Assembly (NCBI GenBank): GCA_963715955.1
Contig: CAVQSQ010000012.1
Span: 211,050 to 275,049, forward strand
Reading direction: 5' to 3'
Length of the DNA stretch: 64,000 nucleotides
Source: Candidatus Sulfomarinibacteraceae bacterium
GTDB lineage: Bacteria > Acidobacteriota > Thermoanaerobaculia > Thermoanaerobaculales > Sulfomarinibacteraceae
Part shown: piece by piece, positions 1 to 64,000 of the stretch
Layout of the letters: each line of letters starts with the position of its first letter
How positions within the stretch are numbered: the first letter of the stretch is position 1
Made by a program: the position numbers and the translations under genes
The notes under the pieces: model-generated
What the model saw: the letters and a program-made list of their open reading frames with translations, nothing else
What the model was told of the DNA's origin: nothing
Database searches by the model: none

Positions 1-383
1 CTACCCGACCACCTTCATTCAGTCTGGTCACTTCCCGAAGGTGATGACGACTATCCTGCGCGATGGAGAAAACTCAAGGGGGTCTTTTCCCGCAATTACC
101 GCTCGATGGTGGTTCATCTGGTGAGGTGAACCCATCGCGACGGCGTAAAGGCGAGGTCGGCTTGTGGCAGCGGCGGTATTGGGAACACCGGATCCGGAAT
201 GCAGACGATTTTCGCCGCCACGTCGAATATACGCACTTCAATCCGGTCCGACACGGTTACGTTTCGAGAGCTGCGGATTGGCCGTATTCGAGCTTTCACC
301 ATCACGTCACAAAGGGGTGGATCGAACCGGACTGGGGAACCATCGAACCGGACGGACTTGTGGGCCTTGTCGCCGGAGAGTGA
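1..383 (+). CDS. REP-associated tyrosine transposase (RAYT, IS200/IS605-like HUH/Y1 enzyme); 5' end lies outside the window; apparent 1-nt frame break near 96-97
   Basis: Frame 1 from base 1 reads LPDHLHSVWSLPEGDDDYPARWRKLKGVFSRN, which includes the HUH motif HLH. Frame 3 continues LPLDGG...RRRKGEVGLWQRRYWEHRIRNADDFRRHVEYTHFNPVRHGYV..DWPYSSF, which includes the Y1 motif YxHxNPV. The frames join at AATTA (94-98). REP doublets follow immediately downstream. Confidence 0.8.
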
Positions 384-388
384 ATCAG

Positions 389-765
389 CTCTGATGGTGG
401 GCCGAGGCCCACCCTACCAGGCAACGGGTCCTTCGAGCCCGACGTAGGGTGGGCCTCGGCCCACCTTCAGAGCACTCGATGGACGCATGGCGCTGCAGCA
501 CGACGAGCGCGGTCCTCGATCCGCTGGGTTCGATACCTCTCCGTGAACGACTCTGATGGTGGGCCGAGGCCCACCCTACCAGGCAAGGGGTCCTTCGAGC
601 CCGACGTAGGGTGGGCCTTGGCCCACCTTCAGAGCACTCGATGGACCCATGGCGCTGCAGCACGACGAGGGCGGTCCTCGATCCGCTGGGTTCGATACCT
701 CTCCGTGAACGACTCTGATGGTGGGCCGAGGCCCACCCTACCAGGCAAGGTGTCCTTCGGGACCG
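389..765. repeat. REP-doublet (REPIN-like) tandem array, 162-bp unit, two full copies plus a partial third
   Basis: Units start at 389, 551 and 713. Each holds two inverted copies of GTAGGGTGGGCC(TC/GA)GGCCCACC, a hairpin of GGTGGGCC paired with GGCCCACC carrying a GTAG head, about 25 nt apart. The units differ by only a few substitutions. Confidence 0.9.
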
Positions 766-775
766 ACGAATGAGC

Positions 776-1237
776 TCACTCGGATGCGGAACAGCGTTCG
801 GCGTAGGTCTCGAGCACCGCGACCCAGCCGGTTTCGTAGTCCGCCCGGGTCTCTTCCGCGAGGTCCCCGAGAATCTCCCAGCCCCGGTGTTCGAGCTCGA
901 CGCGGGTCCCCTTTTTGGTGCCGATGAAGCGCAGTTCGATTTCCTGCGCGGTGGTGGCGTCCCTCCCCGGATGCCACGAAAAGACCACTCGGGCCGACGG
1001 CTCCCATGCCGTGATGGTGCCCCAAAGGTGAATCGTCCCGTCGTTGTGCGTCTCGTATATTCTGCCGCCGTCACGGCCCTCGAAATGACACGAGGCAGTT
1101 TCGGCCTGGCCGACCGAGTGCGTTGCCAGCGGCCACCAGCTGTCGATCTCATCGGTGAACAGACGGAAGGCGTCAGCCGGTCCACACGCCACCTCAACGG
1201 TCCTTCGAACCGGTTCAATGGTCGATTCAACGTTCAT
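776..1237 (-). CDS. SRPBCC / AHSA1 (activator of Hsp90 ATPase homolog 1-like) family protein
   Basis: Translation MNVESTIEPVRRTVEVACGPADAFRLFTDEIDSWWP... matches the family. GGAGG lies 5 nt upstream of the ATG at 1237. The gene overlaps the ArsR gene end by 11 nt, the usual ArsR-SRPBCC pairing. Confidence 0.8.
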   Translation of the reverse strand: MNVESTIEPVRRTVEVACGPADAFRLFTDEIDSWWPLATHSVGQAETASCHFEGRDGGRIYETHNDGTIHLWGTITAWEPSARVVFSWHPGRDATTAQEIELRFIGTKKGTRVELEHRGWEILGDLAEETRADYETGWVAVLETYAERCSASE

Positions 1238-1550
1238 CGCGTCCTCCGATCGTTGTTTCAGCACGAAGGGAGAAGGCCTGCAGGGCCTCTCCCCAGAACT
1301 CTTCCAGGTAGCGGCGGAGGGGTTCCAGTCCGCCGGGATCGATTTCGTAATAGTGCCTCCTGCCTTGCGCCCGTTCCCGAACCAGACCCGCCTCTTTGAG
1401 GGCCTTGAGGTGCTGCGACACGGCCGGCCGGCTCACCGGCAATCCTCGAGCCAACTCCCCCACCGACTGCGGTCCGTTGCGCAAGCTCTCGAAAACTGTT
1501 CTCCGCGTCGGATCGGCCAACGCTCGAAAAGGATCTTCGCGAGGTTTCAC
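1227..1550 (-). CDS. ArsR/SmtB family transcriptional regulator
   Basis: Winged-HTH signature FRALADPTRRTVFESLRNGPQSVGELARGLPVSRPAVSQHLKALKEAGLV. GTG start. Confidence 0.9.
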   Translation of the reverse strand: MKPREDPFRALADPTRRTVFESLRNGPQSVGELARGLPVSRPAVSQHLKALKEAGLVRERAQGRRHYYEIDPGGLEPLRRYLEEFWGEALQAFSLRAETTIGGRDER

Positions 1551-1654
1551 TAAGGGTAAGTATATACTTACGTATTACGTCTGTCCACCCTTCTCTTCCC
1601 GTGCAACCTGGAACTTCGGCGGCTGGTGATTTCCGAATCGGGCCGAATCGAGGA

Positions 1655-2503
1655 TCACACCTCGGTTCGCGCCCCGGTCGGGAATTCCCGCAACCTTTCG
1701 CCCATCACGCCTGCGAGGATGGGGAAAGCCTTCTTGCCGGTGCAGTGACCGGTGAAGACCGGCCCCGACACCCGCTCGAGGATCTCGCGGCCGAGCGCCT
1801 TCACTTCGCCCCGGCTGGCGGCCATGGAGTCGTAAAAAGGCAGACCGATGAGGTGGAAGCCCCCGAACACGGCCTTGATCGGTGTCGCGGGAAAGGCGTC
1901 GATCGCGGCGTCGATAAGATTGAGAACGCCGCTGTGCGAACACCCGGTGAAGACCGCCATGCCATCGTCCTCGCGCACCACCATCAGGAGCTCGTGGTCG
2001 AAGGGGTCGCGGACGAAGCCGGAGTCCCGCTGCACGTAGAGTTTGCGGTTGCCGCGGGGCCGCCGGTGGGCGGAACCGATCGCGGTCAGGAGAAACACGC
2101 CGGGGGCAATTTCAGTCGTATCGTTCACGAACTCGAACCGGTCCCGGTGGCGCTCGACGAGTTCGAGGTCGAGACCGATAGGTCGATCGATCACCGCAAA
2201 CGCCTTGAAGCGCCGGTCCGCGAGAGGGGCCTCACGAAGGTAGATCCCGGCACGGGTGTTCGCATTCAGGAAGTGCGCGAGCCCGCCTCCGTGGTCGAAG
2301 TGCTGGTGGGAGATGACCGCAGCGTCGACCGTTGATAGATCCACCGCAAGCCGGCCGGCGTTGTCGGCGAATGCCGACGACGAACCCATGTCGAAGAGCA
2401 CCGTTGACCCGCCGTGCTCGACGAGCATCGACAGACCGAATTCCGGCACCAGGTCATCGGCGGTTTCGAGCCGGCTGTTCTCGATCAGAGATGTCACCCG
2501 CAT
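1655..2503 (-). CDS. MBL-fold metallo-hydrolase
   Basis: HxHxDH motif (SHQHFDHGGG). AAGGAGG lies upstream of the ATG at 2503. The 427-aa track ORF is an upstream over-extension. Confidence 0.85.
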   Translation of the reverse strand: MRVTSLIENSRLETADDLVPEFGLSMLVEHGGSTVLFDMGSSSAFADNAGRLAVDLSTVDAAVISHQHFDHGGGLAHFLNANTRAGIYLREAPLADRRFKAFAVIDRPIGLDLELVERHRDRFEFVNDTTEIAPGVFLLTAIGSAHRRPRGNRKLYVQRDSGFVRDPFDHELLMVVREDDGMAVFTGCSHSGVLNLIDAAIDAFPATPIKAVFGGFHLIGLPFYDSMAASRGEVKALGREILERVSGPVFTGHCTGKKAFPILAGVMGERLREFPTGARTEV

Positions 2504-2623
2504 GAGCTTCCTCCTTTCGCCTCGTTCCCCGCCCATGCTACTCCAGTGAATCGGCGGACCGACCGGTCGTGTGGGTGATCCACACCACATTCCGTACTCT
2601 CGATCTCGGGTAGCCTGCCCGGT

Positions 2624-3430
2624 ATGAAGACAGAAAATCCGATTCGACTCGCCGGCGCGCTCTGCATCGCATCGATAGCTGCGTTCTCGGTGCGCCCGGT
2701 CTCGGCACAGGACACGTTTCGACCCGAGATCGTCGTCGCCGATGCCGCCGCCCACTGCCCGTCGGTGGCAGGCACGTTCGTGGTTCTGCTCGACCCTTCG
2801 CGAGGCATGCTGCTGTTGTCGGGCGCCCCCTTTCCGGGTGGTCACGTCATCGGTGATGCCCGCGGCGGCGAGCTGATGGTGAACCTCCCCGGCGGCACCT
2901 CTTGGAAACTCGACCGCGCGGGTTCCAACGCCGGGCAAACACCGCTGTGGGGTGCGCGCTACCCGTTCCTCGCCGCCAGCGGGTTCGGGTGCGTCGCCTT
3001 CGACCGCGACAACTGGTCGTCGGAGGGCGACCTCGTCACCTATGCAAGGTGGGTGGTCGAGGAGATCTACCTCCAGCTGCCCGCCGAGGAACGTCAGCGG
3101 CGACCGGACTTCCGGATCTCCAACCGCGACGTGGCGTTCCGTGTGGAACGCGACGGCTACCGGCCCCTGGAGATGAGCGGCAGGGAGGGTTCGACCCAGG
3201 CCGGCCGGTATCAGGACAGCCAGAGGACCTACCTCTTCATGCCCTTCGTGCTCGACGAGACCGAGGGACGGGTTGCCGTTCGGGTCTCGACCACCGACGG
3301 CGCCTATTTCGACACCACCGCAAAGACCGTTCTCGGGTGGGCCGTGGCCGCGCCAGGAGATCCCGGATCGCTGGCCGACACGACCGTCGTGGTGTTCGTC
3401 GACGGCGCTGCGGACGCCCCGAAGGAGTAG
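2624..3430 (+). CDS. exported hypothetical protein
   Basis: N-terminal signal peptide MKTENPIRLAGALCIASIAAFSVRPVSAQD. Non-repetitive, protein-like composition. No family recognised. Confidence 0.6.
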   Translation: MKTENPIRLAGALCIASIAAFSVRPVSAQDTFRPEIVVADAAAHCPSVAGTFVVLLDPSRGMLLLSGAPFPGGHVIGDARGGELMVNLPGGTSWKLDRAGSNAGQTPLWGARYPFLAASGFGCVAFDRDNWSSEGDLVTYARWVVEEIYLQLPAEERQRRPDFRISNRDVAFRVERDGYRPLEMSGREGSTQAGRYQDSQRTYLFMPFVLDETEGRVAVRVSTTDGAYFDTTAKTVLGWAVAAPGDPGSLADTTVVVFVDGAADAPKE

Positions 3431-3595
3431 AGCGGAGGGCCCGGTTCACGGCCTGTCGAAGGCCCCACGTCGGCTGGTGAATTGCTCGCTCGACCGTGGG
3501 CATCGACTGCAGCCGGAATGGTTGCATCTCGTGTCTGGGTTGCTTCGCACCGACCGGGCGCGGAGACGGTATCCGATGCGTCCGCACCGAGGCGG

Positions 3596-4546
3596 TCACA
3601 CGGTGAGCGCGGTCACCGCGAGGGTCAGGATCATGGTCACGATCAGGGCCACGAGATAGCCGATCAACAACACGACCATCTTGGCAACCGTCACGAGTCT
3701 GCCCTGTCCCTGAACCCTGCGCAGCGCGAGAAATGTGTAAACCGCGATGGCGACCACTGCCACGGCATTGCCGGGGTCGCTTCTCTCCGAAACGCCCGCG
3801 ACGAAATCGACAGAGAGCCCCGCGAGGAGAGCGAGGAAGGCGAAGCTGTGGAGGTGGAGCGAAAAGACCAACTCGGTGATGTAACTGCGGCGCCAGTACA
3901 GCAACCGGAGGAGCGCGGCGAAGACCGGAACCAGGATGACGATCGAATGTGCAAGCCGATCCGAAAACAACCGATCGAGACGTTTGGGCTCCTTCTCCGC
4001 CAGGCTCGTCAGTGGTTCAAACAGTCTGGAAAGGAACGAGTCGTCGTCGTCTGATTCGGCGATGGTGAGGTTTGCCGCACCGGCAGCGGCCTCGTCCCCG
4101 GGCGACTCGGTGTCCTGGTCAACACTGTCGCCGGCATCAACAGGCGGGACAGCGTCTTTTCCCTCGTCGATCGCGACCACGGTTTCGCCGGAATCGCTGA
4201 TGACAATCACCGAGTAGCCGGAGGCGGCCAACCCGATGAAGAGGGCCACGCAGATCGCGAAATACAGCTTGAACGGGTGGACGTAGCGCTTTCTCCGCCC
4301 GGCCATGAACTCGACGGTCAGAAATCCGGGGCGGGAGATCAGGGGCCACAGGGTCCGCAGGATCCGCGTGTCGAACGAGAAGAAGGCCTCCATCGCCTCG
4401 GCGCCGAGTTCTCGCAAAGGCCGGTCGAGATCGATCTGGCGCTGGCCGCACTTCGAGCAGAAGGGCCCACTCAGCTCGGCCGAGCAGTTGGGACACTCTC
4501 CTGCAATCGGTTGATTTTCAGGATCCGTTATCATCACGAGGGTCAT
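3596..4546 (-). CDS. DUF3667-like zinc-ribbon membrane protein
   Basis: N-terminal CPNC...CSKCG zinc ribbon, then PGFLTVEFMAGRRKRYVHPFKLYF and several TM helices. Confidence 0.75.
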   Translation of the reverse strand: MTLVMITDPENQPIAGECPNCSAELSGPFCSKCGQRQIDLDRPLRELGAEAMEAFFSFDTRILRTLWPLISRPGFLTVEFMAGRRKRYVHPFKLYFAICVALFIGLAASGYSVIVISDSGETVVAIDEGKDAVPPVDAGDSVDQDTESPGDEAAAGAANLTIAESDDDDSFLSRLFEPLTSLAEKEPKRLDRLFSDRLAHSIVILVPVFAALLRLLYWRRSYITELVFSLHLHSFAFLALLAGLSVDFVAGVSERSDPGNAVAVVAIAVYTFLALRRVQGQGRLVTVAKMVVLLIGYLVALIVTMILTLAVTALTV

Positions 4547-4554
4547 TCTACAGG

Positions 4555-5727
4555 GTGGAGGGAGAGCGTATGGCGGGAGTGGTCGTGTTTCAGAAGGGCT
4601 TTCGGCCGTTTTTTCTCCTCGGCGGACTGTGGGCGGCGTTCGCGGTGCCGTGGTGGGCGTTGACCTATCAGCAGCCGATGACGGGCGAACCGGGTCTCGA
4701 GAGCGTGTCCTGGCACAGCCACGAGATGATCTTCGGCTTTGCGATGGCGATCATCGCGGGCTTCCTGCTGACGGCGGTCGAGAACTGGACCAGCCGGCCC
4801 ACCGCACGGGGCTGGTTTCTGGCGGCCCTGGCCGGTCTGTGGATGATCGGGCGGTTGGTCGGTCTCGGCGGCCCGGTCGCGACGATCGCCGGCATGGCCG
4901 ATCTCACGTTCATTCCAGCCCTCGCCGCGGCGGTGGGTTTGCCGATCGTACTCGCCAGGAGCAAACGCAATTTCCTCCTCCTCGCCCTGTTGCCGGCCCT
5001 CTGGTTGTGCGACGTCTTCCTGCACTTGCGGACCTCCGGACTGCTGCCGGAATCGCGAATTCGCACCGACCTCGTCGCGGTCGACCTGATCGTCGTCATC
5101 CTGGTCATCGTCACCGGCCGCATCGTGCCGTTGTTCACCAGGAACGCGCTCAACGACGAGAGCATCCGCTCGAATGCGGCGATCAACACCGCCGCTGTTG
5201 CCGGCGTGCTGGCCGTGGCTCTCGTTGAACTGGTCGCCCCGGGCGGTTACCTGATGGCCGTCGTCGCCGGAATCGCGGCGCTCCTGGTCCTCGCCCGGTC
5301 GCTGCACTGGGGAGCCTTCAAGACCCTCCGCCAACCGATCCTGTGGGTATTGCATCTCGGTCACGCGTGGATCTGGCTCGGTCTCGCCCTCAAGGCCGCG
5401 TCCGCCGCCGGCCTGCCGGTACCACCGAGCGTCGCCACCCACGCTCTGACCGCCGGCGCGATCGGTACGCTGACTCTGGGCATGATGGCTCGGGTGACGC
5501 TGGGCCACACCGGGAGAGTCATCGTGGCAGGGCCTTTGATGACCCTCGCTTTCGCCGCCGTGACCGCGGCCGCGGTGCTGCGCGTGTTCGGCCCGTGGTT
5601 CCGCGCCGACCTCACGCAGCTCACCCTCGAGGTCTCAGCCGGGTTGTGGTCCCTCGCCTTCGCCCTTTACGTGATCGGCAACGCCCGCATCCTGATGACG
5701 CCGCGCCCCGACGGCAAGGAGGGGTAG
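4555..5727 (+). CDS. nnrS: NnrS family membrane protein
   Basis: FRPFFLLGG...WHSHEMIFGFAMAIIAGFLLTAVENWT pattern with about 12 TM helices. An alternative start is the ATG at 4570. Confidence 0.85.
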   Translation: MEGERMAGVVVFQKGFRPFFLLGGLWAAFAVPWWALTYQQPMTGEPGLESVSWHSHEMIFGFAMAIIAGFLLTAVENWTSRPTARGWFLAALAGLWMIGRLVGLGGPVATIAGMADLTFIPALAAAVGLPIVLARSKRNFLLLALLPALWLCDVFLHLRTSGLLPESRIRTDLVAVDLIVVILVIVTGRIVPLFTRNALNDESIRSNAAINTAAVAGVLAVALVELVAPGGYLMAVVAGIAALLVLARSLHWGAFKTLRQPILWVLHLGHAWIWLGLALKAASAAGLPVPPSVATHALTAGAIGTLTLGMMARVTLGHTGRVIVAGPLMTLAFAAVTAAAVLRVFGPWFRADLTQLTLEVSAGLWSLAFALYVIGNARILMTPRPDGKEG

Positions 5728-5759
5728 CCCGCTGGCATCCGCCGCGGGGCTGCGGCTCT

Positions 5760-6791
5760 TCACCGGCGCGGTCTTTTCAGACGGAGTTCGACAGTCATCG
5801 TGGGTGGGTGCAAGCAGCGGATATTCTCAGCTCGAAGGGCAGTCTCCGCACCCGGGGCCAGATCACCGTCGATGCGGATGTGGACCACCGCGTCGGGGGC
5901 AAGGGTCGAAAGCTCGTCCGCGAGACGTCGGGACAGGGCCGCAGCATCGAGTCCTGCGGGATCGACCACGATGGCGCACATGGGCCGGGTGGGAAGCTCG
6001 TGGAAGACATGATCGACGACCCTGCCGCCCCTCCCACCTTCCGCAGCCACCGTCATCGTGAAGAAGCCCTTGGTTTCGTGGCGTTCCGCAAGACTGGTGC
6101 GTTCGACCGAGCCCGGGTAGAACACCGGCGCCGCCAGCGCCCGGCCCGACAGGTCGCGCTCGAGCACCTGGCTGCGGTGGATGTGGCCGCTCAGGACCGC
6201 CGCGAACTGCCCCGGGATATCGCGGCCGCGGATGACATCGGCGCCTCCCCGAAAGGTGTAGTTCTGAACCTGCGCGCCCTCGACGGTCTGATGGAGGCAC
6301 AAGAGCCGGATATCGGCGTCCTGCTCCTGCCACCCCGTGGCACGGACCAGGTCCGCGAACCGGGACCGGATGCCGTCACGTTCGCAGGGAAAGGCGGAAA
6401 TCGCAACGCGGACGCCTCTGACATCCTGAAGCACTGTGCGCGGCCGGTCAAAGACGTGAAGATCGGCGTGGCTCGCCAACATCGGATATGGCAAAGCCGA
6501 ACGCTCGTGGTTGCCGGGCACCAGCAGCACCGGGACGCCGCGGTCCGCGACCTCGAGGAGAGGTTCCAGCGCAGCCGCCACCAACCCGGCCGAGACCTTC
6601 GATCGATAGAGCAGGTCACCGCCATGGACCACCAGGTCGACTTCGCCGCGAAGCGCGGGTTGGAGGGCGAGACGGGTGTTGGCGAAGAAGTCCGGGCCTC
6701 GTCGGCGGCGCTCGACCCGCGGTCTCACGGGCAGATCGAAGCCGAGGTGGGTGTCCGCGAGGAGCAGGATCTTGATCTGCCGATTCAACAC
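5760..6791 (-). CDS. metallophosphoesterase (SbcD/Mre11-like calcineurin fold)
   Basis: ILLLADTHLG, VVHGGDLL, LVPGNHE and SGHIH motifs. Confidence 0.85.
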   Translation of the reverse strand: MLNRQIKILLLADTHLGFDLPVRPRVERRRRGPDFFANTRLALQPALRGEVDLVVHGGDLLYRSKVSAGLVAAALEPLLEVADRGVPVLLVPGNHERSALPYPMLASHADLHVFDRPRTVLQDVRGVRVAISAFPCERDGIRSRFADLVRATGWQEQDADIRLLCLHQTVEGAQVQNYTFRGGADVIRGRDIPGQFAAVLSGHIHRSQVLERDLSGRALAAPVFYPGSVERTSLAERHETKGFFTMTVAAEGGRGGRVVDHVFHELPTRPMCAIVVDPAGLDAAALSRRLADELSTLAPDAVVHIRIDGDLAPGAETALRAENIRCLHPPTMTVELRLKRPRR

Positions 6792-6812
6792 CGCCTGAGT
6801 CTAGCCTGCATA

Positions 6813-8400
6813 TCACCAGCGGCGGCAGATGGTGCAGGCGTTGATACCGCCGACCCCCATGTTGATCTTGCCGGCGACGTCGCCTTCGATCTCCCGTTTC
6901 TCGTCGGCGACCAGACGGCTGAAGTAGGGCCGCACCTGTTCGTGGAACTCTTCGACCGTGGTGTCGACCGGGTGCAGCTCGCCCTTCGAGAAACCGATGT
7001 GCTGGGCGGTCAGCTCCCAGCCTCCGCACACCGACATGCCGTGGCCGAAGGATCCCTTGCGCGCGGTGAGTGCCGTGGTGTCGGGCACGACGGAAAGGAT
7101 GTTCTGCAGTTCGCTCCAGTCGCCCGGAGTCGCGGTGGCGTGCATGTCCCAGGTGGCCACCTCCCCGGGTGCCACGCCGGCCGTTTCCAGGGCCCTCCGC
7201 ATTGCCGTCCGCGGGCCCTCCTCGGACGGGGTGATGATGTGGTCCGCGTCCGATGACAGGGCCACGCTGAGAATCTCGAGACCGAGCGGTTCGAAACCGC
7301 GGCCCTTGAGGTAGTCGGCGTCGCCGACGATCCAGATGCAGGCCCCACCCGAAACGTGGGTGCCGCGGAATCCCGTCAGGGGTTTGGAGACTTCGCCGTC
7401 GTGCGACAACACCCTGGCTCCGTAGAACGCACCAACCGAGAGCGCGTGCGGTTCCGGGTCGGTCATGCCGAGAACCACCACCTTTGCCTGGTCCGAGCGG
7501 ATGGCATCGATCGCCATCTTGATCGCGACACCGAAGCCCGAACAGGCGGCGACCGGCGCGATGGCGGGCCCCGTGATGCCTCCGAGCATCGAAATCTGCG
7601 CGGCAGGTATGTTGGGGATGTTCCACAGCAACTTCGGGTCGACGGCGTTCCAGGGTTCGGTCGGGCAGCCGTACTCCTGATTCAGTTTTCGCCGGGTTGT
7701 CGCCTTGCGCCGAATCAGGTGGGATTTTCCGGAGTCGATGTCGCCGGTGATCCCGACCCTCTCAATCTCCTTCTGCCGTTCGAGGTAGGTCTTCAATCCG
7801 TCGCACCTCGCCACCCAGAATTCGTCCCATTTTTCCGCGGCCTCGTCGAAGTCGTCGCTCCACTGATCGAGGGTCTCCGGGTCCGGCGGCGCCGACAACC
7901 GCTGGCGGATCGCACTTTTCTCCCTGTCGTCGGACCTGCGGTATTCGGCGAGCTCGCTGTGGTGCTCGTCCTGGCACCAGAACCGGTTCCACCGCAATTG
8001 CGCACGGCGGTAGTGCTGGACGAGTTCGTACTGAAGAGGGAAGTCTCCCGAGCCCGGTCCCCACATAGACGTGGGCCTGCCCCCGAAGCTCTCTGAGCAC
8101 CTCGTCGATGCCGGGGTTCTGACCGAGCGCCTGGATGAAGGCGCCGACGGCGTATTTGACCGTGTTGCCCATCTTTTCCTGAAGCTGAGAAAACCTCCGC
8201 GGCTCGAACCGGGCCTCGATCCACGATCTGTAGTCCTCGAAATCGAATTCGGGTCGGCCGACCAGAAAGTTGCTGGGACCGAAGCCGTCGAAGGGCTCGA
8301 GCCAGGTGGTGGCCCGTTTCAGGTTGTCCTCGAAGGTCTCGATGTCGGGCGACTTCGGGGCGACGACGCCCCACCCGAAGATGCCGATGCGTTGTGTCAT
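6813..8400 (-). CDS. beta-ketoacyl synthase (KAS I/II-like) with a long charged insertion; split by a 1-nt frame break near 8048-8050
   Basis: The N-terminus MTQRIGIFGWGVVAPKS...AHVYVGTGLG lies in the frame of track ORF 7762..8487. The protein continues DFPLQYEL... in the frame of ORF 6813..8066. Catalytic triad motifs VAACSGF, DMHATATPGD and GSFGHGMSVCG are present. Confidence 0.8.
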
Positions 8401-8575
8401 ATGTGAATGCCTCTCGATATCGGTGGGACTCCACCAGCGGCAGAGGGTAGCAACGATTCCCGGCTTTCGAAAGACAAGGTGCGGCACGGCGACCGCCGCC
8501 TCGCACCACCCGCCCGCCCGTTTTTCCCCTTGTATTTCTGTTACGATACCGGAGGCGCCGCAACGGCGTCATCTC

Positions 8576-10793
8576 ATGTGGATGGGGGGTTCACAAATGC
8601 GCATCGTGCTATCGATTCTCCTTGTAATGCTACCGACCTTGATCGGCCACGCCGGCGAGGGCATGTGGCTGCCCGATCAGCTGCCGAAGCTCGGCGACCA
8701 ACTGGAGGCCGCGGGCCTCGACACACCACCCGAGGATTTTGCCGACCTCACCGGGCAGCCGATGGGGGCGATCGTGTCGCTCGGCGGTTGTTCGGCGTCG
8801 TTCGTTTCACCCCGAGGGCTGGTGGTGACCAACCACCACTGCGCCTACGGGACCATCCAGTACAACTCGACCGAGGACAAGAACCTGCTCACCGACGGTT
8901 TTCTGGCCGCCACCCCGGCCGATGAACTGGCGGCGGCGCCGGGATCGAGGATCTACGTGACGTTGGCCGTTGCAGACGTGACGGAAACGATCGCGTCGGC
9001 GGTGCCGGACGGCGCCGACGGATCCGCTCGTTTCGCGGCGATCGAAGAGGCCGAGAAGAAAGCTCATCGCTCAATGCGAGGAGACCCCCGGCCACCGCTG
9101 CAAGGTCGCTTCGTTCCACGGCGGCGCCGAGTACCGCCTCTACGACCAGCTCGAGATTCGCGACGTCCGTCTGGCCTACGCTCCGCCCTCTTCGATCGGC
9201 AAGTACGGCGGCGATATCGACAACTGGATGTGGCCCCGCCACACCGGAGATTTCTCGTTTCTGAGGGCGTGGGTGGGGCCTGACGGCCAACCCGCCGACC
9301 CCTCGCCGGACAACGTCCCGTTCCAACCGAAGCACTGGCTGCGGATCGGAACCGATGGCGTCGACACCGGTGATTTCGTGATGGTGGTCGGCTTTCCCGG
9401 CAGGACCAACCGCTACCGCCTGGCTTCGGAAGTGGCGGACGCGATCGAGTGGACCTACCCGCAGCGGGTCGCCAGCCGCCAGGAGAGCCTCGATATCATC
9501 GCCGCCGAGACCGCCGGCCGGCCCGATGCGGCCATCGCCTACGCGGCCACCGAGTCCTACCTCAACAACAGCCTCAAAAACGGCCAGGGCATGCTGGCAG
9601 GATTTGCGCACTCGAACTCGGTCGCCAGCAAACAGGCTCTCGAGGCCGAGTTCGCGGCCTGGATCGCCGCCGATGCCGAACGCCAGGCTGCCTGGGGCGG
9701 CGCTCTCGAGGAGGTCGAGGCCATCCTCGAGGAGCAACGGGCCCACCGCGCGCGCGACCAGGAGCTCTCGTCATTCAACTACAACCAACTGGTGTCGGCC
9801 TCGTGGATGGCCTACCGCCTCGCCCGCGAACGCGAAAAGCCCGATGCCGACCGCAAACCCGGCTACCAGGACCGCGACACGGACCGCATCAAGGCCCGGA
9901 TCAAGCGCTCGGCGCGAAGCTTCGACGCCCAGGTCGACATGGCCCTGATGCAGGACACCCTCGAAGACTACGCGGCGCTGCCGGAGTCGGAGCGACTGGT
10001 GGTCCTCGACGAGTGGTTCGGTCTCGGCGGCGACGTGCCGGCCTCGGAGTCCATCGCGTCCACCCTTCACCGCATGTACATGGCCACCGACCTCACCGAC
10101 CCCGAGGCCCGGATGGCGCTGCTCGATGCGGACCGCGCCACGTTGGAAGCCAGTGAAGACCCCTTCGTGGAGCTGGCCGTCGCCATGTATGACACCAAAC
10201 TCGCCCTGGAGGCCGAGGAGGAGATGCTCGACGGGCAGCTCCTCGAGGCGCGACCGCGGTACATGGAGGCGCTGCTGGCGTTCCAGGCCGACCGGGGCGT
10301 CGAGATCTACGCGGACGCCAACAGCACCTTGCGGGTGACCTTCGGCAACGTTCAGGGTTATGTGCCGCAGGACGCGGTGATCTACCTCCCCTTCACCACC
10401 GCCGAGGGCGTCGCGGCCAAGGCCACCGGCAAAGAGCCCTTCGACGCCCCGCAGGCCCTGCTCGAAGCGGTGGCCGAACGCGACTTCGGGCCCTACGCCT
10501 CCGACTCCATCAGAACCCTTCCGGTGAACTTCCTCTCCGACGTCGACACCACCGGCGGCAATTCCGGGTCGGCCACCATCGACAGCCAGGGCCGTCTGGT
10601 CGGGCTGCTCTTCGACGGCAACTGGGAGAGCATGATCGCGGACTGGGATTTCCTGCCCGAGGTGACGCGGTCCATCCACGTCGACGTCCGCTACGTCCTG
10701 TGGGTGATGGACCGCATCGATCACGCCTGGAATCTGTTGCAGGAGATGGGGGTCGAACCCGCCTTCAGGCCGACGGAGGGCGCCACCGACTAG
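8576..10793 (+). CDS. S46 family dipeptidyl-peptidase (DPP7/DPP11-like); split by a 1-nt frame break near 9059-9061
   Basis: GMWLPDQLP...GCSASFVSPRGLVVTNHHCA in frame 2. Frame 3 continues LIAQCEETPGHRCKVASFHGGAEYRLYDQLEIRDVRLAYAPPSSIGKYGGDIDNWMWPRHTGDFSF...GGNSGS. A signal peptide is present, and MRIVLS at 8597 is an alternative start. Confidence 0.85.
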
Positions 10794-10803
10794 CGCCGGA
10801 GAG

Positions 10804-10995
10804 ATGACCTACAACTTCGACCCCGAGCGTTGGTACGAGTCCCACCGCGCCGCCCTCGAAGGGCGGCGCGACCGGGGCGAGATCGGCGAAAGGGAGTTCA
10901 CCGCAGAGCTTCGGGACCTCGAGCGTCGGTACGAAGAAATGCTCGACCGCCTCGACGGCACGTTCACCATTCCCACGAGACCGACGAAACCGTAG
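10804..10995 (+). CDS. small hypothetical protein (63 aa)
   Basis: The ORF starts 10 nt after the S46 stop. It is charged and helical (ERWYESHRAALEGRRDRGEIGEREF...). There is no homology evidence. Confidence 0.4.
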   Translation: MTYNFDPERWYESHRAALEGRRDRGEIGEREFTAELRDLERRYEEMLDRLDGTFTIPTRPTKP

Positions 10996-11028
10996 CCAGC
11001 GCCGCAGAGCACCGCACCCTTTTCATGC

Positions 11029-11300
11029 CGACCGAGGGTGTGCAACACCTCTCTTCTCTCTGTCATCCCGACCGAGGGTGCGCAACACCTCTCTTCTCTC
11101 TGTCATCCCGACCGAGGGTGCGCAACACCTGCAACACCTCTCTTCTCTCTGTCATCCCGACCGAGGGAGCGCAACACCTCTCTTCTCTCTGTCATCCCGA
11201 CCGAGGGAGCGCAACACCTCTCTTCTCTCTGTCATCCCGACCGAGGGAGCGCAACACCTCTCTTCTCTCTGTCATCCCGACCGAGGGAGCGCAGCGACCG
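11029..11300. repeat. 40-bp minisatellite, about 6 copies (unit CGACCGAGGG(T/A)GCGCAACACCTCTCTTCTCTCTGTCATCC)
   Basis: Head-to-tail copies can be read directly. One copy carries a 9-bp internal duplication (GCAACACCT). There are no unique spacers. Confidence 0.9.
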
Positions 11301-11395
11301 AGCGGAGGGATCTGGGCCGCACTTCGCGGATCGGCGCTATCTGGAATCGACGCCCTGAGCGAGCACAGCAAGTCGAAGAGATCCCTCCGCTACGG

Positions 11396-11512
11396 CCCTG
11401 CGGGCCTTCGGTCGGGATGACAGGAATAGGAAGACCCTGCGGGCCTTCGGTCGGGATGACAGGAATAGGAAGACCCTGCGGGCCTTCGGTCGGGACGACA
11501 GGAAAAGGGCGC
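11396..11512. repeat. 39-bp minisatellite, 3 copies, carrying the inverted core of the 11029-11300 array
   Basis: Unit CCCTGCGGGCCTTCGGTCGGGATGACAGGAATAGGAAGA. The core CCTTCGGTCGGGATGAC is the reverse complement of GTCATCCCGACCGAGGG from the left array. Confidence 0.9.
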
Positions 11513-11567
11513 TCCTCTGTTCGAGATTCGTTCGCGGATACTCGTCGCGTGCGGCGGAGGTGCCGGA

Positions 11568-11622
11568 GACGTTCAACGTTCCAACGTTCCAACGTTCCAA
11601 CGTTTGAACGTTGCGACGTTGG
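11568..11622. repeat. 8-bp AACGTT-containing microsatellite ((C)CAACGTT, about 6 copies)
   Basis: Sequence gttcaacgttccaacgttccaacgttccaacgtttgaacgttgcgacgttgg. A shorter copy lies at 17129-17160. Confidence 0.8.
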
Positions 11623-11665
11623 ATACAACGTCGCGGTGGTGCCGGATTGCGCGTATGGTGGGCGG

Positions 11666-12586
11666 GTGAGCCGCGAAACCCGCCTCGGCCTTCTCTACGC
11701 CGCCAGCGCTTTTCTGATCTGGGGTCTGACTCCGGTCTACTGGAAGCTGCTGGTGCAGGTCCCGGCTGCGGAGATTCTCGCCCACCGGATCGTGTGGGGA
11801 CTGGTCGTGGTCGCCGGATGGATGAGTCTTCGCGGTCGCTGGCCCGAGCTCGCGGCCGGAGTCAGACAGCCGCGGACGGTGGCGGCTCTGGCTGCGTCAA
11901 CGGTGTTCATCGCCGTCAACTGGGGCCTCTTCGTGTGGGCCGTCAACAACGACCGGGTGCTCGCCACCTCGCTGGGTTACTACATCAATCCGCTGGTCAA
12001 CGTCGTGCTCGGCCTCGTGGTGCTCGGCGAACGGCTCAACCGGCGCCAGTGGATCGCGGTCTCGCTGGCCGCGGCCGCCGTCACCATCCTGACGATCGCC
12101 CAGGGTCGCCTGCCGTGGATCTCGCTGGTACTGGCTTTCTCGTTCGCCCTCTACGGTCTGCTCCGAAAGACGGTTCGGGTCGATGCGGTGGTCGGTCTCT
12201 CCTTCGAGACCATGGCCCTGGCGCCCATCGCCGCAGCTTTCCTGCTGTACCAGAAAGCTCGCGGAGAGGCGGCCTTCGGCAGCCAGACTGTGGGGATCGA
12301 CGTGCTGCTGGTGGCTGCCGGTGCGGTCACGGTTGTCCCCCTCATCCTCTTCACCCTCGGCGTGCGCCGGCTCCCTCTCTCGACGGCGGGTCTGATGCAG
12401 TACATCGCTCCGACGTGCACATTCATACTCGCCGTGTTTCTCTACAACGAGACCTTCAGCGCCGCCCACGCCGTCAGCTTCATCCTCATCTGGACTGCGC
12501 TCGGAATCTACACCTTCGATCTCCGGCAGCGGTTGCGCGATCGCCCGCGATCGACAACCGTCGCCGATCCTCCCGTCCGCGCCTGA
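11666..12586 (+). CDS. rarD: EamA/DMT transporter RarD
   Basis: GLLYAASAFLIWGLTPVYWKLL...SLGYYINPLVNVVLG...LYGLLRK matches the RarD pattern. GTG start at 11666. The N-terminal part of the 502-aa track ORF is a translation of the minisatellites. Confidence 0.85.
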   Translation: MSRETRLGLLYAASAFLIWGLTPVYWKLLVQVPAAEILAHRIVWGLVVVAGWMSLRGRWPELAAGVRQPRTVAALAASTVFIAVNWGLFVWAVNNDRVLATSLGYYINPLVNVVLGLVVLGERLNRRQWIAVSLAAAAVTILTIAQGRLPWISLVLAFSFALYGLLRKTVRVDAVVGLSFETMALAPIAAAFLLYQKARGEAAFGSQTVGIDVLLVAAGAVTVVPLILFTLGVRRLPLSTAGLMQYIAPTCTFILAVFLYNETFSAAHAVSFILIWTALGIYTFDLRQRLRDRPRSTTVADPPVRA

Positions 12587-12611
12587 CGGGCGCCTGAGGG
12601 TCTCGATCGAT

Positions 12612-12929
12612 ATGCCGACACCATTCCCACCATCGGCGGCGGCATTTTCGTCTCGACCACTTTACGATCCGGTTTCAGGACATATATTGGTAGAAGGCGA
12701 CCGACTTCGACTCGACAAGGGGGCCACCATGAGATCCACCGTCGAAATCAGCGAAATCGTCTGTCCGAAATGCGGCGAGGAGTTCGCAGACTGGCGCGCC
12801 GTGACGCTCCCGTCGAGTGGTTCAACGACCTGCCCGAGTTGCGGTTTCGACATTTCGTCCGACCCGTTGGCCTACGAAGAAGGGCTCTGGAGTCTCGATC
12901 TTTCTGGAGGAGAGAGCGGAGAGGCGTGA
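12612..12929 (+). CDS. small zinc-ribbon protein (hypothetical)
   Basis: CPKCG...CPSCG pair. The more likely start is the ATG at 12729 (MRSTVEISEIV...). Confidence 0.45.
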   Translation: MPTPFPPSAAAFSSRPLYDPVSGHILVEGDRLRLDKGATMRSTVEISEIVCPKCGEEFADWRAVTLPSSGSTTCPSCGFDISSDPLAYEEGLWSLDLSGGESGEA

Positions 12930-12959
12930 CGGCCGCACCGGCTGCCAACGACCTTGGAG

Positions 12960-13140
12960 TCAGCCTCTTGCAAAATCACCCGAAGTGAAAAGAATCGCGG
13001 CATGATGACCCTGAGAAGGGAGGGGATAAACCCCTCCCCTACGGCTGTTATGGACGGCATCCGTTCCCACAACCGATTCTGAACACCGTAGGGGCGGGGT
13101 TTATCCCCGCCCGCTCATGTCGAATTCTGCAAGAGGCTCA
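12960..13140 (+). repeat. MITE-like element, copy 1 of 3 (TIR GAGCCTCTTGCA; two internal GTAG-headed hairpins)
   Basis: Ends TCAGCCTCTTGCAAAA ... TGCAAGAGGCTCA. Internal hairpins GGGAGGGGATAAACCCCTCCCCTAC and GTAGGGGCGGGGTTTATCCCCGCCC. About 85-90 percent identical by eye to 52971-53151. Confidence 0.85.
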
Positions 13141-13154
13141 AGTGTCAGCCGGTG

Positions 13155-13715
13155 TCACTGCCAGCTGACGCGGTACCTGCAGACCTCTGAACCGCGAGCG
13201 CGGCACTCTTCCTCGAAAACACGCGGGTTGACGGCGCCGCACATCTCGAGCGCTTTCTTGTACCAACCGATCACCGTCAGGCAGTCCGCCTTCGAAAAGG
13301 TCTCGGCATCGTAGGTGGTGAGCACGCCTTCCTTCTCGCCGGTCTTTTCGTATTCGCGCCGCCCCACCTGGTAGTACATTCGGTAGATCTGCGGCGCTTT
13401 GCCGAGGAAGGCGTGCGGGTCGCCGGGAGCCAGGAAGGCCGCGTGGACCGTCCCGAGGTTCTTTTCGGCCGAGGACTCGCCAAGCCGTTCGAAATACGAA
13501 AGGCTGCCCTTCCCCAGGACCTGAACGATGGCGTCGTCCAGCCTCTTGCCGATCTCGAACGGCAGCCACGCCACCGGCACCACGTTGTGGAGGACCTTCT
13601 GATCCTCGGGGCTCAGACTTTCGATCACCTTCGCCATGGCGTCGTCGCCGCCTTGTTCGCGAACGAATTCCAGCCTCGACCTCAGCACGGAACCCTTGAC
13701 CTTTTGCTCGTTCAT
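13155..13715 (-). CDS. DUF2378 (TIGR02265) / V4R-like family protein
   Basis: KGSVLRSRLEFVREQGGDD...VAWLPFEIGKRLDDAIV...ECRARGSEVCRYRVSW. The family assignment is from memory of the pattern. Confidence 0.65.
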   Translation of the reverse strand: MNEQKVKGSVLRSRLEFVREQGGDDAMAKVIESLSPEDQKVLHNVVPVAWLPFEIGKRLDDAIVQVLGKGSLSYFERLGESSAEKNLGTVHAAFLAPGDPHAFLGKAPQIYRMYYQVGRREYEKTGEKEGVLTTYDAETFSKADCLTVIGWYKKALEMCGAVNPRVFEEECRARGSEVCRYRVSWQ

Positions 13716-13852
13716 CTATTCATTCTACATGCCTCTCGCCGCGACAATGGTCGGTGGAAACGAACCGCCGGCACGAAAGCAGAAAATGAGCTATTATTTG
13801 AACCGATTCTCAATCTCTGAAATTGTACAAATGCTGACGAGGGGTCCGGGGC

Positions 13853-14620
13853 GTGACGATGACTCGACAACAACGCAGCAAGGGCGGAGGCCGTTCGACG
13901 CTGATGGCGTGTCTCGTCACGGTCTGCGGGATCGTTCCCGCGATCGCCCAGATCCCCGCTCCGTCGAGCTACCCCTCGCCCTCTCCGTCCCCCACACCGA
14001 CTCCACCACCGCCCGGAGCGATCGCCATCGAGGTGGTCTTGACGGGAGGCAGGAAACCACTGCCCGGAGACGACTCGGTGGCGTGGATACCGACGCTGAA
14101 ATCGACCGGGGCGGGCAACGGCCACGTCAAAATCGCCCAGAACAAGAAACAGTTCGAACCGCGGATCGCGGTGGTCTCGACCGGTTCGACGGTTGAGTTC
14201 CCGAACTACGACCGCGTTTTTCACAACGTCTTCAGCCTTTCAAAGCCGCAGCCATTCGATCTCGGGCTGTATCGTCGGGGAAAATCGGAGTCCGTCAACT
14301 TTCGACAGCCGGGGTTGATTCAGATCTACTGCAACATCCACCCTCACATGGTCGCCTATCTGATGGTGGTCGATTCCCGGCGCCACGGCGCGGCCGACGC
14401 CGACGGCCGCATCACCCTCCGCGACATCCCACCCGGTCCGACCGCGGTCGAAGGCTGGAACGTGCGCAGCGGCATGTGGTCGCGCGAGGTCACGGTGCGT
14501 CCCGGACGTACCGTCGCACTTTCGGTCGAGCTCGATATCTCGAGTTGGCGCGAGGCCCCCCACCTCAACAAGTACGGGAAGGAGTATCCACCCCCAGATG
14601 ACGACGAATTCCGATACTGA
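13853..14620 (+). CDS. exported cupredoxin-fold protein with amicyanin-like type-1 copper ligand pattern
   Basis: Signal peptide plus a Pro/Ser/Thr linker. FHNVFS ... YCNIHPHM gives the ligand set His plus Cys-x2-His-x2-Met. The C-terminal part looks like a beta-sandwich. Confidence 0.7.
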   Translation: MTMTRQQRSKGGGRSTLMACLVTVCGIVPAIAQIPAPSSYPSPSPSPTPTPPPPGAIAIEVVLTGGRKPLPGDDSVAWIPTLKSTGAGNGHVKIAQNKKQFEPRIAVVSTGSTVEFPNYDRVFHNVFSLSKPQPFDLGLYRRGKSESVNFRQPGLIQIYCNIHPHMVAYLMVVDSRRHGAADADGRITLRDIPPGPTAVEGWNVRSGMWSREVTVRPGRTVALSVELDISSWREAPHLNKYGKEYPPPDDDEFRY

Positions 14621-16769
14621 CGTCACGCTCAAGGTCTCCGAAGACCACATCGACACCGTTGCCGCCGTCGAGCCGGCACGACGGACCGGCGCCGGTCGGC
14701 CGACCCCGAAGCGTCGGGGGCTGGGGCTTGCCGCTCAGTTCTTCCTGCTCGCGGCCGCCCTGCTCATCCTCACGCTCGGCCTCACCGTGGCGATCGCTTC
14801 CTGGCGGTCTGAACAGGTCGCGGAACAGACCATCCGTGAAGACCTCGCGCGCGTCCCCGAGGTGTGGGCGGGGTACTCGCTGACACGATCCAGCGCGCTC
14901 CTCGAACAGGTTCGATCGCTCGCGCGGGAACCCGGCACCCTTGCCATTTTCGCCGACGAGGTGGATCTCTCGACGCGGCTCAGTTTCGCCACCGAGGACG
15001 CGCCGCAGATGCTCCGGGAGGCGAGCACGATCTTCCTCTTCGATCGCTACAGCGGGGTGCTGGCCCGGTCCGACCGCCCGGACGGGAGCGGCGTCGGCCA
15101 GCCCTTCGCCGGCGTCGGTTGGGTCGCCTCGGTTCTCGACACCTGGCAGGGCACCACGGCGTACATCCGCGAAAAAGACTCGCTCGCCATGGTCGCAGCA
15201 GCGCCGGTCATTGCCGGCGAAGGAGACGGCGCACAGCTGCAGGGGGTCCTGGCGGTGACCTTTCCGATCGGAGAAGAGGCCCTCGCCGGACTTCAGCTCC
15301 TGACCCGCGGAGAGGTCGCGATCGTCGCCGACATGGCGCGCCGCGGTGAGGCGCCCCAACCGGCCCTCAGCGCCGCCAATCCCGGCGCCGACGGCGCCGC
15401 GCTGGTCGCTGCACTGGCAAACTCACCCGACGCCTTCGACGCGGTGTTTCTGGACGGAGCTGTCTACGGGCCGGTGACGGTCGGGCAAGCCGCCGATGCG
15501 AGCGAGGTCCTGGCGGTCCCGATTTTCAATTCCTCCGGGGAGAGTCTGGCAGCGCTGCTCGTGGCGCGATCGCGGGCGGAAGAGATGGCCTCCTTCTACG
15601 CCATCCGCCGCGGCCTCGTCATCGCCGGCGCTGTGATGTTGTTGCTCTCGCTGCCGATTTCCTTCCTCCTCGGCCGGCGCGTCGCCAAACCGCTCGAGAA
15701 GCTGGCCCGAGGGGCGGAGTTGATTCGCGACGGGCGCCTCGACGTCGAACTCCCCGAATCCGGCGGCGGCGAGGTCGGGGTCCTGGCCGGCGCCTTCGCC
15801 GCCATGGTCGAGGAGTTGCGGGAGAAGGACGCCCTCGAGCAGCTGGTGGCCGACATGCGGTCGCGCTCGGCCGACAGCGGATCCGCAGACACCCAGGCGG
15901 CCCCAGCGCCGGCCTCGATTGCCCGCGACGCGCGATTGCCCGCTCTCGGCGAGGTCTTCGGCGACCGCTACAAGATCCGTTCGGAGCTCGGGCGAGGCGG
16001 GATGGGTGTCGTCTTCCGCGCATCGGATCTCGAGCTCGAGGAAGATGTCGCCCTCAAGGTGATGCGACCCGAGGCCTTTGCGGAGGCCACCGATGGGGTC
16101 GCCAAACTCAAACAGGAAGTGCGCCTGGCACGGCGGATCTCCCACCCCAACGTGATCCGGGTCCACGACCTCGTGGAGGCTGGCGGTCTGCGCTGTCTGT
16201 CGATGGAATTCGTGCCCGGCACGACCCTTCTCGACGTCCTCAAACAACACGGCGGACTCCGTCTCGCACCCGGTCTCCAGGTCGCCAAACAGCTCTGCCG
16301 CGGTCTGACCGCCGTCCACACAGAGGGCATCGTCCACCGCGACCTCAAACCCCAGAATGTGATGGTCCTGCCCAACGGTGTGGTCAAGCTCATGGACTTC
16401 GGCGTCTCGAGCGGCCTCAAGAGCGCCGGGACCACCGACGACGGCGTGGTGGTCGGGACGCCCGCCTACATGAGCCCCGAACAGTGCCGCGGCCTCGACC
16501 TTGATTTCCGGAGCGATCTCTACAGTCTCGGGATCGTCCTCTGGGAGATGTTCGCGGGCAAGATCCCGTTCAGCGGTACCACCGTCGGTTCATTGATCCA
16601 ACAACAGCTGAACTCCGCTGCACCACCCCTCAGGGGCGCTCGTGCGGACATCCCCCCGGAACTCGAACAGGTGGTCATGGCGTGTCTCGCCAAGGACCCC
16701 GAACAGCGACCGGCATCGGCCAGCCTGGTCTACCAGAGTCTCAGGGACGTGCTCGTGACCGATTGGTAA
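14598..16769 (+). CDS. transmembrane sensor Ser/Thr protein kinase (periplasmic sensor domain, HAMP, kinase)
   Basis: GRGGMGVVFRA, VALKV, HRDLKPQNVMV, DFG and TPAYMSPE kinase motifs. TM helix, about 270-aa extracytoplasmic segment, second TM helix, then HAMP (RRVAKPLEKLARGAELIRDGRLD). The start overlaps the upstream gene by 23 nt. Confidence 0.9.
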   Translation: MTTNSDTDVTLKVSEDHIDTVAAVEPARRTGAGRPTPKRRGLGLAAQFFLLAAALLILTLGLTVAIASWRSEQVAEQTIREDLARVPEVWAGYSLTRSSALLEQVRSLAREPGTLAIFADEVDLSTRLSFATEDAPQMLREASTIFLFDRYSGVLARSDRPDGSGVGQPFAGVGWVASVLDTWQGTTAYIREKDSLAMVAAAPVIAGEGDGAQLQGVLAVTFPIGEEALAGLQLLTRGEVAIVADMARRGEAPQPALSAANPGADGAALVAALANSPDAFDAVFLDGAVYGPVTVGQAADASEVLAVPIFNSSGESLAALLVARSRAEEMASFYAIRRGLVIAGAVMLLLSLPISFLLGRRVAKPLEKLARGAELIRDGRLDVELPESGGGEVGVLAGAFAAMVEELREKDALEQLVADMRSRSADSGSADTQAAPAPASIARDARLPALGEVFGDRYKIRSELGRGGMGVVFRASDLELEEDVALKVMRPEAFAEATDGVAKLKQEVRLARRISHPNVIRVHDLVEAGGLRCLSMEFVPGTTLLDVLKQHGGLRLAPGLQVAKQLCRGLTAVHTEGIVHRDLKPQNVMVLPNGVVKLMDFGVSSGLKSAGTTDDGVVVGTPAYMSPEQCRGLDLDFRSDLYSLGIVLWEMFAGKIPFSGTTVGSLIQQQLNSAAPPLRGARADIPPELEQVVMACLAKDPEQRPASASLVYQSLRDVLVTDW

Positions 16770-16859
16770 CCTTCAGGCGTATTGTTCATCCCGAATTCCG
16801 TGGGGTGAAGAAAAGTCGACGACGTCGATCGAGGACACGAACACGACCATCAGACCGTG

Positions 16860-17085
16860 ATGTGAGCCGCGGAGTGGCGATAGAGAATAGCCTGGGGCGT
16901 GAGCCCCGGGGTTTTCGGGTTCTCTATTGAACCGAGCCCCGGAGGGGCGACAGATCAAGGCCGCGATGGAGTTTGTCCGTGTCGATGTTGAACACCTGTC
17001 GCCGCTCCGCGGCTTGGAAAATTTTTTTCCCATGTTCCTGGGGCTCACGCCCCAGGCTACAGCCTGTCGCTCCTTCGGAGCTCGC
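16860..17085. repeat. composite of short GC-rich hairpin modules (family shared with 55385-55625)
   Basis: Modules GAGCC(S)CGGAG(K)GGCGA(C/T)A at 16864 and 16934, with their complements at 16997 and 17065. CCTGGGGCGTGAGCCCCGG at 16891, with its complement at 17038. Confidence 0.8.
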
Positions 17086-17154
17086 GTCCAGCAATCCTCA
17101 GACCCCACGTCTTTCTGGATGGGCCGTACTTTCAACGTTTCAACGTTCCAACGT

Positions 17155-18507
17155 TTACCAGAAGATCCGCCAGGTGACGAGCCACTCGTTGGGTTCGAGA
17201 GTGGACCCGTCCTGCAGTTCGGCCTTGTTGAAGCTGTATTCGACGGTGATGTCGGAGGAACGGACGATCCCGATCCGCAGACCCACGTCGAGCTTCTGCC
17301 AGTCCCAGTACATCGAGGGCGTGATGAACGGGTCCCACACCCAGAAATCGTTGTCGATCTGCGAGTAGCGCACGGCCGGACGCAACCAGGTGAAGACCGG
17401 TGTGTCCCAGGCCGCAAAGAGCGCCGGTATCGGGATGTGAAACGCCGATTCGATCTCGAAGCCCTGGCGCTCGAGGGACGCGATGTCCTGTTTCACGAAC
17501 TGGGCAAAGCCCACCCAGCGGCCGAGCCGCCAGTCGACGTTGAGACCGGCCTCCCACTTCTCGTCGCCTTCGAATGGCAACGGCAACCCGGCTCCCCGCA
17601 ACAGCTCGAGGTCTCCCTGGTAGAAGGTGCCCTCGATCTCCGGTGCATCCTCCAGCGTCCGCGAGTAGTACCAGGCCATCACGTCGACCGACTTCTTGCC
17701 CTCGTCGTTGGCCCACCGCCACCCGAGGCCGCCACCCAGCTCGACCTCGCCGTCGAGACTGAAGTTCTTCGGCCGCGCATCGTACAGAATCGGGAACCCC
17801 GAGTTGTAGGCGGGATCCACGTCGCCCGGGACCCTGTCGAATGTCCCGTTGTCTCCGGCGAGAGCGTTCGGGTCGCGCATGAAGAGGGGCCCGGCGATCC
17901 CGTACTGGCCCCGGAAATAGAGGTTCCCCCCGAGGTTGACACCGAGCTGGATCTGCGGGATCTCGAAACGGTTGACCGCGGTGCCCCACAGCCCGTAACT
18001 CTCGAGGTGACGGACGATCTGTTTGGCGAAGCGGGGCGCCTTACCAGCCTCGACGTACCACGCCCACGGTTCGAGCTTTCTGTGCTGGCGGTCCACCTGA
18101 CCGTAGCGCAGCCAGAACTCCCGAACGAAGACCTCGTCATCGATCGACGAGGGATTTCGGTTGTAGAGGTCGAGGACGTGCACCAGGACCCGCCCGCTGA
18201 ATTTCTCGCTGAACCTGACGTCCAAGCCCAGCTCCACATCCGACATCTCGAAGTGGGACCCGGGATCGACGGTCCGCAGGTAGACGGCGTCGTCCCCCGC
18301 CTCCCAGAACTCCGGCGGAAACGGCACGTTCAGTCTGTGTTCGACGAACGTCGACTGGCGGAAGTTGAAATTCATCTCTCCGAAGAAGGTGAATCCCGTC
18401 TTCTCCTGGGCGTCGGCAGGCACAGCGGACAGACCCGCCAGGAGGACGAGGAGCCCTACGGAGAACCTCGTTACACGCGTCGCCGGAACGGACGTTTGCT
18501 CGGTCAT
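17155..18507 (-). CDS. outer-membrane beta-barrel protein (porin-like, uncharacterised)
   Basis: Signal peptide (...LSAVPADAQE). Alternating amphipathic strands rich in aromatic residues. C-terminal ...LVTWRIFW ends in an aromatic residue, typical of OMP C-termini. Confidence 0.7.
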   Translation of the reverse strand: MTEQTSVPATRVTRFSVGLLVLLAGLSAVPADAQEKTGFTFFGEMNFNFRQSTFVEHRLNVPFPPEFWEAGDDAVYLRTVDPGSHFEMSDVELGLDVRFSEKFSGRVLVHVLDLYNRNPSSIDDEVFVREFWLRYGQVDRQHRKLEPWAWYVEAGKAPRFAKQIVRHLESYGLWGTAVNRFEIPQIQLGVNLGGNLYFRGQYGIAGPLFMRDPNALAGDNGTFDRVPGDVDPAYNSGFPILYDARPKNFSLDGEVELGGGLGWRWANDEGKKSVDVMAWYYSRTLEDAPEIEGTFYQGDLELLRGAGLPLPFEGDEKWEAGLNVDWRLGRWVGFAQFVKQDIASLERQGFEIESAFHIPIPALFAAWDTPVFTWLRPAVRYSQIDNDFWVWDPFITPSMYWDWQKLDVGLRIGIVRSSDITVEYSFNKAELQDGSTLEPNEWLVTWRIFW

Positions 18508-18593
18508 TTTTCTTCCTTTGTGCGCCGCTGTTTGGTGACATCCTAGAGTGAGACGCAGTCGCAGTCAACCCTTCCGTTCGATTACGGTAGTCT

Positions 18594-19508
18594 TTGAGCG
18601 GCAACCACCAGTTCGACCCGTTTGCGACCGAGGAGTCGACCATGGGAAATTCACTCTCCATCGCCCACCTTTCGGACCTCCACCTCACCGCTACCGACAA
18701 CGGGGCGCGCAAGGAGGACCGGGCCCGCGGCATGAATGCGAATCTCGGACGCCTCCTCACCCACCCCGCCGTTCAGGAGGCGGATCTGGTGCTGATCACC
18801 GGCGATGTCAGCGACCGCGGGGAGGTCGCGGCGTGGAACGTCTTGTGGTCCTCGGTCCGGCAGGCCGGTCTCGATCTCGGGAGGATCCTCGTCATCCCGG
18901 GAAACCACGATGCGGCGTGTCTCGGTCTGCGGCGGTCCCGTCCCACTGCGGAGGATCTGGCCGTCGTCCGTGCCGGGCTCGAGAAAGGGCGGCAGCGGAG
19001 AAAACTCCCCTACGTGCGCTGGTTTGGCGACGGAAACATCGCGGTCTTCGCCGTCGACAGCGTCAACGCCGGCAATTTCAACCTCATCGACAATGCGGTC
19101 GGTCGCATCGGCTTCGACCAGCTCGCGGGCCTCGGCCGGCTGCTCAGGGAGAACTCGCACATCCCCTGCAAGCTCATCGCCCTCCACCACTCGCCCAACA
19201 TCCCGGCGTCGGCGACCTCGAAGCGACGGGGAGAAAAGGCGACGCCGTTCTGGCAGCGCGCCGCGTTGCAACTCGACCGCGCCGACCGGGTGGCCCTGCG
19301 GCTGCTCGCGCGGGTGTTCGCGGTCAAGGCCATCCTCCACGGCCACACCCACGACAACCTCGACCGCCGCGTCAACAACGTGCGCATCATCGGTACCACG
19401 GACTCGACGGTACCGAATTCGTCGGGAGTCTTGAGTTTCAAGACCTACACCTTCTACCCGGACTCGGCCCTGTTCAAGGCGACGATCAGGCGGGTCCGAG
19501 CGGTGTGA
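18594..19508 (+). CDS. metallophosphoesterase
   Basis: IAHLSDLHL, LITGDVSDRG, VIPGNHD, ALHHSP and ILHGHTHD motifs. The ATG at 18642 is an alternative start. Confidence 0.8.
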   Translation: MSGNHQFDPFATEESTMGNSLSIAHLSDLHLTATDNGARKEDRARGMNANLGRLLTHPAVQEADLVLITGDVSDRGEVAAWNVLWSSVRQAGLDLGRILVIPGNHDAACLGLRRSRPTAEDLAVVRAGLEKGRQRRKLPYVRWFGDGNIAVFAVDSVNAGNFNLIDNAVGRIGFDQLAGLGRLLRENSHIPCKLIALHHSPNIPASATSKRRGEKATPFWQRAALQLDRADRVALRLLARVFAVKAILHGHTHDNLDRRVNNVRIIGTTDSTVPNSSGVLSFKTYTFYPDSALFKATIRRVRAV

Positions 19509-19550
19509 ACCCCATTCCGTCCTCCTTCGTAGAATCTCTCAGGGGGTGAA

Positions 19551-21122
19551 ATGCAGGCGTCAGAACGGCCGTCAAACTCCGGTCCGCGATCACGTGACAT
19601 CCCAGCGCTCTCCCTCCCGGTGCTGACAGCCCTGGTCGCGGCCAAGATCGCCCTCCACATCCCGGGGCTCTTCCGCTACGGCTACTTCCGAGACGAACTC
19701 TACTTTCTCGACTGCGCCCGCCACCTCGACTGGGGCTATGTCGACTGCGCTCCGTTGGTGGCCGTCTACGCCAAGATCGCGCTCCTCCTCGGTGGTTCCC
19801 TGCCCGCCCTGCGCATGGTGCCGATGCTCGCCGGGGTGGGGCTGATCGCGATGACGGTGGTTCTGACCCGCCAACTCGGCGGCGGTATCTTCGCCCAGGC
19901 CCTCGCCGGAATGGCGATCCTGATCGCACCGGTTCACCTCATGATCAACAGTGTTCTCTCGATGAATTCCTTCGAGCCCATCTTCTGGATGGGCTGCGTG
20001 TGGGTCGTGATCCGCATCGTTCGCACCGGCGACTCGAGGCTGTGGCTTGTCTTTGGCATCCTCGCCGGCCTCGGGCTCGAGAACAAACACTCGACCCTTT
20101 TCTTCGGCGCCGCGGCCGCGGTCGGAGTGATCGCGACGCCCCTGCGACGCGAACTCACGAAGCCCTGGATCTGGCTCGGCGCAGCGGTCGCGTTGGCCCT
20201 TTTCATGCCCAACCTGTTGTGGCAGTGGCAGCACGACTTCCCGACCCTCGAGGACCTGCGTAACGTCCGGGAAAGCGGCAAGAACGTCGCCCTGGCCCCC
20301 GGGGCGTTCATGGTCCAACAGACCATGATGCTGAACCCGGCGACGCTTCCCGTCTGGCTCGCAGGGTTGTGGTTCCTTCTGCTCGGCCAAGGGCGACGGT
20401 TCCGGGTCCTCGGCTGGACCTACCTCGCACTGCTCGCGATGCTGATGGCGCTGCACGCAAAGGACTACTACCTGGCGCCGATCTACCCCATGCTCTTTGC
20501 CGCCGGCGGGGCCGCATTCGAAGGCTGGACCTCGGCCCTCGCCAGGGCTCGCGCACGACTTTCGGTCCAGGTAGCGTTGCTGCTCTCCGTCATGGTTCCC
20601 GGCGCCCTGATCGCTCCTCTCGCCCTGCCGATCCTGGAGCCCGCCGCCTATGTTGCCTACCAGCAGCGCCTCGGAGTCGCCCCCGAAAAGACCGAGGTCG
20701 CGCACGAGGGCCCACTGCCCCAGTTGTGGGGCGACCAGTTCGGCTGGCCGGAACTGGTGTCCGAGATTGCGGCGATCTACAACGCGCTGCCGCCGGAGGA
20801 GCGAGCCAGAACCGGAATCTTTGCCAGCAACTACGGCGAAGCGGGAGCGATCAACCTCTTCGGGCCCGCCCTCGGTCTGCCTCCAGCGATCTGCGCCCAC
20901 CAGACCCACTCGATGTGGGGCCCCGGGGACTTCGATGGTGACACCCTGATCTGGCTGCAGTGGGAGCCCGAATGGTTGGAAGACCGCTGCACCTCAGTTG
21001 AAATCGTCGGTGAACACCACCACCCCTGGGGCATGGCGGAGGAGAATCGTCCGATCCTCCTGTGCCGCAATCTCACCCCACCGCTCGCCGAACAGTGGCC
21101 GGACCTACGGCACTGGAACTGA
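19551..21122 (+). CDS. glycosyltransferase family 39 (ArnT/PMT-like) membrane protein
   Basis: YFRDELYFLDCARHLDWGYVDCAPL loop motif, at least 10 TM helices and a soluble C-terminal domain. Confidence 0.8.
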   Translation: MQASERPSNSGPRSRDIPALSLPVLTALVAAKIALHIPGLFRYGYFRDELYFLDCARHLDWGYVDCAPLVAVYAKIALLLGGSLPALRMVPMLAGVGLIAMTVVLTRQLGGGIFAQALAGMAILIAPVHLMINSVLSMNSFEPIFWMGCVWVVIRIVRTGDSRLWLVFGILAGLGLENKHSTLFFGAAAAVGVIATPLRRELTKPWIWLGAAVALALFMPNLLWQWQHDFPTLEDLRNVRESGKNVALAPGAFMVQQTMMLNPATLPVWLAGLWFLLLGQGRRFRVLGWTYLALLAMLMALHAKDYYLAPIYPMLFAAGGAAFEGWTSALARARARLSVQVALLLSVMVPGALIAPLALPILEPAAYVAYQQRLGVAPEKTEVAHEGPLPQLWGDQFGWPELVSEIAAIYNALPPEERARTGIFASNYGEAGAINLFGPALGLPPAICAHQTHSMWGPGDFDGDTLIWLQWEPEWLEDRCTSVEIVGEHHHPWGMAEENRPILLCRNLTPPLAEQWPDLRHWN

Positions 21123-21126
21123 CGTT

Positions 21127-22227
21127 CTACGGAACGGTCGCCGACCACGCGTTGCTGTTACCGGACTCGAAGCCATCGCTGAACACCCCGACCGGGACCC
21201 GGCACACGTGATCAATCCACGTTTCCTGACCGCCAATCGCAAAGCTCTCGATCACACCTGAAACAACCAGCGTGCCGGCCGTTCCGGTCGGTGGCTGGAG
21301 CGTGATCGTGGCACCACCTAGGGTTGTCAGGTGGAGATCCGTGAAATTTCCGACGTTGGCCAGAGTGTCGTTGACCACCAGATTCACGTTGCCGCCATAA
21401 TCCTCGTAGAGCAGTGTGATCTCGGCAAGCGGTTCATCGACGGCGAAGAAGATGTTCACATTGTTCGGCCAAATGTCCTGGCCCGTCCCGCCGGAATCTT
21501 GGGCGTTTTCGACTCTGGAGAAACCGGTCGTCGTCGAACCGGTTGGAAGCCAGAAGAACTCCTCGACCAACATCCCGACACCCGAGTCGACAAAGAACCG
21601 CCCGTATTCGTACTCTTCCCCCAGGGGCAGGTCCTCGAATTCGATGCAGCCTGTCGGACCAGTCGCTTCGCAGATGTCGTCGATCCACAGTTCCTGGCCG
21701 CCGATCGAGAACGAGTTCACGGTTCCATTGACGACCATGATTCCCAATCCGGTCGGCGACAGGCTCACTTCAACCAGCGTGCCGCCCACCATCTGATCGT
21801 TGAGTTCTTCCAGATCCAGTACGTTTCTGAAATCACCGTTGATCGTGAGATTGACGTTGCCGCCGTATTCTCCGAAAAACAAACGGAGATTCTCGACCGA
21901 ACGGCCGAAACCGAAGTTCACCGTGATGTTGTTGACCTCGAGGTCGTAACCGGTGCCTCCTGACAGACCGGCGTCATCGACCTCCGCGAACCCGGCTGAC
22001 GTCCACGTGCCGTTCGTCCATCGGAACGCCGAGGTGGTGATGGTTGTCCCCGACGAAGCAAAGGTCCCCGGAACGTTGTGGACCGCACCGAGCTGAAGAT
22101 CCTCGAACCCGACGCAGTCGCCCGGAGCGAGCGTCGCCGCAGCCGGACGAGTCGAAATCGCCAAGAGAAGAATCGCCGCAATCTTCACGGTTCGTTGAAA
22201 TGAACTCGAAACCGCACCATCGTTCAT
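21127..22227 (-). CDS. exported protein with two about 170-aa internal repeats and a C-terminal GFESGN..W tail
   Basis: AAGGGGG lies upstream of the ATG at 22227, and a signal peptide is present. Two Cys-bounded repeats (C.GFEDL.LG ... YGGNVNL ... SF.IGGQE.WID..C). The protein ends VGVFSDGFESGNSNAWSATVP. Confidence 0.65.
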   Translation of the reverse strand: MNDGAVSSSFQRTVKIAAILLLAISTRPAAATLAPGDCVGFEDLQLGAVHNVPGTFASSGTTITTSAFRWTNGTWTSAGFAEVDDAGLSGGTGYDLEVNNITVNFGFGRSVENLRLFFGEYGGNVNLTINGDFRNVLDLEELNDQMVGGTLVEVSLSPTGLGIMVVNGTVNSFSIGGQELWIDDICEATGPTGCIEFEDLPLGEEYEYGRFFVDSGVGMLVEEFFWLPTGSTTTGFSRVENAQDSGGTGQDIWPNNVNIFFAVDEPLAEITLLYEDYGGNVNLVVNDTLANVGNFTDLHLTTLGGATITLQPPTGTAGTLVVSGVIESFAIGGQETWIDHVCRVPVGVFSDGFESGNSNAWSATVP

Positions 22228-22388
22228 GATGACCCCCTTTGGTGGAGCAAAGACCGCCCTTTTCAGTTCTTGATGTGAAATCCGGTGTTCGTACAATCTC
22301 AATCATATCAGCAGTCAAGAACTGTAATTGCATGATTGAACAAGTAGTTACATGACCATGTTCGGGTTCATGTGGCAGCCGGCAGGCA

Positions 22389-23729
22389 TTACCCTGAGGG
22401 AGTTGACGCCCACCACGTCCAGTCACCGGACTCGAAGCCGTCCACGAAAATCCCCCATCCGAACTCGTCGGCGCCGATATCTGGTGTTGCGTCGCGATGC
22501 TGCCGATCGATATCGCCGTCACACAGCCCGGACGTCAGGAGCGTGCCGGCGTCGACCGGGCTCGAGAGCGGGTCGACCAGGTGGAGGTCGCCGCCGGCGA
22601 CATCCGAGAACAGACTCACCGGTTCGCCGCTGAGGTTGGTGGTGAGGACGGCAGTTCCGCCGCGATCGCGGATCGGACCGGTCGTCAGGTTGTTCACGAT
22701 GGTGACCGAGGTGTCGATGTACCGCCACTCGATGGAGGAAAACGGCGTCTCGGTCGAGGCCACGGTGTTGTGGTACACGGCGGCGCCCTCGGCGCCCCAG
22801 AGTGCGATGCCCGCGTCAAAGCCGTACTCGGACGCGAAGAGACCGGTATCGGAGGCGGCCACGAAGTTGTTGCGGATGATGCCGTCCGTGTGGCCGTCGG
22901 CACCCGAACCGAGCCCGAAGCCGATGCCACGGGCGCAGTCGACGATGACGTTTTCTTCCACCACGGTATCGGCCGACGCGCGCCACAGGTGGATCCCGTG
23001 TTCGGACAGCCCGGACTCGCACCAGAAGCCCTCGATGCGGTTGCGCCACACCCGCCACCCGGTGGCGGCGTGGGCGTCGAGCCCGCCGGTGTAACAGTTG
23101 TTGCGGATGTGCGGCCGCCCGGCATCGGTGAGTTCGATACGCGAACACTGGAGGGAGCTGTCATCGACCGTTCCCTCCCCCACCGGGTTGACCTTCACCG
23201 CCTGCTCTCCGGGGTCGATGATGTGGACGTTGTGGATCAGTACTCCGCTGATCGGCGTCCCCGGCCCACTCACGTGGATCGGGTGGTAGTACGCCCGTTG
23301 CAGCGTGAGGTCGGCGATCGTCGTGTTCGAGGCCTGGATGCTGATCAACTCACCCGAAACGTAGCCGCCGTCGAGAACCACCGCCTCGCGATCGCCGCCG
23401 GCTGACCTCAAGGTCAGGCCGGGGGTCGTGACGTGCAGGAATGCCCCGTCGAGGTCATAGGTGCCGTCGTGAAGCAGGATCGTCGTGCCGGTGGCGGCGT
23501 TGGCGACGATCCCGGGCAGGTCGCCCACCTGTGACGGCTGGACTTCGATCACCGGTCCGGTCGGAGGCGGCAGCAATGGGCAGGGCGCCTGGGCGACGAG
23601 GAGACCCGGCACGCCTATAGACCCGAGGAACGCGAGCGTCGCGATCACCGCACGGGATGACGTTCGCAACCAACTGAACACAACTCCAGTGTGCGCGTCC
23701 CCTGCATGGCTCGCGGTGTTCCCGGTCAC
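22389..23729 (-). CDS. exported right-handed parallel beta-helix repeat protein (pectate-lyase-fold) with a GFESGD..W tail
   Basis: Repeated NN.I/V..G.G beta-helix rungs (IRNNCYTGG, VEENVIVDCARGIGFG, IIRNNFV, VYHNTV). The start overlaps the S9 stop as ATGA. The protein ends FVDGFESGDWTWWASTPSG. Confidence 0.8.
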   Translation of the reverse strand: MTGNTASHAGDAHTGVVFSWLRTSSRAVIATLAFLGSIGVPGLLVAQAPCPLLPPPTGPVIEVQPSQVGDLPGIVANAATGTTILLHDGTYDLDGAFLHVTTPGLTLRSAGGDREAVVLDGGYVSGELISIQASNTTIADLTLQRAYYHPIHVSGPGTPISGVLIHNVHIIDPGEQAVKVNPVGEGTVDDSSLQCSRIELTDAGRPHIRNNCYTGGLDAHAATGWRVWRNRIEGFWCESGLSEHGIHLWRASADTVVEENVIVDCARGIGFGLGSGADGHTDGIIRNNFVAASDTGLFASEYGFDAGIALWGAEGAAVYHNTVASTETPFSSIEWRYIDTSVTIVNNLTTGPIRDRGGTAVLTTNLSGEPVSLFSDVAGGDLHLVDPLSSPVDAGTLLTSGLCDGDIDRQHRDATPDIGADEFGWGIFVDGFESGDWTWWASTPSG

Positions 23730-25915
23730 TCCTCAGAAGGGATGACCACGTCCTCGTCCCAGATCCACTTCGCAAAGAACCGCCAGTTGTGCCACACCGC
23801 CGCCAGCAGCTCCTTGGGTTTGGAGATCCCGTGACCGAAGCCCTTGTAGATCACCAACTCCACAGGGACGCCCACGTCCTGCAGACCCTGGTAGAGCTCG
23901 TAGGCGTTCGGCGTCGGCACCCGCCGGTCGAACTCGCCGTGCTGGATCAGGGTCGGCGTCGAAGCGTCATTGATGTAGGACATCGGCGACGTCCTGGCGT
24001 AGACCTCGGGATCGCTCCACGGCGTGCCCTGCAGGTAGTGGCGGGTGAAGGGGTGGATGTCGGTGTTGACGTAGTAGGTCATCCAGTTGGAGATCCCCGC
24101 CCCGACCGAGATCGCCGCGAACCGGTCGCTGGTGGTGGTCAGAAAGGCGGAGATGTAGCCGCCCTGGCTCCAGCCCATCGCCCCGATGCGATCGCCGTCG
24201 ACGAAACCCTGAGCCACCAGGTGGTCGACCCCCGACAGCACGTCCCAGGCGTCGCCGACGCCGAGGTTGCGGACGTTGAGGGAGCGGAATGCCTCACCGT
24301 ACCCTGCCGACCCGCGGTAGTTGGGCATCAGAATCACGGCCCCCTTCTCGAGCCACTGCTGAACCGGGTAGACGTAGGTGTAGGCGCGAACCGGGAACGA
24401 CAGCCACGACGGACCGCCGTGGATGATCACGAGCAGCGGGTGTTTCTCCGACGGGTCGAACCCGTCAGGTTTGAGCAGGATGCCCTCGATCGTCGCGCCG
24501 TCCTCGCTCGCCCACTCGACGACCTCGCGACTTCCCATCGCCCAGCCGTCGGTCTGCTCGGTGGAGCTGGGTGATGCGGCGAGCGCCCGGTCGTCACCGG
24601 GGTCGACCCGGTACACCTCATCCAGCGTGTCGATGCCTTCTCCCTGAAACGCCCACGTCCGCCCGTCCTTCGAAAAATCGACGCTCCAGATGATCCGAGG
24701 CGCTCCCTCGACCACCACTCGATCTATCTCGCCGCTCTCCGGGTCGAGCCGGAAGAGCCCGCGGGTCGTTCGATGAAGCGCCAGAAAGCGGATGCCGTCG
24801 TCGAGCCATGCCACCGCGGACGCGTCCTCGTCAAAGGCCTCGGTCAAGACGACCGGCTCGCCACCGCCGGCAGGCACCTTCGCCAGTTCGGAGTTGAGGT
24901 AGTACGACGGATCGCCGTCACCGGTGGAAAACAGCACCCAGGCGCCATCCGGCGACCAGTGCGGGTCGCGGTCCGGGCCCGCCTGCGCGACCAGTGCCTT
25001 GACCTCGGTGCTTTTCACGTCGACGACCGAGAGATCCGCCTCGGTCCGAGATTCGACGCGCGGGTCCGGCCGGTGGTCGAAGGCGATCCTGGTGCCGTCG
25101 GGCGACCAGCGAAAGGTGTCGACGGTGAATTCCGCGCCGCTCGTGAGACGTCGAAACGGCGAGGGTTTCTCGTCTTTCTTCCCATCGTGCTCCTCGTCAT
25201 CATCGCCGGTCGATTCGTCCGGGAGTTCGGCCCCTTCACCACCGGCGAGGGCGGCCCTCACATCCAGCAGCCACAGGTGGGTGTTGCGGAAGTCGTGATC
25301 CTCGATCGAATAGGCCCCGTAGGTCTCCTCGAGCTTCTTCCGTTCCGGGTCCTGGCGGTCGGTGATGGCGACGGCCATCCGGGCGCCGTCGGGCGCCCAC
25401 TCGAAAGCCGAAACTCCGTCTTCGACCGCCGTCAGGGGCCGGGCCTCGCCGCCACGAGGCGAGATCAACCAGATCTGCGAACCCTGGCCCCGGTCGGCCG
25501 CAAACGCGATCCAGGAACCGTCCGGCGACCATTTCGGGTCCGAACTGCTCTCGCCCTCGGTTCGCGTCAGCTGGAAAGGCTCCTCTCCGCGGCGGGCCAG
25601 CCAGAGCTCGGCGTCGAACCGGTTCTCCTCCCATTCTGCCCGGCGCACCGTGTACACAATGGCACTGCCGTCGGGCGAGATCTTCGGGTCGCCGGCGCTC
25701 TCCAGGCTGAGGACCTCCCGGAAACCCGGATCGGAAAAGGCGACCGGGCTGGCCTGCGTCTCTTCGGTCTCATCCGCCCCAACAAAGGAAGCGACCACCA
25801 GCCCACAGACCAGGGAGAACCACACCAACCTGAACACTCTGGGTCTCACACCGCCCTCCACGACTCCTCCGAATTCAGAACAACGTCCTGCGGCGGCAGC
25901 GTACCACGAGCCCAC
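23726..25915 (-). CDS. S9 family serine peptidase (beta-propeller plus prolyl-oligopeptidase catalytic domain)
   Basis: GWSQGGY nucleophile elbow. HGEFDRRVP and GFGHG motifs near the C-terminus. N-terminal TolB-like propeller repeats (SPDGS/W.PDG). The likely true start is the GTG at 25849 (VRPRVFRLVWFSLVCGLVV...). Confidence 0.9.
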   Translation of the reverse strand: MGSWYAAAAGRCSEFGGVVEGGVRPRVFRLVWFSLVCGLVVASFVGADETEETQASPVAFSDPGFREVLSLESAGDPKISPDGSAIVYTVRRAEWEENRFDAELWLARRGEEPFQLTRTEGESSSDPKWSPDGSWIAFAADRGQGSQIWLISPRGGEARPLTAVEDGVSAFEWAPDGARMAVAITDRQDPERKKLEETYGAYSIEDHDFRNTHLWLLDVRAALAGGEGAELPDESTGDDDEEHDGKKDEKPSPFRRLTSGAEFTVDTFRWSPDGTRIAFDHRPDPRVESRTEADLSVVDVKSTEVKALVAQAGPDRDPHWSPDGAWVLFSTGDGDPSYYLNSELAKVPAGGGEPVVLTEAFDEDASAVAWLDDGIRFLALHRTTRGLFRLDPESGEIDRVVVEGAPRIIWSVDFSKDGRTWAFQGEGIDTLDEVYRVDPGDDRALAASPSSTEQTDGWAMGSREVVEWASEDGATIEGILLKPDGFDPSEKHPLLVIIHGGPSWLSFPVRAYTYVYPVQQWLEKGAVILMPNYRGSAGYGEAFRSLNVRNLGVGDAWDVLSGVDHLVAQGFVDGDRIGAMGWSQGGYISAFLTTTSDRFAAISVGAGISNWMTYYVNTDIHPFTRHYLQGTPWSDPEVYARTSPMSYINDASTPTLIQHGEFDRRVPTPNAYELYQGLQDVGVPVELVIYKGFGHGISKPKELLAAVWHNWRFFAKWIWDEDVVIPSEE

Positions 25916-26050
25916 AGCACGGTGTTCTCAACTCTGGTCAACACAGGGTGTGATGGCCGTCACCGCTGATACCGGACCACCTCGACATCGAGGAAGCGTG
26001 GCATATACTGGGAGGTGCAACCAAGAAAACCATCGAGAGGGGAATTCTGA

Positions 26051-27274
26051 ATGAGGGCTCAACTCCTGGCCGCGGCATTGATCATTGCTGTCGGGTTCGG
26101 CGCGGCTGCGCCGTCGACAGCGTCCGACGAGACCCCATCCGTCAAGGCGATCGCGCTGATCGACGACTTCGAGGACGGCGACCTTGTCGGATGGGCAGCG
26201 CCCACCGGCGGCTGCACCGCCGTCAACACCGGGCTCACCGGCGCGAACGGTTCGTCACGCAGCCTCCAGGTGGACGGAGCGTGCGGCCATTACCAGGGGC
26301 CGTGGTTCGACCTCGTCAACTTCCAGGCGACCGGCGTCAGCTTCTGGGTGCGCCCGGGCTCGACCTCTTTGGCCGATACGTACGTCGTCATCGGCGACGA
26401 CAATGTGACGAACAACAATGGTGTGGTCTTCTTTTACGGCCACTCCACCGGTCAGTTCGTGCTCATTGGTCCCGGTATCGACGACTACTTCCTCGCGCCA
26501 TACGTCGCCAACCAGTGGTATCGGATCGACCTCACCCTCGACTGGGTCGGCCGCACCGTCGACGTCTTCATCGACGGCGTGGCGCGGCAGTACAACGTGC
26601 CCTTCCGGTCGCCGGCAACCACAACGCTGACCCAGCTCCACTTCTACAATTTCAACAACTCGACCGCATGGCTCGACTACATCGTGATGTCGTCGCCGCC
26701 CCCGTCTCTCGATCTCTTCGAAAACGGGTTCGAGTCCGCCGACACGACCGCCTGGTCGCTCACAACGCCGGCGCTGCCGTCGCGCCTCGTGCTCTACGAC
26801 GGCGGCGGCATCTCGGGCCCGATCGGGGGCCGCTCGGGGGCCGACGTCCTGTGCGGACAGACGGCCCTGACGGCCACGGGCATCCCCCTCAATGCCACCA
26901 CCCGCGCCTTTCTTTCGTTCTCGGCGTCCGACGAGATCCGTGATTTTCCGACGTTGTACGGTGTGCCCACGGACCGCCAGATCACCGGCCCCAACTGGAG
27001 TGTGGTCGCCGACGACTGGGCCGATCTTCTCGACGGAACGATCGATCAGACGCTGGTCGACGCCGGGGTTCTGACCGCGAGCAACTTCTGGTACACCGGC
27101 AGCAACCCGGACGGGGCCGTGGCACCCTACACCTGCAGCGGTTGGACCGACGGCGCCACCTTTTTCGACGGACGCTACGGCAGCAGCCAGGTAGGCGACG
27201 ACCGCTGGATCAGCACCGGAGAAGCGACCTGCGGCCTCGTTTCCTACCACGTGCTCTGCCTCGCCTGGAGGTGA
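26051..27274 (+). CDS. exported two-domain protein: ConA/LamG-like jelly-roll plus C-terminal endostatin/DUF1554-like domain
   Basis: Signal peptide. N-terminal domain DDFEDGDLVGW...WYRIDLTLDW...VFIDG. Linker LFENGFESADTTAWSLTTP. The C-terminal domain carries GGRSGADVLCGQTA..TRAFLSFS...W..LLDG...FWYTGSNPDG..YTCSGWTDG...ATCG..SYHVLCLA. Confidence 0.7.
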   Translation: MRAQLLAAALIIAVGFGAAAPSTASDETPSVKAIALIDDFEDGDLVGWAAPTGGCTAVNTGLTGANGSSRSLQVDGACGHYQGPWFDLVNFQATGVSFWVRPGSTSLADTYVVIGDDNVTNNNGVVFFYGHSTGQFVLIGPGIDDYFLAPYVANQWYRIDLTLDWVGRTVDVFIDGVARQYNVPFRSPATTTLTQLHFYNFNNSTAWLDYIVMSSPPPSLDLFENGFESADTTAWSLTTPALPSRLVLYDGGGISGPIGGRSGADVLCGQTALTATGIPLNATTRAFLSFSASDEIRDFPTLYGVPTDRQITGPNWSVVADDWADLLDGTIDQTLVDAGVLTASNFWYTGSNPDGAVAPYTCSGWTDGATFFDGRYGSSQVGDDRWISTGEATCGLVSYHVLCLAWR

Positions 27275-27335
27275 ACGACCCAGGCCGCGGTTGAGGCATA
27301 ATGGCGGCCTCGAGAAAATCTTCGCGGAGGCCTGA

Positions 27336-27854
27336 GTGCAACTGGAACACGCCATCACGACCGCCATAAAATTCGAGACCCGGGTCCACGCGACTTATGC
27401 CGAGGCTGCTGCACGCGCCGAAAATCCGGTGGCGCGGCGGGTCTTTTCGACCCTGTGCGAGGAAGAGAAGGGCCATATCCGATACCTCCGCGAACGCCTC
27501 GAGGAGTGGCGCGCCGACGGCAGGATCAATGTCGAAGAGATCGGCGGCGAACTCGGTTCACGCTCCGCCGTCGAGGCCGGAGCGGCCAGGCTCCGCACCA
27601 CCCTTGCGGGCGGCAGCCCCGGCGGCACCGGCGCCGAGCTCGAGAGCCTGAGAAAGGCCCTCCACGCGGAGCGCGAAACCAGCGACTTCTACAAACAGAT
27701 GGTTGCCACCTTGGATGCCGACGGCAAACGTCTCTTCGAGCGCTTCGTCGAGATCGAAGAGGGCCACCTGGCGATCGTCCAGGCGGAGATGGACCTCGTG
27801 ACCGGCTCCGGCTACTGGTTCGACACCGGAGAGTTCCGCCCCGAGGCGGGCTGA
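27336..27854 (+). CDS. ferritin-like / rubrerythrin-family di-iron protein
   Basis: Two E..H-containing helices (LCEEEKGHIRYL and FVEIEEGHLAIV). Confidence 0.75.
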   Translation: MQLEHAITTAIKFETRVHATYAEAAARAENPVARRVFSTLCEEEKGHIRYLRERLEEWRADGRINVEEIGGELGSRSAVEAGAARLRTTLAGGSPGGTGAELESLRKALHAERETSDFYKQMVATLDADGKRLFERFVEIEEGHLAIVQAEMDLVTGSGYWFDTGEFRPEAG

Positions 27855-27864
27855 CGAGCCGGCG

Positions 27865-28761
27865 TCACCGGCGCCGCGGCGAGTGCGAAGCCACGGCGAC
27901 CCCGATGACGACCATGGCCGAACCCACAAGGGTGCGCGCGGTCAGCGTTTCGTCGAGGAAAAGGACGCCCAACACGACCGCGACCACCGGCGTGCCGTAA
28001 CCGATCAGTGCCACCTGACGAGCTCGCATGTGCTCGAGCAGCCAGAAGTAGAGGGGAAAGGTGATCGCGGTCCCGGCCACGGCCATGTAGAGGATCGCCA
28101 GCACCGGCCAACGTTCCAAGACAATCGTCTCGTGCCCTTCGGTGAAAGCGGCGACAACACCCATGATGACCGATCCATAAACAACCGCCACCGCGTTGAA
28201 CGCAACCGGCCGGATGCCGTGCCCCCACTTCTTGTAGGCAACGGTCGAGATGGCTGCGACGAAAGGCGACACCAGCATGATGAGCGAGGCCACCAGGACC
28301 GAACGGCCTCCGAGCAGATCGAAATCCTCGGCAAAGATGGCGGCGATGCCGGCAAAACCCAGGGCCGTACCCACCATCACCTTGACGGTCATGCGTTCGC
28401 CAGGCAGCGCGAAGTGGGCCATCACCGCCACGATCAACGGAAAGGTCGCAAAAAGGACCGCTGCCAGCCCGGAAGGCACCCACTGTTCGGCCCAGAACAC
28501 GATCCCGTAGGAAATGCAGAACGACAGCACGGCGTGGACCACCCGCAACCACCGGTCGCGGCTGTTGATCGCAGCCAACGGGGTGCCGATTGCGCGCGCG
28601 ATCACGACGAGAAGAACGGCGGCAACGACGAACCGCAGGGCAACCCCCGTGAAGGGCGGGAAGCCGCGCAGCGAAATCCTCACCGCCGCCCACGTCGTCC
28701 CCCAGATCCCGACCAGGAGTGCGAGCGTCGCAGCCTTCAACGCGGGACCCGGTTCACCCAT
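27865..28761 (-). CDS. EamA/DMT family transporter
   Basis: Ten TM helices and two EamA halves (WGTTWAAVRISL...; ...LLEHMRARQVALIGYGTPVVAVVLGVLFLDE). The start is the ATG at 28761, and the track ORF is over-extended upstream. Confidence 0.85.
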   Translation of the reverse strand: MGEPGPALKAATLALLVGIWGTTWAAVRISLRGFPPFTGVALRFVVAAVLLVVIARAIGTPLAAINSRDRWLRVVHAVLSFCISYGIVFWAEQWVPSGLAAVLFATFPLIVAVMAHFALPGERMTVKVMVGTALGFAGIAAIFAEDFDLLGGRSVLVASLIMLVSPFVAAISTVAYKKWGHGIRPVAFNAVAVVYGSVIMGVVAAFTEGHETIVLERWPVLAILYMAVAGTAITFPLYFWLLEHMRARQVALIGYGTPVVAVVLGVLFLDETLTARTLVGSAMVVIGVAVASHSPRRR

Positions 28762-28833
28762 GACCGGCGACTCTACTCCCACCACTGGGCAAACGCCAGA
28801 TCGTCGGCCGTCGCGAGAGCCTGAAAATGCCGA

Positions 28834-28839
28834 TATAAT
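28834..28839 (+). promoter_or_regulatory. perfect TATAAT hexamer 7 nt upstream of the permease ATG (possible leaderless promoter)
   Basis: Sequence ccgaTATAATtccgcgcATG. There is no Shine-Dalgarno between the hexamer and the ATG at 28847. The -35 element is weak. Confidence 0.3.
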
Positions 28840-28846
28840 TCCGCGC

Positions 28847-31141
28847 ATGAACACCACATCCAGGGGACCGGTACCGGCCGCCGGAGAAACCACCTTTGCG
28901 CGCGACCTCGGTTTGTTCGACGCCACCATGATCGGGGTCGGCGCGATGATCGGCGCCGGCATCTTCGTCCTCACCGGGATCGCGGCCGGGGTCTCCGGCC
29001 CGGCTTCGATCCTCGCCTTCGCCCTCAACGGCGCGGTCACTCTGCTGACGGCCTTTGCCTATGCGGAGTTGGCCTCGGCCATTCCACGTGCCGGCGGCGG
29101 ATACTCCTACGTGCGGCTCGCCTTCCCCGGAGCGATGGGATTCATATCCGGCTGGATGCTGTGGTTTGCCTACACGGTGGCCTGCAGCCTCTACGCGCTC
29201 GGTTTCGCGGGGTATTTCTGGGAGGTCTTCCACAAATACACGCCGGCCCTTGCCGAGCACCTGTTCGGCGCCGCGGGGACCTACGTTCCGATCGTCGTCG
29301 TCACCGTGATCATCGGGTTCATCTTCCTCGGCCTCAACATCCGCGGCGCAGCGGTGACCGGCAAGGCCGAAAACGCCCTCACTCTCGCCAAGCTGGCGGT
29401 GCTCGGGATCTTCATCGCCTACGGGCTCAAGAAGATCTTCGGCGCCCCGGCGGAGGCGGCCGAGGGCTTCTCTCCGTTCTTCCCGCTCGGCGCCGGCGGC
29501 GTCATCGTCGCCATGGGTCTGACCTTCATCGCCTTCGAGGGCTACGACCTCATCGCCACCGTCGCCGAGGAGATCAAGGACCCGGAAAAGAACATCCCGC
29601 GCGCCACCTTCATCTCCCTCGCCGTCACCATCACCATCTATCTCCTGATCCTGTTCGTCTCGCTCGGCGCCATCCGCGTCGACGACCTGACGTCCTGGGA
29701 GTTTTTGGGCAGGTACGGGGAGACCGCCATCGTCCGCGCCGCCGAGCAGTTCATGCCGGCCTTCGGGGTCGCCATCATCGTCCTCGGCGGCCTGTTGTCC
29801 ACGATGTCGGCCCTCAACGCGACCATCCTCGCGGCTTCCCGCGTCGCCTTCTCGATGGCCAGGGACCGTTGGCTGCCCAGGCAGATCGCCCACATCGACC
29901 CGGTCCGCCGGACCCCCCGCGCCGCCATCGTCGTCACCGGCGTGATCCTGATCGTCATGGCAGTCACCCTGCCCATCGAGGCCGTCGGCTCGGCCGCGAG
30001 CCTGATTTTTCTTCTGACCTTTGCACTGGTGAACCTGTCGGTGATCGCGCTGCGGCGCAAGGCGCCCGAGATCGAGCGCAGGTACAGGGTGCCGCTGTAC
30101 CCCTTGACGCCGATCCTCGGCATCGTCCTCAACGTCTTCCTCGCCCTCTACCAGTTCACCTTCCAGCCCATCGCCTGGTACATCACGACCGGCTGGGTGG
30201 TGCTCGGTTTGTTGCTCTATTACGGCGTGTTCGAGAAGCTGGCCTCGGATGTCGAGCCGAAGGTGCTGGTGCCGTCGCGCCGCCCCGACGAACCACCGGC
30301 CGAGGACTCGGTGATGGTGGTCCTCCACAACCCCGACTTCATCGAGACGCTGCTCGACTTCGCGATCCCGGTGGCCGAGCTGCGCGGCCGGCGACTGGTT
30401 GCGATGACGGTCGTCGAGGTCCCGCAACAGCTGCCGATCCACGAAGGCATGCGTTTTGCGCACCACAAGGAGACGCTCCTGCGCGACGCCCAGCAGTACG
30501 GCAGAGAGCGTGGGGTCAAGATCGACACCGACCTCGTGATCGCCCACAAGGTCGAGGAGGGCATATTCACCGGCGCCGCCCGCCACCGGGCGGACGTCAT
30601 GGTCATGGCGTGGAAGGGCTTCAGCAACACCCGCGACCGCATCTTCGGCGAGACCGCGGACAACGTCATCCGCTACGCGCCCTGCGACCTGATGATGCTC
30701 AAGATCGAGGGTCGGGAGTTCAGGACCTGTCTCTTCCCGACCGCCGGCGGGCCCAACGCCCAGCTCGCGGCCGATCTGCTCAACGCCCTCGCCAAGTCCC
30801 ACAACATGGAGGTCACGGCGGGCTATGTCGTCCCGCCGGACGCCACCGACGAACAGCGCCACACCGCCCGCGCGTGGATCGACAAGACGCTGGCCCACAT
30901 GCACGTCGACCTGCCGGTCGAAAAGCAACTGATCGAGTCCGCATCGGTGGCCGGCGGTCTCGCCAAGGCGAGCCGCGACTTCGACCTCGTCGTCATCGGT
31001 GCGGCCAAGGAGCCGGTCTTCCGCAAGATGTTGATCGGTGAGATCCCGCAGAAGGTGGCACGGTACTCGCCGGCTTCCGTGCTGGTCGTCAAGCGCTACG
31101 AGGGCCCGTTCAAGACCCTCATCAAACGGATCATGGGCTGA
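28847..31141 (+). CDS. APC-superfamily amino-acid permease fused to tandem universal stress protein (Usp) domains
   Basis: LGLFDATMIGVGAMIGAGIFVLTG with about 12 TM helices. The C-terminal part of about 270 aa has two Usp-like halves (VMVVLHNP...MVMAWKG; ...VVIGAAKE...VLVVKR). Confidence 0.85.
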   Translation: MNTTSRGPVPAAGETTFARDLGLFDATMIGVGAMIGAGIFVLTGIAAGVSGPASILAFALNGAVTLLTAFAYAELASAIPRAGGGYSYVRLAFPGAMGFISGWMLWFAYTVACSLYALGFAGYFWEVFHKYTPALAEHLFGAAGTYVPIVVVTVIIGFIFLGLNIRGAAVTGKAENALTLAKLAVLGIFIAYGLKKIFGAPAEAAEGFSPFFPLGAGGVIVAMGLTFIAFEGYDLIATVAEEIKDPEKNIPRATFISLAVTITIYLLILFVSLGAIRVDDLTSWEFLGRYGETAIVRAAEQFMPAFGVAIIVLGGLLSTMSALNATILAASRVAFSMARDRWLPRQIAHIDPVRRTPRAAIVVTGVILIVMAVTLPIEAVGSAASLIFLLTFALVNLSVIALRRKAPEIERRYRVPLYPLTPILGIVLNVFLALYQFTFQPIAWYITTGWVVLGLLLYYGVFEKLASDVEPKVLVPSRRPDEPPAEDSVMVVLHNPDFIETLLDFAIPVAELRGRRLVAMTVVEVPQQLPIHEGMRFAHHKETLLRDAQQYGRERGVKIDTDLVIAHKVEEGIFTGAARHRADVMVMAWKGFSNTRDRIFGETADNVIRYAPCDLMMLKIEGREFRTCLFPTAGGPNAQLAADLLNALAKSHNMEVTAGYVVPPDATDEQRHTARAWIDKTLAHMHVDLPVEKQLIESASVAGGLAKASRDFDLVVIGAAKEPVFRKMLIGEIPQKVARYSPASVLVVKRYEGPFKTLIKRIMG

Positions 31142-31208
31142 AGTCCGCGTTTCGCCGTCGCGCCCAGACTTTCCAATTCCACTGTAGAATCATCCGCCGC
31201 GGAGGTTT

Positions 31209-32204
31209 ATGGGAATGAACGAACATCGAATCGGCATCCTCGGACTCGGCGCCTACCTGCCCGAGCGGGTGATGGGCAACGCCGAGTGGGCACAGTACGT
31301 GGACACCTCGGACGAGTGGATCACAAGCCGCACCGGGATCAAGAACCGCCGAATCGCCGCCGAAGACGAAACCACGGTCGACCTGGCCGCTGCAGCAGCA
31401 CGGGTGGCCCTCGAGGACGCCGGCATCTCCATCGATGCCATCGACGAGATCATCGTCGCCACCGACACTCCGGAGGTCAAACTCCCCGACACCGCCTCGT
31501 ATCTCCAAACCGCTCTCGGTGCGCGGGAGATACCCTCCTTCGACCTTGCCGGCAGCGGTTGTGCGGGCTTTGTCCTCGGTCTCGACATCGCGCGCTCGCG
31601 CGCGATCACCGGTGACAAGAAGGTCCTGCTGGTCGGAGTCGAGATGCTGACCCGCCTCGTCAACTGGAACGATCGCACGACCGCCGTCCTGTTCGGCGAC
31701 GCCGCCGGGGCGGCCGTTGTGGGGAAAGTCGAGGGCTCTTCGGAGCTCTTGTCGTTCACGGCCGGCACCGACGGCTCGCGGGCCGATATTCTGTGCCTCG
31801 AGACGGGCGGCACGAGGGCGCCGTTCACCATCGAGGCAGCTCAACGGGGCGATCACAAGAACCTCGTCATGAACGGCCGTGAGGTCTTCAAGGAGGCGGT
31901 CTCGAAGATGGGCGCCGCGTCGCGGAAGGTCCTCGCCGATGCCGGGGTCGAGGTCTCCGACCTCGCCCTTGTCGTACCGCACCAGGCGAATCTGAGAATC
32001 ATCAACGCGCTCCAGAAATCGCTCGGTATCGCCGACGACCGGCTTTTCATCAACGTCCAGGACTACGGCAACACAGGTTCTGCATCGGTTCCGTTGGCTT
32101 TGTGGGAGGCCCGTCACCAGGGCCGGGTCAAGGCCGGAGACCTGGTGCTGCTGACCGCCTTCGGCGCCGGCTTCCACTGGGCGGCGATGCTCATTCGGAT
32201 CTGA
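31209..32204 (+). CDS. fabH: beta-ketoacyl-ACP synthase III
   Basis: DEWITSRTGIKNRRIA, active-site GSGCAGF, VPHQANLRII and GNTGSASVP motifs. Confidence 0.9.
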   Translation: MGMNEHRIGILGLGAYLPERVMGNAEWAQYVDTSDEWITSRTGIKNRRIAAEDETTVDLAAAAARVALEDAGISIDAIDEIIVATDTPEVKLPDTASYLQTALGAREIPSFDLAGSGCAGFVLGLDIARSRAITGDKKVLLVGVEMLTRLVNWNDRTTAVLFGDAAGAAVVGKVEGSSELLSFTAGTDGSRADILCLETGGTRAPFTIEAAQRGDHKNLVMNGREVFKEAVSKMGAASRKVLADAGVEVSDLALVVPHQANLRIINALQKSLGIADDRLFINVQDYGNTGSASVPLALWEARHQGRVKAGDLVLLTAFGAGFHWAAMLIRI

Positions 32205-33337
32205 GTCGGCGCCGCGAAGCGGCCCACCCGCCTGGTCCACTGAGAGGCCGACAGCGCGCTGCCCACGGCGAAGATCACCAACACCACCAGCCCCAACGCG
32301 GTGCCTCGGCGATCGGGGAACCGCCTACAGACCGCTACGGCGACCAGCGCGAGCCCGACAGCGGGCAGGTAGGCGTAACGTTCAGCCCACGTCAGGCGGC
32401 ACACCGGAATGAACGACGCTGCAGCCCACAGCCAGCCAGACACCAGGACGCGGTCCCGGCTTCTCACGGCCATCCATATCCACCCACCGAGCGAAGCCAT
32501 GCAGACGACGACCAGGAACCGGCTCATCCCTTGCGCGGTCCACAGCCAGTCACCAACCTCGTTGCGAGCGATTGGAACGAGTGCCATCACGAGACTTTGG
32601 GTTGTCGCCGCCAGACACTGCCACGGGTTTCCCATGAGGATACCGACCGTTCCGATTCCGGGCACCCGGGTGGCATACCAACTCACATAGAGGAGGGTCA
32701 CGGCCGGGTAGGCGGCGATCCATCCCCATCCAGGACGCTTGGGTCCGAAGACCCAGACCGCAACCGGCACCAGAAGGCCGGCCACAACTGCCGTTTCCTT
32801 GGCGCCACATCCCAGGACAACCGCCGCCAATGAGGCCAGCCAGAGCCGCCACCCCACCGCCGCCCTCGCCTCCGCGGCCGCCAACGCCAACAGCACCGCG
32901 CTGATCACGAATCCTGTAGCCAACAGGTCCCCGACGCTTGCCGTCCAGGCAATGGCCTCGTTCAAGATGGGCAACATTGCAAAGGCAAGCGCCCCGTACA
33001 GAGCCGGCCAACCGAACCCCGCCACCCTCGAGCACAGCAGGAACACCAGCCATACGACGACCACATGGCACGTAATCGAAGCCAGATGGTAGCCCGGCGC
33101 CCACTCGCCGAATACTCTTTGACAGATTTCAAAGTATTGAGAAACGAGGGGCCGATAGTATCCAATCGGCCACGGCTCGAGGACCCCGGATACGAGACCA
33201 TCCGATTCGCCGGCGAGCTGCACATACATGGAATCATCTATCGAAAAGCCAGCCTGCACCAACGGCAGTCTCGGCAGCACCGCAGCCAGCGTCAGGACCG
33301 CGAACCACCAGAACGGCGCACTCCGCTTCATCGCCAC
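32114..33337 (-). CDS. polytopic membrane protein, GT39/PMT-like (uncharacterised)
   Basis: At least 9 TM helices and an N-terminal loop DDSMYVQLAGE...YYRPLV. The last roughly 30 codons run antisense through the fabH 3' end, so the true stop is uncertain. Confidence 0.6.
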   Translation of the reverse strand: MAMKRSAPFWWFAVLTLAAVLPRLPLVQAGFSIDDSMYVQLAGESDGLVSGVLEPWPIGYYRPLVSQYFEICQRVFGEWAPGYHLASITCHVVVVWLVFLLCSRVAGFGWPALYGALAFAMLPILNEAIAWTASVGDLLATGFVISAVLLALAAAEARAAVGWRLWLASLAAVVLGCGAKETAVVAGLLVPVAVWVFGPKRPGWGWIAAYPAVTLLYVSWYATRVPGIGTVGILMGNPWQCLAATTQSLVMALVPIARNEVGDWLWTAQGMSRFLVVVCMASLGGWIWMAVRSRDRVLVSGWLWAAASFIPVCRLTWAERYAYLPAVGLALVAVAVCRRFPDRRGTALGLVVLVIFAVGSALSASQWTRRVGRFAAPTQIRMSIAAQWKPAPKAVSSTRSPALTRPW

Positions 33338-33439
33338 ACCTCATACTGACCGAAGAGCCGCGTCGCCGCAACGCCGGAGTGATCGGCACCACCCGCGGGG
33401 TGGTGTACCATTTCTGCGATCGGAGCCAAAGGAAGAGCC

Positions 33440-33719
33440 ATGATTGCAGTCGGCGACACCGCCCCCGGATTCTCACTCAAAGACCAGTTCGGTCGCACCT
33501 TCTCCCTCGACCAGTTCAAAGGCAAACGGCACGTGATGCTCCTGTTCTACCCCCTCGATTTCACCCCCACGTGAAGCACCGATCCCAAAGCCCTCGAGGA
33601 CCTGACGGCGATTGCCGGCAAGGGCCAGGCCCCCTGCCTGGTGATCGGCGGCACTCCGCACCACGAGTCGGCCGAGATCATCACGCATCTCGCCGGCAGG
33701 GTCACGGAATTCAGCTAGT
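33440..33719 (+). CDS. peroxiredoxin (Bcp/AhpC-TSA)-like ORF with in-frame TGA (33572-33574) at the peroxidatic Cys position; candidate selenoprotein, C-terminally short (92 codons)
   Basis: AAAGGAAGAG lies upstream of the ATG. Translation is MIAVGDTAPGFSLKDQFGRTFSLDQFKGKRHVMLLFYPLDFTPT-TGA-STDPKALEDLTAIAGKGQAPCLVIGGTPHHESAE...TEFS-TAG. The family motif is FYP.DFTP.C(T/S).(E/D). Confidence 0.55.
33590..33625 (+). other. candidate SECIS-like stem-loop downstream of the UGA
   Basis: GCCCU (33590-94) pairs with AGGGC (33621-25). The inner stem 33603-33609/33614-33620 has one mismatch. The apical loop GAUU (33610-13) lies about 35 nt after the UGA. Folded by eye only. Confidence 0.25.
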
Positions 33720-33734
33720 TTTTCTGTTGACAAG

Positions 33735-33765
33735 AAAACGAGGCCGGTAAACCGGCCTCGTTTTT
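33735..33765. terminator. bidirectional intrinsic terminator
   Basis: AAAA-CGAGGCCGG-TAAA-CCGGCCTCG-TTTTT: a perfect 9-bp GC stem flanked by an A-run and a T-run. Confidence 0.7.
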
Positions 33766-33773
33766 CTTCACCG

Positions 33774-33802
33774 AAAAAGCCGGCCGCCTGGACGGCCGGC
33801 TT
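33774..33802 (-). terminator. intrinsic terminator for dcp (minus strand)
   Basis: GCCGGCCG-CCTGGA-CGGCCGGC hairpin preceded on the plus strand by AAAAA, which is a T-run on the minus strand. It lies 5 nt beyond the dcp stop. Confidence 0.55.
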
Positions 33803-33806
33803 CGGT

Positions 33807-35915
33807 CTATTTGAAGCCCTTTCTCTGCAAGAGGGGCTCGACGCTCGGCGGCTGGCCGCGGAAGCGCAGGTAGAGCTCCTCGGGATCTTCGGAGCCGCCT
33901 TTCTCCAGGATGTTGGTGCGGAAGGCCTGGGCGGTCTCCTGGTCGAAGAGGCTCGTCTCCTTGAATGCCTGGAACGCATCCGCATCGAGAACCTCGCTCC
34001 AGATGTAGGAGTAGTAGCCGGCCGAGTACCCGCCGGTGATGTGGCTGAAGTAGGGACTGCGGTAGCGAACCACGATCTCGGGCATGAGGCCGATCTTGTC
34101 CATCGACGCCTTTTCGAACTCCCTCACATCGACACCGGCCGGGTCCTCGAGGGTGTGCCAGTCCATATCCAGATAACAGGCAGCGAGGTACTCGACGGAG
34201 GTGAAGCCCTGGTTGAACTGTTCCGCAGCCTGGATCTTCGCCACCAATTCGGCAGGGATCACCTCTCCGGTCTCGTAGTGTTTGGCGTAGACGGCAAGCA
34301 CCTCGGGTTCGAGGAGCCAGTTTTCCATGATCTGCGACGGCAGCTCGACGAAGTCCCGCGTCACGCCTGCCGACCCACGGTACCGAACGTCGGAAAGCAG
34401 CGACTGCAGCCCGTGGCCGAGCTCGTGGAAGAGGGTGTGGACCTCCTCCAACGAGATCAGCGCCGGCGCATCGCCCACCGGGCGCGAGAAGTTGCCGACG
34501 TTGAGAACGATGGGCCGCACCTGCTGTCCGTCCTCGACCCACTGCCCCCGGATCCGGCGGCTCCAGGCGCCGCCGCGTTTGCCGGGTCTCGGGTAGTAGT
34601 CGGTCATGAAGACGCCGAGGTGGCTGCCGTCGACGTCGGTGACCTCGAAGGTCCTCACTTCGGGGTGGTAGGTGGGGATGTCGTCCCGCTCAGTGAACTC
34701 GATCCCGTAGAGACGGTTGGCCACGTAGAAAGCGCCGTCGATCACGTTGTCGATCATGAAGTACGGCCGGATCTCGGTTTCGTCCACGTCGTAACGCGCC
34801 TGACGGACCTTTTCCGCGTAATACCGCCAGTCCCAGGGCTCGAGCTTGAATTGGAAACCGTCCTCCTCGATCGCGGTCTGCAAGGCCGCCGCCTCCTCGC
34901 GAGCCACCCCGAGCGAAGGATGCCAGAGGTCATCGAGAAGCTCGTAGACCGTCTCCGGCGTCTTCGCCATCCGGCGTTCGAGGATGAAGTCGGCATGGGT
35001 CGGGTATCCCAGGAGCTTCGCCTTTTCCGCGCGCAAGGTCAGGATCTCCGACAGGATCGCCTTGTTGTCGTACTCGTCGTCGTGATCGCCACGCGTGATG
35101 TAGGCGGTGAAGAGCTGTTCGCGAAGCTCGCGGTTTTCGGCACTCTGGAGGAAGGGATAGATGCTCGGCCGGTGGGTCGTGAAGAGCCACTTGCCCTCCT
35201 GACCCGCCTCTGCGGCCGCAATGGCCGCCCCCTCGACCACGGCCGGAGGAAGGCCTGCGAGGTCTTCCTCGTTTTCGATGAAGAGCTGAAAGCGATTGGT
35301 CTCGGCCAGAACGTTGTCGCCGAATGCCAGCCCGAGAGTCGACAGCCTGGTATTGATCTCCCGCATCCGGGCCTGGTCCCGGGCGGACAGTTCGGCGCCA
35401 CCGCTGACAAAATCGAGGTAGGTCTCTTCGAGGAGATGGCGCTGCTCCGCGTCGAGGTCGAGCTCGTCGCGCTGCTCGTAGACGGCCTTCACCCGGGCGA
35501 AGAGCTGCGGATTCATGAGAATGTCGTCGCGGAGGTTCGAGGTCATGGGCGCGACCTCCTTGGCGATGGCCTGGATGTCGTCGTTGGTTTCCGCGCCGAC
35601 CAGGGTGTAAAAGACGCCGTTCACCTTGCTCATCAACGCCCCGGTGGCGTCGAGCGCTCCCAGTGTATTGTCGAAGGTCGGCGGATCGGGGTTGGCGGCA
35701 ATGGCCTCGACCTCCGCACGTTCCTCCGCAATGCCCTTCTCGAAGGCCGGCAGGAAATCCCCGTTCTCGATGTCGCCGAACGGCGGCACGCCGTAGGGCG
35801 TGGTCCACTCGACGAAGAACGGGTTCTCGCCCTCGGACGGCGCTTCCGTTCTCGCCCCGCAGCCCGACAACAGCACGACCGAAAAAACGAGACCGATCGC
35901 GATTGACTTCTTCAT
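33807..35915 (-). CDS. dcp: M3 family peptidyl-dipeptidase Dcp (lipoprotein)
   Basis: HTLFHELGHGLQ zinc motif (HExxH). Lipobox VVLLSGCGA. About 700 aa, typical of Dcp. Confidence 0.9.
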   Translation of the reverse strand: MKKSIAIGLVFSVVLLSGCGARTEAPSEGENPFFVEWTTPYGVPPFGDIENGDFLPAFEKGIAEERAEVEAIAANPDPPTFDNTLGALDATGALMSKVNGVFYTLVGAETNDDIQAIAKEVAPMTSNLRDDILMNPQLFARVKAVYEQRDELDLDAEQRHLLEETYLDFVSGGAELSARDQARMREINTRLSTLGLAFGDNVLAETNRFQLFIENEEDLAGLPPAVVEGAAIAAAEAGQEGKWLFTTHRPSIYPFLQSAENRELREQLFTAYITRGDHDDEYDNKAILSEILTLRAEKAKLLGYPTHADFILERRMAKTPETVYELLDDLWHPSLGVAREEAAALQTAIEEDGFQFKLEPWDWRYYAEKVRQARYDVDETEIRPYFMIDNVIDGAFYVANRLYGIEFTERDDIPTYHPEVRTFEVTDVDGSHLGVFMTDYYPRPGKRGGAWSRRIRGQWVEDGQQVRPIVLNVGNFSRPVGDAPALISLEEVHTLFHELGHGLQSLLSDVRYRGSAGVTRDFVELPSQIMENWLLEPEVLAVYAKHYETGEVIPAELVAKIQAAEQFNQGFTSVEYLAACYLDMDWHTLEDPAGVDVREFEKASMDKIGLMPEIVVRYRSPYFSHITGGYSAGYYSYIWSEVLDADAFQAFKETSLFDQETAQAFRTNILEKGGSEDPEELYLRFRGQPPSVEPLLQRKGFK

Positions 35916-38035
35916 CGTTGAGATCCCTTCTCGAGCTCATCGAGTTCCCATGGCGGAAGTTCAGTGTTCTCCTCGATCACGAAATGATCCATCCAACGCA
36001 TCAACCGCCGCGCGTAGTCGTCCCGCGAGGCGGCTCTCGAGTTCCCGTGCTTCTCACCGGGGTAGCGCACGTAGCGAACCGGGGTCTTGCCCGACAACTT
36101 GAGGGCCCGGTAGAGCTGCAGGCTCTGTGAAGGGTGGACCCGCGAATCGGCGGTGCCGCCGGCGATGAGCAACGGGGTCCGGGCGTTTTCGACGTATGCG
36201 ATCGGGCTGCGCTCGAGCCGGAACTGCAGCTTGGTCCACGGGTCCGCGAGAGTGTGGACCATCCGGTCTTCCACCGGAATTTCGGTGGTCAGCCCCTTGC
36301 TGATGTCGTTGCTGATGCCGACAAACATCACCCCCGCTTTGAAACGTTCGCTGTAGCGTGTGGCACACCAGGCGGTTGCGTAGCCGCCATAGGAGCCGCC
36401 GGTGATTCCGACACGGTCGGGATCCGCGATGCCGGCCTCCGCCAATGCGTCCACCGCGTCGAGCAGATCGTCGAACTCCGCCCCGGCGGCATCGGCCTGA
36501 CCGAGCTTCGAAAAGGCCACTCCGCGGCCGGTGCTGCCCCTGTAGTTTGGGAAAAACACGGCGTAACCGCGAGCGGCGGCAAGCTGAGCCGGCGCCGAAT
36601 ACGATGTCAGCCAACCGTTGCGGCGGTGGCCTTCGGGACCACCATGCACCATGAGCAACAACGGCGCGGGACCTTCGGTTTCACGGAGCGGCCGGAGCAA
36701 CACGCCGCTGAGGTCGAGCCCGTCCTTCGCCTGATGCCCGAAGACCTCCTGCAGTGCGAGATCCACATCCGCCAGCCAGGGATTGCTGTCGGTCAGCCGC
36801 CTCGGGCCTTCGTCGCCGTGGCTCATGACAAAGACCTCGGAAGGGTGGCGCGGCGAATCACCCACCAACACCGCGCGCTTCCCGTCACCGGCGACGGCGA
36901 GGCCCGTCATGACCGGGACCCGGGCGCTCCCCTGCTCGACGCCCGAGATTGCGTGGGTCTTTTGCGCGCCGGTGGAGATATCGACCTCGCCGAATCGCGT
37001 TTCCTCTCCTTCATCGGAGAGAAACATCAGGGTGTCGTCATCCTGCCACGCGAAGACGTTCACGTGGCCCTCGAGGTCCGGAAGCACGTCCTGCAGCGGA
37101 CCGCCCGCCGCCTCCGCCACCAGCAGCCGTCCGGCTGCAGGGTCGTTGGGATCGGCGGCCGATATCATCGCGAGGTGGGCGCCGTCTGGGCTGATTTCGA
37201 AATCGCCGAGCTTTCCGGGGTTGTCGAAGGACGACCGGGTTTCGCCGGTGTCCGCATCGACGATATGAACCCGGCGCGCCATGTACTGGTCGTCGATCAA
37301 CGGAGTCGGCGCCACATCCACCGCCAACCACTCTCCACCGGGGCTCCAGCGGACGTGGAAGACCGATCCCTCGATGGGAAGGGCGCGCGCCTCGACGTCG
37401 ACGCCTGGTGCCGTCGACGGATTCGCCGCTACCGGCTGAAACGGCGGCAAGGGTTGCAGCCAGACCCGCTTGGGCAACCAGTCCTCCTCGAAGACCTCCT
37501 GGGAAAAACCCTTCTCTTCAGCCTTGGTGCGGTCCTCGCTCTGCGGCTCTTTGGCAACGAAGGCGACCGTCGTCCCGTCGGGCGACACCCGGTAGTCGGT
37601 GATGTCGGTGCCGAACGAAATCAACCGCCTCGACTCACCCCCGGCGAGCGGGATCGCCCACAGCGCGGTGTGATCGTCTCCGTCGCGTTCGGCGAGATAC
37701 GTGATCAGCGAACCATCGGGGCTGAATCCGATCTGGGAGACCTTGACCTCGCCGCCGACAAAGGTCCGATCGCGGCCGTCGCCCCCGATCACGTGGAGCT
37801 CGACCCACGCGGGTCCGTCTTCGTCGATGCCGGGTCGGCGCGGCACGGTCAGAGCGTAGGCGATCGTGGCCCCGTCCGGCGACAGGACCGCTCCTCCCAC
37901 CGACCGCAGGGCGCCGAGTTGTTCAAAGGTCATCCCTTCGGCGCTTCCAGCCGCAGCGGGCGCGGCAGCGCACCACACGGCCGCCGCCAGCGCGGCCAGT
38001 CTCAAACGAAACGACGAATTGTGAATTCGCGACAT
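35912..38035 (-). CDS. S9 family serine peptidase (propeller plus alpha/beta hydrolase)
   Basis: GGSYGGY nucleophile motif. SPDG propeller repeats. Signal peptide. The stop overlaps the dcp start (ATGA). Confidence 0.9.
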   Translation of the reverse strand: MSRIHNSSFRLRLAALAAAVWCAAAPAAAGSAEGMTFEQLGALRSVGGAVLSPDGATIAYALTVPRRPGIDEDGPAWVELHVIGGDGRDRTFVGGEVKVSQIGFSPDGSLITYLAERDGDDHTALWAIPLAGGESRRLISFGTDITDYRVSPDGTTVAFVAKEPQSEDRTKAEEKGFSQEVFEEDWLPKRVWLQPLPPFQPVAANPSTAPGVDVEARALPIEGSVFHVRWSPGGEWLAVDVAPTPLIDDQYMARRVHIVDADTGETRSSFDNPGKLGDFEISPDGAHLAMISAADPNDPAAGRLLVAEAAGGPLQDVLPDLEGHVNVFAWQDDDTLMFLSDEGEETRFGEVDISTGAQKTHAISGVEQGSARVPVMTGLAVAGDGKRAVLVGDSPRHPSEVFVMSHGDEGPRRLTDSNPWLADVDLALQEVFGHQAKDGLDLSGVLLRPLRETEGPAPLLLMVHGGPEGHRRNGWLTSYSAPAQLAAARGYAVFFPNYRGSTGRGVAFSKLGQADAAGAEFDDLLDAVDALAEAGIADPDRVGITGGSYGGYATAWCATRYSERFKAGVMFVGISNDISKGLTTEIPVEDRMVHTLADPWTKLQFRLERSPIAYVENARTPLLIAGGTADSRVHPSQSLQLYRALKLSGKTPVRYVRYPGEKHGNSRAASRDDYARRLMRWMDHFVIEENTELPPWELDELEKGSQR

Positions 38036-38260
38036 ATCTCCTCCTCCTGCGATGAAACCTTCCGGGCCGTCGCCATTCTACAGAGTGTTTGCTTGCACCT
38101 CGAACCTTCGGCGCAGTTTTTCGTAGAACGATGCCAGGGAGGAGAGTTGTCATTTCGAACCTTTCGGGGCCCCTGCGAGGCCGAGGACACGATCGACGAC
38201 AACGCGGGTCTGCTCACCGCGCGGCGTTGCCTCTGCGGTCCGCGCACCGACAGCGACTCT

Positions 38261-38285
38261 GAAGGTGGGCCGGTGCCCACCCTTC
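38261..38285. repeat. solitary REP-like hairpin related to the 389-765 family
   Basis: GAAGGTGGGC-CGGT-GCCCACCCTTC. Confidence 0.5.
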
Positions 38286-38373
38286 GGACCAACCGGCCGA
38301 GCGGTCTTGGAGGTCGGACTTCAGCCTCCTCCAGAGTCGCTCCAGGTTCCGGGTGATTCGAGAGTGACGGGCG

Positions 38374-39261
38374 ATGGAAATCCGCCACCTCCGCCTGGTT
38401 CATACCCTCGCTACGGAGGGCACGCTGACCGCCGCCGGTCAGCGGCTCTATCTCTCCCAGTCGGCCTTGAGCCACCAACTCAAAGAGATCGAAAACGAGT
38501 TCGGGGTCAAGCTGTTTCGACGGTTCAGGAAGCGGATGGTGCTCACTCCGGCCGGCCAGAGATTCCTCGACAGCGCCGATGTTGTTCTCAACGAGATCGA
38601 AAAGGTGCGCGACGACATCTCGCGTCTGTCATCCGGGGAGACGGGGACTCTCCGCATCGCCGCCTGCCGCTCACTGGGTTTCAGGTGGCTCCCCGGCGTC
38701 GTCAACTCCTTCAAGAGCGCCTACCCGGATGTCGAATTGTCCATCGACCCACTGTGGGACCACGACCCGACCAACCGTGTGCTCACCGGAGCCGTCGACG
38801 TCGCCATCACGAATGCGAAGATCGACGACCGGGGGCTCGTCTATCTGAAGCTCTTTGACGACGAACTGGTGGCGGTCGTCCGTTCCGACCACCGGTGGGC
38901 CTGCAAAGACCACGTCGCGGCGCGCCTGCTGGCCGATGAGAACCTGGTCACGTTCGACTTCCCGGTGAACGGAACGGATATCAGGTCGACCACTCTCGCC
39001 CCTGCCGGAGTCACTCCGAAATCCGTCGTGACTCTGCCCACCATCGAGGCCATCGTCGACATGGTCAGAGGCGGCGCCGGCGTCGCCGTCCTCAACTCGT
39101 GGCCGGCCCGCCCGTTCCTGGCCGACGGCGGGTTGCGGATTGTTCGGCTCGGTCGCAGGGGCATTCAGCGATCGTGGTACGCCGCGGTGACCGAAGACGA
39201 CCAGAAACCTCCCTACATCGCCCGTTTCATCGGGCTCCTCGCCCACCAGGGGAAAAGCTAG
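38374..39261 (+). CDS. LysR family transcriptional regulator
   Basis: MEIRHLRLVHTLATEGTLTAAGQRLYLSQSALSHQLKEIE HTH region plus a LysR substrate-binding domain. Divergent from the S9-dcp operon. Confidence 0.9.
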   Translation: MEIRHLRLVHTLATEGTLTAAGQRLYLSQSALSHQLKEIENEFGVKLFRRFRKRMVLTPAGQRFLDSADVVLNEIEKVRDDISRLSSGETGTLRIAACRSLGFRWLPGVVNSFKSAYPDVELSIDPLWDHDPTNRVLTGAVDVAITNAKIDDRGLVYLKLFDDELVAVVRSDHRWACKDHVAARLLADENLVTFDFPVNGTDIRSTTLAPAGVTPKSVVTLPTIEAIVDMVRGGAGVAVLNSWPARPFLADGGLRIVRLGRRGIQRSWYAAVTEDDQKPPYIARFIGLLAHQGKS

Positions 39262-39284
39262 GAAAGGGAGAAAAGGGGCGACCG

Positions 39285-39322
39285 CAGATTTCGAATTTCG
39301 AATTTCGAATTTCGAATTTTCC
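39285..39322. repeat. AT-rich 7-bp microsatellite (ATTTCGA, about 4.5 copies)
   Basis: Sequence agatttcgaatttcgaatttcgaatttcgaatttt. A related array lies at 63033-63070. Confidence 0.85.
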
Positions 39323-39401
39323 ATCGCGGCTTCCCACCGCACACGAATGTTCGAGTGCTCACACCGCTCGAGAGTGCGGATACGAGTCGTGTGCGGATAC
39401 C

Positions 39402-39510
39402 GGTCGCGTGCGGCGGAGGTGCCACTTTCAACATTGTTGGACACGCGAACATCCAAGTCGGCGGGATCCGATGGGGGCCAACAATGTTGAGGGTGGCTCC
39501 TCCCGGGAAG
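39402..39510. repeat. long-hairpin MITE-like element, copy 1 of 3
   Basis: Arms GGAGGTGCCACTTTCAACATTGTTGG and CCAACAATGTTGAGGGTGGCTCCTCC (about 26 nt) around a variable centre of about 35 nt. Conserved left flank GCGTGCGGCGG. Other copies lie at 54564-54668 and 63284-63388. Confidence 0.85.
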
Positions 39511-39610
39511 CGAGAACGGAAAGCCGTGCCAGCTCGGATCCTGGTAAACGGCGTCCTTCAAGCCCATAGCCCAAGCCCCAGCTCAACGCCCCAGGCCTCA
39601 CTGCCTCACT

Positions 39611-39641
39611 GCCAAAAAAATACGGGGGCCCGAAGGCCCCC
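39611..39641 (-). terminator. intrinsic terminator of the TonB-dependent receptor gene
   Basis: On the minus strand: GGGGGCC-TTCG-GGCCCCC followed by GTATTTTTTT. Confidence 0.7.
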
Positions 39642-39666
39642 ATCCGGTCGTTTCGGGGCAACCGGA

Positions 39667-42628
39667 TCAGAAGGAAAGGCGAAGTCCGAGACGAACGGTG
39701 GTCGGGTTCTGCCACATGCTGGCCGTGTTCCAGCCCGGGTTCGTCGGCGGGCGGTCGGCTGAACTTGCGGTTATCGGGGCGAAGTCCACGTTGGTGTCCC
39801 AATCGAGAACGTTGTAGGTCTGGCCGTCAACCGCCGTGGTGTACTGGATGTCGCGCTGCGTCTCGCCCTGGTTGTTGAAGACGCTGAAGATATCGAGCAG
39901 CACGTTGAGTTCGAGGGCCGAACCGAATTTGATGCGGATAACCGAAATGGAGGTCGGCTTCCCACTGTGCGTCGACGCGACCGAAGGCACCGCGTTCGGA
40001 GAGGTAGAACTCCCAGTTGTTGTAGTCAACGGAATAGCCGTAAGCGGTGATCGGCGTGCCGTCGCGGTAGAAAGCCGAGAGACCCGCACTGAGCCCGAAG
40101 TCGAAACGGTAGATGCCGTCGAACTTGATCTGGACCGGAATATCGTTGGAGAGCGGGCCGTAGTTGTTGACCGCGAAGTCCGCGTAGTCATAGGCCGAGT
40201 TCAGGTTCGGATCGAGTTGCCCCGTCGAGGCCTGGAAGAGACCGTCATAGTTGCCCTCGAGGCTCGACCACAACATCGACGCGATGAACTGGTAGTTGTC
40301 GGAGAAACGCTTCTGGAGCGTCACCTCGACGCCCTCGAATTTGCGCTCGGGGGTCAGGATCTCTCGCGGATCGGCGTAGTTGTAACCCCACGCAGTCGCC
40401 ATGGTGAAGGTCTCGGTCATCTCACCGTAGCTCGGATTGCCGATGTAGTAGTCGCCGTCGAGGGTCAGGGCATCTTCGATCACCCGTTTGAGGTCGCGGG
40501 CGATGTATTTGGCACCCACCGCCCAGTTGGGTGCGAACTCGTACTCCGCGCCAATGATGGCCTCTTCGAGGTACTGGCCCTTGACGCCCGGATCGACCCT
40601 CGAGAACCCACCTCCGAGGACCCTGGAACCTCTGACCGAAAGGTCGGCCGCCACGTCTTCGGGGTTGTCGGAGAGATTGTAGGACCACAGCGAGATCTCG
40701 CCGCCGAAGGCGCGGATCACGATGTCCATGGGGATCGTCTCGTAGAAATATCCCCAGTGGCCGTAGAGCTTGGATTGGCCGTTGCCCAGAAAGTCCCACA
40801 CGAAACCGATTCGCGGAGCGATGTTGTCGTCGATATCCGCCGAAACCTCGCGATCGGCGTTGTACAGCTTCTGCTGCCCGAACCGGACGCCCAGGTTGAG
40901 GGACAGATTGGATCCGACCTGCCAGGTGTCCTGCAGGAAGAACGCCATATTGTCGGAGATCGTGTCGACGAGCTGCGGCGCCAGGATATCGGCCGTGGTC
41001 GCGGTCTCCGGATCGAGGTTGGGGTCGCTGACAAAGAAACGATGACGGAAGTAGTACGGCTGTCCCTGGCAGTCACGGGTATCGGAGTCGATGCAGTCAA
41101 AGCGGTAGATCCGCTGGCCGGTGCCGCCGTTCCAGACCTCGGAGTTGATCGAAATATCTTCATACTCGTAGCCGAACTTGAACTCGTGGGACCCCGCAAG
41201 ATTGGCAACGAACCACGACATGTCGGCGTTGTACTGTTCCCGACCGAACTCGTTGTTGTTGAAGTTCCCGAACCCGGCCTGTCGTTGGTGGGCATTGCCG
41301 TCGGCATCCCATCCCCACACCGTTGTTCCGTCGCCGAGCGGATCCGTAAAATCAATGTAGCCCACCGTCTCCGCACCGGGACCGCCCTGCAGGAACTTTT
41401 CGTCGTGGGCCGCCACCCGAGCGGTCAGAACGATGTTCTGGCCCAAGACGCCATCGTAGTTTGCGGAGTAGTTCGTGCCCCCGGTCTCGACCAACCCGGT
41501 GAAGTGGAGGGTCGTAGCGGCCAGCGATTGACCGGCGATGACCCCGCTGTTTTCCGTGGGGTCGCCGAACACTGATCCCGCCAGCGAGTGGTTGGCGGCG
41601 ATACGCCAGGTCAGCTTGGCGGCCCAGAGATCGCCGACGGTCGACTGAGGGATCTGCTCGCCCCTGTAGGTGCCGCCCTCGATGATCGAGGAGAAGTCCT
41701 TGAGAACCTCGAGGTTGTTCTCGTTGTCCACCCGGTCGTAGGCGGCGAAGAACCACAACGTGTCCTTGAGAATGTAACCTCCGAGATCGAACCCGTAGTC
41801 AGACCGGGTGAACGAGGTCTGCTTGAAGGAGGCGTTGACCGCGCCTACGTCCGGCGCGGCTTTGAGGGAAGCCTGCAATGAGTCCGCGTCGTAGTAGCCG
41901 AAGACATCGCCGTGGAACTCGTTGCCGCCCGACTTGGTCACCACGTTGATGACCGAACCGGTTGCCCGCCCGAACTCGGCGTTGTACGAACCGGTCTTGA
42001 CCTGGACCTCGTCGATGAACTCGAAGTTCAGCTGGGTGCCTTGCGTCCCGAACTCGATTCCGGTGGTGTTGGCGCCGTCGATGTAATAGGAATTTTCTGC
42101 GCCGGTCGAGCCATAGAAAGTCTGACCGGAGGCATCGGCCTGGGCCCCCGGAGTGACATTCGCAACTGCCGTGTAGTTGCGCCCGGTCGGCAGGTCGTCG
42201 TAGAAGTCCGAGGACAGGTCGACACCGATTGTCGTGTCGGAGGTGTTGACCAACGGAGTCTCGGAGGTCACCACGACCTCGTCCGAGAAGGCCGGCGTCA
42301 TGATGGCGTCGACACGGGTCGTCGACCCCATGCTGACGCGCATTTTCTCCTGCGACCGTGCCTGAAAGCCCGAGAGATTGAAGTTGACCGCATACTCGCC
42401 CGGCGGCAACGCCAGAAAGCTGTAGGCCCCTTCGTCCCCGGTCACGGTGGCTTGCGGGCCCTGAAGCGCTGCCGAAACCAGGTTCACGGTGACACCTGGA
42501 AGCCCGACGCCGGACTCGTCGACCACATTGCCCCGGATCTCACCCCTGGTTGCCTGCGCGGAGGCCAGGCCAGCGGCAAGACAAACAGCCGCTAATACAA
42601 CGAGAATTCTTCCGAATAACTTCATCAT
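39667..42628 (-). CDS. TonB-dependent receptor-like outer-membrane protein with N-terminal carboxypeptidase-regulatory-like domain (Oar type); split by a 1-nt frame break near 39936-39937
   Basis: Signal peptide. GNVVDESGVGLPGVTVNL...GEYAVNFNLSGF (CarboxypepD_reg). Plug motifs (YYIDGANTTG, NVVTKSGGNEFHG). The C-terminal barrel end ...TVRLGLRLSF lies in the frame of track ORF 39667..40191. Confidence 0.85.
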
Positions 42629-42978
42629 TTCCTCCTCTTCCCAAATCGAATATGCAACTAGATCGAGATCGCTATTTATTCAAAAAATAGTTTCAAATAA
42701 ACACTCCTCCCAAAAGACCGCGCACATATACGTCGAGGTCTTCCGGCCTATTACGTCGAACCATTTCGGATGTTGCGGTGTTTTTCGTGCGCATTTTTTG
42801 TGATAACCATGAGCAGAATTTGTAGAAGAAATGCTGCCGCGTCTCGTGTTCCCGGGAGCCGCGGCGCCCGAGGTCCACGAAGCTGCCCACCACGTCGACG
42901 CGGGCCGCAGGGACTGCTATAAGGAAGAGGTCAATTCCGAGACGGTGTCACAAAATATAACTCAACACGGAGGTGAAC

Positions 42979-43539
42979 ATGGTGTCGTTGACCGCACTCT
43001 GGCTCCCGATCGTGCTCTCGGCGGTGGTTGTCTTCATCGCCAGCTCGGTCATTCACATGGCGCTCAAGTACCACAACTCGGAGTACCGGCAGCTTCCGGA
43101 CGAAGGTCCGTGCTCGGCGCGATGCGCAACGGCAAGATCGCGCCCGGTATTCTATGCCTTTCCGTACGCGGGAAGCATGAAGGAAATGGGAACGCCCGGA
43201 CATGATGGAGAAGTACGCCCAGGGCCCGGTCGGGACGATGAACGTCAACCCGAGCGGGCCGCCAGCCATGGGCAAGGCTCTCGGTCTGTGGTTCGCCTTC
43301 ACGCTGGTCGTCGGCGTCTTCGCGGGCTACCTCGCGAGCCGGACTCTCGCCCCCGGCACCCACTACCTCCAGGTCTTCAGAGTCGGTCGGATGCTCGAGC
43401 TTCATGGCCTATTCCTTCGCGTACTTTTCGGACTCCATCTGGAAGATGAAACCGTGGAGCATGACGCCTCAAGCACGTCTTTGACGGACTGGTCTACGCT
43501 CTGCTCACGGCCGGTGTCTTCGGGTGGCTGTGGCCTTAA
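42979..43539 (+). pseudogene. small conserved membrane protein (about 185 aa, uncharacterised family) broken by five 1-nt indels
   Basis: GGAGG lies upstream of the ATG at 42979. The pieces read MVSLTALWLPIVLSAVVVFIASSVIHMALKYHNSEYRQLPDEG / VLGAMRNGKIAPGI / YAFPYAGSMKEMGTP / MMEKYAQGPVG...THYLQVFRV / CSSFMAYSFAYFSDSIWKMKPWSMT / LKHVFDGLVYALLTAGVFGWLWP-stop, across three frames. Confidence 0.6.
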
Positions 43540-43641
43540 CCTGCCGGGAGTGACGGGCAGGATGGGGCGGTGTGGCAATGGCCGACCGCCGTGCGGCCTG
43601 GCAATGAGGCCCAGGCTTCGGTAACCCCTCATTGCCCATTG

Positions 43642-44382
43642 TCATTGCCTCATTGCCTCACTGCCCATGCCATCGGAGGCCGCCCGTTCCACCGCATTCC
43701 CGGTGCGATACCCCATCCAGCCCATGATGGGGCCCATCAGAAAATAGACGAGGCCGGACAGGGCCGGGACCTGCGGCACCGAGACAGCGCCAGCAACACC
43801 GGGAACGACGCCGATGGCGACCGTCGCCAGGTGCCGCTGGAGCCGCCCCTTCGTCGCCGCCTTCTCGGCAGGGTTCAGGTGCAGCCGGTCGCGCAGCCGC
43901 CACGCCCGCCAATACATCACCGACAGGACGACGAAGATGCCGACGAAACCACCGCTGAAAAGCACCATCACAGTCGTTCCGCGGCTCATCTCCGAAACGC
44001 CGGGACTCCCAGCCAGCGGCGCCGTCACCAGGACCGAAGCCAGAAACTTCATCGGAAAGACGTAGAACACGATGAAGAAGAGCAGCACTCCGTTGAGCGC
44101 GACCGTCGTCGCGTCCTCGAAACCGTAGCGACGGTGGAAGAGGAAGTGCTCGTACCAGACCCAAAGCAGAAAGGCGAAGCACAGGATGAAGGCCGGAAAC
44201 TGCCAGAAGACGGCGACCAGGCCCTCGCCGGTCTTCGGCACCTCGAGAGCGACCACCAAGAGGGTCAACGAGAGTGCAAACACCGCGTCGGAAAGACCCT
44301 CGATGCGCGATACCTCACCGCCGCGCCACCGAAAATACCGCTCCTCACGGAGGCTTCTTGGCAGGAGTCCAGGTTCTACCAT
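43642..44382 (-). CDS. TMEM175 / DUF1211 family potassium channel
   Basis: RIEGLSDAVFALSLTLLV signature, repeated in the second half of a 6-TM protein. The start is the ATG at 44382. Confidence 0.8.
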   Translation of the reverse strand: MVEPGLLPRSLREERYFRWRGGEVSRIEGLSDAVFALSLTLLVVALEVPKTGEGLVAVFWQFPAFILCFAFLLWVWYEHFLFHRRYGFEDATTVALNGVLLFFIVFYVFPMKFLASVLVTAPLAGSPGVSEMSRGTTVMVLFSGGFVGIFVVLSVMYWRAWRLRDRLHLNPAEKAATKGRLQRHLATVAIGVVPGVAGAVSVPQVPALSGLVYFLMGPIMGWMGYRTGNAVERAASDGMGSEAMRQ

Positions 44383-44434
44383 GTGGGTGCAGTGTAGCCT
44401 GGATCTCTGAGGTTCTCTCCTCGGAACCGGCTGT

Positions 44435-46341
44435 TCATGAGTCAATCTGTTCCGCGTCTTCTTCAACCACATCGCCTCGGAGCGAACTCGAGTCCCAGGC
44501 GGCGTCGAGGTCGGCGCCGAGGTCTTCGAGATCTGCACTCATCACCTTCTCGAGAGCCGCGATCTGTTGTCTGACCAGGTGAATATAGGCCGTGGCGTCT
44601 TCCCTCTGTCCGCTCATCTCGCGCACCGCCGCCTCGTCGTGGCGGCGGAACCGCCGCACCCGGCGCAACGCCTCGAAGGCCGGCACTCCGAGTTCGCTCA
44701 TCACGTCGCCCCCGATGCGCAACGAGCTGTCGAGAGTCTCCCGGTAGACCCGATCCACCCCGGCCTCCAGAAGCTCATAGGCGTGGGTCCTGCCCACCGC
44801 ACGACAGAAGACAGCGAGGTGGGGGAAGTGTTTCTGCGCGGTTTCGGCGATCTCGAGGATCCGCTCCGGGTCGTCGAGGGCGATCACCAGCACCCGAGCG
44901 GTGTCGGCGCCCGCCGACCGCAGAAGATCGAGCCGCGATGCGTCGCCGTAGAAGACCTTGTGCCCGAGTTTGCGGAGCATCTCGACCTGGTCGGAATCCA
45001 CCTCGAGAACCGTCGCGCCGATTCCCGCGGCGCGCAGCAGACGTCCGATGATGGTGCCGACCCGGCCGTAGCCCGCGATGATCACCGGGTTCGACTCTTC
45101 GATGGCATCGGGCTCGCGTTCCGCTTTCTCGCGGGTACCGAACCGCGGCTGCACCAGGCGCTCGTTGATCAACATCAGGAGCGGCGTCAGGGCCATCGTC
45201 AATGCGACCACTGCGATCAGCGGTGTCGTGATTCCGATCGACAGCACGCCCTGTTGGGTGGCGAAGGAGAACAGCACGAACGCGAATTCGCCCGCCTGGG
45301 CGAGCGAGAAACTGAACAGGAGATTCTGATCCTGTCCGAGCCCGAAAACGCGCCCCAGAATCACCAGGATGATGAACTTGACGACGATGAGACCGGCCAC
45401 CAGAGCCCCGATGAGACCCGGGTGCTGCGCGATCTGGCCGAAATCGATCGAGGCCCCGACGGCGATGAAAAAGAGGCCGAGCAGCAGGCCCTTGAAGGGC
45501 TCGATATCGCCCTCGAGCTCGTGCCGGTACTCGCTGGTCGCCAGCACCACCCCCGCCAGGAAGGTCCCCAGCGCCGGGCTCAAACCGACCTTGGCCATGA
45601 GGAGGGCGATCCCGATCACCAGCAGCAGGGCCGCCGCGGTGAAGACCTCCGGCACGTGCGCCTTGGCGATGAAGCGAAAGGCCGGCCGCATCACCAGCCG
45701 GCCGCCGATCACGATCGCGGCCACCGCCGCAACCACGACCAGCGCCGCCGCCCACCCCGGCAGCCCCTCGACCCAGGTCGTCGAGTGACCGGTATTGACC
45801 GCCGGGTGGGCGCTCCCGCCGTGCGCCAGCAAGGGCAGGATGGCCAGCATCGGGATCACCGCCAGATCCTGAAAGAGCAGAACCGAAAAGGCACTGCGGC
45901 CGCCGCCGGTCTTCATCAGGCCCTTCTCCTGCAGGGTCTGCAGCACGATGGCGGTCGACGACAGCGAGAGGATGAGCCCGACGGCGAGGGCACTCCGCCA
46001 GTCGAGTCCGGCGCCGAGACCGATCGCGGTGAAGACCGCGGCGGTCACGCCCACCTGCAGCCCGCCGAGCCCGAGGATCGAGCCCCGCAACCGCCACAGA
46101 AGAGTCGGCTGCAGCTCGAGCCCGATCAGAAACAGCATCATCACCACGCCGAACTCGGCGAAGTGCAGGACGTCCTGGCCGTCCTCGCCCTACCAGACCG
46201 AGGGCGAACGGGCCGATGGCGATCCCGGCCATGAGATAGCCGAGCACCGAGCCCAGACCGAGTCGCTTGGCGATGGGCACCGACACCACCGCGGCCGCGA
46301 GATAGATCAACGCCTGAAAGAAGAAGCCCTTCGCCGTGCAT
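44435..46341 (-). CDS. kefC: glutathione-regulated K+ efflux antiporter KefC/KefB-like (CPA2 plus KTN/TrkA-N); two 1-nt frame breaks near 46327-46329 and 46188-46190
   Basis: The ATG at 46341 has GGAGG upstream (MHGEG). The next frame reads [45 protein letters not shown]. The third frame reads [27 protein letters not shown]...[16 protein letters not shown]. Confidence 0.85.
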
Positions 46342-46344
46342 CCT

Positions 46345-46972
46345 TCAACCTCCCAGCACAGCGTCGAGATCGGCGTTGATGCGATTCAGACCCGCTGTCA
46401 GGTCCGCCGTCACACGTCCATCCCGCAGGGCTTCGAGAAGCCGCCGATAGTCCGCCGCCTCGCGGTCGATTCCGTCGCGGGTGAGGGCGTGGGTGCCGTG
46501 GACGACGAAGGGCGGCAGGAAGTCCATCCCACAGAGCCGAGCGGTCTGCTCGATCGGCGCCAGCAGCTGCCGCATGGTGAAACGATTCGCGCCGTCTTGC
46601 GAGTACGATTCTTCCGGGGCCCCGGTCGACACGACGTTGAGCAGCGTCTTGCCTTCGAGAGCGTGGCCGTCGTGGCCATAGGCCCATCCGTGTTCGAGAA
46701 CCAGATCCTGCCACTCCTTGAGGATGGCCGGAGTCGAGTACCAATAGAACGGGTGCTGGAAGACCACCACGTCGTGATTCAGAAGCAGCCGCTGTTCGCG
46801 GGCGCACGTCGATGTCGAAATCCGGGTACTCCTGGTAGAGATCGTGGACCACCACCCCGTCGAGGCCGCGGGTGGCCTCCACCAGCCGGCGATTTACGCG
46901 AGACCTCCGCAGCGCCGGGTGGGCGAAGAGGACGAGAACAGTCCGAGGTATTCCTGCATGCATCCTCTTCAT
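46345..46972 (-). CDS. kefF: KefF/KefG-like flavodoxin-fold NAD(P)H oxidoreductase (Kef ancillary subunit); 1-nt frame break near 46799-46801
   Basis: [19 protein letters not shown]...[12 protein letters not shown] in one frame, then [42 protein letters not shown] in the next. The stop lies 3 nt before the kefC ATG. Confidence 0.8.
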
Positions 46973-47107
46973 AAACCCTCGGCCAGACATCCGGATTCCA
47001 TCGGTTCGCAGATCACCCTCCCGAAGGCGCGGCGGGGTTCTGGAATTGTCGGTGCCGGGCGGCCGTTGCACAACGGTGATTTACGCCAACGGACACCCGG
47101 AGACACC

Positions 47108-47749
47108 ATGAAGCATTCGAATCACCTCCTTTTCACCTGTCTCGTCATGGTGCCTTTGGTGCTGGTCACCGGAGGAGGCAGCGCCGTGGCCGTCGAAAAA
47201 GCAGACTACCGGGTGGCCGAGGTCCACGGTGACCTGGAGATCCGTCTCTACGCGCCCCAGATCCTGGCCGAAACCACCGTGGACTCGGATTTCGACGGCG
47301 CCGGCAATCAGGCGTTCCAGCGCCTCTTCAATTACATTTCGGGCGCCAACCGGACGCGGTCGAAGATCGCGATGACCGCACCCGTGAGCCAGGAAGCGGC
47401 ACCGCAGAAGATCGCCATGACGGCACCGGTGGTTCAGGAAGGCTCGAACGGGACATGGCGCGTCTCCTTCCTCGTGCCGTCGTCCTTCACCTGGGACACC
47501 GTCCCCGAACCCGTCGATCCGCAGGTTCGGCTGCGCAGGGTCCCGGAGAGAACCATCGCAGCTCTGCGTTTTTCCGGCACCTGGGGCGAGCAACGGTTTC
47601 GCGACCACGAATCGAAGCTCCGCAGTCTGCTCGCCGAGCAGGGATTCAAGGCCGACGGTGAGCCCATCTTCGCGCGCTACAATCCCCCGTTCACGCCGTG
47701 GTTCATGCGCCGCAATGAGGTCCTCATCCCCATTCAGCCGATCGAGTAG
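47108..47749 (+). CDS. SOUL heme-binding family protein (exported)
   Basis: YRVAEVHGDLEIRLYAP...AFQRLFNYISGAN...IAMTAPV (twice) ...FARYNPPFTPWFMRRNEV. Confidence 0.8.
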   Translation: MKHSNHLLFTCLVMVPLVLVTGGGSAVAVEKADYRVAEVHGDLEIRLYAPQILAETTVDSDFDGAGNQAFQRLFNYISGANRTRSKIAMTAPVSQEAAPQKIAMTAPVVQEGSNGTWRVSFLVPSSFTWDTVPEPVDPQVRLRRVPERTIAALRFSGTWGEQRFRDHESKLRSLLAEQGFKADGEPIFARYNPPFTPWFMRRNEVLIPIQPIE

Positions 47750-47795
47750 AATTCTCTCCCTGGCCTTGAACGGGCCTTTTCGAGGGAGGATTTCG

Positions 47796-48431
47796 ATGCG
47801 ATCTCTCGTCGCTCTCGCGCTGGCAATGCTCGTGTCGCCGGTCGCCGTCGCCGCCGATTCGGAACTCGAACAACTCTCGCAGTGGATGACGGGTGCATTT
47901 ACCTCCGAGGCTCAGTCGCTCGAGGATCCTGACTTCCGCCACATCGTGCTGCACATGGCCAGGATCTGGCCCGCCCGCACGGACGGCGTGTGGCTCTACG
48001 TCGAGCAGGCCGTCGCGGAGGCCGCCGACGAGCCCTACCGGCAGCGGGTCTACCACCTGCGAAGGGTGGGTGAGGACCTTTTCGCCTCCAGCGTCTACAC
48101 CTTCGACAAGCCACTTGCGAGAGCCGGGGCGTGGCGTCAGGAATCGCCCCTGGCAGACCTCGCCCCCTCCGATCTCAGCGAACGCGACGGCTGCACGATC
48201 TATCTGCTGCAGCGCGAAGACGGGGCCTTCGAAGGTTCGACCCTCGGCCGTCTGTGCACATCCACCCTCCGAGGAGCGACCTGGGCGTCTTCAGAGGTGG
48301 TGATCACGGCTGACGGAATGGTGAGTTGGGACCGCGGCTGGGACGATGCGGGCGCGCAGGTCTGGGGCGCCGAGAAGGCGGGCTACCATTTCCAACGGTG
48401 GTCCGATACGCCGGCATCGCCTCCCGAATGA
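47796..48431 (+). CDS. CpcT/CpeT (DUF1001) bilin-lyase-like lipocalin-fold protein (exported)
   Basis: GGGAGGA lies upstream of the ATG. Signal peptide. LSQWMTGAFTSEAQ...VWLYVEQAVAEAADEPYRQRVYHL... Confidence 0.7.
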   Translation: MRSLVALALAMLVSPVAVAADSELEQLSQWMTGAFTSEAQSLEDPDFRHIVLHMARIWPARTDGVWLYVEQAVAEAADEPYRQRVYHLRRVGEDLFASSVYTFDKPLARAGAWRQESPLADLAPSDLSERDGCTIYLLQREDGAFEGSTLGRLCTSTLRGATWASSEVVITADGMVSWDRGWDDAGAQVWGAEKAGYHFQRWSDTPASPPE

Positions 48432-48449
48432 TGCGCCGCGCCGGGTCGC

Positions 48450-49304
48450 TCAGAGCCCTCCCACCCGCGGCGGACTGTCGAGAGCGAGCGTGTCCCCGGT
48501 GCGGATCTTCTCGAGGGTCTTTTCATACAGTGCGAGTCGCGCCGCCTCGATGTCTCCCCAGTCACTCGCCGCAACCACCGTGTCACCGAGGCCTTCCAGC
48601 CGCATGACCTCGAGGGTGAACTGGAAATCGGGGTGGGGATCGATGAGCGTCACCCACTCCTGCTGCTCCGGTTCGATGCGCCAGAGGTCGCGCTCGCCCG
48701 GCGCGAGCCCCTCGAGCACGAGCTGGTCGAACTCCTCGACGAGCCACGGTTCTTCGCTGCCCGGCCTCAGGAGGGCGGCCCGAAAATGGATCAACCACAC
48801 CACCTCGTCCGTCCCGTTTTCGGCCCGGAACTCGATCACCGGCCACTCGAGGAAACTCTTGTTGCGCTTGAACACCCTGCTCGCCTTGAGGTGGAAGTCC
48901 TTCAGCTTCTCCCTGGCCTCCTCGGACTCGATGCGCCCCTGTTCGAGTTCGGCCACAGCCGTCTGCACCTGGTCCAACCGACGAAGCCTCGCCTCGCCGA
49001 TGATTCCGTCCGCGGTCATGCCCTTGAGGGGGCTGTAGAGAGCGAGAATCAACTCAGGGTGTTCAGGACGCTCCTCGGCCTTTTCATCGTCGATCAGCGC
49101 CGCGTCTCCGACGAAGAACGTCAATGCCTCGTCGAAGCGCGCCCGGTACTCCGGATCCATGGGTTCGCGCAGCTTGGTGACGGAGCTCTCGAGCTTCTTG
49201 AAACTCGAGGAATCCAGGGTGGGCGGACCGCATCCCGCCAGCGCGGCCACCAGGCACAGCGAGACGAGGGCGACGCGAACAGTTGCGAAACGGTTTCTTG
49301 TCAT
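48450..49304 (-). CDS. lipoprotein, function unknown
   Basis: Lipobox LVAALAGCGPP. Non-repetitive sequence. No family recognised. Confidence 0.6.
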   Translation of the reverse strand: MTRNRFATVRVALVSLCLVAALAGCGPPTLDSSSFKKLESSVTKLREPMDPEYRARFDEALTFFVGDAALIDDEKAEERPEHPELILALYSPLKGMTADGIIGEARLRRLDQVQTAVAELEQGRIESEEAREKLKDFHLKASRVFKRNKSFLEWPVIEFRAENGTDEVVWLIHFRAALLRPGSEEPWLVEEFDQLVLEGLAPGERDLWRIEPEQQEWVTLIDPHPDFQFTLEVMRLEGLGDTVVAASDWGDIEAARLALYEKTLEKIRTGDTLALDSPPRVGGL

Positions 49305-49396
49305 CTGTTCACCTTCTTCGGTTGCTTCTTCCCTACTGTAGCAGCCTGGAGGCCGCCCCTCGCCTCACCGCCCCGCTGTCTCAATGCCCCACTGCC

Positions 49397-50428
49397 TCAG
49401 TAGCTGTGTTTGTCGAGTTTCACCTTGCCGCGGAAAGTCCAGTAGATGATGCCGGTATACGCGATCACGAACGGCATGCCGATCACCGCGATGATCAGCA
49501 TGATGGTGAGGGTCTTGGCGCTCGAGGCCGCCGAGAAGACGGTCACCGAGTTCGCCGCATCGTTGCTCGCGGTGACCAGATTCGGAAACAGGGCCAGACC
49601 GAAGAGCATGACCAGGGTGGCGATCACGGCGCAACTCGAAATGAAGGCTTCGCCGGGCTTGCCCCAGTGCAGCGCTCGCGGGATGTTGGCCACCGCGAGG
49701 ACGTTGGCGATCACGACCAGCGCCGCCCAAGGCCAGTGTTGGAAGTTGGCGGTGGCGCGCGGAATCAAAGCCAGGGTGTACATGGTGGTCAGCATGTACA
49801 GAACCAGAAAGAATCCCCAGCTCCGCCACAACCAATCCCGGAGCCGCTGCTGGAACTCGCCCTCGGTCTTGAGGTACAAATAGAGACCACCGTGCATGGC
49901 CAGCATCGCCACGGTCATCAAACCGACGAGAACCGGGTAGGGGGCGAGCTGGTCGAAGAGAGTGCCGGTGAAATTGCCGGCCTTGTCGAGCGGCAGGCCG
50001 ATCATCGCGTTGCCCACGGCGACACCGAAGAGCAGCGCGGCCACGGTCGATCCACCGAAGAACGCCCAGTCCCAGAAGCGCCGCCATCTCTCGCTCTCGA
50101 CCTTGGATCGGAACTCCATGGAGACCGCGCGGAAGATGAGCGCCGCCAGCAACAGCATGAAGGCGATGTAGAAGCCGGAAAAAACGGTCGCGTAGGCCTC
50201 GGGGAAGGCGGCGAAGAGTGCGCCGCCGAAGGTCACCAGCCACACCTCGTTGCCGTCCCACACCGGGCCGATGGCATTGATGGCGGTGCGTCGTTCACGA
50301 TCGTTCTTGGGTACGAAAGGATGAAGAATGCCGACGCCGAGGTCGAACCCGTCGAGAATCGCATACCCGATCAGCAGCACGCCCTCGATCCCGAACCAGA
50401 TGACGGCCAGAGTCGCCCAGTCCATCAC
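49397..50428 (-). CDS. cydB: cytochrome bd ubiquinol oxidase subunit II
   Basis: [10 protein letters not shown]...[12 protein letters not shown] motifs. The start overlaps the cydA stop by 4 nt. Confidence 0.9.
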
Positions 50429-51948
50429 CGTCCTCCTTCCGCGTCCCCGACCAGGGAGGCACTGTGGTCGATCCTGCCGGATGCCGCCTTCAACAGACCG
50501 CCCTCGTCATCGTCCGATTCCGCTCCAACCGGCTCCGGTCCTTTGCGGATCTTGCGGTCGAGCACGTAGAGCCAGGCCAGCAGCAGGAAGAAGTAGATGA
50601 CGCCGAAACCGATCAGCGAACCCAACACCTGCTGCGCCGTGACCGATGTGCTCACGGCGTCGACGGTGCGCAAGGCGAGCTTCTCGTCATAATCGACGAA
50701 ACCTTCCGGCCCGACCACCACGTCTCCGTCCGCGGTCCACTCCACCGGAGGGTGCACGATCCACGGCTGGCGGCCGACCTCTGCCGACACCCAGCCGAGC
50801 TGGTTGGCGACCAGCGGACCGAGCACCGCGAAAACGAAGATCCACATCAGCCAGCGGGTTTGGTAGAGACTGCCTCGCCAATGCAAAAAGGCCGCGAGCA
50901 GCGTCAGTGCGATGAAGGCCATGCCGAGCCCGATCATGATGTGATAACTGGCATAGGAGATGAGAACCGGCGGACGGTCTTCAGGCCGGAATCGGTCGAG
51001 ACCGACCACCTGCTGTTCGAAATTCCAGTGGATGAGAAAGCTCAAGCCCCCCGGGATGGCTACGTTGAAGCGAATGCGCTCCGCCTCGTCGTCCGGCAGG
51101 CCGAAAAGGCTCATGTCACCGCGTCCGGTTTGATAGTGACCCTCGAAAGCGGCCAGCTTCGCCGGTTGGTACTCGTACACCTTGTTGGCCTGGGAATGGC
51201 CCGACACCAGGGCCGCCAGCGACGCGATGGTCGCGAAGATGAGCGCGCCGCTGAACGACTTCCTGGCAAACTCCTCATGCTTCCTCTTGAGCAGGTACCA
51301 CGCCGAGATGGACATCACGAAGAAGGTGCCCATGATGAAGGCGCCGATCCAGACGTGGACCAACCGTTCCACCGCCGAAGGGTTGAAGACCAGGGCCCAG
51401 AAATCAACGATCTCGGCCCGCAACACCGGTTCGCCGTCGATCACCAGCGGTTGGCCGTCCCGAACCATCTGAACGATGTGGTGGCCGGCCGGCGTCTGCT
51501 GCCAGCTGTTGGCGATCACGATCCAGACCGAAGAGAAGATCGAGCCCAGGCACACCATCGCCGTCGCGAAGAGGTGCATCCTGGCCGACACCCGGTCCCA
51601 ACCGAAAACCAGCAGCGCGAGAAAACCCGACTCGAGAAAGAAGGCGAAGATCCCTTCGGCCGCCAGAGCCGAACCGAACACGTCGCCGACAAATCGCGAG
51701 TAGGCCGCCCAGTTCGTACCAAACTGGAACTCCATCACGATTCCCGTAGCCACGCCGATGGCGAAGTTCAGGGCGAAGATGCTGGTCCAGAACTTGGCCG
51801 CTTTTTCGAACAGCGGGTCGCCGGTCCGAAGGTACTGAGCCTCGAGGTAGACCATGACCACGCTGATCCCGATGGTGAGCGGCGGAAAGATGTAGTGAAA
51901 AGCAATGGTGAATGCGAACTGCAGTCGCGACAGAAGCACGAGATCCAT
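50425..51948 (-). CDS. cydA: cytochrome bd ubiquinol oxidase subunit I
   Basis: [27 protein letters not shown]...[16 protein letters not shown]...[16 protein letters not shown] lies upstream of the ATG at 51948. The track ORF is over-extended. Confidence 0.9.
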
Positions 51949-52068
51949 TCTGAGACCTCCCGGTACTGAAATCCTCGACCAAATCCACCTGCGCGGCATG
52001 GTACACCGGCTGAGAAATTGTCGAGGCGACGCTTGTTCAATCGAACACTTCAGGGTAGGGTACCGCCC

Positions 52069-52884
52069 ATGAAGATCACACTCCTGCTCATCGTTTTTGT
52101 CGTGTTCGGTCTGACGAACTGCATCGCCAACACCGTCGAGACGCCGTCCGACGTGGCAGGCCCTCCGGACGACGCCGTGTGCGCGCCGAACGGACTGTGC
52201 TCCAAGGTCCTGACGCCCGGTACCGGCGACGCCCACCCCGACCCGTGGGACGACGTCACCGTCCACTATTCAGGCTGGACCACCGACGGCAAGCTCTTCG
52301 ACTCGTCCGTCCAGCGCGGGCAGACCGCGACCTTTCCGCTCAACAGGGTCATCCCTGGTTGGACCGAGGGCCTGCAACTGATGGTGGTCGGTGAGAAACG
52401 CCGGTTCTGGATCCCGAAGGAGCTGGCCTACAACGACATGCCGGGCAGACCTGCCGGAATGCTGGTTTTCGACATCGAGCTGTTTTCGATCCAGGACAAA
52501 CCCGAACCGCCACCGCCGCCGCCGGCTCCCGAAGACGTGGCGGGCCCGCCGGCCGGCGCCGAAGTGACCGCGAGCGGTCTCGCCTCCAAAGTGCTGCAGC
52601 CCGGAGTCGGCGACAAATATCCCACTGCGAGCTCGACGGTCACCGTCCACTACTCCGGGTGGACCACCGACGGCAAGCTCTTCGACTCTTCGGTGCAACG
52701 CGGTGAATCGATCTCGTTCCCGCTCAACCGGGTCATTGCAGGCTGGACCGAAGGGCTGCAGCTGATGGTGGTGGGCGAAAAGCGCCGCTTCTGGATTCCC
52801 GAAAACCTCGCATACAAGGGCCAGCCCGGGGCGCCCGCGGGCACGCTGGTCTTCGACGTGGAGCTGATTTCGTTCGCAGAGTGA
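52069..52884 (+). CDS. FKBP-type peptidyl-prolyl cis-trans isomerase, two tandem FKBP domains (lipoprotein)
   Basis: Lipobox [27 protein letters not shown]...[27 protein letters not shown] occurs twice. Confidence 0.85.
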
Positions 52885-52970
52885 GCGGAGAGGCCATGGG
52901 CTGTGGGCTGTGAGGTCAGCGCACAGATCCGGGTTCACTCGGACGACTGGAAACGGCCATGGCACATAGC

Positions 52971-53151
52971 TCAGCCTTTTGCAAAAACACCCGCAGTGAA
53001 AAGAACCGCGGCACGATGACACAGAGAAGGGAGGGGATAAACCCCTCCCCTACGGCTTTTATGGACGGCATCCGTTGTTACAGTCGATTCTGAACACCGT
53101 AGGGGCGGGGTTTATCCCCGCCCACTCATGTCGAGTTTTACAAGAGGCTCA
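52971..53151 (+). repeat. MITE-like element, copy 2 of 3 (same family as 12960-13140)
   Basis: Collinear with copy 1, including both GTAG hairpins and the TIRs TCAGCCTTTTGCAAAA ... ACAAGAGGCTCAG. Confidence 0.85.
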
Positions 53152-53250
53152 GCACATAGCTCATGGCTCATGGCTCAACGCCCCGCGATCGGGAACAACT
53201 CGAACGTTCTCGCTGTTGCCGACAACGATCAGCACTCCGGGAGTCACCCC

Positions 53251-53577
53251 ATGCCGAAACCCGAAAAACACGTTTTCGTCTGCCTCAACGAACGGCCGCC
53301 CGGCAACCCCAAGGGCTCGTGCACCGAACGCGGCGGCCCCGACCTGATGGACGAATTTGCCCGCATCCTGCAGGACCGCGAGGCCTGGGGCAAGGTCAAG
53401 ATCACCCGGTCCGGCTGTCTCGGGCCGTGCGAGCTCGGCCCGAACGTGCTGGTGTACCCGGACGGCGTCCTGTACGTCGGTGTCCGACCCGCCGACATCG
53501 CCGAGATCTTCGACGAACACCTGCTCGGCGGACGGCCGGTCGAGCGGCTCAAGGCACCAGCCCACATCTGGAGTTGA
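53251..53577 (+). CDS. thioredoxin-like [2Fe-2S] ferredoxin
   Basis: HVFVCLNERP...GSCTERGG...SGCLGPCELGPNVLVYPDGVLY gives the four-Cys pattern of the (2Fe-2S) ferredoxin domain. Confidence 0.8.
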   Translation: MPKPEKHVFVCLNERPPGNPKGSCTERGGPDLMDEFARILQDREAWGKVKITRSGCLGPCELGPNVLVYPDGVLYVGVRPADIAEIFDEHLLGGRPVERLKAPAHIWS

Positions 53578-53608
53578 ATTGTCGACTGCAGGCACGGGAT
53601 ACGGTTCG

Positions 53609-54535
53609 GTGAGGAGTCTGCCGCGTTTCGTCGCAAGCTTGGCGGCCGTCCTTCTCCTCACGGCGTGCTCAACAGCCCAACCCGGCGGCGAACCGGTCGC
53701 AGCGGCGGTCCCACCCGAGACCGACACGCTGGTCGTCATGCTCGGCACCGGGACGCCCAACCCCGACCCCGAGCGCTCGGGGCCCGCCGTAGCCGTCGTT
53801 GCCGGAAATCAGCCCTATGTGGTCGATTGCGGTCCCGGCGTGGTACGACGCGCTGCCGCGGCCGGGATCGAGATGCCCTCCCTGAACCGACTCTTCATCA
53901 CGCACCTCCACTCCGACCACACCATGGGCTACGCCGATTTCATCCTGACACCCTGGGTGCTCGAGCGGGAAGAGCCCCTCGTGGTCTACGGACCACCCGG
54001 CACGAAGGCCATGACCGACCACATCCTCGCCGCCTACGACGAAGACATCCAGAACCGGCTCCACGGCTCGCAGCCACAGAATGCCACCGGCATCCGGGTC
54101 GAGGTCCACGAGATCGCGCCCGGCCCGATCTACGCCGACGCCAACGTCGAGGTCTCCGCGTTCGCGGTCCCCCACGGCGCCTGGGACCACGCCTTCGGCT
54201 ACCGTTTCGAGACCGCCGACCGCACCATCGTGATCAGCGGTGACACCACGCCCACCGATGCGGTGGTCGAAGCCTGCAGCGGTTGCGACGTGCTGGTCCA
54301 CGAGGTCTACGCCAAGGCCGGGTGGGACCGCCGCACCCCCGACTGGCAGGCCTACCACGCAGCGTCCCACACCTCCGGCGTCGAACTGGGGAAGCTGGCG
54401 GCGCGGGCAAAACCCGAGCTCCTGGTGCTCTACCACCAGCTGATGTGGGGGGCCACCGAAGAAGAGCTCCTCGCCGAGATCCGTCAGAGCTTCGATGGCG
54501 AGGTGGCGTTCGCCGATGACCTGGATGTCTACTAG
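53609..54535 (+). CDS. MBL-fold metallo-hydrolase (RNase Z/ElaC-like), lipoprotein
   Basis: GTG start. Lipobox LLLTACS. LGTGTPNPDPER, ITHLHSDHTMG and LVLYHQL motifs. Confidence 0.8.
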   Translation: MRSLPRFVASLAAVLLLTACSTAQPGGEPVAAAVPPETDTLVVMLGTGTPNPDPERSGPAVAVVAGNQPYVVDCGPGVVRRAAAAGIEMPSLNRLFITHLHSDHTMGYADFILTPWVLEREEPLVVYGPPGTKAMTDHILAAYDEDIQNRLHGSQPQNATGIRVEVHEIAPGPIYADANVEVSAFAVPHGAWDHAFGYRFETADRTIVISGDTTPTDAVVEACSGCDVLVHEVYAKAGWDRRTPDWQAYHAASHTSGVELGKLAARAKPELLVLYHQLMWGATEEELLAEIRQSFDGEVAFADDLDVY

Positions 54536-54563
54536 CCTCTGAAGCAGCGGAAACGCCTCATGT

Positions 54564-54668
54564 CGATGTGCGGCGGAGGTGCCATTTTCAACATTGTTGG
54601 ACGAACGAACACTCCTGTCGGCACGGCGACGCGGGCCAACAATGTTGAAGGTGGCTCCTCTCGGGAAC
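54564..54668. repeat. long-hairpin MITE-like element, copy 2 of 3
   Basis: GTGCGGCGGAGGTGCCATTTTCAACATTGTTGG ... CCAACAATGTTGAAGGTGGCTCCTCTCGGGAA. Confidence 0.85.
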
Positions 54669-54785
54669 CGCGATCAAAACGTCGGGTGCTCACCGGGGTC
54701 AGGAAACGGTGACCGGCACGGAATGAACACCACACTGATGGTGTAGAATCTATTCGAACCCGTCCACGCCGGAAGGATTTCCGGC

Positions 54786-55346
54786 ATGAAAACCTCCAGT
54801 GCACACCAGTTTTTCTGGACAGTCATCCTGATCGGTGGCGGCGCGTTGCCCGTATCCGGCCAATCCACCGATGCCCCCTCTCCCACGCCGACACCACGCC
54901 CCGAAACTCTCTCGGAGTACGCACGCTGCAACTCGCTCAAAACCTCGGGTCTGGCCGATCCGTCCGGCAGAGTGGTCATCTCGACCGCCAACCTCACCGA
55001 GGTCGCCGACGGCGGGACGATCACCATCGGCGGCACGCCTCCTGCGGGGAAGAACCGGCACCCGACGCCATCGACGCCGAGCGCGACCGAGCGAGCCCGC
55101 TGGAGGGCCGCCCACGGCAGACAACGACAGGTGATCGCCGGGCTCGAACGGCGGCGCGCCCTCCTCTCAATCGAGATCGCTCACCTCGGCGACCAGAGCC
55201 TCACCATCAAGACCATGGCCCGCCTCCAACGCGCCGAGGCGAAGCTACGACAACTCGACGAAGAGATCTCCACCGAACGCAGGGAGCTCGCGCGAATCGT
55301 CCGCGAAGCCCGCCGCCACGGCGCCGAGCCGGGGTGGTTCCGGTAG
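54786..55346 (+). CDS. exported hypothetical protein with C-terminal coiled coil
   Basis: Signal-like N-terminus, a Pro/Thr linker, then a heptad-like segment (ARLQRAEAKLRQLDEEISTERRELARIVREA). Confidence 0.5.
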   Translation: MKTSSAHQFFWTVILIGGGALPVSGQSTDAPSPTPTPRPETLSEYARCNSLKTSGLADPSGRVVISTANLTEVADGGTITIGGTPPAGKNRHPTPSTPSATERARWRAAHGRQRQVIAGLERRRALLSIEIAHLGDQSLTIKTMARLQRAEAKLRQLDEEISTERRELARIVREARRHGAEPGWFR

Positions 55347-55384
55347 CCCAACTTGGAGGTAAGGCTTATCGAGAAACTCGTGAG

Positions 55385-55625
55385 ATATGCAGTCTCGAGA
55401 CCGAGCCCCGCAGGGGCGACAAAATGTAGCCCGGGGCGCAAGCCCCGGGTCCGCGGCAGAAAGTGAGTCCAAGCCGCGGAGCGGCGACAGACAGCCGCCT
55501 CCCACAGCCGCGGCTCACCGCGCAGCCAGAACCTGTCGCCCCTCTGGGGCTCTTCATTCTTGGTTCCGTGGTTGCCGGGGCTCACGCCCCGGCCTATTCT
55601 CTACCGCCGCTCCGCGGCTTCCTCT
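55385..55625. repeat. composite GC-rich hairpin-module repeat (same family as 16860-17085)
   Basis: GAGCCCCGCAGGGGCGACA (55403), AGCCGCGGAGCGGCGACA (55472), and their complements at about 55533 and 55603. GCCCGGGGCGCAAGCCCCGGG pairs with GCCGGGGCTCACGCCCCGGC. Confidence 0.8.
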
Positions 55626-55655
55626 GTCCAAGCATGAAATGAGGAACGACTCAGG

Positions 55656-55855
55656 TGAGCCTCTTGCAAAATTCAACCTGGGCGGGGATAAACCCCGCCC
55701 CTACGGCATTCAGGAACTCAGACGGAATTTAGACAAAACTTTCCCTTTGAGAGACTTAGCTTCTCAAACGTCGTAGGGGAGGGGTTTATCCCCTCCCATT
55801 TCGGTGTCTCTTTGGTGCGGTTCCATCCACTGCGGGTGTTTTTGCAAGAGGCTCA
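55656..55855 (-). repeat. MITE-like element, copy 3 of 3 (inverted, more diverged)
   Basis: TGAGCCTCTTGCAAAA ... GGCGGGGATAAACCCCGCCCCTAC ... GTAGGGGAGGGGTTTATCCCCTCCC ... TTTTGCAAGAGGCTCAG. Confidence 0.8.
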
Positions 55856-55902
55856 GGTGTCGCCGAGCGCGTCGAGGTTCTTCGATGAAACCTCAGAACG
55901 CA

Positions 55903-57108
55903 CTAGTTTGCGATCGTCTGCTCGACCAACTGCTGAGCCCGATCGCGATTTGTGGTGAAGACCCCGAGGTTGTTATCACCGATCTTGGTCGCGTTCTCCA
56001 CCGCCTTTGAGTAACTGGCCAGAGCCTCGTCGAGACGCCCGGCGTTTTCGAGGGCCTCGCCGAGGCTGTCGTAGACGTTGGCCGAGTCGGGATAAAGGCC
56101 GACGTTGTAGGTGAAGACCTCGATCGCGTTGGCGAAATCCTCACGGAACAGGTACTGATAGCCCAACTGGTTGATGGCGTTTTCACCCGGGATGACCTTG
56201 AAGCCGTATCGTTTCGACAAGTGAGCGTAGTGTTGCTCGAGGTCATCGATGCTGCCGCTGAAGACCCGGGTCTCGGGGTCGGTCGGCAGACGCCAGCCGT
56301 CGAAGACATCCCGCAGACCCCAGTACTGGGCACGCAGCACCACCGACCCGTGGTTCTCGTCGGGCATCCTCATCACGTGCCACCGGAAGTCCTTTGCTTT
56401 CGACGCGGCCAGCGCCGCTTCCAGCCGGTCGAGGAGGTTCGGCCGCGGATCTCCTTCTTCCTCATCGGCCATGGCGACAAAGAGAGCCGCGTTGGCGACC
56501 GCTTCCTTCTTGGAAAACGACGTCGCCTGACGAATCGACAGGGCGTCGTCCCAGTTCAGGCTCGGGCTGATGGCCAGGACCGCCCTGAACATCTCGGGGC
56601 GTTCGAAAAAGGCGTTGAGGGCGAAAAGCCCGCCAAAGGAGTGCCCCGAAAAGAGACGCATCGGCAGGGTGCGGTAGTGATCCTCGATGTGGGGGAAGAG
56701 CTCATCCTCGAAGAAGTCGAGGAATCTCCCTGCGCCTCCGCTGGCTGGAATCTGCGTCGTCCGACCGTTGATTTCTCGGCTCTCCACCCTGGTCGGCGTG
56801 AGGTCCCGGGTGCGATCGGTGTTGGCGACGCCGACGATGATGAGTTGGGGCATCAGCCCGTTGGCGGCCAGGAAATCGACCGTACCGCGGGTGTGGGTGA
56901 TGTGCTGATCGCCGTCCGTCATGTAGAGAACGGGATACCGTTCACTTCCCATACCGTACCCGGGTGGCGTGGAGACCAAGATCGTGCGTTCCTCGCCCAT
57001 GATCTTGGACTTCAGGGTGATCGTCTCCCCGATCGTGATGGGTTCGCTTGCACCTGACATTGCAGCCACAGTCCACAGCACCAGAATCGTCAACACACTT
57101 CTTTTCAT
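55903..57108 (-). CDS. exported alpha/beta hydrolase (putative-esterase family) with C-terminal TPR-like domain
   Basis: GGAGG lies upstream of the ATG at 57108. Signal peptide. YPVLYMTDGD and GHSFGGLFAL (GxSxG). C-terminal helical repeats. Confidence 0.8.
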   Translation of the reverse strand: MKRSVLTILVLWTVAAMSGASEPITIGETITLKSKIMGEERTILVSTPPGYGMGSERYPVLYMTDGDQHITHTRGTVDFLAANGLMPQLIIVGVANTDRTRDLTPTRVESREINGRTTQIPASGGAGRFLDFFEDELFPHIEDHYRTLPMRLFSGHSFGGLFALNAFFERPEMFRAVLAISPSLNWDDALSIRQATSFSKKEAVANAALFVAMADEEEGDPRPNLLDRLEAALAASKAKDFRWHVMRMPDENHGSVVLRAQYWGLRDVFDGWRLPTDPETRVFSGSIDDLEQHYAHLSKRYGFKVIPGENAINQLGYQYLFREDFANAIEVFTYNVGLYPDSANVYDSLGEALENAGRLDEALASYSKAVENATKIGDNNLGVFTTNRDRAQQLVEQTIAN

Positions 57109-57246
57109 GGGACCTCCGAGACTTCCGCTCCGCGCAATGTGTCCTGCGCACACCGGTGATACGCATCCTGACGCAACATGTTTGACCTGTTGAGGCTGCG
57201 ATCTCAGGACTGTAACTGATGGGCGAAGAGTCTCACGGACCGCAAA

Positions 57247-59346
57247 TCAATCGGCTGCTGGACCTCGCCTCGCCGGACCGCGGGTCCCGATCGCGGCAAA
57301 GGCGACGACCGCATCGCCTCCGGGCGACCCATCGCCGCTCGGGAGGACGGCGATCTTCAAGGGAGCGGTCAGTTCACCATCGAGGGCGAGACCGTTGCCA
57401 TCGACGACGCTGTCGCTGACGGTCAACTCGTAGTGTCCCCCGGCGAGTGGTGTCTGCGACGTGACGGTCGCCGTCATGGTGCCGGCATCGTAGGTCACCG
57501 CGACGTCGTACTCGGCGCCGCCGATGCGCTGGAGGGTGAAGGCCGAGCTTTCCAACACCACGTCCTCGTGAAACGTCAATGTCATCGACAACGGCTCGCC
57601 GGCGGGCAGGACCGAGCCAGGTGCGGGATTCACCGCCACCACCTTTGGCGGACCATCGGTGAAGGCTGCCTCGTCAACCGACCTGGTGAGAATCCAGACG
57701 TCGGGATCGAGAGCGAGAGCATCAACCGGCGCCGAAACCGGGACGAGATAGTGCTGGGTGGTTTCGGAGTTCCACACTGTCAGCCGCCGCCGCTGCCCAT
57801 CCTCACCGATCTCGATTTCGAGGGGCATGGCAAACGCGCCTTCGGTCTGGGTCTGCTCGAGCGAGATCTCGAGATAGCGCTGGCCTGCGATCTCGTGTTC
57901 CTGATGACCATACCTGTAGGCCGGCGCACCGCCGCCGTAGACCCACTCGTCGAAGAACCACTCGAGATCGCCCCCCCAGACCTCCTCGGCGACCTGGCGA
58001 AGGTCTTCAGTTGTCGCGGCGCTGTACTCGAAGCGATCACGGTAGGCATCGAGGATCTCGAAGAACGTCTCGGTCCCCACGATGCCCCGCAGCATGTGCA
58101 CCACCCACGCACCCTTTCGATAGCTGTAGTTGCCAGAGAAAATCCTGCCGACATCGACCGGGTTTTGGATGTAGATCGCCTCGTCGACCTCGTCCGGCCG
58201 CGCCTGCGACATGTAGCCGCGAAGACCTTCCGGATTCGATGTCCCGGATTGGTACTCGAACCACAGGGCCGCCGAGTACGTGGCAAAGCCCTCGTTGAGC
58301 CAGATGTCCGACCACGTTGCACAGGTCACCATGTCGCCCCACCACTGGTGGGCCGCTTCATGGGCGGTCAGGTTCTCCGAAAAAGCGTTGTCGCCACCCT
58401 GCCCGGTGGCGGTCTGGTGCTCCATGCCGCCGCCGAACGGGAAGTTGTAGATGGCGTACTTCTCCTCGACAAACGGATACAGACCGAACAGATCGCTGAA
58501 GGTGCCCAGCATGTCCACCGATCTTCGCCAGGCGTTTCGGTTCTCGGTTGTGTCCCGTTCCGGCCAGAGGAAGAAATCGACCGGCATCGAACCGCCGCTG
58601 TAGTTGAAATTCTCACTGAAAGTGTTGAAGCGCGTCGCCGCAAAGGCGAAGAGATAGGGGCTTGTCGGGTAGTCGGTCGCCCAGCGGAAACGCCGCCGTT
58701 CACCTGAAAGCGGGGTATTGCTCACGCGAACACCATTCGCGACCACGGTCAGGTTCGACGGCACGGTGATCAGCAGTTCGCCGGTCGCCTTGTCGCGGCT
58801 GTCCTCCTTGACCGCCCACCAGGTGTAGGAAAACCACGGTTCGGACAAGGTCGAGACGACCGGCCAGTCACCCTGGGTCCCGAACACGATCGAGGAGAGA
58901 CCGGTGGTCACCGGGTACCCCTCGTAATCGACGACGAGATCAAAGTCGTCACCGGTGTCACAGGTCCGGTCCAGATCGACTTCAACTGTGGCCTCATCCA
59001 AACGCGTCCAGTCGGCGGCACCGCCGTCCAGCTCCACCTCGTTGATGGTCAGGGAGGAGTGGAGCCAGAATCGGAAGGCCGTCACCCCGTCCTCCACGCA
59101 CGTCACCGTCATCGTGGTGCGGCCGTCGATGAACTGGGTCGTGGGTTCGACCTCGAGCTCGATCCGGTAGTGCTCGACGTCGGTCTGCAGCGTGAGTGGA
59201 TCGTTGAAGCTCTTGAGCTGCAGCTCCCTCGCCGCCGCCGCCCGCTCGACAGACGCGGTCTTGGCCCGCGAACACAACTCGGGCGAATCGGCCTGGGCGG
59301 AAACCTCAGCCACGTCGACCGGGGGCGTCAACCACGGCGCGACCAC
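57247..59346 (-). CDS. M1 family metallopeptidase (aminopeptidase N-like) with C-terminal Ig-like domains
   Basis: GGMEHQT, HEAAHQWWGDMVT (HExxH) and WLNEGFATY motifs. The N-terminal start is uncertain (see findings). Confidence 0.85.
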   Translation of the reverse strand: MVAPWLTPPVDVAEVSAQADSPELCSRAKTASVERAAAARELQLKSFNDPLTLQTDVEHYRIELEVEPTTQFIDGRTTMTVTCVEDGVTAFRFWLHSSLTINEVELDGGAADWTRLDEATVEVDLDRTCDTGDDFDLVVDYEGYPVTTGLSSIVFGTQGDWPVVSTLSEPWFSYTWWAVKEDSRDKATGELLITVPSNLTVVANGVRVSNTPLSGERRRFRWATDYPTSPYLFAFAATRFNTFSENFNYSGGSMPVDFFLWPERDTTENRNAWRRSVDMLGTFSDLFGLYPFVEEKYAIYNFPFGGGMEHQTATGQGGDNAFSENLTAHEAAHQWWGDMVTCATWSDIWLNEGFATYSAALWFEYQSGTSNPEGLRGYMSQARPDEVDEAIYIQNPVDVGRIFSGNYSYRKGAWVVHMLRGIVGTETFFEILDAYRDRFEYSAATTEDLRQVAEEVWGGDLEWFFDEWVYGGGAPAYRYGHQEHEIAGQRYLEISLEQTQTEGAFAMPLEIEIGEDGQRRRLTVWNSETTQHYLVPVSAPVDALALDPDVWILTRSVDEAAFTDGPPKVVAVNPAPGSVLPAGEPLSMTLTFHEDVVLESSAFTLQRIGGAEYDVAVTYDAGTMTATVTSQTPLAGGHYELTVSDSVVDGNGLALDGELTAPLKIAVLPSGDGSPGGDAVVAFAAIGTRGPARRGPAAD

Positions 59347-59460
59347 GACCAGAGCATCGTAAGGAACTTCAGCATCGAGTCTCCATCAACTGGACTTCTA
59401 CCGCTCCATGGAGTTACGCGGAAATCAGCCCGCGGTTCCGCAACCTGGATCCTCAGCCCG

Positions 59461-59712
59461 CACATGGCAGCCGGGACGGCTGCCCCACAAACCCTTTCAG
59501 AAACGGCTTGCTGGGCAGACACATGGCACGCGGGACGCGTGCCCCACAAACCGTTTCCGGGCCGTTTTGTGGGGCAGACACATGGCAGCGCGGGACGGCT
59601 GCCCCACAAACCCTTTCAGAAACGGCTTGCTGGGCAGACACATGGCACGCGGGACGCGTGCCCCACAAACCGTTTCCGGGCCGTTTTGTGGGGCGGCCGT
59701 CCCGGCTGCCAT
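59461..59712. repeat. about 119-bp tandem duplication (2.1 copies) built from GGCAGCC-GGGAC-GGCTGCC / GGCACGC-GGGAC-GCGTGCC hairpins
   Basis: Units start at 59461 and 59579. Related single hairpins lie at about 63148, 63246 and 63446. Confidence 0.9.
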
Positions 59713-59724
59713 GCGATTGATGAA

Positions 59725-62700
59725 CTAACGAGCGACGACCACCCTCGGCGCCTGGCTCTCTTCGAGCATCTGTTCGAGCTCGGGCAGCTGTTCGGTGATC
59801 ACCGCCTCGCAGCTCGGCGACGGAGCCGTCGAGCTCGGCTTCGAGCAGCGCGAAGACCTCTCGCGAACTCGTGTAGGGTGCGCCGAGGGCGCTTTCGACG
59901 ACGCTCTGCAGATTCAGGAGTTGATTGTCGATCTGGGGCTGGAAATTCAGCACGTCCTGGCTCGACTCGTTCTTGACCTGGGTGAGCTTTTCTTCGATCG
60001 CGGTCAGGGCCTTCGAAATCTCGTCGGCCTTTTCGGTGATCGCGTCATCATCCACGTGCGCTGAAACGGCCTCGATCTGGCCGCGCACGTCGCGGATCCG
60101 TTCGATGGTCTCGTGCGATCGGGTCAGGGCCTGCCAGATCTCGCGCGCAAGGGCGAACTGCTCGTCGAAGGCCGCCTGTGAGATGTCCGTCCGCGGGTCC
60201 TGGACCACGTCGAAATTCGCAGTCTCGGACCACTCGCCCACCGTCAGCCGCACCTGGTAGCTGCCGGGCGGCACCGTCGGTCCGCCGGGCCAGCCCCACA
60301 GGACCGCGTCCTCGACGAGACCGGCATCCGGCAGGGCGAGGTTCCACACCGCACGGTTGGCGCCGGCGCGGGCATCGAGCAGCGGTGGTTCGGCCAATTC
60401 GGGGAAGAAGCGCCGCCACGGGCTCGGCGCGCGTTTCTCGGGCTCCTGGCTGGAGAGGCTTCGCAGCACCTCGCCCTCCGCATCGAGGAACTCGAGCTTC
60501 ACTTCGTCGGCGTCTTCCTCATCGAGACCGGCCGGCAGCACGTAGTGGACGACCGCGCCGAAGGGCGGGTTCTGACCCACCGGGCCGCGGCCGCCGCCGC
60601 CCGATCCGTCGACCCAGCGCACGACCGTGCGCGGAGTGAAGAGGCGGGGGGTTGCGGCAGTGGCCTCGTCAGCCATCTGATGAAGAACCGTCAGATCATC
60701 GAGGATCCAGAACGACCGCCCCTGGGTGGCCACCGCGAGATCGCCGCGTTTGACGGCGAGGTCGGTGATCGGCGTGACCGGCAGGTTGAGTTGGAGAGGT
60801 CTCCACGTCGCGCCGTCATCGAAGGAGACGTACATCCCGAATTCGGTACCGGCGTACAGGAGGCCCTTGCGTTCGGGGTCCTCGCGCACCACCCGCACGA
60901 AGTGGTCGGCGGGGATGCCGTTGCGGCCGTCGGTCAAGCGCTTCCAGGTGGCGCCGAAGTCGTCGGTGCGGAAGATGTAGGGCTGGAAATCGTTCTCGCG
61001 ATATTTGTGGACCGCGATGAACGCACGTCCAGGGTCATGCGCAGACAACTCGATCGCGTTGACTGTCCCCCACTCCGGCATGCCGGCCGGAGTGATGTTC
61101 CGCCAGTTGGCACCGCCGTCATCCGAGATGTGGACGAGTCCGTCGTCGCTGCCTGCCCACAGGAGGCCGGCTCGCATCGGGGACTCCTCGAACGCGAACA
61201 CCGTGCCGAAGACCTCGACACCGGTGTTGTCGCGGGTGATCGGCTCGCCCGCGTAGCCCTGTCTGGACTCGTCATCGCGGGTGAGGTCGGGGCTGATCTC
61301 CGTCCAGTTGCGGCCTTCGTCGGTGGACTTCAGAACCACGTTGGCGCAGTGGTAGAGCACCGACGGATCGTGGGGCGAGATTCGGATCGGCGAGTTCCAC
61401 TGGAAGCGGTACTTGAGGTCCTTCGCCTGCTGCCCCACCGCCATCTGCGGCCACGCCATCACCTCCTCGGAGTGCTCGAGAGCGCGGTCGAAGCGGCTGA
61501 TCGAGCCGCCGTAGCAGCCACCGTAGGTGATATCGGGGTCGCGGGAGTCGACCGCCACCGTCGACGTTTCACACCCGGCCGGTTGGTACCAATCCTCGCG
61601 ATCGATGCCTCCGGGGGCGCGGCTCGGAATCGCCACTGCGCTGTTGTCCTGCTGCCCACTGTAGAGCCAGTAAGGCTGCTGGTCGTCCACCGTCACCCGG
61701 TACATCTCGGCAGTGGGTTGGTTGGACTGCACCGACCAGGTGCGGCCGCCGTTGAAGGTGACGTTGGCGCCGCCGTCGTTGCCCTCGATCATGTTCGTGG
61801 GATCGTCGGGGTTGATCCACAGCGCGTGGTTGTCGCCGTGCGGCGTGCGGATGGGTTTGAAGTTCTGGCCGCCGTCGATCGACTTCCAGAACATGACGTT
61901 GAGGACGTAGACCGTGTCGGCGTCTTTCGGGTCCGCCTCGAGGTGGGTGTAGTACCAGGCGCGCTGACGCAGTTCCCGTTCGCCCGAAACCAGCCGGAAC
62001 TTCTCGCCGCCGTTGTCGGAGCGGAAGAGCCCTCCCTCTTCGGCTTCGACCAGGGCCCACACCCGGTTGGGTGCAGACGGCGACACCGCGACCGCGATCC
62101 GGCCCATGACGCCCTCGGGCAGCCCTTCGGCGAGCTTCACCCAGGTGTTGCCGCCATCGTTGCTCTTGAAAAGCCCGCTGCCGGGACCGCCGGAGATCAT
62201 GTTCCACGGCGTGCGGCGGGCCTGCCACATGGCGGCGTAGAGGTTGCGCGGGTTGGCCGGGTCCATGGCGAGATCGACCGCACCCGATTCGTCCGAAACA
62301 AAGAGGACCTTGGACCAGGTGAGACCGCCGTTGGTGGAGCGGTAGACCCCGCGCTCGGCATTGGGCCCGAACACGTTGCCGAGGACCGCCGCGTAGACCA
62401 GGTCCGGGTCGTTCGGGTGGACCACGATCCGCCCGATCTGACCGGCCTCCGGCAGTCCGATGTGGCGCCACGTGTCACCGCCGTCGGTGGACTTGTACAT
62501 ACCGTCGCCGGGAGATACGTTGCCGCGGGGGCACGCGGAACCGGTGCCCACGTACACCACGTTGATGTCCGACGGTGCGACCGCGATGGCGCCGATGGAG
62601 CCGGCGCCGAACGCGTCGCCGGGACGTCGTTCCCAGCGAACGTCATCAGGCAGCCCGCCGATCGGCTCGCGCAGCAGGCCGAGCCCGGCCAGGGTGGGGT

Positions 62701-62992
62701 CCACCTCGCCCATGATCTCGGGGTCGGTCTTCGGTTCGAGCTCGCGCATGACGTCGGAGACGTTGTGCCACGACAGCCCGGCATCGGTGGTCTTCCACAC
62801 CCCGCCGCCGGTCGAGCCCATGTAGTAGGTCATCGGGTCGCCCGGCACCCCGGCCACCGCGGTGACGCGGCCGCCGCGGAAGGGGCCCACCAACCGGTAC
62901 TCGAGCGAGTTGAAGAGGTCGTCCGGTATATCAGCGGAGGCCGCTGCAGATGCAACCAGAACCACGGAACAGAAGAGCGCGCGAATTTTCAT
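59725..62992 (-). CDS. BNR/Asp-box repeat, sortilin-VPS10-like exported protein (about 1090 aa); 1-nt frame break near 59802-59806
   Basis: MKIRALFCSVVLVASAAASA signal peptide. YRLVGPFRGGRVTAVAGVPGDPMTYYMGSTGGGVWKTTDAGLSW. Many S.D.G.TW Asp-boxes. The true C-terminus ...AELR(G/A)VITEQLPELEQMLEESQAPRVVVAR-TAG lies in the adjacent frame. The 1208-aa track ORF reads through into repeats. Confidence 0.85.
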
Positions 62993-63032
62993 GAAATCCC
63001 CCCGGTCGATGTGCAGCGGAAAGAATAGCAAG

Positions 63033-63070
63033 GAAAAATTTTGAATTATGAATTTTGAATTTTGAATTCC
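63033..63070. repeat. AT-rich 7-8-bp microsatellite (TTTTGAAT-like) just upstream of the BNR-protein gene
   Basis: Sequence aaaaattttgaattatgaattttgaattttgaattcc, 40-80 nt upstream of the minus-strand ATG at 62992. Confidence 0.8.
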
Positions 63071-63139
63071 GGTCGGCATCCAAACAACGTGAGTCAGATG
63101 GGAACGCAGTGAGGGTTCCTCGGGGGTGGTGAAATCGGT

Positions 63140-63500
63140 GCGAGCTCAGGCAGCCGGGACGGCTGCCCCATCCGGCTCCGCCCGGGGCTTGCGTGACAAG
63201 CACTGACGGTGCTGTGTCGGCGTAGCGCGAAGCGCGAAGACGCATGGGGCAGGCGTCCCGCCTGCCATCTAGCGTGGGGAACGGGTCGCGTGCGGCGGAG
63301 GTGCCATTTTCAACATTGTTGGACTCAAGATCCTCCCCGTCGGCAAAACGACGCGGGCCAACAATGTTGAAGGTGGCTCCTCCCGGGAAGAACGTGCTGA
63401 TACGAACCGCGTGCCCCACAGCCGGGCCCGCCTTGATGATCGTTTGTGGGGCAGCCGTCCCGGCTGCCATCTAGCGTGGGGAACGGGTCGCGTGCGGCGG
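63140..63500. repeat. patchwork of nested repeat modules (GGCAGCC hairpins, long-hairpin element copy 3 at 63284-63388, direct repeat CATCTAGCGTGGGGAACGGGTCGCGTGCGGCGG twice)
   Basis: The 33-nt string at 63265-63297 recurs at 63468-63500. Hairpins lie at 63148-63176, 63246-63268 and 63446-63470. Confidence 0.8.
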
Positions 63501-63784
63501 GGCGCCCGGCCCTTGTGACCACCGTCACGATCCGCTGAACCGCGGCGCTGCGACAGTCCTATGGAATGTCGATGGATGGATCAGCGGTTAGTCCCGTATA
63601 CGGGGTAGAACAACGCACGCCGGTGAACGGCGCCGATGAATTCACACTCTACGCTCGGAGCCGGAGAACATGACCGCATACCCCGCACCAGCCGCACCCA
63701 TTCCCACGCCACCAGAGACCCGGCGGACGCCCGCCCCCACCCACCCTGATCGAGGCGACACCACGGGGCCGGTCCCGGCGCAAG

Positions 63785-64000
63785 GTGTCGGCGATCGTCA
63801 CCACCTACAACGAGGCCGACACGATTGCCGGCTGCCTGGATTCGCTCGCCTGGTGCGACGAGATCCTGGTCGTCGATTCCTACTCGACCGACGGCACGCG
63901 GGCCATCGCCCGTCGGAACGATCGCGTCAGGGTGCTCGAACGGCCCTACTTCGGGGCCGCCTCACAGAAGAACTGGGCGATCGACCGCTGCCGATTCGAT
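63785..64000 (+). CDS. glycosyltransferase family 2, N-terminal part (runs off the window end)
   Basis: Frame 2 reads (K)VSAIVTTYNEADTIAGCLDSLAWCDEILVVDSYSTDGTRAIA...RPYFGAASQKNWAI. It is absent from the ORF track because it has no stop in the window. The start is either the GTG at 63785 or the ATG at 63670 in frame 1 with a frame change. Confidence 0.7.
   Translation, partial: MSAIVTTYNEADTIAGCLDSLAWCDEILVVDSYSTDGTRAIARRNDRVRVLERPYFGAASQKNWAIDRCRFD

Follow-up and report, generated by a model that had tools for sequence, protein, structure and literature searches.

Single-base frame breaks in ten genes of a 64,000-nucleotide metagenomic stretch are probably residual errors of a long-read assembly

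The stretch of 64,000 nucleotides analysed here (the window) carries 15 single-base frame breaks spread over 10 of its ~55 genes. The breaks are real features of the deposited sequence, twelve of them consisting of one extra base and three of one missing base. Comparison with related sequences argues that they arose as one-base consensus errors left in a long-read metagenome assembly and not as mutations in the organism, a reading to which we give a probability of roughly 0.85 and whose technical cause we infer. The value of this result is practical, not biological. Left as they stand, 10 of the ~55 genes of this public MAG stretch would be annotated as fragments or pseudogenes, and for this uncultured Acidobacteriota lineage completeness estimates, pseudogene counts and any claim of 'gene decay' would be distorted. 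The affected genes are as follows.

1..383, plus strand: REP-associated tyrosine transposase (RAYT), truncated at the 5' end by the edge of the window; one base missing at ~96-97
6813..8401, minus strand: beta-ketoacyl synthase-like gene (KAS); one extra base at 8046
8597..10793, plus strand: Peptidase S46; one extra A at 9059-9061
39667..42628, minus strand: TonB-dependent receptor (TBDR); one extra base at 39933-39936, ~90 codons upstream of the stop
42979..43540, plus strand: conserved small membrane protein (smp) of 185 aa without a Pfam family; five breaks, one a missing base (43106) and four of them extra bases (43149, 43198, 43385 and 43467)
44435..46341, minus strand: kefC-type K+/H+ antiporter; extra bases at 46187-46191 and 46323-46329
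46345..46972, minus strand: kefF-type flavodoxin-like gene; one extra base at 46805
57247..59375, minus strand: Peptidase M1; N-terminal signal-peptide region out of frame at ~59351-59354 (one missing base or two extra)
59725..62992, minus strand: BNR/sortilin-like glycosyl hydrolase; one extra base at 59809-59810, ~25 codons upstream of the stop
63670..64000, plus strand: family-2 glycosyltransferase (GT2), running off the window; one extra base at ~63730-63732

An earlier note on this DNA had listed 13 breaks and two further possible ones. All 13 are present, each at most ~10 nt from where it had been placed, and so are the two possible breaks, in the M1 peptidase (~59351) and in GT2 (~63730). 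The tally given for the 13, 11 removals and 2 additions, is correct, and the observation that the conserved protein resumes immediately in the adjacent frame holds at all 15 sites. Comparing the junctions with orthologous loci, as that note had proposed, confirmed every break through intact orthologues or a family profile. A homology-free detector, a codon-usage Viterbi model with the window's long ORFs as training set, placed same-strand frame switches at 8055, 9059, 39949, 46190, 46804 and 59809, and recovered the smp breaks at lower penalties only.

Other candidates raised by the model were rejected. At low penalty, the events at 10791, 14618, 35925, 46353 and 50432 are ordinary gene junctions, and the one at 1268 (minus strand) reflects a pair of genes, that of an ArsR regulator and an AHSA1/SRPBCC gene that follows and overlaps it. 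A candidate at 32328-32365, suggested by the model together with one related assembly (L084), was cleared because homologues of 405-412 aa span 100% of the window's 407-aa ORF; the L084 copy is 340 aa long, and it is this copy that is truncated, not the window's. The interval from 9.1 to 39.9 kb, described earlier as free of breaks, yielded no other candidate and contains none.

The best GTDB species representative is distant (70% aa identity in kefC), and closer relatives, including L081 to L087, were reached by exact-protein cluster look-ups. In DNA alignments with intact orthologues, each break is a lone unpaired 1-nt indel. One-base edits restore orthologue or near-orthologue lengths, giving 528 aa for KAS, 731 for S46, 634 for kefC and 185 for smp (orthologues 528, 731, 631-634 and 186 aa, respectively). 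RAYT passes from frame 0 to frame 2 at ~nt 96, and with one base added it matches NF047646 (E = 1.7e-37) in a single stretch across the junction, residues 1-97 corresponding to profile positions 55-146 of 146. KAS as deposited is an open fragment of 417 aa only; at least 11 members of its 90% cluster have the repaired length, and the base at 8046, whose best-fit placement lies outside any run, is the sole indel inside the CDS relative to L083. The same assembly holds a 731-aa S46 orthologue, which aligns with a single unpaired indel, and the repaired S46 protein covers PF10459 positions 1-697 of 698 in one stretch. In the TBDR gene the extra base is the only indel relative to the intact L082 orthologue of 985 aa, and the repaired C-terminus reads ...RLGLRLSF.

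Alignment with L085 reveals all five smp indels, and alignment with L082 the first three; the repaired protein aligns ungapped with 186-aa homologues, at 90% identity over 100% of the length. Relative to L081, L082 and L085, the CDS body of kefC contains no indels other than its two extra bases, and the repaired protein gives one unbroken match to Pfam Na_H_Exchanger (positions 4-374 of 375) that spans the first junction. Against the same three assemblies, the base at 46805 is the sole frame-disrupting indel of kefF (one alignment, with L085, has an additional in-frame 3-nt gap at 46943); once repaired, kefF covers Flavodoxin_2 positions 2-196 of 198 in one stretch, its orthologues being 207 aa long. 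In the M1 peptidase, MLKFLTML and ...VVVAPW...ADSPELCSRAKTASVERAAAARELQLKS lie in different frames, and the orthologue in L087 continuously reads MAKFLTVLLAVAPW...DSPELCSRAKTASVERAAAARELQLKS. The BNR gene shows a single unpaired indel against both L087 and L086, and its repaired product of 1088 aa is 100% covered by homologues of 1087-1094 aa (best identity 88%). Likewise, GT2 gives MTAYPAPAAPIPTPPETRRTP and, one frame over, PPPTLIEATPRGRSRRKVSAIVTTYNE, where its L087 orthologue has the continuous MTAYPAPAAPVPAPPENRPAPRPPTLVDAIPRSRNRRKISAIVTTYNE.

Programmed ribosomal frameshifting, or phase variation at contingency loci, is an extremely improbable explanation for such sites. Nothing beyond the frame changes themselves speaks for it; at every site the orthologues stay in one frame, there are no long simple-sequence tracts but only runs of 2-3 nt, and five of the sites fall in one 185-codon gene.

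To place the errors, the repair at each site was chosen by minimum mismatch to the orthologue. Half of the 12 extra bases are thereby located uniquely outside runs (kefF 46805, kefC 46191, KAS 8046, TBDR 39935, smp 43149 and BNR 59809). The remaining 6 are compatible with a run, as are 49.7% of simulated random insertions, and thus there is no homopolymer enrichment. The earlier note had seen a homopolymer-length signature in the short run found at every break; this is the level expected by chance. In the window, 46% of bases sit in a run of at least 2, and random positions have such a run nearby in 85% of cases at ±2 nt and 92% at ±3 nt, making "each break at a short homopolymer" an uninformative diagnostic in a genome of 64% GC. 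Of that note's interpretation, the preference for artefact over real mutation stands, on the evidence of orthologues, selection and sister assemblies, and the homopolymer rationale does not. No shared sequence motif, such as a methylation motif, was seen when the contexts of the error sites were inspected by eye.

Natural 1-nt indels in bacteria are deletion-biased and concentrated in runs. The spectrum in the window is the opposite, with 12 insertions against 3 deletions and run-compatibility at the random level, which weighs against the view that all or most of the breaks are genuine frameshifts in a genome accumulating pseudogenes. We regard this view as very unlikely, even though the breaks are unambiguous in the deposited sequence, affect 10 of about 55 genes, and, as in genuine bacterial frameshift pseudogenes, interrupt the frame by 1-nt indels with the downstream part still recognisable. 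A prxU-like gene in the window also carries a real-looking internal deletion, which is in frame, measures ~460 nt, has its junction at 33575-33590 and is beyond a simple base-calling error. Relaxed selection, for which the earlier note had suggested a look at dN/dS, is absent from the broken genes: after repair their values are 0.08-0.16 (leaving out KAS, which gave no valid estimate), compared with 0.07-0.23 for intact neighbours. Conserved residues are retained, single genes take repeated hits with no nonsense or radical change, and gene density and GC content are typical of a free-living genome. In lacking relaxed selection, in their spectrum and in showing multiple hits with no other damage, the window's genes differ from genuine pseudogenes.

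Sister assemblies carry the same type of defect in other genes, which also opposes real mutation. Wherever L082, L083, L085, L086 and L087 cover one of the sites, the frame is unbroken; the exception is L081, which has an extra base at the same TBDR spot as the window. The short-read or long-read nature of the relatives was judged from record names, 'contig_N' being Flye-style. L085 (k141_...) and L087 (JGI), with short-read-style names, are intact wherever they cover, whereas Flye-style 'contig_N' relatives from ENA have similar lone 1-nt indels, mostly insertions, in different genes. These amount to ~9 in L081, all in TBDR, 2 in L082, all in a permease, and 21 isolated ones (15 insertions, 6 deletions) in L084 over those portions of the window's coding sequence that align, a density in sister assemblies of up to ~1 per kb. 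L086 has no fragmented gene calls over 23 kb, and L082, L084 and L086 share the source ERZ25039600. One could alternatively suppose real and recent indels, produced in a Thermoanaerobaculales-like clade by an insertion-biased, run-independent single-base mutator that strikes different genes in each sister population, and caught before selection or drift added other damage; we consider this very improbable.

The distribution of breaks along the window is uneven, as had been noted before. Nine breaks lie within 6.9 kb (scan p ~4e-4) and five within 400 nt (p < 5e-5). When one event is counted per gene, however, the clustering is not significant (p = 0.39); the unevenness is real, and the affected genes themselves are not significantly clustered. 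The clustering stems from repeat hits in smp, with five in a 560-nt gene, and in kefC. Our best guess for the cause of the smp hits is a low-coverage patch, one of the options raised in the earlier note.

The earlier note also offered genuine local decay. In a mixed picture of this kind, most breaks would be assembly errors and the five in smp would be real, the gene being on the way to the loss already seen in sister lineages. The density of five hits in 360 nt far exceeds the contig-wide rate, and the smp/TMEM175 segment is structurally variable among the relatives. The L082 copy of smp is a remnant, without its 5' end and ~136 internal nt and interrupted by a premature stop, and in L081 only ~50 nt are left. 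Because large deletions removed smp in the L081/L082 lineage, real decay of this gene alone is not absurd. The window's smp differs from these truly decayed copies, which show large deletions and a lost start. Once repaired it retains all 23 invariant columns and, of the 75 columns conserved at 90% or more among 117 homologues, all but one (in functional homologues the median number missed is 2), and its dN/dS against L085 is 0.088. Substitutions and 1-nt indels in neutral DNA are assumed to occur at ~10:1. For five indels this ratio predicts dozens of substitutions, several at conserved sites, and none are seen; in addition, four of the five indels are insertions, and no larger deletion of the kind found in L081 and L082 is present. 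Taken together, these points disfavour decay, and we judge a mixed picture of this sort unlikely.

A narrower version of the artefact reading, with a defined trigger, would place the errors where co-existing strains differ, the consensus writing both alleles of a SNP as adjacent bases. All six uniquely placed extra bases in the window adjoin the third position of a four-fold degenerate codon in the form XY-N1-N2 with N1 ≠ N2, and L084 shows the same pattern at 8 of 9, against a null expectation of 65%. In S46 the window has AAGA where L083 has AAG and L084 has AAA, and in BNR it has CTGC where L087 has CTG and L086 has CTC; the extra base common to the window and L081 sits at the same variable TBDR site. 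Indel errors from nearby allelic variants are documented for collapsed assemblies (PMC8445201). Against this, the three uniquely placed events of L081 all follow codon position 1, and the idea arose post hoc; pooled, the pattern is found in 15 of 19 cases versus 65%, a rough estimate of p ~0.15, and therefore the codon-position signal is not robust. We hold the merging of alleles to be a possible but doubtful origin of the breaks.

The window resembles a collapsed mixed-haplotype consensus (Cosentino et al. 2021, PMC8445201) in that several related populations occur together in the same samples (L082, L084 and L086 in ERZ25039600), a number of the extra bases have the look of adjacent alleles, and errors are patchy. 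It differs in that the published case is a diploid eukaryote and the window would involve strain mixtures in a metagenome.

Under the favoured reading, residual consensus error, the source would be an uncultured population of Thermoanaerobaculales-like Acidobacteriota assembled from long metagenomic reads, the use of long reads being judged from the 291,641-nt length of the source contig and from the nearest relatives. Its consensus would have gained 12 spurious bases and dropped 3, in a manner essentially random with respect to homopolymers and patchy along the contig, the patchiness probably reflecting low or mixed coverage. The worst patch would be the 5 errors in 360 nt of smp, within the structurally variable segment; since this segment varies among related populations, local read support there was probably thin or mixed. 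Such errors have precedents. Residual indels in long-read-only bacterial and metagenome assemblies inflate pseudogene counts, and nanopore-only MAGs keep frameshift errors that do so, the more when coverage is low (PMC8103633); where mixed alleles are collapsed into one assembly, spurious indels appear near variants (PMC8445201). As with residual long-read errors, lone 1-nt indels split conserved genes, their density varies between contigs of one assembly, and orthologues and short-read-style assemblies are intact. The classic account of long-read errors puts the weight on homopolymer length, mostly on deletions; those in the window are insertion-biased and no more often in runs than random insertions. 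An insertion bias unlike the typical nanopore homopolymer deletions is a point against the consensus-error reading, as are the deletion in the prxU-like gene and the loss of smp from L081 and L082.

A tool for detecting and correcting such errors, Kastor, has been described (PMC12007338). A homopolymer-only correction would get about half of the sites in the window wrong, whereas orthologue-guided repair yields conserved residues. Some of the repairs within homopolymers proposed in the earlier note make the protein worse: the CCC repair in kefF gives DVRREQ where the orthologues have DVAREQ, and the TT repair in smp gives PGIY where PGFY is found in 7 of 7 aligned homologues.

All frame breaks listed in the earlier note proved to be present, and their count rose from 13 to 15, in ten genes, with an extra base at 12 and a missing base at three. 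Three-frame reading at every listed site allowed the protein to be traced from one frame to the next. A homology-free codon-usage Viterbi model, trained on the window's long ORFs and given explicit skip-one and skip-two-base states, switched frame on the same strand at 8055, 9059, 39949, 46190, 46804 and 59809 under a high penalty, and also recovered the sites in smp (a small conserved membrane protein gene) once the penalty was lowered. We further aligned the window with syntenic loci of related populations (L081-L087), reached via cluster members and ~80-92% identical to it in nucleotides; the closest of these belong to other species-level populations, not to the strain of the window. The alignment demonstrated that every break is a solitary single-base indel on the window side, and two breaks that had been offered as tentative, in GT2 and M1, are genuine in the sequence. 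Besides the break in RAYT (REP-associated tyrosine transposase), the positions are:

8046, extra base, KAS (beta-ketoacyl synthase-like)
9059, extra base, S46 peptidase
39933-39935, extra base, TBDR (TonB-dependent receptor, 39667..42628, minus strand)
43106, missing base, smp (42979..43540, plus strand)
43149, 43198, 43385 and 43467, extra bases, smp
46187-46191 and 46323-46326, extra bases, kefC
46805, extra base, kefF
~59351, frame shift, signal-peptide region of M1 peptidase
59809, extra base, BNR/sortilin-like glycosyl hydrolase
~63730, extra base, GT2 (family-2 glycosyltransferase)

Once repaired, S46 has 731 amino acids and matches PF10459 positions 1-697/698 in a single stretch, kefC and kefF give single-stretch matches to Na_H_Exchanger and Flavodoxin_2, respectively, that span the junctions, and the match of the RAYT fragment to NF047646 is unbroken over its junction. 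The open KAS fragment has 417 amino acids, and at least 11 members of its 90% cluster have 528, the length of repaired KAS. Repaired smp (185 aa) is covered gaplessly over 100% of its length by thousands of homologues, the listed ones mostly of 185-186 aa and the top one among the matches listed 90% identical; homologues of repaired BNR (1088 aa) have 1087-1094 aa and cover all of it (100%). From 9.1 to 39.9 kb, a stretch of 30 kb described previously as free of breaks, no further ones turned up, and the sole candidate there (32328-32365) was cleared, the host gene being full length relative to its homologues. A candidate at 1268 was rejected as two neighbouring genes.

The earlier note blamed errors in homopolymer length, each break being repairable at a short run, and this rationale failed. 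Runs of at least 2 hold 46% of the bases of the window, 85% of random positions have such a run inside ±2 nt, and the frame can be restored by any nearby single-base edit, so that repair at a short run is almost guaranteed. With each repair edit picked to leave the fewest mismatches with the orthologue, six of the 12 extra bases were uniquely non-run (kefF 46805, kefC 46191, KAS 8046, TBDR 39935, smp 43149, BNR 59809) and the other six run-compatible. Of 10,500 random base insertions into intact aligned gene pairs, classified identically, 49.7% were run-compatible, indicating that the extra bases are not enriched in runs. Some run repairs worsen the protein, giving DVRREQ in kefF, where orthologues have DVAREQ, and PGIY in smp, where 7/7 aligned homologues have PGFY.

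The artefact interpretation itself was supported. Genuine decay predicted relaxed selection, and none was seen: repaired broken genes (a set without KAS) gave dN/dS of 0.08-0.16 against their orthologues, enclosed by the 0.07-0.23 of ten intact genes under the same procedure. Repaired smp keeps 23/23 invariant columns and 74/75 columns conserved at 90% or more among 117 homologues, exceeding the conservation of their median functional member. In neutral DNA the substitution-to-indel ratio is assumed to be ~10, so that by the time a neutrally evolving gene had gained five indels, it would be expected to hold many substitutions too. Spontaneous 1-nt indels in bacteria are deletion-biased and concentrated in runs, and the window has 12 insertions, 3 deletions and no run preference. 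The same defect recurs at other places in sister assemblies; the relatives compare as follows:

L081 (ERZ25039603 contig_25881, as L083), Flye-style name: ~9 lone indels, in TBDR only
L082 (ERZ25039600), Flye-style name: 2 lone indels, in a permease-Usp gene only
L084 (ERZ25039600 contig_80653, also an NCBI deposit; nearest relative found, at most 92% nucleotide identity), Flye-style name: 15 lone insertions and 6 deletions where it aligns with coding regions of the window; KAS, S46, a kinase and others are split
L086 (ERZ25039600, sample common to L082 and L084), Flye-style name: 23 kb without a fragmented gene call
L085 (ERZ27271186 k141_3156232) and L087 (JGI contig), names suggesting short-read assembly: all covered break sites intact

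Such contrast between contigs inside one assembly is the expected product of coverage-dependent consensus error. Frameshift errors of this kind are documented in nanopore-only MAGs and are worse at low coverage (PMC8103633). The insertion bias of the window does not match the usual picture of nanopore homopolymer deletions. Because selection, conservation, indel spectrum, sister assemblies, short-read-style relatives and literature agree, we put the probability that the 15 breaks are an assembly artefact, a matter of assembly quality and not a biological feature, at roughly 85%.

The uneven distribution pointed out earlier stood when breaks were counted (scan test, 9 within 6.9 kb, p ~4e-4; 5 within 400 nt, p < 5e-5) but not at one event per gene (4 affected genes within 6.9 kb, p = 0.39), indicating no regional excess of damaged genes. 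The anomaly is that of multiple breaks inside smp and, less so, kefC, and the clustering boils down to smp, a single small, poorly supported gene. Real decay of smp is conceivable, given that the structure of the 42.9-44.5 kb segment varies among relatives: L085 has smp intact, L082 holds a true relic (2953-3283; start-codon region replaced, ~136 nt deleted, premature TGA), L081 retains only ~50 nt (about 3216-3270), and a stretch of ~590 nt with a TMEM175-like ORF (43878-44464) is present in the window and absent from relatives. The decayed copies of L081 and L082, however, bear no resemblance to that of the window. Under the artefact reading, co-occurring strains may differ at this segment, leaving few or mixed reads for the window version and hence a local error burst. 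Gene content also differs elsewhere, and several of the frame breaks are no more than ~0.5 kb away from a junction of this kind:

46.9-48.4 kb, plus strand, two window-specific genes, kefF to DUF6694
32.2-33.4 kb, 405-aa membrane protein gene that the window shares with L084 only
L081 17521-18514 and L083 8850-9903, GSHPx and DUF4003, absent from the window

As a possible mechanism, extra bases might be two synonymous alleles written adjacently in the consensus, since many resemble paired alleles (GT-G-C, GGG-A, AAG-A, CC-G-C, GGT-A, CTG-C). Both alleles exist among relatives for S46 (L083 AAG, L084 AAA) and BNR (L087 CTG, L086 CTC), and spurious indels close to allelic variants have been reported for a collapsed diploid assembly (PMC8445201). 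Moreover, one variable TBDR site carries an extra base in both the window (39933-39936) and L081 (6193), within 3-4 nt, and is intact in L082; by rough estimate this coincidence has a chance of ~1% given the other indels of L081, and it points to something at this particular site that triggers errors, perhaps a polymorphic Val/Ile-Pro codon pair. Unique placements adjoin the third codon position in 6/6 cases in the window and 8/9 in L084, against 65% in the simulated null, but in 0/3 in L081, and the pooled 15/19 is by rough estimate not significant.

Window proteins have cluster mates of ~84-96% amino-acid identity that are, by name, Thermoanaerobaculales or Acidobacteriota MAG proteins. Among GTDB species representatives the top match of kefC, in a Ca. 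Sulfomarinibacteraceae MAG, reaches only 70%, indicating an uncultured lineage without a close reference genome. GC content is ~64% over the 64 kb. Four intergenic Acido-Lenti-1 RNA motifs (RF01687), in two divergent pairs and above gathering score, agree with an Acidobacteriota origin:

16865-16910 and 17037-17082
55404-55449 and 55574-55619

A peroxiredoxin-glutaredoxin fusion gene (33437-33716, plus strand) has an in-frame TGA at the expected peroxidatic Cys (DFTPT-TGA-ST), kept in L081, L082 and L084, where each is called as 44 aa + 200 aa; a weak match to the selenoprotein PrxU family suggests that it may be a selenocysteine codon. Directly after this TGA the window copy lacks ~460 nt in frame, and with them most of the Prx domain plus any SECIS, through either a true deletion or mis-assembly.

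Repeats occur at several sites:

389-768, three tandem 162-nt units directly downstream of the RAYT gene
38257-38312, diverged lone copy of the 162-nt unit
10983-11340, 11396-11512 and 11569-11620, dense tandem repeats (intergenic 10995-11611): 40-nt period x7, 39-nt unit x3, 8-nt CGTTCCAA-type array
12960-13140 and 52971-53151, 181-nt dispersed repeat with GGGAGGGGATAAACCCCTCCCC hairpins, 91% identical; partial third copy 55680-55798
39384-39507, 54568-54667 and 63241-63500, other dispersed families
59472-59575 and 59591-59694, 104-nt repeat in the M1-BNR spacer, two 100% identical copies, 119 nt apart

The 162-nt units look like a REP array, because each holds a GGTGGGCCGAGGCCCACC palindrome. 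The 104-nt copies are flanked by the frame breaks at 59351 and 59809.

What the first reader, a model, noticed from the sequence alone, without database searches (positions are those of the whole stretch)
1..765. RAYT transposase flanked by a tandem array of its probable REP doublets
The window opens inside an HUH/Y1 REP-associated tyrosine transposase carrying the HLH and YTHFNPV motifs. Six nucleotides after its stop a 162-bp unit begins and repeats 2.3 times. Each unit carries two inverted copies of a GTAG-headed hairpin, GTAGGGTGGGCC(nn)GGCCCACC. That is the REPIN architecture expected for RAYT substrates, since GTAG is the conserved head of enterobacterial and pseudomonad REPs. A related lone hairpin lies at 38261-38285. 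A second GTAG-headed hairpin family, GTAGGGG(A/C)GGGGTTTATCCCC(T/G)CCC, sits inside the three MITE-like elements. One RAYT may therefore service, or have serviced, more than one hairpin family. The RAYT reading frame is itself broken near 96.
Basis: partly seen in the sequence, partly recalled or inferred. Interest (0 to 1): 0.55.

Follow-up and report, generated by a model that had tools for sequence, protein, structure and literature searches.

The report
RAYT transposase with its REPIN array
The window opens inside a frameshifted REP-associated tyrosine transposase gene followed by a tandem array of the hairpin doublets (REPINs) it is expected to mobilise; this arrangement is already well described, here in a probable acidobacterium.

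Summary
Bases 1-383 encode the C-terminal two thirds of a RAYT/TnpA_REP: NCBIfam NF047646 E 8.6e-37, E. coli TnpA_REP structure 4ER8 E 2e-29. The HUH motif and the catalytic Tyr are present. One base is missing at about 103-105.

Bases 389-768 are 2.3 copies of a 162-nt unit. They hold five GTAG-headed 7-bp hairpins in alternating orientation, that is, two complete REPINs plus one extra REP. Three relatives with intact RAYTs (70-78% identical to the window fragment over the shared region) carry the same hairpin against the gene, on both flanks in two of them. The hairpin core is dispersed in many genomes, mostly away from any RAYT.

A decayed full-length REPIN lies at 38256-38339, so the family is not purely local.

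Elsewhere the second family abuts a different RAYT clade, only 27-33% identical.

This matches the known REPtron / RAYT-adjacent REPIN cluster (Bertels & Rainey 2011; Ton-Hoang 2012). It is a new member of a known kind, of low to moderate interest. The source contig could not be extended, so genome-wide copy number and the RAYT N-terminus remain unknown.

The parts
1..102 (+). RAYT (TnpA_REP) coding sequence, frame 1. It is cut by the window edge and starts at profile position 55 of 146. It contains the HUH motif H-L-H at 10-18.
103..105 (+). Site of a 1-nt deletion relative to the 183-aa homologues (frame 1 to frame 3). There is no homopolymer and no slippery heptamer.
   Evidence: alignment A1; one inserted N restores a 127-codon ungapped match to the L001, L242 and L243 genes
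105..383 (+). RAYT coding sequence, frame 3. It includes WQRRYWEH, the catalytic Tyr (228-230) in YTHFNPV, a C-terminal tail ending AGE, and the stop at 381-383.
389..417 (-). REP 1. On the - strand it reads GTAG + GGTGGGC/CTCG/GCCCACC + tail ATCAGAG.
418..443 (.). 26-nt head-to-head linker inside REPIN 1.
444..472 (+). REP 2 (GTAG hairpin + tail TTCAGAG). Bases 388-473 together form REPIN 1, an 86-nt hairpin of -41.5 kcal/mol.
473..550 (.). 78-nt tail-to-tail linker. It shows no structure signal (z +1.75) and has no match in any fetched locus.
551..634 (.). REPIN 2: REP 3 (-) at 551-579, a 26-nt linker, and REP 4 (+) at 606-634 with loop variant CTTG.
635..712 (.). Second copy of the 78-nt tail-to-tail linker.
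713..768 (-). REP 5 (713-741) plus its 26-nt linker. The array ends where the next GTAG head would start (...GACG|AATG instead of ...GACG|TAGG), 8 nt before the stop codon of the convergent gene.
776..1264 (-). Convergent neighbour, an AHSA1/SRPBCC-family protein. It is not part of the element and marks the end of the intergenic space that the array fills.
38256..38339 (.). Decayed full-length family-1 REPIN. The left arm keeps its hairpin but has a GAAG head. The linker resembles the L001 linker. The right arm has eroded to GGAGGTCGGACTTCAGCCTCCTCCAGAG.
12960..13140 (.). Family-2 element. It carries an inverted pair of GTAGGGG(A/C)GGGGTTTATCCCC(T/G)CCC hairpins with heads facing inward, plus outer inverted repeats of about GAGCCTCTTGCAAAA. 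It probably belongs to a different RAYT clade.
52970..53151 (.). Family-2 element, 91% identical to 12960-13140.
55656..55856 (.). Family-2 element in inverted orientation, about 70% identical to the other two and about 80% identical to L001 15487-15675.

Best explanation
This is the 3' half of a REPtron, meaning a RAYT gene embedded in its own REP sequences. The RAYT is a single-copy, domesticated HUH/Y1 transposase of the E. coli TnpA_REP type.

Each REP is GTAG, then a perfect 7-bp stem (GGTGGGC/GCCCACC) with a 4-nt loop, then a conserved 3' tail WTCAGAG. Two REPs head-to-head, 26 nt apart, form a REPIN, the non-autonomous mobile unit. The REPIN together with a 78-nt flank has been tandemly duplicated 2.3 times and fills the space between two convergent genes.

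Inferred mechanism, taken from the tested E. coli, S. maltophilia and Marinomonas enzymes: on single-stranded DNA the RAYT binds the folded hairpin together with the GTAG tag. It cleaves at a dinucleotide 5' or 3' of the hairpin through a 5'-phosphotyrosine bond and rejoins the strands. This excises and inserts REPINs. The tandem amplification itself most likely arose by ordinary slippage or unequal recombination between REPINs.

In this genome the RAYT reading frame is interrupted by a 1-nt deletion. That deletion is either very recent or a sequencing error.

Shown here: the identity of the protein, the hairpin architecture, the conserved RAYT-REP linkage, and dispersal in other genomes. Inferred: cleavage chemistry, mobility, and the current activity of this copy.
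For: Protein:
- NF047646 REP_Tyr_transpos scores E 8.6e-37, 126 bits against a cut-off of 80, with no IS200 model hit.
- 4ER8 matches at E 2.3e-29. The full-length relative P0002 aligns to 4ER8 over 1-169 at E 1e-37.
- The HUH motif and the Tyr aligned to E. coli Y115 are present.

Selection:
- dN/dS against the L001 orthologue is 0.17: 0.08 upstream and 0.21 downstream of the frameshift. There are no other stops.

DNA:
- Five exact hairpins against 0.01 expected.
- Alternating orientation with two linker lengths.
- A single REP folds at -8 kcal/mol, z -3.1. The REPIN folds at -41.5 kcal/mol, z -10.6.

Linkage:
- L001 has 4 REPs upstream and 6 downstream of an intact RAYT.
- L243 has 3 upstream and 3 downstream. 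L242 has 3 downstream.
- L097, L118, L112 and L042 also have REPs abutting the RAYT.

Structure covariation:
- Loop-closing pair 12:15 is C:G in 44 copies (CTTG, CTCG) and T:A in 113 copies (TTCA, TTTA) out of 190.
- Pair 11:16 is flipped C:G to G:C in L242.

Dispersal:
- 116 of 120 REP-bearing genome stretches have no RAYT.
- One Ca. Sulfomarinibacteraceae MAG has REPINs with the same 27-nt head spacing on at least 4 contigs, including an 11-copy array with no RAYT in that 8-kb stretch.
- A relic REPIN lies at 38256-38339 in the window.

Literature:
- Tandem REPIN clusters sit beside each RAYT of P. fluorescens SBW25 (PMC3116915).
- CT cleavage and the role of GTAG are described in PMC8266576.
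Against: - The reading frame is broken, so this copy may be inactive.
- Only the 3' flank is visible. The N-terminus and the 5' flank lie off the window.
- In 63 kb outside the array there is no intact REP, only one relic with both GTAG heads mutated. The REPIN population of this genome may therefore be small or decaying.
- Pfam Y1_Tnp does not reach threshold for the fragment, and it scores only 21.4 bits against a cut-off of 23 for full-length P0002.
- No cleavage site is identifiable. A CT directly 3' of the stem exists only in the TTCAGAG-tail copies.
- No biochemical data exist for this clade.
Confidence: 0.88

Rival explanations
1. Dead relic. The RAYT is a pseudogene and the array is only a local tandem repeat left from an extinct REPIN population. 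Nothing here is mobile any more.
For: There is a 1-nt deletion at about 103-105. The only other copy in 64 kb is decayed, with both GTAG heads mutated (GAAG, GGAG) and one stem eroded. No intact dispersed copy exists in the window.
Against: dN/dS is 0.17 with no additional stops, and all catalytic motifs are intact on both sides of the shift. So any inactivation is recent, or the shift is a sequencing error. All five array hairpins keep perfect GTAG heads and perfect stems.
Confidence: 0.3
2. One RAYT mobilises both GTAG hairpin families in the window.
For: Both families carry the GTAG head and the same heads-inward doublet layout. Only one RAYT is present in the 64-kb window. L001 also carries both families near a family-1 RAYT.
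Against: In metagenome contigs the family-2 hairpins directly abut, and partly overlap the start and stop of, a different RAYT clade: L165, L192, L209/L210 and L215. That clade is 44-54% identical within itself and 27-33% identical to the window clade. The partition is clean, 7 of 7 against 5 of 5. That clade matches 4ER8 only at E 1e-4. Published surveys find repeat-specific REPtrons (PMC3733652, PMC3116915).
Confidence: 0.1
3. The hairpins are the ends of an autonomous IS200/IS605 insertion sequence, not REPs.
For: The protein belongs to the same HUH/Y1 superfamily, and IS200/IS605 ends are subterminal hairpins.
Against: Only the REP_Tyr_transpos model hits, with no IS200 model for the window protein at E up to 1. 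Multiple hairpins sit in alternating orientation on each flank rather than one left end and one right end. The gene sits at a syntenic position in L242 and L243, as expected for a vertically inherited single-copy gene. Hairpins are scattered without the gene in 116 of 120 stretches.
Confidence: 0.03
4. The array is primarily a host regulatory element, for example an mRNA 3' stabiliser or an insulator between convergent genes, retained for that role. This does not exclude a mobile origin.
For: The array fills the whole 392-nt gap between two convergent stop codons (383 and 776). REP/BIME roles in mRNA stability and protein binding are documented for E. coli (PMC3333891 abstract).
Against: There is no intrinsic-terminator-like site in the array. 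The 78-nt linker has no structure signal. Nothing here tests expression.
Confidence: 0.2

Closest known systems
RAYT-adjacent tandem REPIN clusters of Pseudomonas fluorescens SBW25 (Bertels & Rainey 2011, PMC3116915)
   Same: A RAYT gene has a cluster of its own REPINs next to it. [quoted passage not shown] The doublets are inverted REPs that fold into one long hairpin. Each REPIN family has its own RAYT.
   Different: The host is a probable acidobacterium (Thermoanaerobaculia-like) rather than Pseudomonas. The RAYT is closer to the E. coli type. REP density outside the cluster appears low: one relic in 63 kb. The gene is frameshifted.
E. coli REPtron: TnpA_REP (YafM/RayT, PDB 4ER8) with BIMEs (Ton-Hoang 2012, PMC3333891; Messing 2012, PMC3479197)
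   Same: The full-length relative P0002 aligns over almost the whole protein (4ER8, E 1e-37). HUH, the Tyr equivalent to Y115 and the WQxRxWEH block are conserved. By inference the C-terminal tail ends in A-G-E like the G160/E161 that contact GTAG. The REPs carry a 5' GTAG. They alternate in orientation with two linker types, as in BIMEs.
   Different: E. coli REPs are 29-37 nt imperfect palindromes with an obligatory bulge. Here the palindrome is short (7-8 bp) and perfect, the type that PMC8266576 associates with group 3 enzymes. There is a conserved 3' tail WTCAGAG. The protein has a roughly 17-aa insertion before WQRRYWEH.
S. maltophilia REPtron Sm (group 3; Corneloup 2021, PMC8266576)
   Same: The REP is GTAG directly followed by an 8-bp perfect palindrome with a short loop.
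   Different: Formal group assignment was not made here, because no group 3 reference sequence was available to these tools. The window protein carries the C-terminal extension that the paper says group 3 lacks.
IS200/IS605 insertion sequences
   Same: Both use a Y1 HUH transposase acting on single-stranded DNA hairpins with a 5' guide tetranucleotide.
   Different: There is no IS200 profile match. The element is not a discrete mobile unit with one left end and one right end. The gene is single-copy and syntenic in relatives.

Membership tests
RAYT / TnpA_REP (NCBIfam NF047646) | Profile score above the curated cut-off | tested here: met
   126.3 bits against a cut-off of 80, E 8.6e-37, profile positions 55-146, even though the protein is truncated.
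RAYT / TnpA_REP (NCBIfam NF047646) | HUH metal-binding motif and catalytic Tyr in Y-x-x-x-N-P-V | tested here: met
   H-L-H is at nt 10-18. The Tyr at nt 228-230 aligns with E. coli Y115.
RAYT / TnpA_REP (NCBIfam NF047646) | Gene flanked by GTAG-tagged REPs | tested here: met
   The 3' flank has five REPs starting 6 nt after the stop. The 5' flank is off the window, but both flanks are occupied in relatives L001 and L243.
RAYT / TnpA_REP (NCBIfam NF047646) | Intact open reading frame | tested here: not met
   A 1-nt deletion lies at about 103-105. The N-terminal 56 codons lie outside the window.
RAYT / TnpA_REP (NCBIfam NF047646) | Single copy, vertically inherited (not IS-like) | tested here: inconclusive
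   There is one copy in 64 kb, and L242 and L243 are syntenic. The source genome could not be retrieved.
REP / REPIN | Short palindrome with a conserved 5' GTAG; two copies inverted and close together that fold as one long hairpin | tested here: met
   GTAG plus a 7-bp stem. Doublets have 26-nt linkers. The 86-nt fold is -41.5 kcal/mol, z -10.6.
REP / REPIN | Extragenic location | tested here: met
   The array lies between convergent stops at 383 and 776. The relic lies between ORFs ending at 38035 and starting at 38374.
REP / REPIN | Many dispersed copies in the same genome | tested here: inconclusive
   The window holds only one extra, decayed REPIN. A related MAG has copies on at least 4 contigs, and 116 of 120 REP-bearing stretches lack a RAYT.
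REP / REPIN | Mobility (excision or insertion events) | not testable with these tools
   This needs population sequencing or strain comparison.
BIME (E. coli-type mosaic element) | REPs in alternating orientation separated by two alternating linker classes | tested here: met
   The head-to-head linker is 26 nt and the tail-to-tail linker 78 nt, repeated.
BIME (E. coli-type mosaic element) | Linker motifs binding IHF, gyrase or Pol I | not tested
   No motif model was available. The linkers are not conserved between the window, L001 and L016.
IS200/IS605 insertion sequence | Match to an IS200 transposase profile; a discrete element with one left and one right hairpin end | tested here: not met
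   There is no IS200 model hit at E up to 1 for the window protein. Each flank carries arrays of several hairpins in relatives.
Group 2 RAYT-REP pairing as characterised in PMC8266576 | Long REP stem interrupted by a bulge or irregular zone | tested here: not met
   The stem is a perfect 7-8 bp palindrome. The protein side looks E. coli-like. Formal group assignment was not made.

The most novel reading that the evidence does not exclude
This window may capture a REPIN-RAYT system in a Thermoanaerobaculia-like acidobacterium at the moment of collapse. The transposase is freshly frameshifted, its proximal REPIN array is still perfect, and dispersed copies are already eroding. The clade may also be an exception to the published pairing rule. 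It is an E. coli-type RAYT with a long C-terminal tail and about 45% identity to 4ER8. It works on short perfect palindromes plus a conserved 3' WTCAGAG tail. The same 18-nt REP core is shared with RAYTs only about 53% identical in Gammaproteobacteria, and the core also occurs, without a RAYT in the stretches sampled, in Planctomycetota.
Probability: 0.25. Interest if true: 0.4.

Novelty: new member of a known kind. Interest (0 to 1): 0.22.

Why it matters
The finding adds a clean REPtron/REPIN example from Acidobacteriota. Earlier surveys of that phylum reported mainly TIR-associated tyrosine transposases (TIRYTs) rather than GTAG REPs (PMC3733652). It shows the same REP core conserved next to RAYTs that are only about 50% identical across phyla. 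It also gives a natural pair, a frameshifted gene against intact orthologues, that could be used to study what happens to REPINs after RAYT loss. For annotation, the 281-aa ORF at 385-1230(-) and the small ORFs inside the array are spurious. None of this changes current understanding of RAYT systems.

Tried and rejected
Extending the contig to the left:
- Three exact-protein look-ups found nothing on record: 776-1264(-), 776-1237(-) and 2624-3430(+).
- An exact 40-mer scan of metagenome contigs returned 0 hits.
- None of the 121 loci held at that point (L001-L121) is near-identical to the window.

Other searches that gave nothing useful:
- Pfam on the truncated RAYT gave no hit even at E 10.
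- Cluster member names for the closest homologues are all unnamed.
- The tRNA scan found none, so the GGTTCGATACC in the linker is not a tRNA remnant.
- The terminator scan found nothing in the array.
- The fold of the 78-nt linker is no better than shuffles.

Readings rejected:
- Programmed frameshift: there is no slippery heptamer or homopolymer at 96-110 (reading).
- CRISPR-like array: the units are 162 nt and contain inverted hairpins with no spacers.

The search for a RAYT next to Acido-Lenti-1-type hairpins in the fetched loci found none.

Full report
**What is in the sequence**

The window starts inside a gene.
- Frame 1 of bases 1-102 reads LPDHLHSVWSLPEGDDDYPARWRKLKGVFSRNYR.
- Frame 3 continues from about 105 to a TGA at 381-383. 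It reads ...GEVNPSRRRKGEVGLWQRRYWEHRIRNADDFRRHVEYTHFNPVRHGYVSRAADWPYSSFHHHVTKGWIEPDWGTIEPDGLVGLVAGE.

The joined fragment scores as follows:
- NCBIfam NF047646 'REP-associated tyrosine transposase': E 8.6e-37, 126 bits against a cut-off of 80, profile positions 55-146 of 146. No IS200 model is reported.
- E. coli TnpA_REP structure 4ER8: E 2.3e-29.
- Pfam Y1_Tnp does not hit the fragment. It is just below threshold even for a full-length relative: P0002 scores 21.4 bits against a cut-off of 23.

The HUH motif (H-L-H, nt 10-18) is present. So is the Tyr that aligns with E. coli Y115 (nt 228-230).

**The frame break**

Nine homologues were aligned, six of them 183 aa long; the closest are 77-78% identical. 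They read ...FSREYRAGGGS.GEVNPSRRRK... The window reads FSRNYR in frame 1 and then (L)DGGSSGEVNPSRRRK in frame 3.

Inserting one N restores an ungapped 127-codon match to the orthologues in L001, L242 and L243. Nei-Gojobori dN/dS against L001 is 0.17: 0.08 before the shift and 0.21 after it. There are no other stops. The gene was under purifying selection for essentially all of its divergence. The break is either very recent or a sequencing error. There is no homopolymer or slippery site there.

**The array**

TRF finds 389-768 with period 162, 2.3 copies, 96% matches and score 711.

The pattern GTAGGGTGGGCCNNGGCCCACC matches exactly five times, at 396-417(-), 444-465(+), 558-579(-), 606-627(+) and 720-741(-). 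Shuffles give 0.01 expected.

The conserved REP is 29 nt: GTAG, a 7-bp stem GGTGGGC/GCCCACC around a 4-nt loop, then the tail (A/T)TCAGAG.

The REPs alternate in orientation.
- Heads face each other across a 26-nt linker.
- Tails are separated by a 78-nt linker.
- The layout is therefore REPIN - linker - REPIN - linker - REP.

Folding results:
- A single REP folds at -8 kcal/mol (z -3.1).
- The 86-nt doublet 388-473 folds as one long hairpin at -41.5 kcal/mol (z -10.6).
- The 78-nt linker has no structure signal.

The array fills the whole gap between the RAYT stop (383) and the stop of a convergent AHSA1-family gene (776). It ends exactly where the next GTAG would begin. No intrinsic terminator is predicted in it. 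The 281-aa ORF at 385-1230(-) that runs through it is spurious.

**Linkage between this RAYT clade and this hairpin**

- L001 is a 101-kb ENA contig whose intact 183-aa RAYT (P0002) is 78% identical to the window fragment. It has four family-1 REPs upstream and six downstream of the gene, period 121, and none elsewhere in 20.5 kb.
- L243 has three upstream and three downstream, plus one 5.4 kb away.
- L242 is from Acidobacteria bacterium Ww181 (JAHECW01). It has three downstream, with the stem variant GGTGGGG/CCCCACC, a compensatory flip of the stem pair next to the loop.
- L242 and L243 are syntenic around the RAYT, consistent with vertical inheritance.

**Dispersal of the hairpin core**

The stretches hold 190 exact copies. 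They come from Pseudomonas/Stutzerimonas, Xanthomonadales, Planctomycetota, Acidobacteriota and others. Isolated single hits in odd taxa may be chance.

Only 4 of the 120 scan stretches (L042, L097, L112, L118) contain a RAYT. In each the REPs abut the gene.

The pair that closes the loop covaries: C:G in 44 copies and T:A in 113 copies out of 190.

One Ca. Sulfomarinibacteraceae MAG (Acidobacteriota, Thermoanaerobaculia) has REPINs with the same 27-nt head-to-head spacing and the same WTCAGA tail on at least four contigs. One of these is an 11-copy array with no RAYT in its 8-kb stretch.

**Dispersal within the window**

The 'lone hairpin' at 38264-38285 is the intact arm of a full-length decayed REPIN at 38256-38339.
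- Its linker matches the L001 linker.
- Its second arm is eroded.
- Both heads are mutated, to GAAG and GGAG.

The family is therefore not purely local. However, the window gives no sign of a large healthy population.

**The second hairpin family**

The six copies form three elements of about 180-200 nt at 12960-13140, 52970-53151 and 55656-55856. Their heads face inward and they carry additional outer inverted repeats. The window holds only one RAYT.

A metagenome scan with the family-2 pattern returned 120 stretches, again at the limit. Five of them (four distinct) carry a RAYT-like gene whose start and stop abut or overlap family-2 hairpins. Two of these proteins (L165, L192) were scanned. 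Both pass NF047646 (98 and 106 bits) and Pfam Y1_Tnp (42-43 bits). The clade is only 27-33% identical to the window clade, and the L165 protein matches 4ER8 at just E 1e-4.

The partition is clean:
- 7 of 7 RAYTs beside family 1 are of the window type.
- 5 of 5 beside family 2 are of the other type.

This agrees with published statements that each GTAG family has its own REPtron (PMC3733652; PMC3116915). It cannot be excluded for this particular genome.

**Comparison with what is known**

[quoted passage not shown] They found one such cluster beside each of the three RAYTs of SBW25 (PMC3116915). Ton-Hoang et al. named the RAYT-plus-REP unit a REPtron. The window matches this description feature for feature.

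The differences are of degree.
- The host is probably an acidobacterium. Supporting evidence: relatives from Acidobacteria MAGs, and four Rfam Acido-Lenti-1 hits in the window.
- The protein is E. coli-like. It has about 45% identity to 4ER8, a long C-terminal tail, and a terminal A-G-E that I infer to be equivalent to the G160/E161 that contact GTAG in PMC8266576.
- The REP is a short perfect palindrome. PMC8266576 associates that type with group 3 enzymes. I could not assign the group formally because no group 3 reference sequence was available.

**Mechanism**

By homology to the tested enzymes (PMC8266576, PMC3333891), the RAYT should:
1. bind the folded single-stranded REP together with GTAG;
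2. cut at a dinucleotide (CT, or CA in one system) 5' or 3' of the hairpin through a phosphotyrosine bond;
3. rejoin the strands, moving REPINs.

The clade-specific conserved tail TCAGAG is a candidate for the 3' cleavage context. This is speculation. The tandem amplification of REPIN plus flank is more simply explained by slippage or unequal recombination.

**Limits**

- The source contig could not be found or extended. The N-terminus, the upstream flank and the genome-wide copy numbers remain unknown.

**Verdict**

The side hypothesis is not favoured. This is a new member of a known kind, of low to moderate interest.

Noticed in passing
window 16865-17082 and 55404-55619: Four hits to the Rfam family Acido-Lenti-1 sRNA (RF01687), at 41.8-55.4 bits against a gathering score of 37. 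They occur as two inverted doublets of about 218 nt. On the opposite strand each copy reads (G/A)TAG followed directly by a perfect 8-bp hairpin, for example GTAG CCTGGGGC GTGA GCCCCAGG. This 'RNA motif' therefore looks like a third REP/REPIN-like DNA repeat family. Two of the four heads are ATAG rather than GTAG. No RAYT was found next to such copies in the fetched loci. None of the four listed papers (of five in the library that hold the family name) links it to REPs in title or abstract; the papers were not read.
   Followed up: partly
window 55402-55856: An Acido-Lenti-1-type doublet (55404-55619) sits only about 36 nt from a family-2 element (55656-55856). This is a small cluster of unrelated hairpin elements in one intergenic region.
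   Followed up: no
window 11023-11293 and 11396-11508: Two tandem arrays: a 40-nt unit x6.6 and a 39-nt unit x2.9. Their units are partly reverse-complementary (TCATCCCGACCGAGGG / CCTTCGGTCGGGATGA), so together they form a large inverted structure. An 8-nt ACGTTCCA repeat follows at 11569-11620.
   Followed up: no
window 59461-59713; related copies at 63245-63298 and 63447-63500: A palindromic 59/119-nt tandem array built from hairpins CTGCCCCAC...GTGGGGCAG and CATGGCAGCCGGGACGGCTGCC. Short related copies lie near 63.3-63.5 kb. This is another repeat family of unknown nature.
   Followed up: no
window 39391-39510, 54568-54673, 63274-63390 (shared start motif also at about 11560): A dispersed element of about 110 nt, 82-88% identical between copies. 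It forms a long hairpin (GGAGGTGCCATTTTCAACATTGTTGG ... CCAACAATGTTGAAGGTGGCTCCTCC) preceded by GTCGCGTGCGGCGGAGGTGCC. There is no Rfam match at gathering threshold.
   Followed up: no
L002-L121 (genome scan): The 18-nt core GTAGGGTGGGC/GCCCACC recurs in Gammaproteobacteria (mostly with loops TTCA/TTTA and no TCAGAG tail), Planctomycetota and Acidobacteriota (mostly with loops CTTG/CTCG and the WTCAGA tail). The adjacent RAYTs are only about 50-55% identical. The REP core is therefore more conserved than its transposase across phyla.
   Followed up: partly
L042 123-481: A Desulfovibrionales MAG contig has a family-1-type RAYT whose tblastn match is split into two pieces in different frames, next to a REP. 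This may be a second independently frameshifted RAYT.
   Followed up: no
window 52150-52491 / 52534-52875: A 342-nt direct duplication at 74% identity lies inside an ORF-rich stretch, probably a repeated protein domain.
   Followed up: no

What the first reader, a model, noticed from the sequence alone, without database searches (positions are those of the whole stretch)
21127..27274. Cluster of exported proteins sharing a GFESGD...W...TP tail, organised around a translationally coupled S9 peptidase
Three neighbouring secreted proteins carry the same short motif. The two-repeat protein ends ...VFSDGFESGNSNAWSATVP. The beta-helix protein ends ...IFVDGFESGDWTWWASTPSG. The divergent LamG/endostatin-like protein has ...LFENGFESADTTAWSLTTP as the linker between its two domains. 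On the minus strand the S9 peptidase stop overlaps the beta-helix gene start (ATGA at 23726-23729), so those two genes are co-expressed. An about 18-residue tail shared at the extreme C-terminus of otherwise unrelated exported proteins resembles a sorting, anchoring or processing tag, by analogy with C-terminal sorting domains recognised by dedicated peptidases. I do not recognise this one as a named sorting signal, and any role for the adjacent S9 peptidase in processing it is speculation.
Basis: inference. Interest (0 to 1): 0.55.

Follow-up and report, generated by a model that had tools for sequence, protein, structure and literature searches.

The report
Undescribed C-terminal tag on acidobacterial exoproteins
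Two neighbouring secreted proteins end in, and a third contains, a conserved 19-residue peptide (hFxDGFExGDTxxWSxTVP) that ends many unrelated exported proteins of Thermoanaerobaculia and Holophagae; it looks like an undescribed sorting or anchoring tag, and it has no detectable link to the adjacent S9 peptidase.

Summary
The motif occurs three times in 6 kb, against 0.00 expected by chance, and it sits at the extreme C-terminus of A and B and inside D.

It is not a local oddity. An unbiased DNA scan of GTDB genomes found 131 motif copies with a stop codon in view. Of these, 101 lie within 11 residues of the stop and 63 have exactly 5 residues after the Trp. Nearly all terminal copies (88 of 101) are in Acidobacteriota.

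The carriers are typical exoproteins: subtilases, M14/M28 peptidases, beta-helix, BNR, FG-GAP, PKD and MtrC-like cytochromes. 83% have a signal-peptide-like N-terminus.

In Chloroflexota, Actinomycetota and archaea the same motif is never terminal. There it forms the first 18 positions of a ~190-residue ConA/LamG-like domain.

Within protein A's family the tail sits where other lineages carry a T9SS sorting domain or a GC-type dockerin. AlphaFold leaves the motif disordered in both A and D, yet it is at least as conserved as the folded domains. It also occurs in tandem copies.

No Pfam or NCBIfam model matches it, and no searched paper contains it.

The S9 link fails: there are no S9 homologues in 869 kb around 120 tails. 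The claimed ATGA overlap is actually GTGA, at an uncertain start codon.

Best reading: a new, trans-recognised C-terminal tag. Its partner and mechanism are unknown.

The parts
21130..21186 (-). C-terminal tail of protein A: VFSDGFESGNSNAWSATVP, followed by the stop codon at 21127-21129
   Evidence: It matches only positions 2-18 of a 199-position LamG-like domain HMM. AlphaFold pLDDT falls from 77 to 49 across it, with no strand and no docking onto the domains. Across 34 orthologues it shows 65.5% pairwise identity, against 58.9% for the folded domains.
21127..22227 (-). Gene A: exported protein with two tandem jelly-roll domains, each bracketed by Cys residues, plus the tail. The family behaves like a 'choice-of-anchor' core.
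   Evidence: P0001 is 366 aa and 100% identical. AlphaFold mean pLDDT 89.6; weak match to tandem CBM22; homologues carry alternative C-terminal modules.
22392..22451 (-). C-terminal tail of protein B: IFVDGFESGDWTWWASTPSG, followed by the stop codon at 22389-22391
   Evidence: Orthologues keep the tail: L001 has ...GFESGDDSWWSD* and L002 has ...GFESGDWLWWTARTGV*. Many B-like fragments (...PDIGADE...) end in the tail.
22389..23729 (-). Gene B: exported right-handed beta-helix protein (longest ORF; the true start may lie 16-21 codons downstream)
   Evidence: Beta_helix 1.5e-7 and NosD 1.8e-5; sequence of the junction with the S9 gene.
23726..25915 (-). Gene C: S9 serine peptidase with an N-terminal PD40 beta-propeller. 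It has no tail and is a neighbour, not a demonstrated part of the tag system.
   Evidence: Peptidase_S9 4e-50; Dpp5-like at 236 bits, below the cut-off; no association with tails elsewhere.
26714..26770 (+). Internal copy of the complete tail in protein D (residues 222-240, LFENGFESADTTAWSLTTP), lying between its two domains
   Evidence: AlphaFold pLDDT is below 50 for residues 217-240, indicating a disordered linker. It is conserved across 38 orthologues at 60.5% identity, against 48.4% for the LamG domain.
26162..26194 (+). The related motif DDFEDGDLVGW at the start of D's own ConA/LamG-like domain, where it forms the first strand and loop of the folded domain
   Evidence: strand at residues 33-38, Trp48 in a strand, pLDDT 79-95; the CBM_4_9 profile aligns from position 6 at residue 37.
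26051..27274 (+). Gene D: exported protein with a ConA/LamG-like lectin domain, the motif linker, and a DUF1554 domain
   Evidence: DUF1554 2e-6. AlphaFold model. Foldseek matches to sialidase lectin domains, Cip1 and AbnA domain 4.

Best explanation
The shared peptide is a self-contained, lineage-specific C-terminal tag. Its consensus is [LIV]-F-x-D-G-F-E-[ST]-G-[DN]-T-S-A-W-S-x-T-V-P-COOH, about 19 residues, acidic, with no hydrophobic helix and no basic residues. It is attached to many unrelated Sec-exported proteins of the Acidobacteriota classes Thermoanaerobaculia and Holophagae. It derives from, or mimics, the first beta-strand and loop of a ConA/LamG/CBM4_9-type jelly-roll domain. In these bacteria it exists without the rest of that domain. 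The proposed mechanism is inference. After Sec export the tail stays flexible and exposed and is bound in trans by a dedicated partner. That partner either retains the protein at the cell surface, as a dockerin does, or passes it to an outer-membrane export or attachment step, as a T9SS C-terminal domain does. The three invariant aromatic and acidic residues (F, E, W) are core-packing residues in the full domain. The most natural binding mode is therefore beta-strand augmentation or fold complementation of a receptor. The usual terminal Pro would protect the tag from carboxypeptidases. A, B and D are simply three cargo proteins that happen to be neighbours. The S9 peptidase is a bystander.
For: Shown by tool results:
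1. Terminal position. In a DNA scan that placed no constraint on what follows the Trp, 101 of 131 resolved copies lie within 11 residues of a stop and 63 have exactly 5 residues after the Trp. They sit at the ends of ORFs up to 1,863 aa long. 69 of the 101 end in Pro.
2. Lineage. 88 of the 101 terminal copies are in Acidobacteriota. None of the 26 copies in Chloroflexota, Actinomycetota, Archaea, Armatimonadota, Verrucomicrobiota or Vicinamibacteria is terminal (21 are internal, 1 unclear, 4 run off the locus).
3. Cargo. The 88 carriers scanned are FG-GAP, beta-helix, BNR, InhA-MAM, S8, M14, M28, PKD, DUF11, MtrC/F cytochromes, LVIVD and PAD_porph proteins. 83% have a hydrophobic N-terminal segment, against 28% of other ORFs.
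4. Modularity. Among the 120 best A-family hits, 36 carry the tail, 30 a dockerin-like end, 4 a T9SS C-terminal domain, 23 other short tails and 19 nothing, all immediately after the same GGQELWIDxVC core. TIGR04183 and NF041540 hits confirm the T9SS and dockerin calls. Two or three tandem copies, 21-24 aa apart, occur at some C-termini.
5. Origin. An HMM of the ~190-aa domain matches end to end in other phyla, but only positions 1-18 match in the acidobacterial tails, including window A.
6. Not part of the host fold. AlphaFold leaves the motif disordered in A (pLDDT 77 to 49) and in D (below 50), while D's own N-terminal copy folds into its LamG domain.
7. Selection. The tail is as conserved as the folded domains, or more so.
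8. No existing model or paper covers it.
Against: No partner, receptor or processing enzyme was identified. No recurrent dedicated neighbour appears in 869 kb around the tails; the only recurrent neighbours are Ser/Thr kinases and ECF sigma factors. Localisation, cleavage and binding are all untested. The tag lacks every structural hallmark of proven sorting signals, so the function rests on analogy with position and cargo. Some copies are internal even in Thermoanaerobaculia: D here, and 7 of the 50 resolved copies. A free C-terminus is therefore not strictly required. Low pLDDT could partly reflect the fact that only 34 of 63 alignment rows carry the tail. Taxon labels are the submitters' MAG labels. 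No whole-proteome count was possible.
Confidence: 0.6

Rival explanations
1. Processing tag for the adjacent S9 peptidase. The co-transcribed S9 enzyme would recognise and trim or mature the tails of its neighbours.
For: S9, B and A are co-directional and tightly spaced in the window. The same order is kept in L001 and L124. S9 enzymes include post-proline endopeptidases, and D's internal motif ends ...TTP|ALP.
Against: There are no S9 homologues in 869 kb flanking 120 tails. A at 51% identity (L003) and D at 61% identity (L125) have no S9 neighbour. S9 is lost in L002, and B is lost in L124 while S9 stays. The window holds a second S9 plus M3 and M1 peptidases, so S9 genes are simply dense here. 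The overlap start is GTGA at an uncertain start codon.
Confidence: 0.05
2. Neutral relic. The tail is what remains of C-terminal ConA/LamG-like domains that were truncated by stop codons, and it has no function of its own.
For: The motif equals positions 1-18 of a real domain that sits C-terminally in many multidomain exoproteins of other phyla.
Against: A relic would decay. Instead the tail is as conserved as the folded domains and ends at the same residue in 63 copies on unrelated proteins. It occurs in tandem arrays. It is confined to particular lineages, where it is the dominant form of the motif. No downstream ORF encodes the rest of the domain.
Confidence: 0.08
3. Intramolecular element. 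The tail folds back as an edge strand or cap on whatever domain precedes it, for example as a stabiliser or a shield against aggregation, and is not recognised in trans.
For: It follows the last folded domain directly, with no Pro/Thr-rich linker. It has beta-hairpin character in its LamG context.
Against: The preceding domains are structurally unrelated: jelly rolls, beta-helices, propellers, subtilases and cytochromes. AlphaFold does not dock it in A or D. Tandem copies and the internal linker copy do not fit a cap role.
Confidence: 0.07
4. Periplasmic quality-control or turnover signal. The conserved free C-terminus (...T-V-P-COOH) would be read by a PDZ-domain protease of the Prc/CtpA/DegS type, to time maturation or degradation rather than localisation.
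For: The distance from the Trp to the C-terminus is strikingly fixed. PDZ domains recognise C-terminal tri- to pentapeptides (established knowledge).
Against: Lineage variants end right after the Trp (AWQ*, AWD*, AW*) or carry 6-11 extra residues. Internal and tandem copies exist. The alternation with dockerin and T9SS domains points to localisation.
Confidence: 0.12

Closest known systems
T9SS type A C-terminal sorting domain (TIGR04183, Por_Secre_tail) of Bacteroidota and relatives
   Same: It sits at the extreme C-terminus of Sec-exported enzymes and adhesins with the same cargo spectrum: subtilases, M28 and M14 peptidases, PAD, PKD and BNR proteins. It has no transmembrane helix. It occupies the same position in homologues of protein A (P0096, P0098, P0099).
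   Different: The T9SS domain is a folded beta-sandwich of about 70-100 aa. The tail is about 19 aa, disordered on its own, gives no HMM match, and occurs in Acidobacteriota, where no T9SS link was shown.
Dockerin modules (type I and GC-type dockerin NF041540) that bind cohesins
   Same: A swappable C-terminal module on secreted enzymes that works by non-covalent binding to a partner. It alternates with the tail in A's family.
   Different: Dockerins are about 60-70 aa Ca-binding folds with a known partner domain. No partner is known for the tail.
Tripartite sorting signals (PEP-CTERM/exosortase, LPXTG/sortase, GlyGly-CTERM/rhombosortase, MYXO-CTERM)
   Same: A short, lineage-restricted signature at the C-terminus of many unrelated exoproteins in one genome. 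These signals were discovered in the same way, as a recurring tail.
   Different: Those signals have a motif, a transmembrane helix and a basic cluster, and are cleaved by a membrane enzyme. The tail has net charge about -3, no hydrophobic segment and no Arg/Lys.
N-terminal strand and loop of ConA-like lectin/glucanase domains (Laminin_G_3, CBM_4_9, PF14099)
   Same: The sequence motif hF-x-D-G-F-E-x-G-x-x-x-x-W is the same. The tail aligns to HMM positions 1-18 of such a domain and to the start of the CBM_4_9 profile.
   Different: The remaining ~170 residues of the domain are absent. The tail is followed by a stop codon.
Donor-strand or fold complementation (chaperone-usher and type V pili; the engineered split-domain SpyTag/SpyCatcher)
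   Same: A short terminal strand taken from a beta-sandwich could complete an incomplete fold in another protein. This mode would explain why core residues are exposed on an isolated peptide.
   Different: This is purely an analogy. No strand-deficient receptor was found here.

Membership tests
Tripartite C-terminal sorting signals (PEP-CTERM, LPXTG, GlyGly-CTERM, PGF-CTERM) | A hydrophobic transmembrane helix follows the signature motif | tested here: not met
   The tails are 14-25 aa and end 0-11 residues after the Trp. They contain no hydrophobic stretch.
Tripartite C-terminal sorting signals (PEP-CTERM, LPXTG, GlyGly-CTERM, PGF-CTERM) | A cluster of basic residues at the extreme C-terminus | tested here: not met
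   The consensus ends S-x-T-V-P. 69 of 101 tails end in Pro, and the tail is acidic (D, E, D).
Tripartite C-terminal sorting signals (PEP-CTERM, LPXTG, GlyGly-CTERM, PGF-CTERM) | A match to the curated HMMs | tested here: not met
   No NCBIfam or Pfam hit to the tail, even at E<=10.
Tripartite C-terminal sorting signals (PEP-CTERM, LPXTG, GlyGly-CTERM, PGF-CTERM) | A cognate sorting enzyme co-occurs in the genome | not testable with these tools
   Whole genomes could not be retrieved. No sortase- or exosortase-like neighbour recurs in 869 kb.
T9SS C-terminal sorting domain | A folded C-terminal beta-sandwich of about 70-100 aa that matches TIGR04183 or TIGR04131 | tested here: not met
   A and B give no such hit. 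The tail is 19-20 aa and disordered. The model does hit A-family homologues from other lineages.
Dockerin | Duplicated Ca-binding loop-helix segments (PF00404 or NF041540) | tested here: not met
   No hit in A, B or D. It is present instead of the tail in Phycisphaerales-type homologues.
ConA-like / LamG / CBM_4_9 domain | The N-terminal strand motif F-x-D-G-F-E-x-G-x(4)-W | tested here: met
   The tails align to HMM positions 1-18 of the domain. The CBM_4_9 profile starts at the motif.
ConA-like / LamG / CBM_4_9 domain | A complete jelly-roll sandwich of about 130-200 aa follows the motif | tested here: not met
   A stop codon follows 5-6 residues after the Trp in A and B. D's second copy is followed by DUF1554 and is disordered. 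No downstream ORF supplies the rest.
Type I secretion C-terminal signal | Substrates lack an N-terminal Sec signal peptide | tested here: not met
   A, B and D, and 83% of 72 complete carriers, have a signal-peptide-like N-terminus.
Outer-membrane-protein beta-signal | A C-terminal aromatic residue that ends a beta-barrel | tested here: not met
   The terminal residue is Pro in 69 of 101 tails, and the carriers are soluble enzyme folds.
   There are 0 S9 hits near 120 tails. Synteny holds only in close relatives and decays even there.
   The overlap is GTGA at the first possible start. Alternative downstream starts exist. The gap is 69 bp in L001.

The most novel reading that the evidence does not exclude
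Thermoanaerobaculia and Holophagae may possess an undescribed exoprotein sorting or anchoring system. Its address label would be an orphan first beta-hairpin of a LamG-type jelly roll. A surface or outer-membrane receptor would bind this 19-residue tag by fold complementation, acting as a natural 'split-domain' counterpart of cohesin-dockerin or of the T9SS C-terminal domain. The tag would thereby define the secretome or surfaceome of a large, mostly uncultured clade.
Probability: 0.2. Interest if true: 0.85.

Novelty: new variant of a known kind. Interest (0 to 1): 0.62.

Why it matters
C-terminal sorting tags such as LPXTG, PEP-CTERM and the T9SS C-terminal domain each led to the discovery of a dedicated secretion or anchoring machine. 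They are also used to predict surface proteomes.

A conserved tag of a different build has not been catalogued: it is short, acidic, lacks a helix, and is derived from a lectin-domain strand. It marks proteases, polysaccharide-active beta-helix proteins and outer-surface cytochromes across two classes of Acidobacteriota.

It would give:
- an immediate bioinformatic handle on the exoproteome of abundant soil, sediment and wastewater bacteria that are almost entirely uncultured;
- a concrete target for phylogenetic profiling to find the unknown partner machinery;
- possibly a compact natural peptide-receptor pair.

It also shows how a domain fragment can be re-used as a linear motif.

Tried and rejected
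1. The tail-only profile search of the 5.8-billion-protein database (searches failed on parameters; one search ran). It returned only proteins under 80 aa, which are gene fragments. These are useful for showing the conserved ending, but they are biased. I therefore relied on the DNA scan for the position statistics.

2. The representative-library search. The profile kept 25 B-specific columns, so about half of the top hits are giant proteins that match the 'DxxxRxxxPDIGADE' beta-helix end. I used only the hits that contain the motif.

3. Looking up the window's own contig via P0001 failed; the protein is not on record. The organism is inferred from relatives and the taxon table to be a Thermoanaerobaculia-type acidobacterium.

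4. A search for a recurrent neighbour gene that could be the partner found only Ser/Thr kinases, ECF sigma factors, glycosyltransferases and response regulators. It found no sortase-, protease- or receptor-like family.

5. A search for LamG-like domains lacking their first strand, as candidate receptors, in about 1 Mb of loci found none in Acidobacteriota. One Roseiflexaceae ORF (L028 7458-8000) starts at HMM position 16, but this is probably a frameshift.

6. Stop-codon readthrough or a split gene supplying the rest of the domain was rejected. Stop-codon usage after the tails (TGA 47, TAG 44, TAA 10) is close to background.

7. An N-glycosylation sequon (G-N-T-S) was considered and rejected. 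82 of 101 tails have Asp rather than Asn at that position, and the PMT_2 gene next to A is absent in L001.

8. Literature searches for the motif strings, and for Thermoanaerobaculia sorting signals, found nothing relevant.

Full report
**1. What is in the window**

The region holds four exported proteins.
- A (21127-22302, minus strand; the database twin P0001 starts at M26 and is 366 aa) ends ...CRVPVGVFSDGFESGNSNAWSATVP*.
- B (22389-23729, minus strand) is a right-handed beta-helix protein (Pfam Beta_helix 1.5e-7, NosD 1.8e-5). It ends ...GWGIFVDGFESGDWTWWASTPSG*.
- C (23726-25915, minus strand) is an S9 serine peptidase with a PD40 propeller. It has no tail.
- D (26051-27274, plus strand) has a ConA/LamG-like domain, then LFENGFESADTTAWSLTTP at residues 222-240, then DUF1554.

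A six-frame regex scan finds no further copy in the 64 kb. The only related element is DDFEDGDLVGW at the start of D's LamG domain. The back-translated pattern hits 3 times, against 0.00 expected in 100 shuffles.

One detail of the finding is wrong. The S9/B overlap reads GTGA, not ATGA. The GTG is only the first possible start, it abuts a GAGGAG with no spacing, and in-frame GTG and TTG codons 16-21 codons downstream would give a more canonical signal peptide. In the relative L001 the two genes are 69 bp apart. Coupling is therefore unproven.

**2. The tail is widespread and strictly terminal**

Homologues of A down to about 40% identity keep the tail as [LIV]F.D[GD]FE.G[ND]T..W..T[VI]P-COOH.

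A profile of the tail retrieved about 120 gene fragments from metagenomes. In about 110 of them the motif is followed by exactly five residues and the end of the protein.

That search returned only short proteins, so I ran an independent test. Results for the 136 matches:
- 131 have a stop codon in view;
- 101 of those lie within 11 residues of the stop, where about 3 would be expected for random placement in ORFs of median length 565 aa;
- 63 have exactly 5 residues after the Trp;
- the ORFs run up to 1,863 aa.

69 of the 101 terminal copies end in Pro. The invariant positions are F2, D4, G5, F6, E7, G9 and W14.

**3. Who carries it**

By taxon, the terminal form is found in Thermoanaerobaculia (43, including Multivoradales), Holophagae (13), Acidobacteriota with no class given (32), one 'Deltaproteobacteria' MAG set (6), unclassified bacteria (5), and one Planctomycetota and one Bacteroidota MAG. 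The labels are the submitters' own.

A Pfam scan of 88 carrier ORFs finds FG-GAP/VCBS, Beta_helix, BNR, InhA-like MAM, Peptidase_S8, M14, M28, PKD, DUF11, MtrC/MtrF-type cytochromes, LVIVD and PAD_porph. No family covers the tail itself.

83% of the 72 complete carriers have a hydrophobic N-terminal segment, against 28% of other ORFs in the same loci. The exceptions look like over-extended start codons.

**4. Where the motif comes from**

The scan also returned 29 internal copies and one 14 residues from a stop. They come mainly from Chloroflexota, Actinomycetota, Archaea, Armatimonadota, Verrucomicrobiota and Vicinamibacteria. In those groups none of the 26 copies is terminal (21 are internal, 1 unclear, 4 run off the locus).

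In most of those other-phylum copies the motif opens a domain of about 175-200 residues, often repeated every ~215-290 aa. That domain gives sub-threshold matches to Laminin_G_3, PF14099, 3keto-disac_hyd and CBM_4_9, with the motif aligned to the very start of the CBM_4_9 profile.

I built a local HMM of this domain with 199 positions. It matches end to end in those phyla. In the acidobacterial carriers, window A included, it matches only positions 1-18, at the extreme C-terminus. No downstream ORF supplies the rest.

The tail is therefore an orphan first strand and loop of a ConA/LamG-type jelly roll.

D provides an internal control. Its own N-terminal copy is folded into the LamG sandwich (pLDDT 79-95). 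The second copy, at residues 217-240, is predicted to be disordered (pLDDT below 50).

**5. Evidence that it is a functional, trans-acting module**

(a) In A's family the conserved core ...GGQELWIDxVC is followed by different ends. Counts among the 120 best hits:
- the tail: 36;
- a dockerin-like module: 30 (NF041540 GC-type dockerin confirmed in P0069);
- a T9SS type A sorting domain: 4 (TIGR04183 above cut-off in P0096, P0098, P0099);
- two other short uncharacterised tails: 18 and 5;
- nothing: 19.
The tail thus occupies the slot used elsewhere by proven anchoring and sorting modules.

(b) AlphaFold models A as two confident jelly-roll domains (pLDDT above 90). The tail falls from 77 to 49 and is not docked.

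(c) Despite that, the tail is as conserved as the folded parts, or more so. The figures are 65.5% against 58.9% pairwise identity in A, and 60.5% against 48.4% (LamG) in D.

(d) Some proteins end in two or three tandem copies spaced 21-24 residues apart, for example P0336, P0345, P0382 and P0308. This fits an autonomous binding unit and does not fit a truncated-domain relic.

(e) Lineage-specific length variants exist, ending ...AWQ*...AWD* or ...TVGGP*.

**6. The S9 peptidase**

A phmmer search with C against all ORFs in the 869 kb flanking the 120 scanned loci gave no hit at E<1e-5.

The S9-B-A order is kept only in close relatives:
- L001, where A is 66% identical;
- L124, where D is 78% identical but B is reduced to a 112-aa remnant that still carries the tail;
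- L002, where only an S9 remnant is left beside B.

A at 51% identity (L003) and D at 61% identity (L125) sit in unrelated contexts.

The window contains a second S9 peptidase (35915-38035), an M3 peptidase, an M1 peptidase and an amino-acid permease. S9 genes are simply frequent in this peptide-scavenging genome. I rate the S9-processing idea at about 5%.

**7. Mechanism (inference)**

The tail has none of the features of sortase- or exosortase-type signals (no transmembrane helix, no basic cluster). It is too short to be a T9SS C-terminal domain or a dockerin. Its carriers have Sec signal peptides, so it is not a T1SS signal.

Its invariant F, E and W are core residues in the parent fold. 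On an isolated, flexible peptide they would be exposed. The simplest model is that they are buried in a partner, that is, beta-augmentation or fold complementation of a receptor that retains or routes the cargo. The terminal Pro would resist carboxypeptidases (general enzymology; inference here).

I could not identify the partner. The only recurrent neighbours are Ser/Thr kinases (13 loci) and ECF sigma factors (7 loci), and no strand-deficient LamG domain turned up.

The rivals are a neutral relic, an intramolecular cap and a PDZ-read turnover signal. Each is argued against above, but none is excluded experimentally.

**8. Novelty**

No Pfam (2025) or NCBIfam (release 20) model matches the tail, even at E<=10. 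No paper in the searchable library contains the motif strings. Searches on Thermoanaerobaculia or acidobacterial sorting signals found nothing relevant.

The kind of feature, a recurring C-terminal tag on exoproteins, is well known. This build of tag, and its origin from a lectin-domain strand, appear to be undescribed. I therefore class it as a new variant of a known kind.

Caveats: the function is inferred from position, cargo, modularity and conservation only. Subscription literature and InterPro could not be searched.

Noticed in passing
Proteins P0033, P0035, P0038, P0040, P0043-P0054, P0061, P0065, P0071 (homologues of A): A second uncharacterised short C-terminal tail follows the same GGQELWIDxVC core...R(I/V)FLPL(V/I)(M/V)R.. 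or ..YLPLI(M/Y)K.., about 10-15 aa and hydrophobic-basic. It gives no NCBIfam hit (P0033, P0041). It may be another lineage-specific tag.
   Followed up: partly
Proteins P0014, P0026, P0032, P0042, P0055 (homologues of A): A third tail type...PGE..V.ANVP...(L/M)LLL(D/H/G)E*, ends 510-525-aa family members. One of them is annotated as an Acidobacteria MAG protein. It gives no NCBIfam hit.
   Followed up: no
Proteins P0336, P0343, P0345, P0347, P0353, P0362, P0368, P0369, P0382, P0308, P0297: Two or three tandem copies of the tail, spaced 21-24 residues apart, occur at the C-termini of small proteins. P0308 has a complete LamG-like domain followed by two tails.
   Followed up: partly
13 of the 120 scanned loci (e.g. 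L027, L038, L046, L094, L100, L106, L113), and window 14598-16766 (+): Ser/Thr protein kinases of about 950 aa, often paired with an ECF-type sigma factor (7 loci), recur next to tail-bearing genes. The window has a HAMP-Ser/Thr kinase 4.4 kb from A, and the same holds in L001 and L124. This could be plain abundance or a regulatory link.
   Followed up: no
L003 (JGI metagenome 3300017613), 21 kb: Five tail-bearing ORFs lie in 21 kb, including a pectate lyase. Four of them use a short variant that ends 0-1 residue after the Trp (...AWD*, ...CW*, ...TWN*, ...AWL*). This suggests secretome islands and lineage-specific tail lengths.
   Followed up: partly
L124 7320-7658 (P0241, 112 aa) and L002 7847-8203: The cluster decays in close relatives. 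B is reduced to a 112-aa C-terminal remnant that still ends in the tail. In L002 the S9 gene beside B is only a remnant, and several genes in that long-read assembly look fragmented.
   Followed up: partly
window 33810-38035 (-), 57250-59346 (-), 28514-31138 (+): An M3 oligopeptidase directly abuts a second S9 peptidase. There is also an M1 aminopeptidase with a Big_5 domain, and an amino-acid permease fused to two Usp domains. The neighbourhood is rich in peptide catabolism.
   Followed up: partly
window 19551-21119 (+): A PMT_2 / GT-C-type glycosyltransferase converges on the 3' end of gene A. It is present in L124 but absent in L001. No link to the tail was found.
   Followed up: partly
window 17158-18507 (-): A 450-aa exported protein with no Pfam hit ends in ...VTWRIFW, an aromatic terminus typical of outer-membrane beta-barrels. 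It is conserved in the synteny of L001 and L124.
   Followed up: no
L028 7458-8000 (+) (Roseiflexaceae MAG): A stop-to-stop ORF begins at position 16 of the LamG-like domain HMM, so the domain lacks its first strand directly after a stop codon. It is probably a frameshift, but it is the only 'strand-less' copy seen.
   Followed up: no
One search, hits such as P0242, P0244, P0250, P0254 (3,500-7,800 aa): Giant proteins contain 5-10 repeats matching the segment D.D...R....PDIGADE that precedes B's tail. This beta-helix terminal motif is itself a widespread repeat.
   Followed up: no

What the first reader, a model, noticed from the sequence alone, without database searches (positions are those of the whole stretch)
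33440..33719. Peroxiredoxin-like ORF with an in-frame TGA exactly at the peroxidatic-cysteine codon: candidate selenoprotein, or a decayed gene stub
From the ATG at 33440, which has AAAGGAAGAG upstream, the frame reads ...HVMLLFYPLDFTPT, then TGA (33572-33574), then STDPKALEDLTAIAGKGQAPCLVIGGTPHHESAE.... In Bcp/AhpC-TSA peroxiredoxins the active-site motif is FYP.DFTP.C(T/S).(E/D), so the TGA sits on the catalytic Cys. Family-like residues (V.G.SP....ES) continue in the same frame after it. Neither adjacent frame gives a Cys or a longer ORF. A two-tier hairpin at 33590-33625 places a GAUU apical loop about 35 nt after the UGA, which is within the spacing reported for bacterial SECIS elements. 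Prx-like selenoproteins are an established bacterial selenoprotein class. Against this, the ORF ends after 92 codons, directly before a strong bidirectional terminator. It therefore lacks the C-terminal half of a normal Prx fold. A TGC-to-TGA hit in a gene remnant cannot be excluded, and no sel genes lie in this window.
Basis: partly seen in the sequence, partly recalled or inferred. Interest (0 to 1): 0.7.

Follow-up and report, generated by a model that had tools for sequence, protein, structure and literature searches.

The report
Internally deleted selenoprotein peroxiredoxin gene remnant
The TGA is a genuine ancestral selenocysteine codon, but this copy of the gene has lost its middle 159 codons, including the RNA signal needed to read TGA as selenocysteine, so it is most likely a recently broken gene.

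Summary
In detail: ATG 33440, in-frame TGA 33572-33574 at the peroxidatic position of a PxxxTxxU motif, TAG 33716-33718. Comparison with 150 related loci explains it. Relatives carry a 251-codon gene: an AhpE-like peroxiredoxin with TGA at that codon (139 loci; TGC/TGT only in 8 distant homologs without the second domain) fused to a C-terminal monothiol (CGFS/CMFS) glutaredoxin-like domain. The window keeps codons 1-47 and about the last 45. Exactly 477 nt (159 codons) are missing, in frame, between imperfect repeats AGCACCGA/AGCGAGGA. The closest relative (L059, Ca. Sulfomarinibacteraceae) is collinear for about 20 kb and breaks only there. The deletion removed the catalytic Arg, the conserved Cys, the Grx active site and both conserved post-UGA hairpins (covariance model: 14.8 bits here, 49-106 bits in intact loci). 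The residues after the TGA belong to the Grx domain, not the Prx core. Best reading: a recent pseudogene of a known selenoprotein kind. Low interest for the locus. The family's SECIS arrangement is a modest side lead.

The parts
33428..33437 (+). Shine-Dalgarno-like AAAGGAAGAG upstream of the ATG. It lies inside the stretch 27245-33582 that aligns to L059 at 90.8% identity.
33440..33571 (+). 5' remnant: codons 1-44 of the ancestral Sec-Prx::Grx gene (N-terminal beta-hairpin, beta-strand HVMLLFYP, PxxxT of the active-site loop). 93.7% nt identity to L002/L078 and 3 aa differences from L059.
33572..33574 (+). TGA at the peroxidatic position. It is an ancestral selenocysteine codon (TGA in 139 related loci). 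Here it has no SECIS and so most likely acts as a stop.
33575..33586 (+). Deletion junction. AGC ACC GA (to 33582) is the last 5'-side sequence, and homology to the 3' side resumes at GAT CCC AAA. The best split point is 33582/33583. The two breakpoints lie in imperfect direct repeats AGCACCGA / AGCGAGGA. 477 nt (residues 48-206 of the 251-aa protein) are absent.
33584..33715 (+). 3' remnant: the last ~44 codons of the Grx-like domain (alpha2, cis-Pro strand APCLV, HES, C-terminal helix). 80-87% nt identity to relatives. This part explains the weak GST_N_2/GST_N_3 Pfam hits.
33716..33718 (+). TAG, the native stop codon position of the full-length family gene.
33606..33617 (+). It is made of pre-existing Grx-domain codons (T/V-A-I-A-G), is not conserved as a structure in relatives, and is not a supported SECIS.
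33737..33765 (.). Bidirectional intrinsic terminator (AAAACGAGGCCGG-TAAA-CCGGCCTCGTTTTT), shared with the convergent M3 peptidase gene. The same element follows the intact gene in L002.
   Evidence: direct reading. The consensus scan did not list it and reported neighbouring stems at 33777-33818 instead.
32114..33337 (-). Upstream divergent neighbour: a 407-aa membrane protein with no Pfam match. It is syntenic with the 409-aa gene next to the intact gene in L003 and with L059.
33807..35915 (-). Downstream convergent neighbour: Peptidase_M3 (702 aa), syntenic in L059, L078 and L012.

Best explanation
Window 33440-33718 is the remnant of a selenoprotein gene. The ancestral gene has 251 codons and is intact in the closest relatives. 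It encodes an AhpE-like 1-Cys-type peroxiredoxin whose peroxidatic residue is selenocysteine (FYPLDFTPT-U-S-x-E), fused through a ~25-residue linker to a monothiol (CGFS/CMFS) glutaredoxin-like domain.

In the window's lineage, a single 477-nt in-frame deletion between two imperfect 8-nt repeats joined codon 47 to codon 207. It removed:
(a) both conserved RNA hairpins that follow the UGA in intact genes (the family's SECIS region);
(b) the Prx core, with the catalytic Arg (TDR) and the conserved YCH cysteine;
(c) the linker;
(d) the first half of the Grx domain, with its CxxS active site.

Inferred consequence: the locus is probably still transcribed and initiated, because the RBS and upstream region are conserved. 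Without a SECIS the ribosome terminates at UGA 33572 and releases a 44-residue peptide with no function. That makes it a recent pseudogene.

Shown: the anatomy, the orthology and synteny, the deletion, the ancestral TGA, and the loss of the conserved RNA element.
Inferred: termination at the UGA, loss of function, and the chemistry of the intact enzyme (a Sec selenenic acid resolved by the fused Grx Cys or by glutathione).
For: - Homolog proteins in the 5.8-billion collection end exactly at ...FYPLDFTPT, or start downstream and carry the rest of a Prx plus a Grx domain.
- Read-through of L001, L002 and L003 gives 251-codon ORFs with one in-frame TGA.
The 8 with TGC/TGT are 33-46% identical and lack the Grx domain.
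- Pfam on the intact protein: AhpC-TSA 4-130 plus Glutaredoxin 174-231. On the window ORF, only AhpC-TSA profile positions 1-60 of 124, plus weak GST_N hits.
- Window nt 33440-33582 equals gene nt 1-143 of L002 (93.7%), and 33584-33718 equals the last 135 nt; 756 - 279 = 477 nt are missing.
- L059 is collinear with window 20857-43535 at 75-91% identity, and across the gene the alignment breaks only at 33582|33584 = L059 10143|10625.
- The flanking genes and the terminator are the same as beside intact copies.
- Post-UGA element: helix 2 is paired in 93.5% of cells, with C-G<->U-A compensatory changes in 16 sequences at one pair and 2 at another, and with frozen synonymous sites.
- Covariance model R1 scores 49-106 bits on intact loci but 14.8 bits in the window, where the 60 model positions holding both helices collapse to 8 nt.
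- The TDR Arg, the YCH Cys and the CGFS/CMFS motif, all in the deleted interval, are conserved across the family.
- There is no second copy in the window.
Against: - The remnant shows no further decay. It is in frame, has no extra stops, and its dN/dS against L059 is 0.21 (5') and 0.25 (3'), within the range of neighbouring genes (0.05-0.28). That is what a still-selected ORF would also show, although the counts are tiny (7 and 11 substitutions) and most of the divergence may predate the deletion.
- A hairpin that nominally satisfies the published bSECIS criteria lies 35 nt after the UGA.
- Reads were not available, so the deletion cannot be verified against the raw data.
- The rest of the genome (Sec machinery, paralogs) is unseen.
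Confidence: 0.85

Rival explanations
1. Assembly artefact or minority allele: the organism really carries the intact 251-codon gene, and the 477-nt gap arose during assembly or represents a rare variant in the population.
For: - The window's source contig is not on record, so it could not be cross-checked.
- The closest relative, L059, itself contains several frameshifts in this gene that look like long-read errors, which shows that assemblies of this clade are imperfect.
- None of about 150 other loci has the short form.
Against: - The junction has only 2-8 nt of imperfect homology, far too little to collapse a de Bruijn or overlap assembly.
- The gap is exactly 159 codons and clean.
- The flanks are contiguous and collinear with L059 on both sides.
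- Other independently disrupted copies exist (L139/L140), so real loss of this gene does occur.
Confidence: 0.08
2. A functional 92-residue mini-selenoprotein: the in-frame fusion grafts the Prx Sec loop onto the C-terminal beta-beta-alpha of a Grx fold, and the GAUU hairpin (33606-33617) serves as a new SECIS.
For: - The deletion is in frame, and the RBS, start, stop and terminator are retained.
- The remnant's dN/dS is not elevated.
- The hairpin passes the permissive bSECIS criteria: loop GAUU, 4-bp upper stem, 35-nt spacing, -14.2 kcal/mol.
Against: - 60% of random TGAs in the window pass the same criteria.
- The fold is no better than shuffles.
- The hairpin is built from pre-existing Grx codons and is not conserved in relatives.
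- The loop lacks the G[G/U] that is usual in bSECIS apices (PMC13188914).
- The family's own conserved element is gone.
- The product would lack the Prx catalytic Arg and the Grx CxxS motif.
- No other locus has this architecture.
- An in-frame outcome has a 1-in-3 chance expectation.
- The window-unique changes in the 3' remnant are all non-synonymous (V->T by two nucleotides, and Y->H at a position that is Y in all close relatives).
Confidence: 0.04
3. A Cys-peroxiredoxin remnant that acquired a TGC-to-TGA nonsense mutation.
For: Cys forms of the motif FYPLDFTPT-C exist in distant homologs (L143, L149, L151, L152).
Against: - Every close and moderately distant relative (139 loci, 50-93% identical) has TGA at this codon.
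- The 8 Cys forms are 33-46% identical and have a different architecture.
- The flanking sequence ACG TGA AGC ACC GA is identical to that of intact Sec genes.
Confidence: 0.01

Closest known systems
Sec-containing peroxiredoxin (Prx, TxxU / PxxxTxxU; PF00578), e.g. PrxU of Eubacterium acidaminophilum
   Same: The intact relatives have the PxxxTxxU motif with UGA at the peroxidatic position and a complete AhpC/TSA domain. This is an established bacterial selenoprotein family (PMC1794560 Table 1; PMC1088965; PMC13188914). The window keeps the motif and the UGA.
   Different: The NCBIfam PrxU equivalog scores only 83.6 bits against a cutoff of 270, so this is a different Prx subfamily. The relatives add a C-terminal Grx-like domain. 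The window copy has lost residues 48-206 and the SECIS region.
Mycobacterium tuberculosis AhpE (Rv2238c; PDB 1XXU, 1XVW), a 1-Cys peroxiredoxin
   Same: It is the best solved-structure match of the intact Prx domain (E 3e-26 over residues 1-140) and also of the window's first ~75 residues. From memory: AhpE is recycled by a glutaredoxin-like partner (mycoredoxin-1), which would fit a fused Grx domain.
   Different: AhpE has Cys, not Sec, and has no fused Grx domain. The window ORF covers only its first ~47 residues before switching to Grx sequence.
Hybrid Prx-Grx proteins (e.g. Haemophilus influenzae PGdx/Prx5-Grx). Recalled from memory, not tested here.
   Same: The domain order is the same, Prx followed by Grx, so the reductant is built into the peroxidase.
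   Different: The known hybrids are Cys enzymes of the Prx5 subfamily with a dithiol CPYC Grx domain. This family is AhpE-like, uses Sec, and has a monothiol CGFS/CMFS Grx domain. No paper describing a Sec-Prx::Grx fusion was found.
Bacterial SECIS consensus model (bSECISearch; PMC13188914 Fig. 2)
   Same: A minority of family members, mostly Myxococcota, have a canonical hairpin CCAGCGCU-GGA-AGCGCUGG with its apex 19-20 nt after the UGA.
   Different: In the window's clade the conserved, covarying hairpin with a GU apex lies 60 nt after the UGA, outside the model's 16-37 nt, behind an intervening hairpin. The window has neither configuration.

Membership tests
Sec-containing peroxiredoxin (Prx, TxxU) | PxxxTxx[U] active-site motif with an in-frame TGA aligned to the peroxidatic Cys of Cys homologs | tested here: met
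   P38-L-D-F-T42-P-T-TGA45. It aligns with FYPLDFTPT-C in the Cys homologs L143 and L149 and with TGA in 139 loci.
Sec-containing peroxiredoxin (Prx, TxxU) | Complete AhpC/TSA (thioredoxin-fold) domain including the conserved catalytic Arg | tested here: not met
   The Pfam AhpC-TSA match covers only profile positions 1-60 of 124, against 1-123 in the intact L002 protein. Residues 48-206, including the TDR Arg and the YCH Cys, are deleted.
Sec-containing peroxiredoxin (Prx, TxxU) | A SECIS element downstream of the UGA that is conserved among orthologs | tested here: not met
   The family element is two helices, of which helix 2 shows compensatory changes. It scores 49-106 bits in intact loci and 14.8 bits in the window, where both helices are collapsed. 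The window's substitute hairpin is not significant and not conserved.
Sec-containing peroxiredoxin (Prx, TxxU) | Orthologs that carry TGA (not only TGC) at the same codon, with a conserved ORF downstream | tested here: met
   139 TGA loci against 8 distant TGC/TGT loci. The downstream 206 codons are conserved: alignment A1 has 82% mean column identity.
Sec-containing peroxiredoxin (Prx, TxxU) | Sec-decoding machinery (selA, selB, selC/tRNA-Sec, selD) in the same genome | not testable with these tools
   Only 64 kb is available. There is no tRNA at all in the window and no SelA/B/D domains among the 30 largest genes. The source contig is not on record. No tRNA-Sec lies within the held flanks (4-10 kb requested each side) of the gene in the 60 relatives scanned.
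Glutaredoxin-like domain (PF00462 / GST_N) | CxxC or CxxS active site at the N-terminus of helix 1, plus the cis-Pro strand and C-terminal helix | tested here: not met
   The family has CGFS/CMFS in 106 of 108 proteins. The window lacks this segment and retains only the cis-Pro strand (APCLV), HES and the last helix. GST_N_2 scores 24.9 bits against a cutoff of 25.
Bacterial SECIS (bSECIS consensus model) | [quoted passage not shown] 2) | tested here: inconclusive
   The window hairpin passes: GAUU loop, 4-bp stem, 35-nt spacing, -14.2 kcal/mol. So do 361 of 600 random TGA trinucleotides in the window, so passing the criteria is uninformative here.

The most novel reading that the evidence does not exclude
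The 92-codon in-frame fusion is not dead. It would be a newly minted mini-selenoprotein in which the Prx selenocysteine loop is grafted onto the C-terminal half of a glutaredoxin fold, with the UGA decoded through the fortuitously placed GAUU hairpin. That would be a natural example of selenoprotein birth by domain-shuffling deletion. The evidence does not strictly exclude it: the ORF is in frame, the remnant dN/dS is not elevated, and the hairpin passes the permissive bSECIS criteria. Every specific test went against it.
Probability: 0.03. Interest if true: 0.8.

Novelty: new member of a known kind. Interest (0 to 1): 0.25.

Why it matters
For the window itself the result is mostly cautionary. 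An in-frame TGA on a catalytic Cys codon, a plausible hairpin and family-like residues downstream can together mimic a selenoprotein gene even when the locus is a deletion remnant. The published bSECIS criteria are passed by most random TGAs in GC-rich DNA.

It also documents selenoprotein loss by a route that is seldom discussed. Instead of Sec-to-Cys conversion or loss of the whole gene, an internal deletion takes out the SECIS along with the catalytic core.

Two useful facts emerge at the family level:
1. A large Sec-AhpE::monothiol-Grx fusion family occurs in Acidobacteriota, Myxococcota, Planctomycetota and others. It appeared in the protein collection searched here only as fragments split at the UGA, and it has no dedicated NCBIfam model.
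2. Its members show two nearly mutually exclusive post-UGA RNA configurations. One has its conserved GU apex 60 nt from the UGA, beyond the accepted 16-37 nt window. If that apex is the SelB-binding element, it bears on how strictly SECIS spacing is constrained in bacteria.

Tried and rejected
- RNAalifold on the 113-sequence post-UGA alignment returned no consensus structure. I therefore tested a hand-defined two-helix structure with pair counts and controls.
- Rfam (evalue mode) found nothing relevant in intact loci or in the window stub. Bacterial SECIS elements are effectively not covered.
- ARAGORN found no tRNA-Sec in the window or in 60 related loci.
- Looking up the window's M3 peptidase to find the source contig gave no record.
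- A crude scan for other in-frame-TGA genes in the window (high GC3 on both sides) gave four hits. All are antisense, low-complexity artefacts opposite long ORFs.
- I tried dN/dS and window-unique substitution counts to date the deletion. The counts are too small to decide.
- The promoter scan found no sigma-70-like site upstream, which is uninformative for this clade.
- Literature searches for a Sec-Prx::Grx fusion or for bacterial selenoprotein pseudogenes by SECIS deletion found nothing specific.
- I considered and rejected the idea that the short form is ancestral and the long form derived. The long form occurs in all other lineages and phyla, and the short form occurs only here.

Full report
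**1. Observation**

- AAAGGAAGAG at 33428-33437, followed by ATG at 33440;
- 44 sense codons ending HVMLLFYPLDFTPT;
- TGA at 33572-33574;
- 47 further sense codons, then TAG at 33716-33718;
- a perfect A-tract/stem/T-tract terminator at 33737-33765.

With Cys substituted for the TGA, Pfam AhpC-TSA matches residues 4-64 (E 1e-11), but only profile positions 1-60 of 124. Residues 39-87 give near-threshold GST_N_2/GST_N_3 hits. That was the first sign that the C-terminal half is not Prx sequence.

The window contains no tRNA. The region after the TGA folds no better than dinucleotide shuffles (-20.3 kcal/mol, z = +0.66).

One detail is wrong. An adjacent frame does hold a longer ORF (33379-33750, 123 aa), but it is an Arg/Pro-rich artefact.

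**2. What the relatives show**

A search of the 5.8-billion-protein collection returned 30 hits with a striking pattern:
- About 25 proteins end exactly at ...FYPLD[FW]TPT.
- Three (P0005, P0008, P0010) match only the C-terminal half of the query. They show that the tail GKGQAPCLVIGGTPHHESAEIITYLAGRVTEF normally ends a much longer protein, which contains the rest of a Prx (LLADFHPKGE...DRATVIIDADGVV) and a Grx-like domain.

I fetched the DNA for three loci and read through the stop. Each gives a 250- or 251-codon gene with a single in-frame TGA at the peroxidatic codon. Pfam finds AhpC-TSA at 4-130 and Glutaredoxin at 174-231.

Scans of one genome per species (73 loci) and of metagenome contigs (76 loci) extended this:
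- 139 loci carry TGA at that codon. The 8 with TGC or TGT are 33-46% identical and lack the Grx domain.
- Hosts are Acidobacteriota (Ca. Sulfomarinibacteraceae, Thermoanaerobaculia, Holophagae, Polarisedimenticolia), Myxococcota (including the cultured Enhygromyxa salina DSM 15201), Planctomycetota, Gemmatimonadota and others.
- The Grx motif is monothiol CGFS/CMFS in 106 of 108 unique proteins.
- The Prx domain's closest solved relative is M. tuberculosis AhpE (E 3e-26).

Sec-peroxiredoxin with the TxxU/PxxxTxxU motif is an established bacterial selenoprotein family (PMC1794560 Table 1; PMC1088965; PMC13188914). This subfamily has no dedicated NCBIfam model: PrxU scores 83.6 bits against a cutoff of 270. 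I found no paper describing the Grx fusion.

**3. The lesion in the window**

Left- and right-anchored comparison with L002 gives the anatomy:
- Window 33440-33582 equals gene nt 1-143 (93.7% identity).
- Window 33584-33718 equals the last 135 nt.
- 756 - 279 = 477 nt (159 codons) are absent, in frame.

The closest relative is L059, a Ca. Sulfomarinibacteraceae MAG. It is collinear with window 20857-43535 at 75-91% identity. Across the gene the alignment breaks only at window 33582|33584 = L059 10143|10625. L059 itself has frameshifts in this gene that look like long-read errors.

The best split point is 33582/33583. The breakpoints lie in imperfect direct repeats: AGCACCGA after the TGA, and AGCGAGGA in ...NVSED... 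of the Grx domain.

The neighbouring genes are the same as beside intact copies: FabH, a 407-aa membrane protein, then M3 and S9 peptidases. So is the terminator. The locus is therefore orthologous, not a stray fragment.

The deleted interval holds:
- the Prx core, with the conserved TDR arginine and the YCH cysteine;
- the linker;
- the CxxS active site of the Grx domain.

**4. The SECIS question**

113 unique intact sequences align without gaps for 90 nt around the UGA.
- Synonymous sites are frozen at codons +18 to +25: ACC in 114 of 117, CAG in 111 of 115, and GGT in 101 of 119 in a GC-rich clade.
- Helix 2 (ACACCCAG-GUY-CUGGGUGU) is paired in 93.5% of cells. It has C-G<->U-A double changes in 16 sequences at one pair and in 2 at another.
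- Helix 1, which starts about 17 nt after the UGA, is paired in 72.6% of cells.

Both helices lie inside the deletion. A covariance model of the element scores 49-106 bits on intact loci and 14.8 bits in the window. There only the unstructured leader matches, and the 60 model positions that carry both helices collapse to 8 nt.

But 361 of 600 random TGA trinucleotides in this window satisfy them too. The hairpin is made of pre-existing Grx codons and is not conserved in relatives.

**5. Mechanism and status**

Shown: the TGA is an ancestral Sec codon. The gene has lost 159 internal codons, including its conserved post-UGA RNA element and its catalytic residues. The start, RBS, stop and terminator remain.

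Inferred: translation starts at 33440 and terminates at 33572, giving a 44-residue peptide with no function. That makes the locus a pseudogene.

The deletion appears recent, or at least has not been followed by visible decay. There are no extra stops or frameshifts. The dN/dS against L059 is 0.21 and 0.25 for the two remnants, against 0.05-0.28 for the neighbours, from very few substitutions. The three window-unique nucleotide changes in the 3' remnant are all non-synonymous, which hints weakly at relaxed constraint.

For the intact enzyme I infer this chemistry from Prx and Grx knowledge; it was not tested. Sec45 is oxidised by peroxide to a selenenic acid, which is then resolved by the fused monothiol Grx domain or by glutathione.

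**6. Rivals**

- An assembly artefact or minority allele (about 0.08) cannot be excluded without reads. The junction microhomology is too short to collapse an assembly, and independently disrupted copies exist elsewhere (L139/L140).
- A functional mini-selenoprotein (about 0.04) is contradicted by every specific test.
- A TGC-to-TGA nonsense hit (about 0.01) is refuted by the orthologs.

**7. Verdict**

The locus is an internally deleted remnant of a member of the known Sec-peroxiredoxin kind. It has low interest in itself (0.25). A modest family-level lead on SECIS placement is recorded separately.

Noticed in passing
L002:551-640, L059:10127-10216 and 111 other loci (alignment A2); absent from the window: The Sec-Prx::Grx family shows two nearly mutually exclusive post-UGA RNA configurations. 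In 93 of 113 unique sequences there is no proximal hairpin, but there is a conserved, covarying hairpin ACACCCAG-GUY-CUGGGUGU whose GU apex is 60 nt after the UGA, outside the 16-37 nt of the bSECIS model. It is preceded by a second hairpin that could act as a spacer. In 13 of 113 (mostly Myxococcota, including Enhygromyxa salina) there is a canonical CCAGCGCU-GGA-AGCGCUGG hairpin 19-20 nt after the UGA, and the distal hairpin is degenerate. Five sequences have both and two have neither. The counts are not corrected for phylogeny.
   Followed up: partly
P0001-P0028; L001:6001-6798, L002:335-1180: In the public gene calls seen here this selenoprotein family is split at the UGA. One call is an N-terminal stub, often with a spurious upstream extension. 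The other is a separate ~200-aa 'AhpC-TSA + Glutaredoxin' ORF, variously named peroxiredoxin, glutaredoxin, glutathione S-transferase or SCO1/SenC. No full-length call appeared in the protein search.
   Followed up: partly
L139:1292-1500 and L140:550-760: This is an independently disrupted copy of the same gene. Homology to intact relatives (87% to L012 upstream) stops abruptly at codon 67, inside helix 2, and is replaced by unrelated, AT-richer sequence. It may be an insertion or a rearrangement.
   Followed up: partly
L136:47-1373 and L138:25-900: These are short metagenome contigs in which the first ~116 codons of the Sec-Prx run in frame into an unrelated ORF: a solute-binding-protein-like sequence in L136 and a multihaem (CxxCH-rich) cytochrome in L138. 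They are either chimeric assemblies or real rearrangements.
   Followed up: no
L065:10001-10500, L067, L068, L069 (Planctomycetota): A Sec-Prx form without the Grx domain: the ORF ends ~122 residues after the Sec. It still carries helix 2, with compensatory C-G to U-A changes in L067 and L068.
   Followed up: no
L013 and L043 (contigs CAVQOJ010000009.1 and CAVQOJ010000008.1 of one Holophagae MAG): Two copies of the intact gene occur in the same MAG, so paralogs exist in this clade. The window's genome could hold an intact second copy outside the 64 kb.
   Followed up: no
L059:10300-10760: The closest relative's copy of the gene shifts reading frame four times with no loss of protein similarity. 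This is most simply explained by homopolymer errors in a long-read MAG and not by real decay.
   Followed up: no
window 21177-22426 and 25747-27245: Relative to the otherwise collinear L059, the window has two extra segments of about 1.25 kb and 1.5 kb. They hold a 391-aa ORF with no Pfam match (21127-22302, minus strand) and a DUF1554 protein (26051-27274).
   Followed up: no
window 9228-10793, 23726-25915, 33807-38035, 57247-59346: The window is rich in secreted or periplasmic peptidases (S46, two S9, M3, M1). It also encodes cytochrome bd oxidase subunit I (50425-52266). This fits a proteolytic, microaerotolerant sediment Acidobacteriota lifestyle.
   Followed up: no
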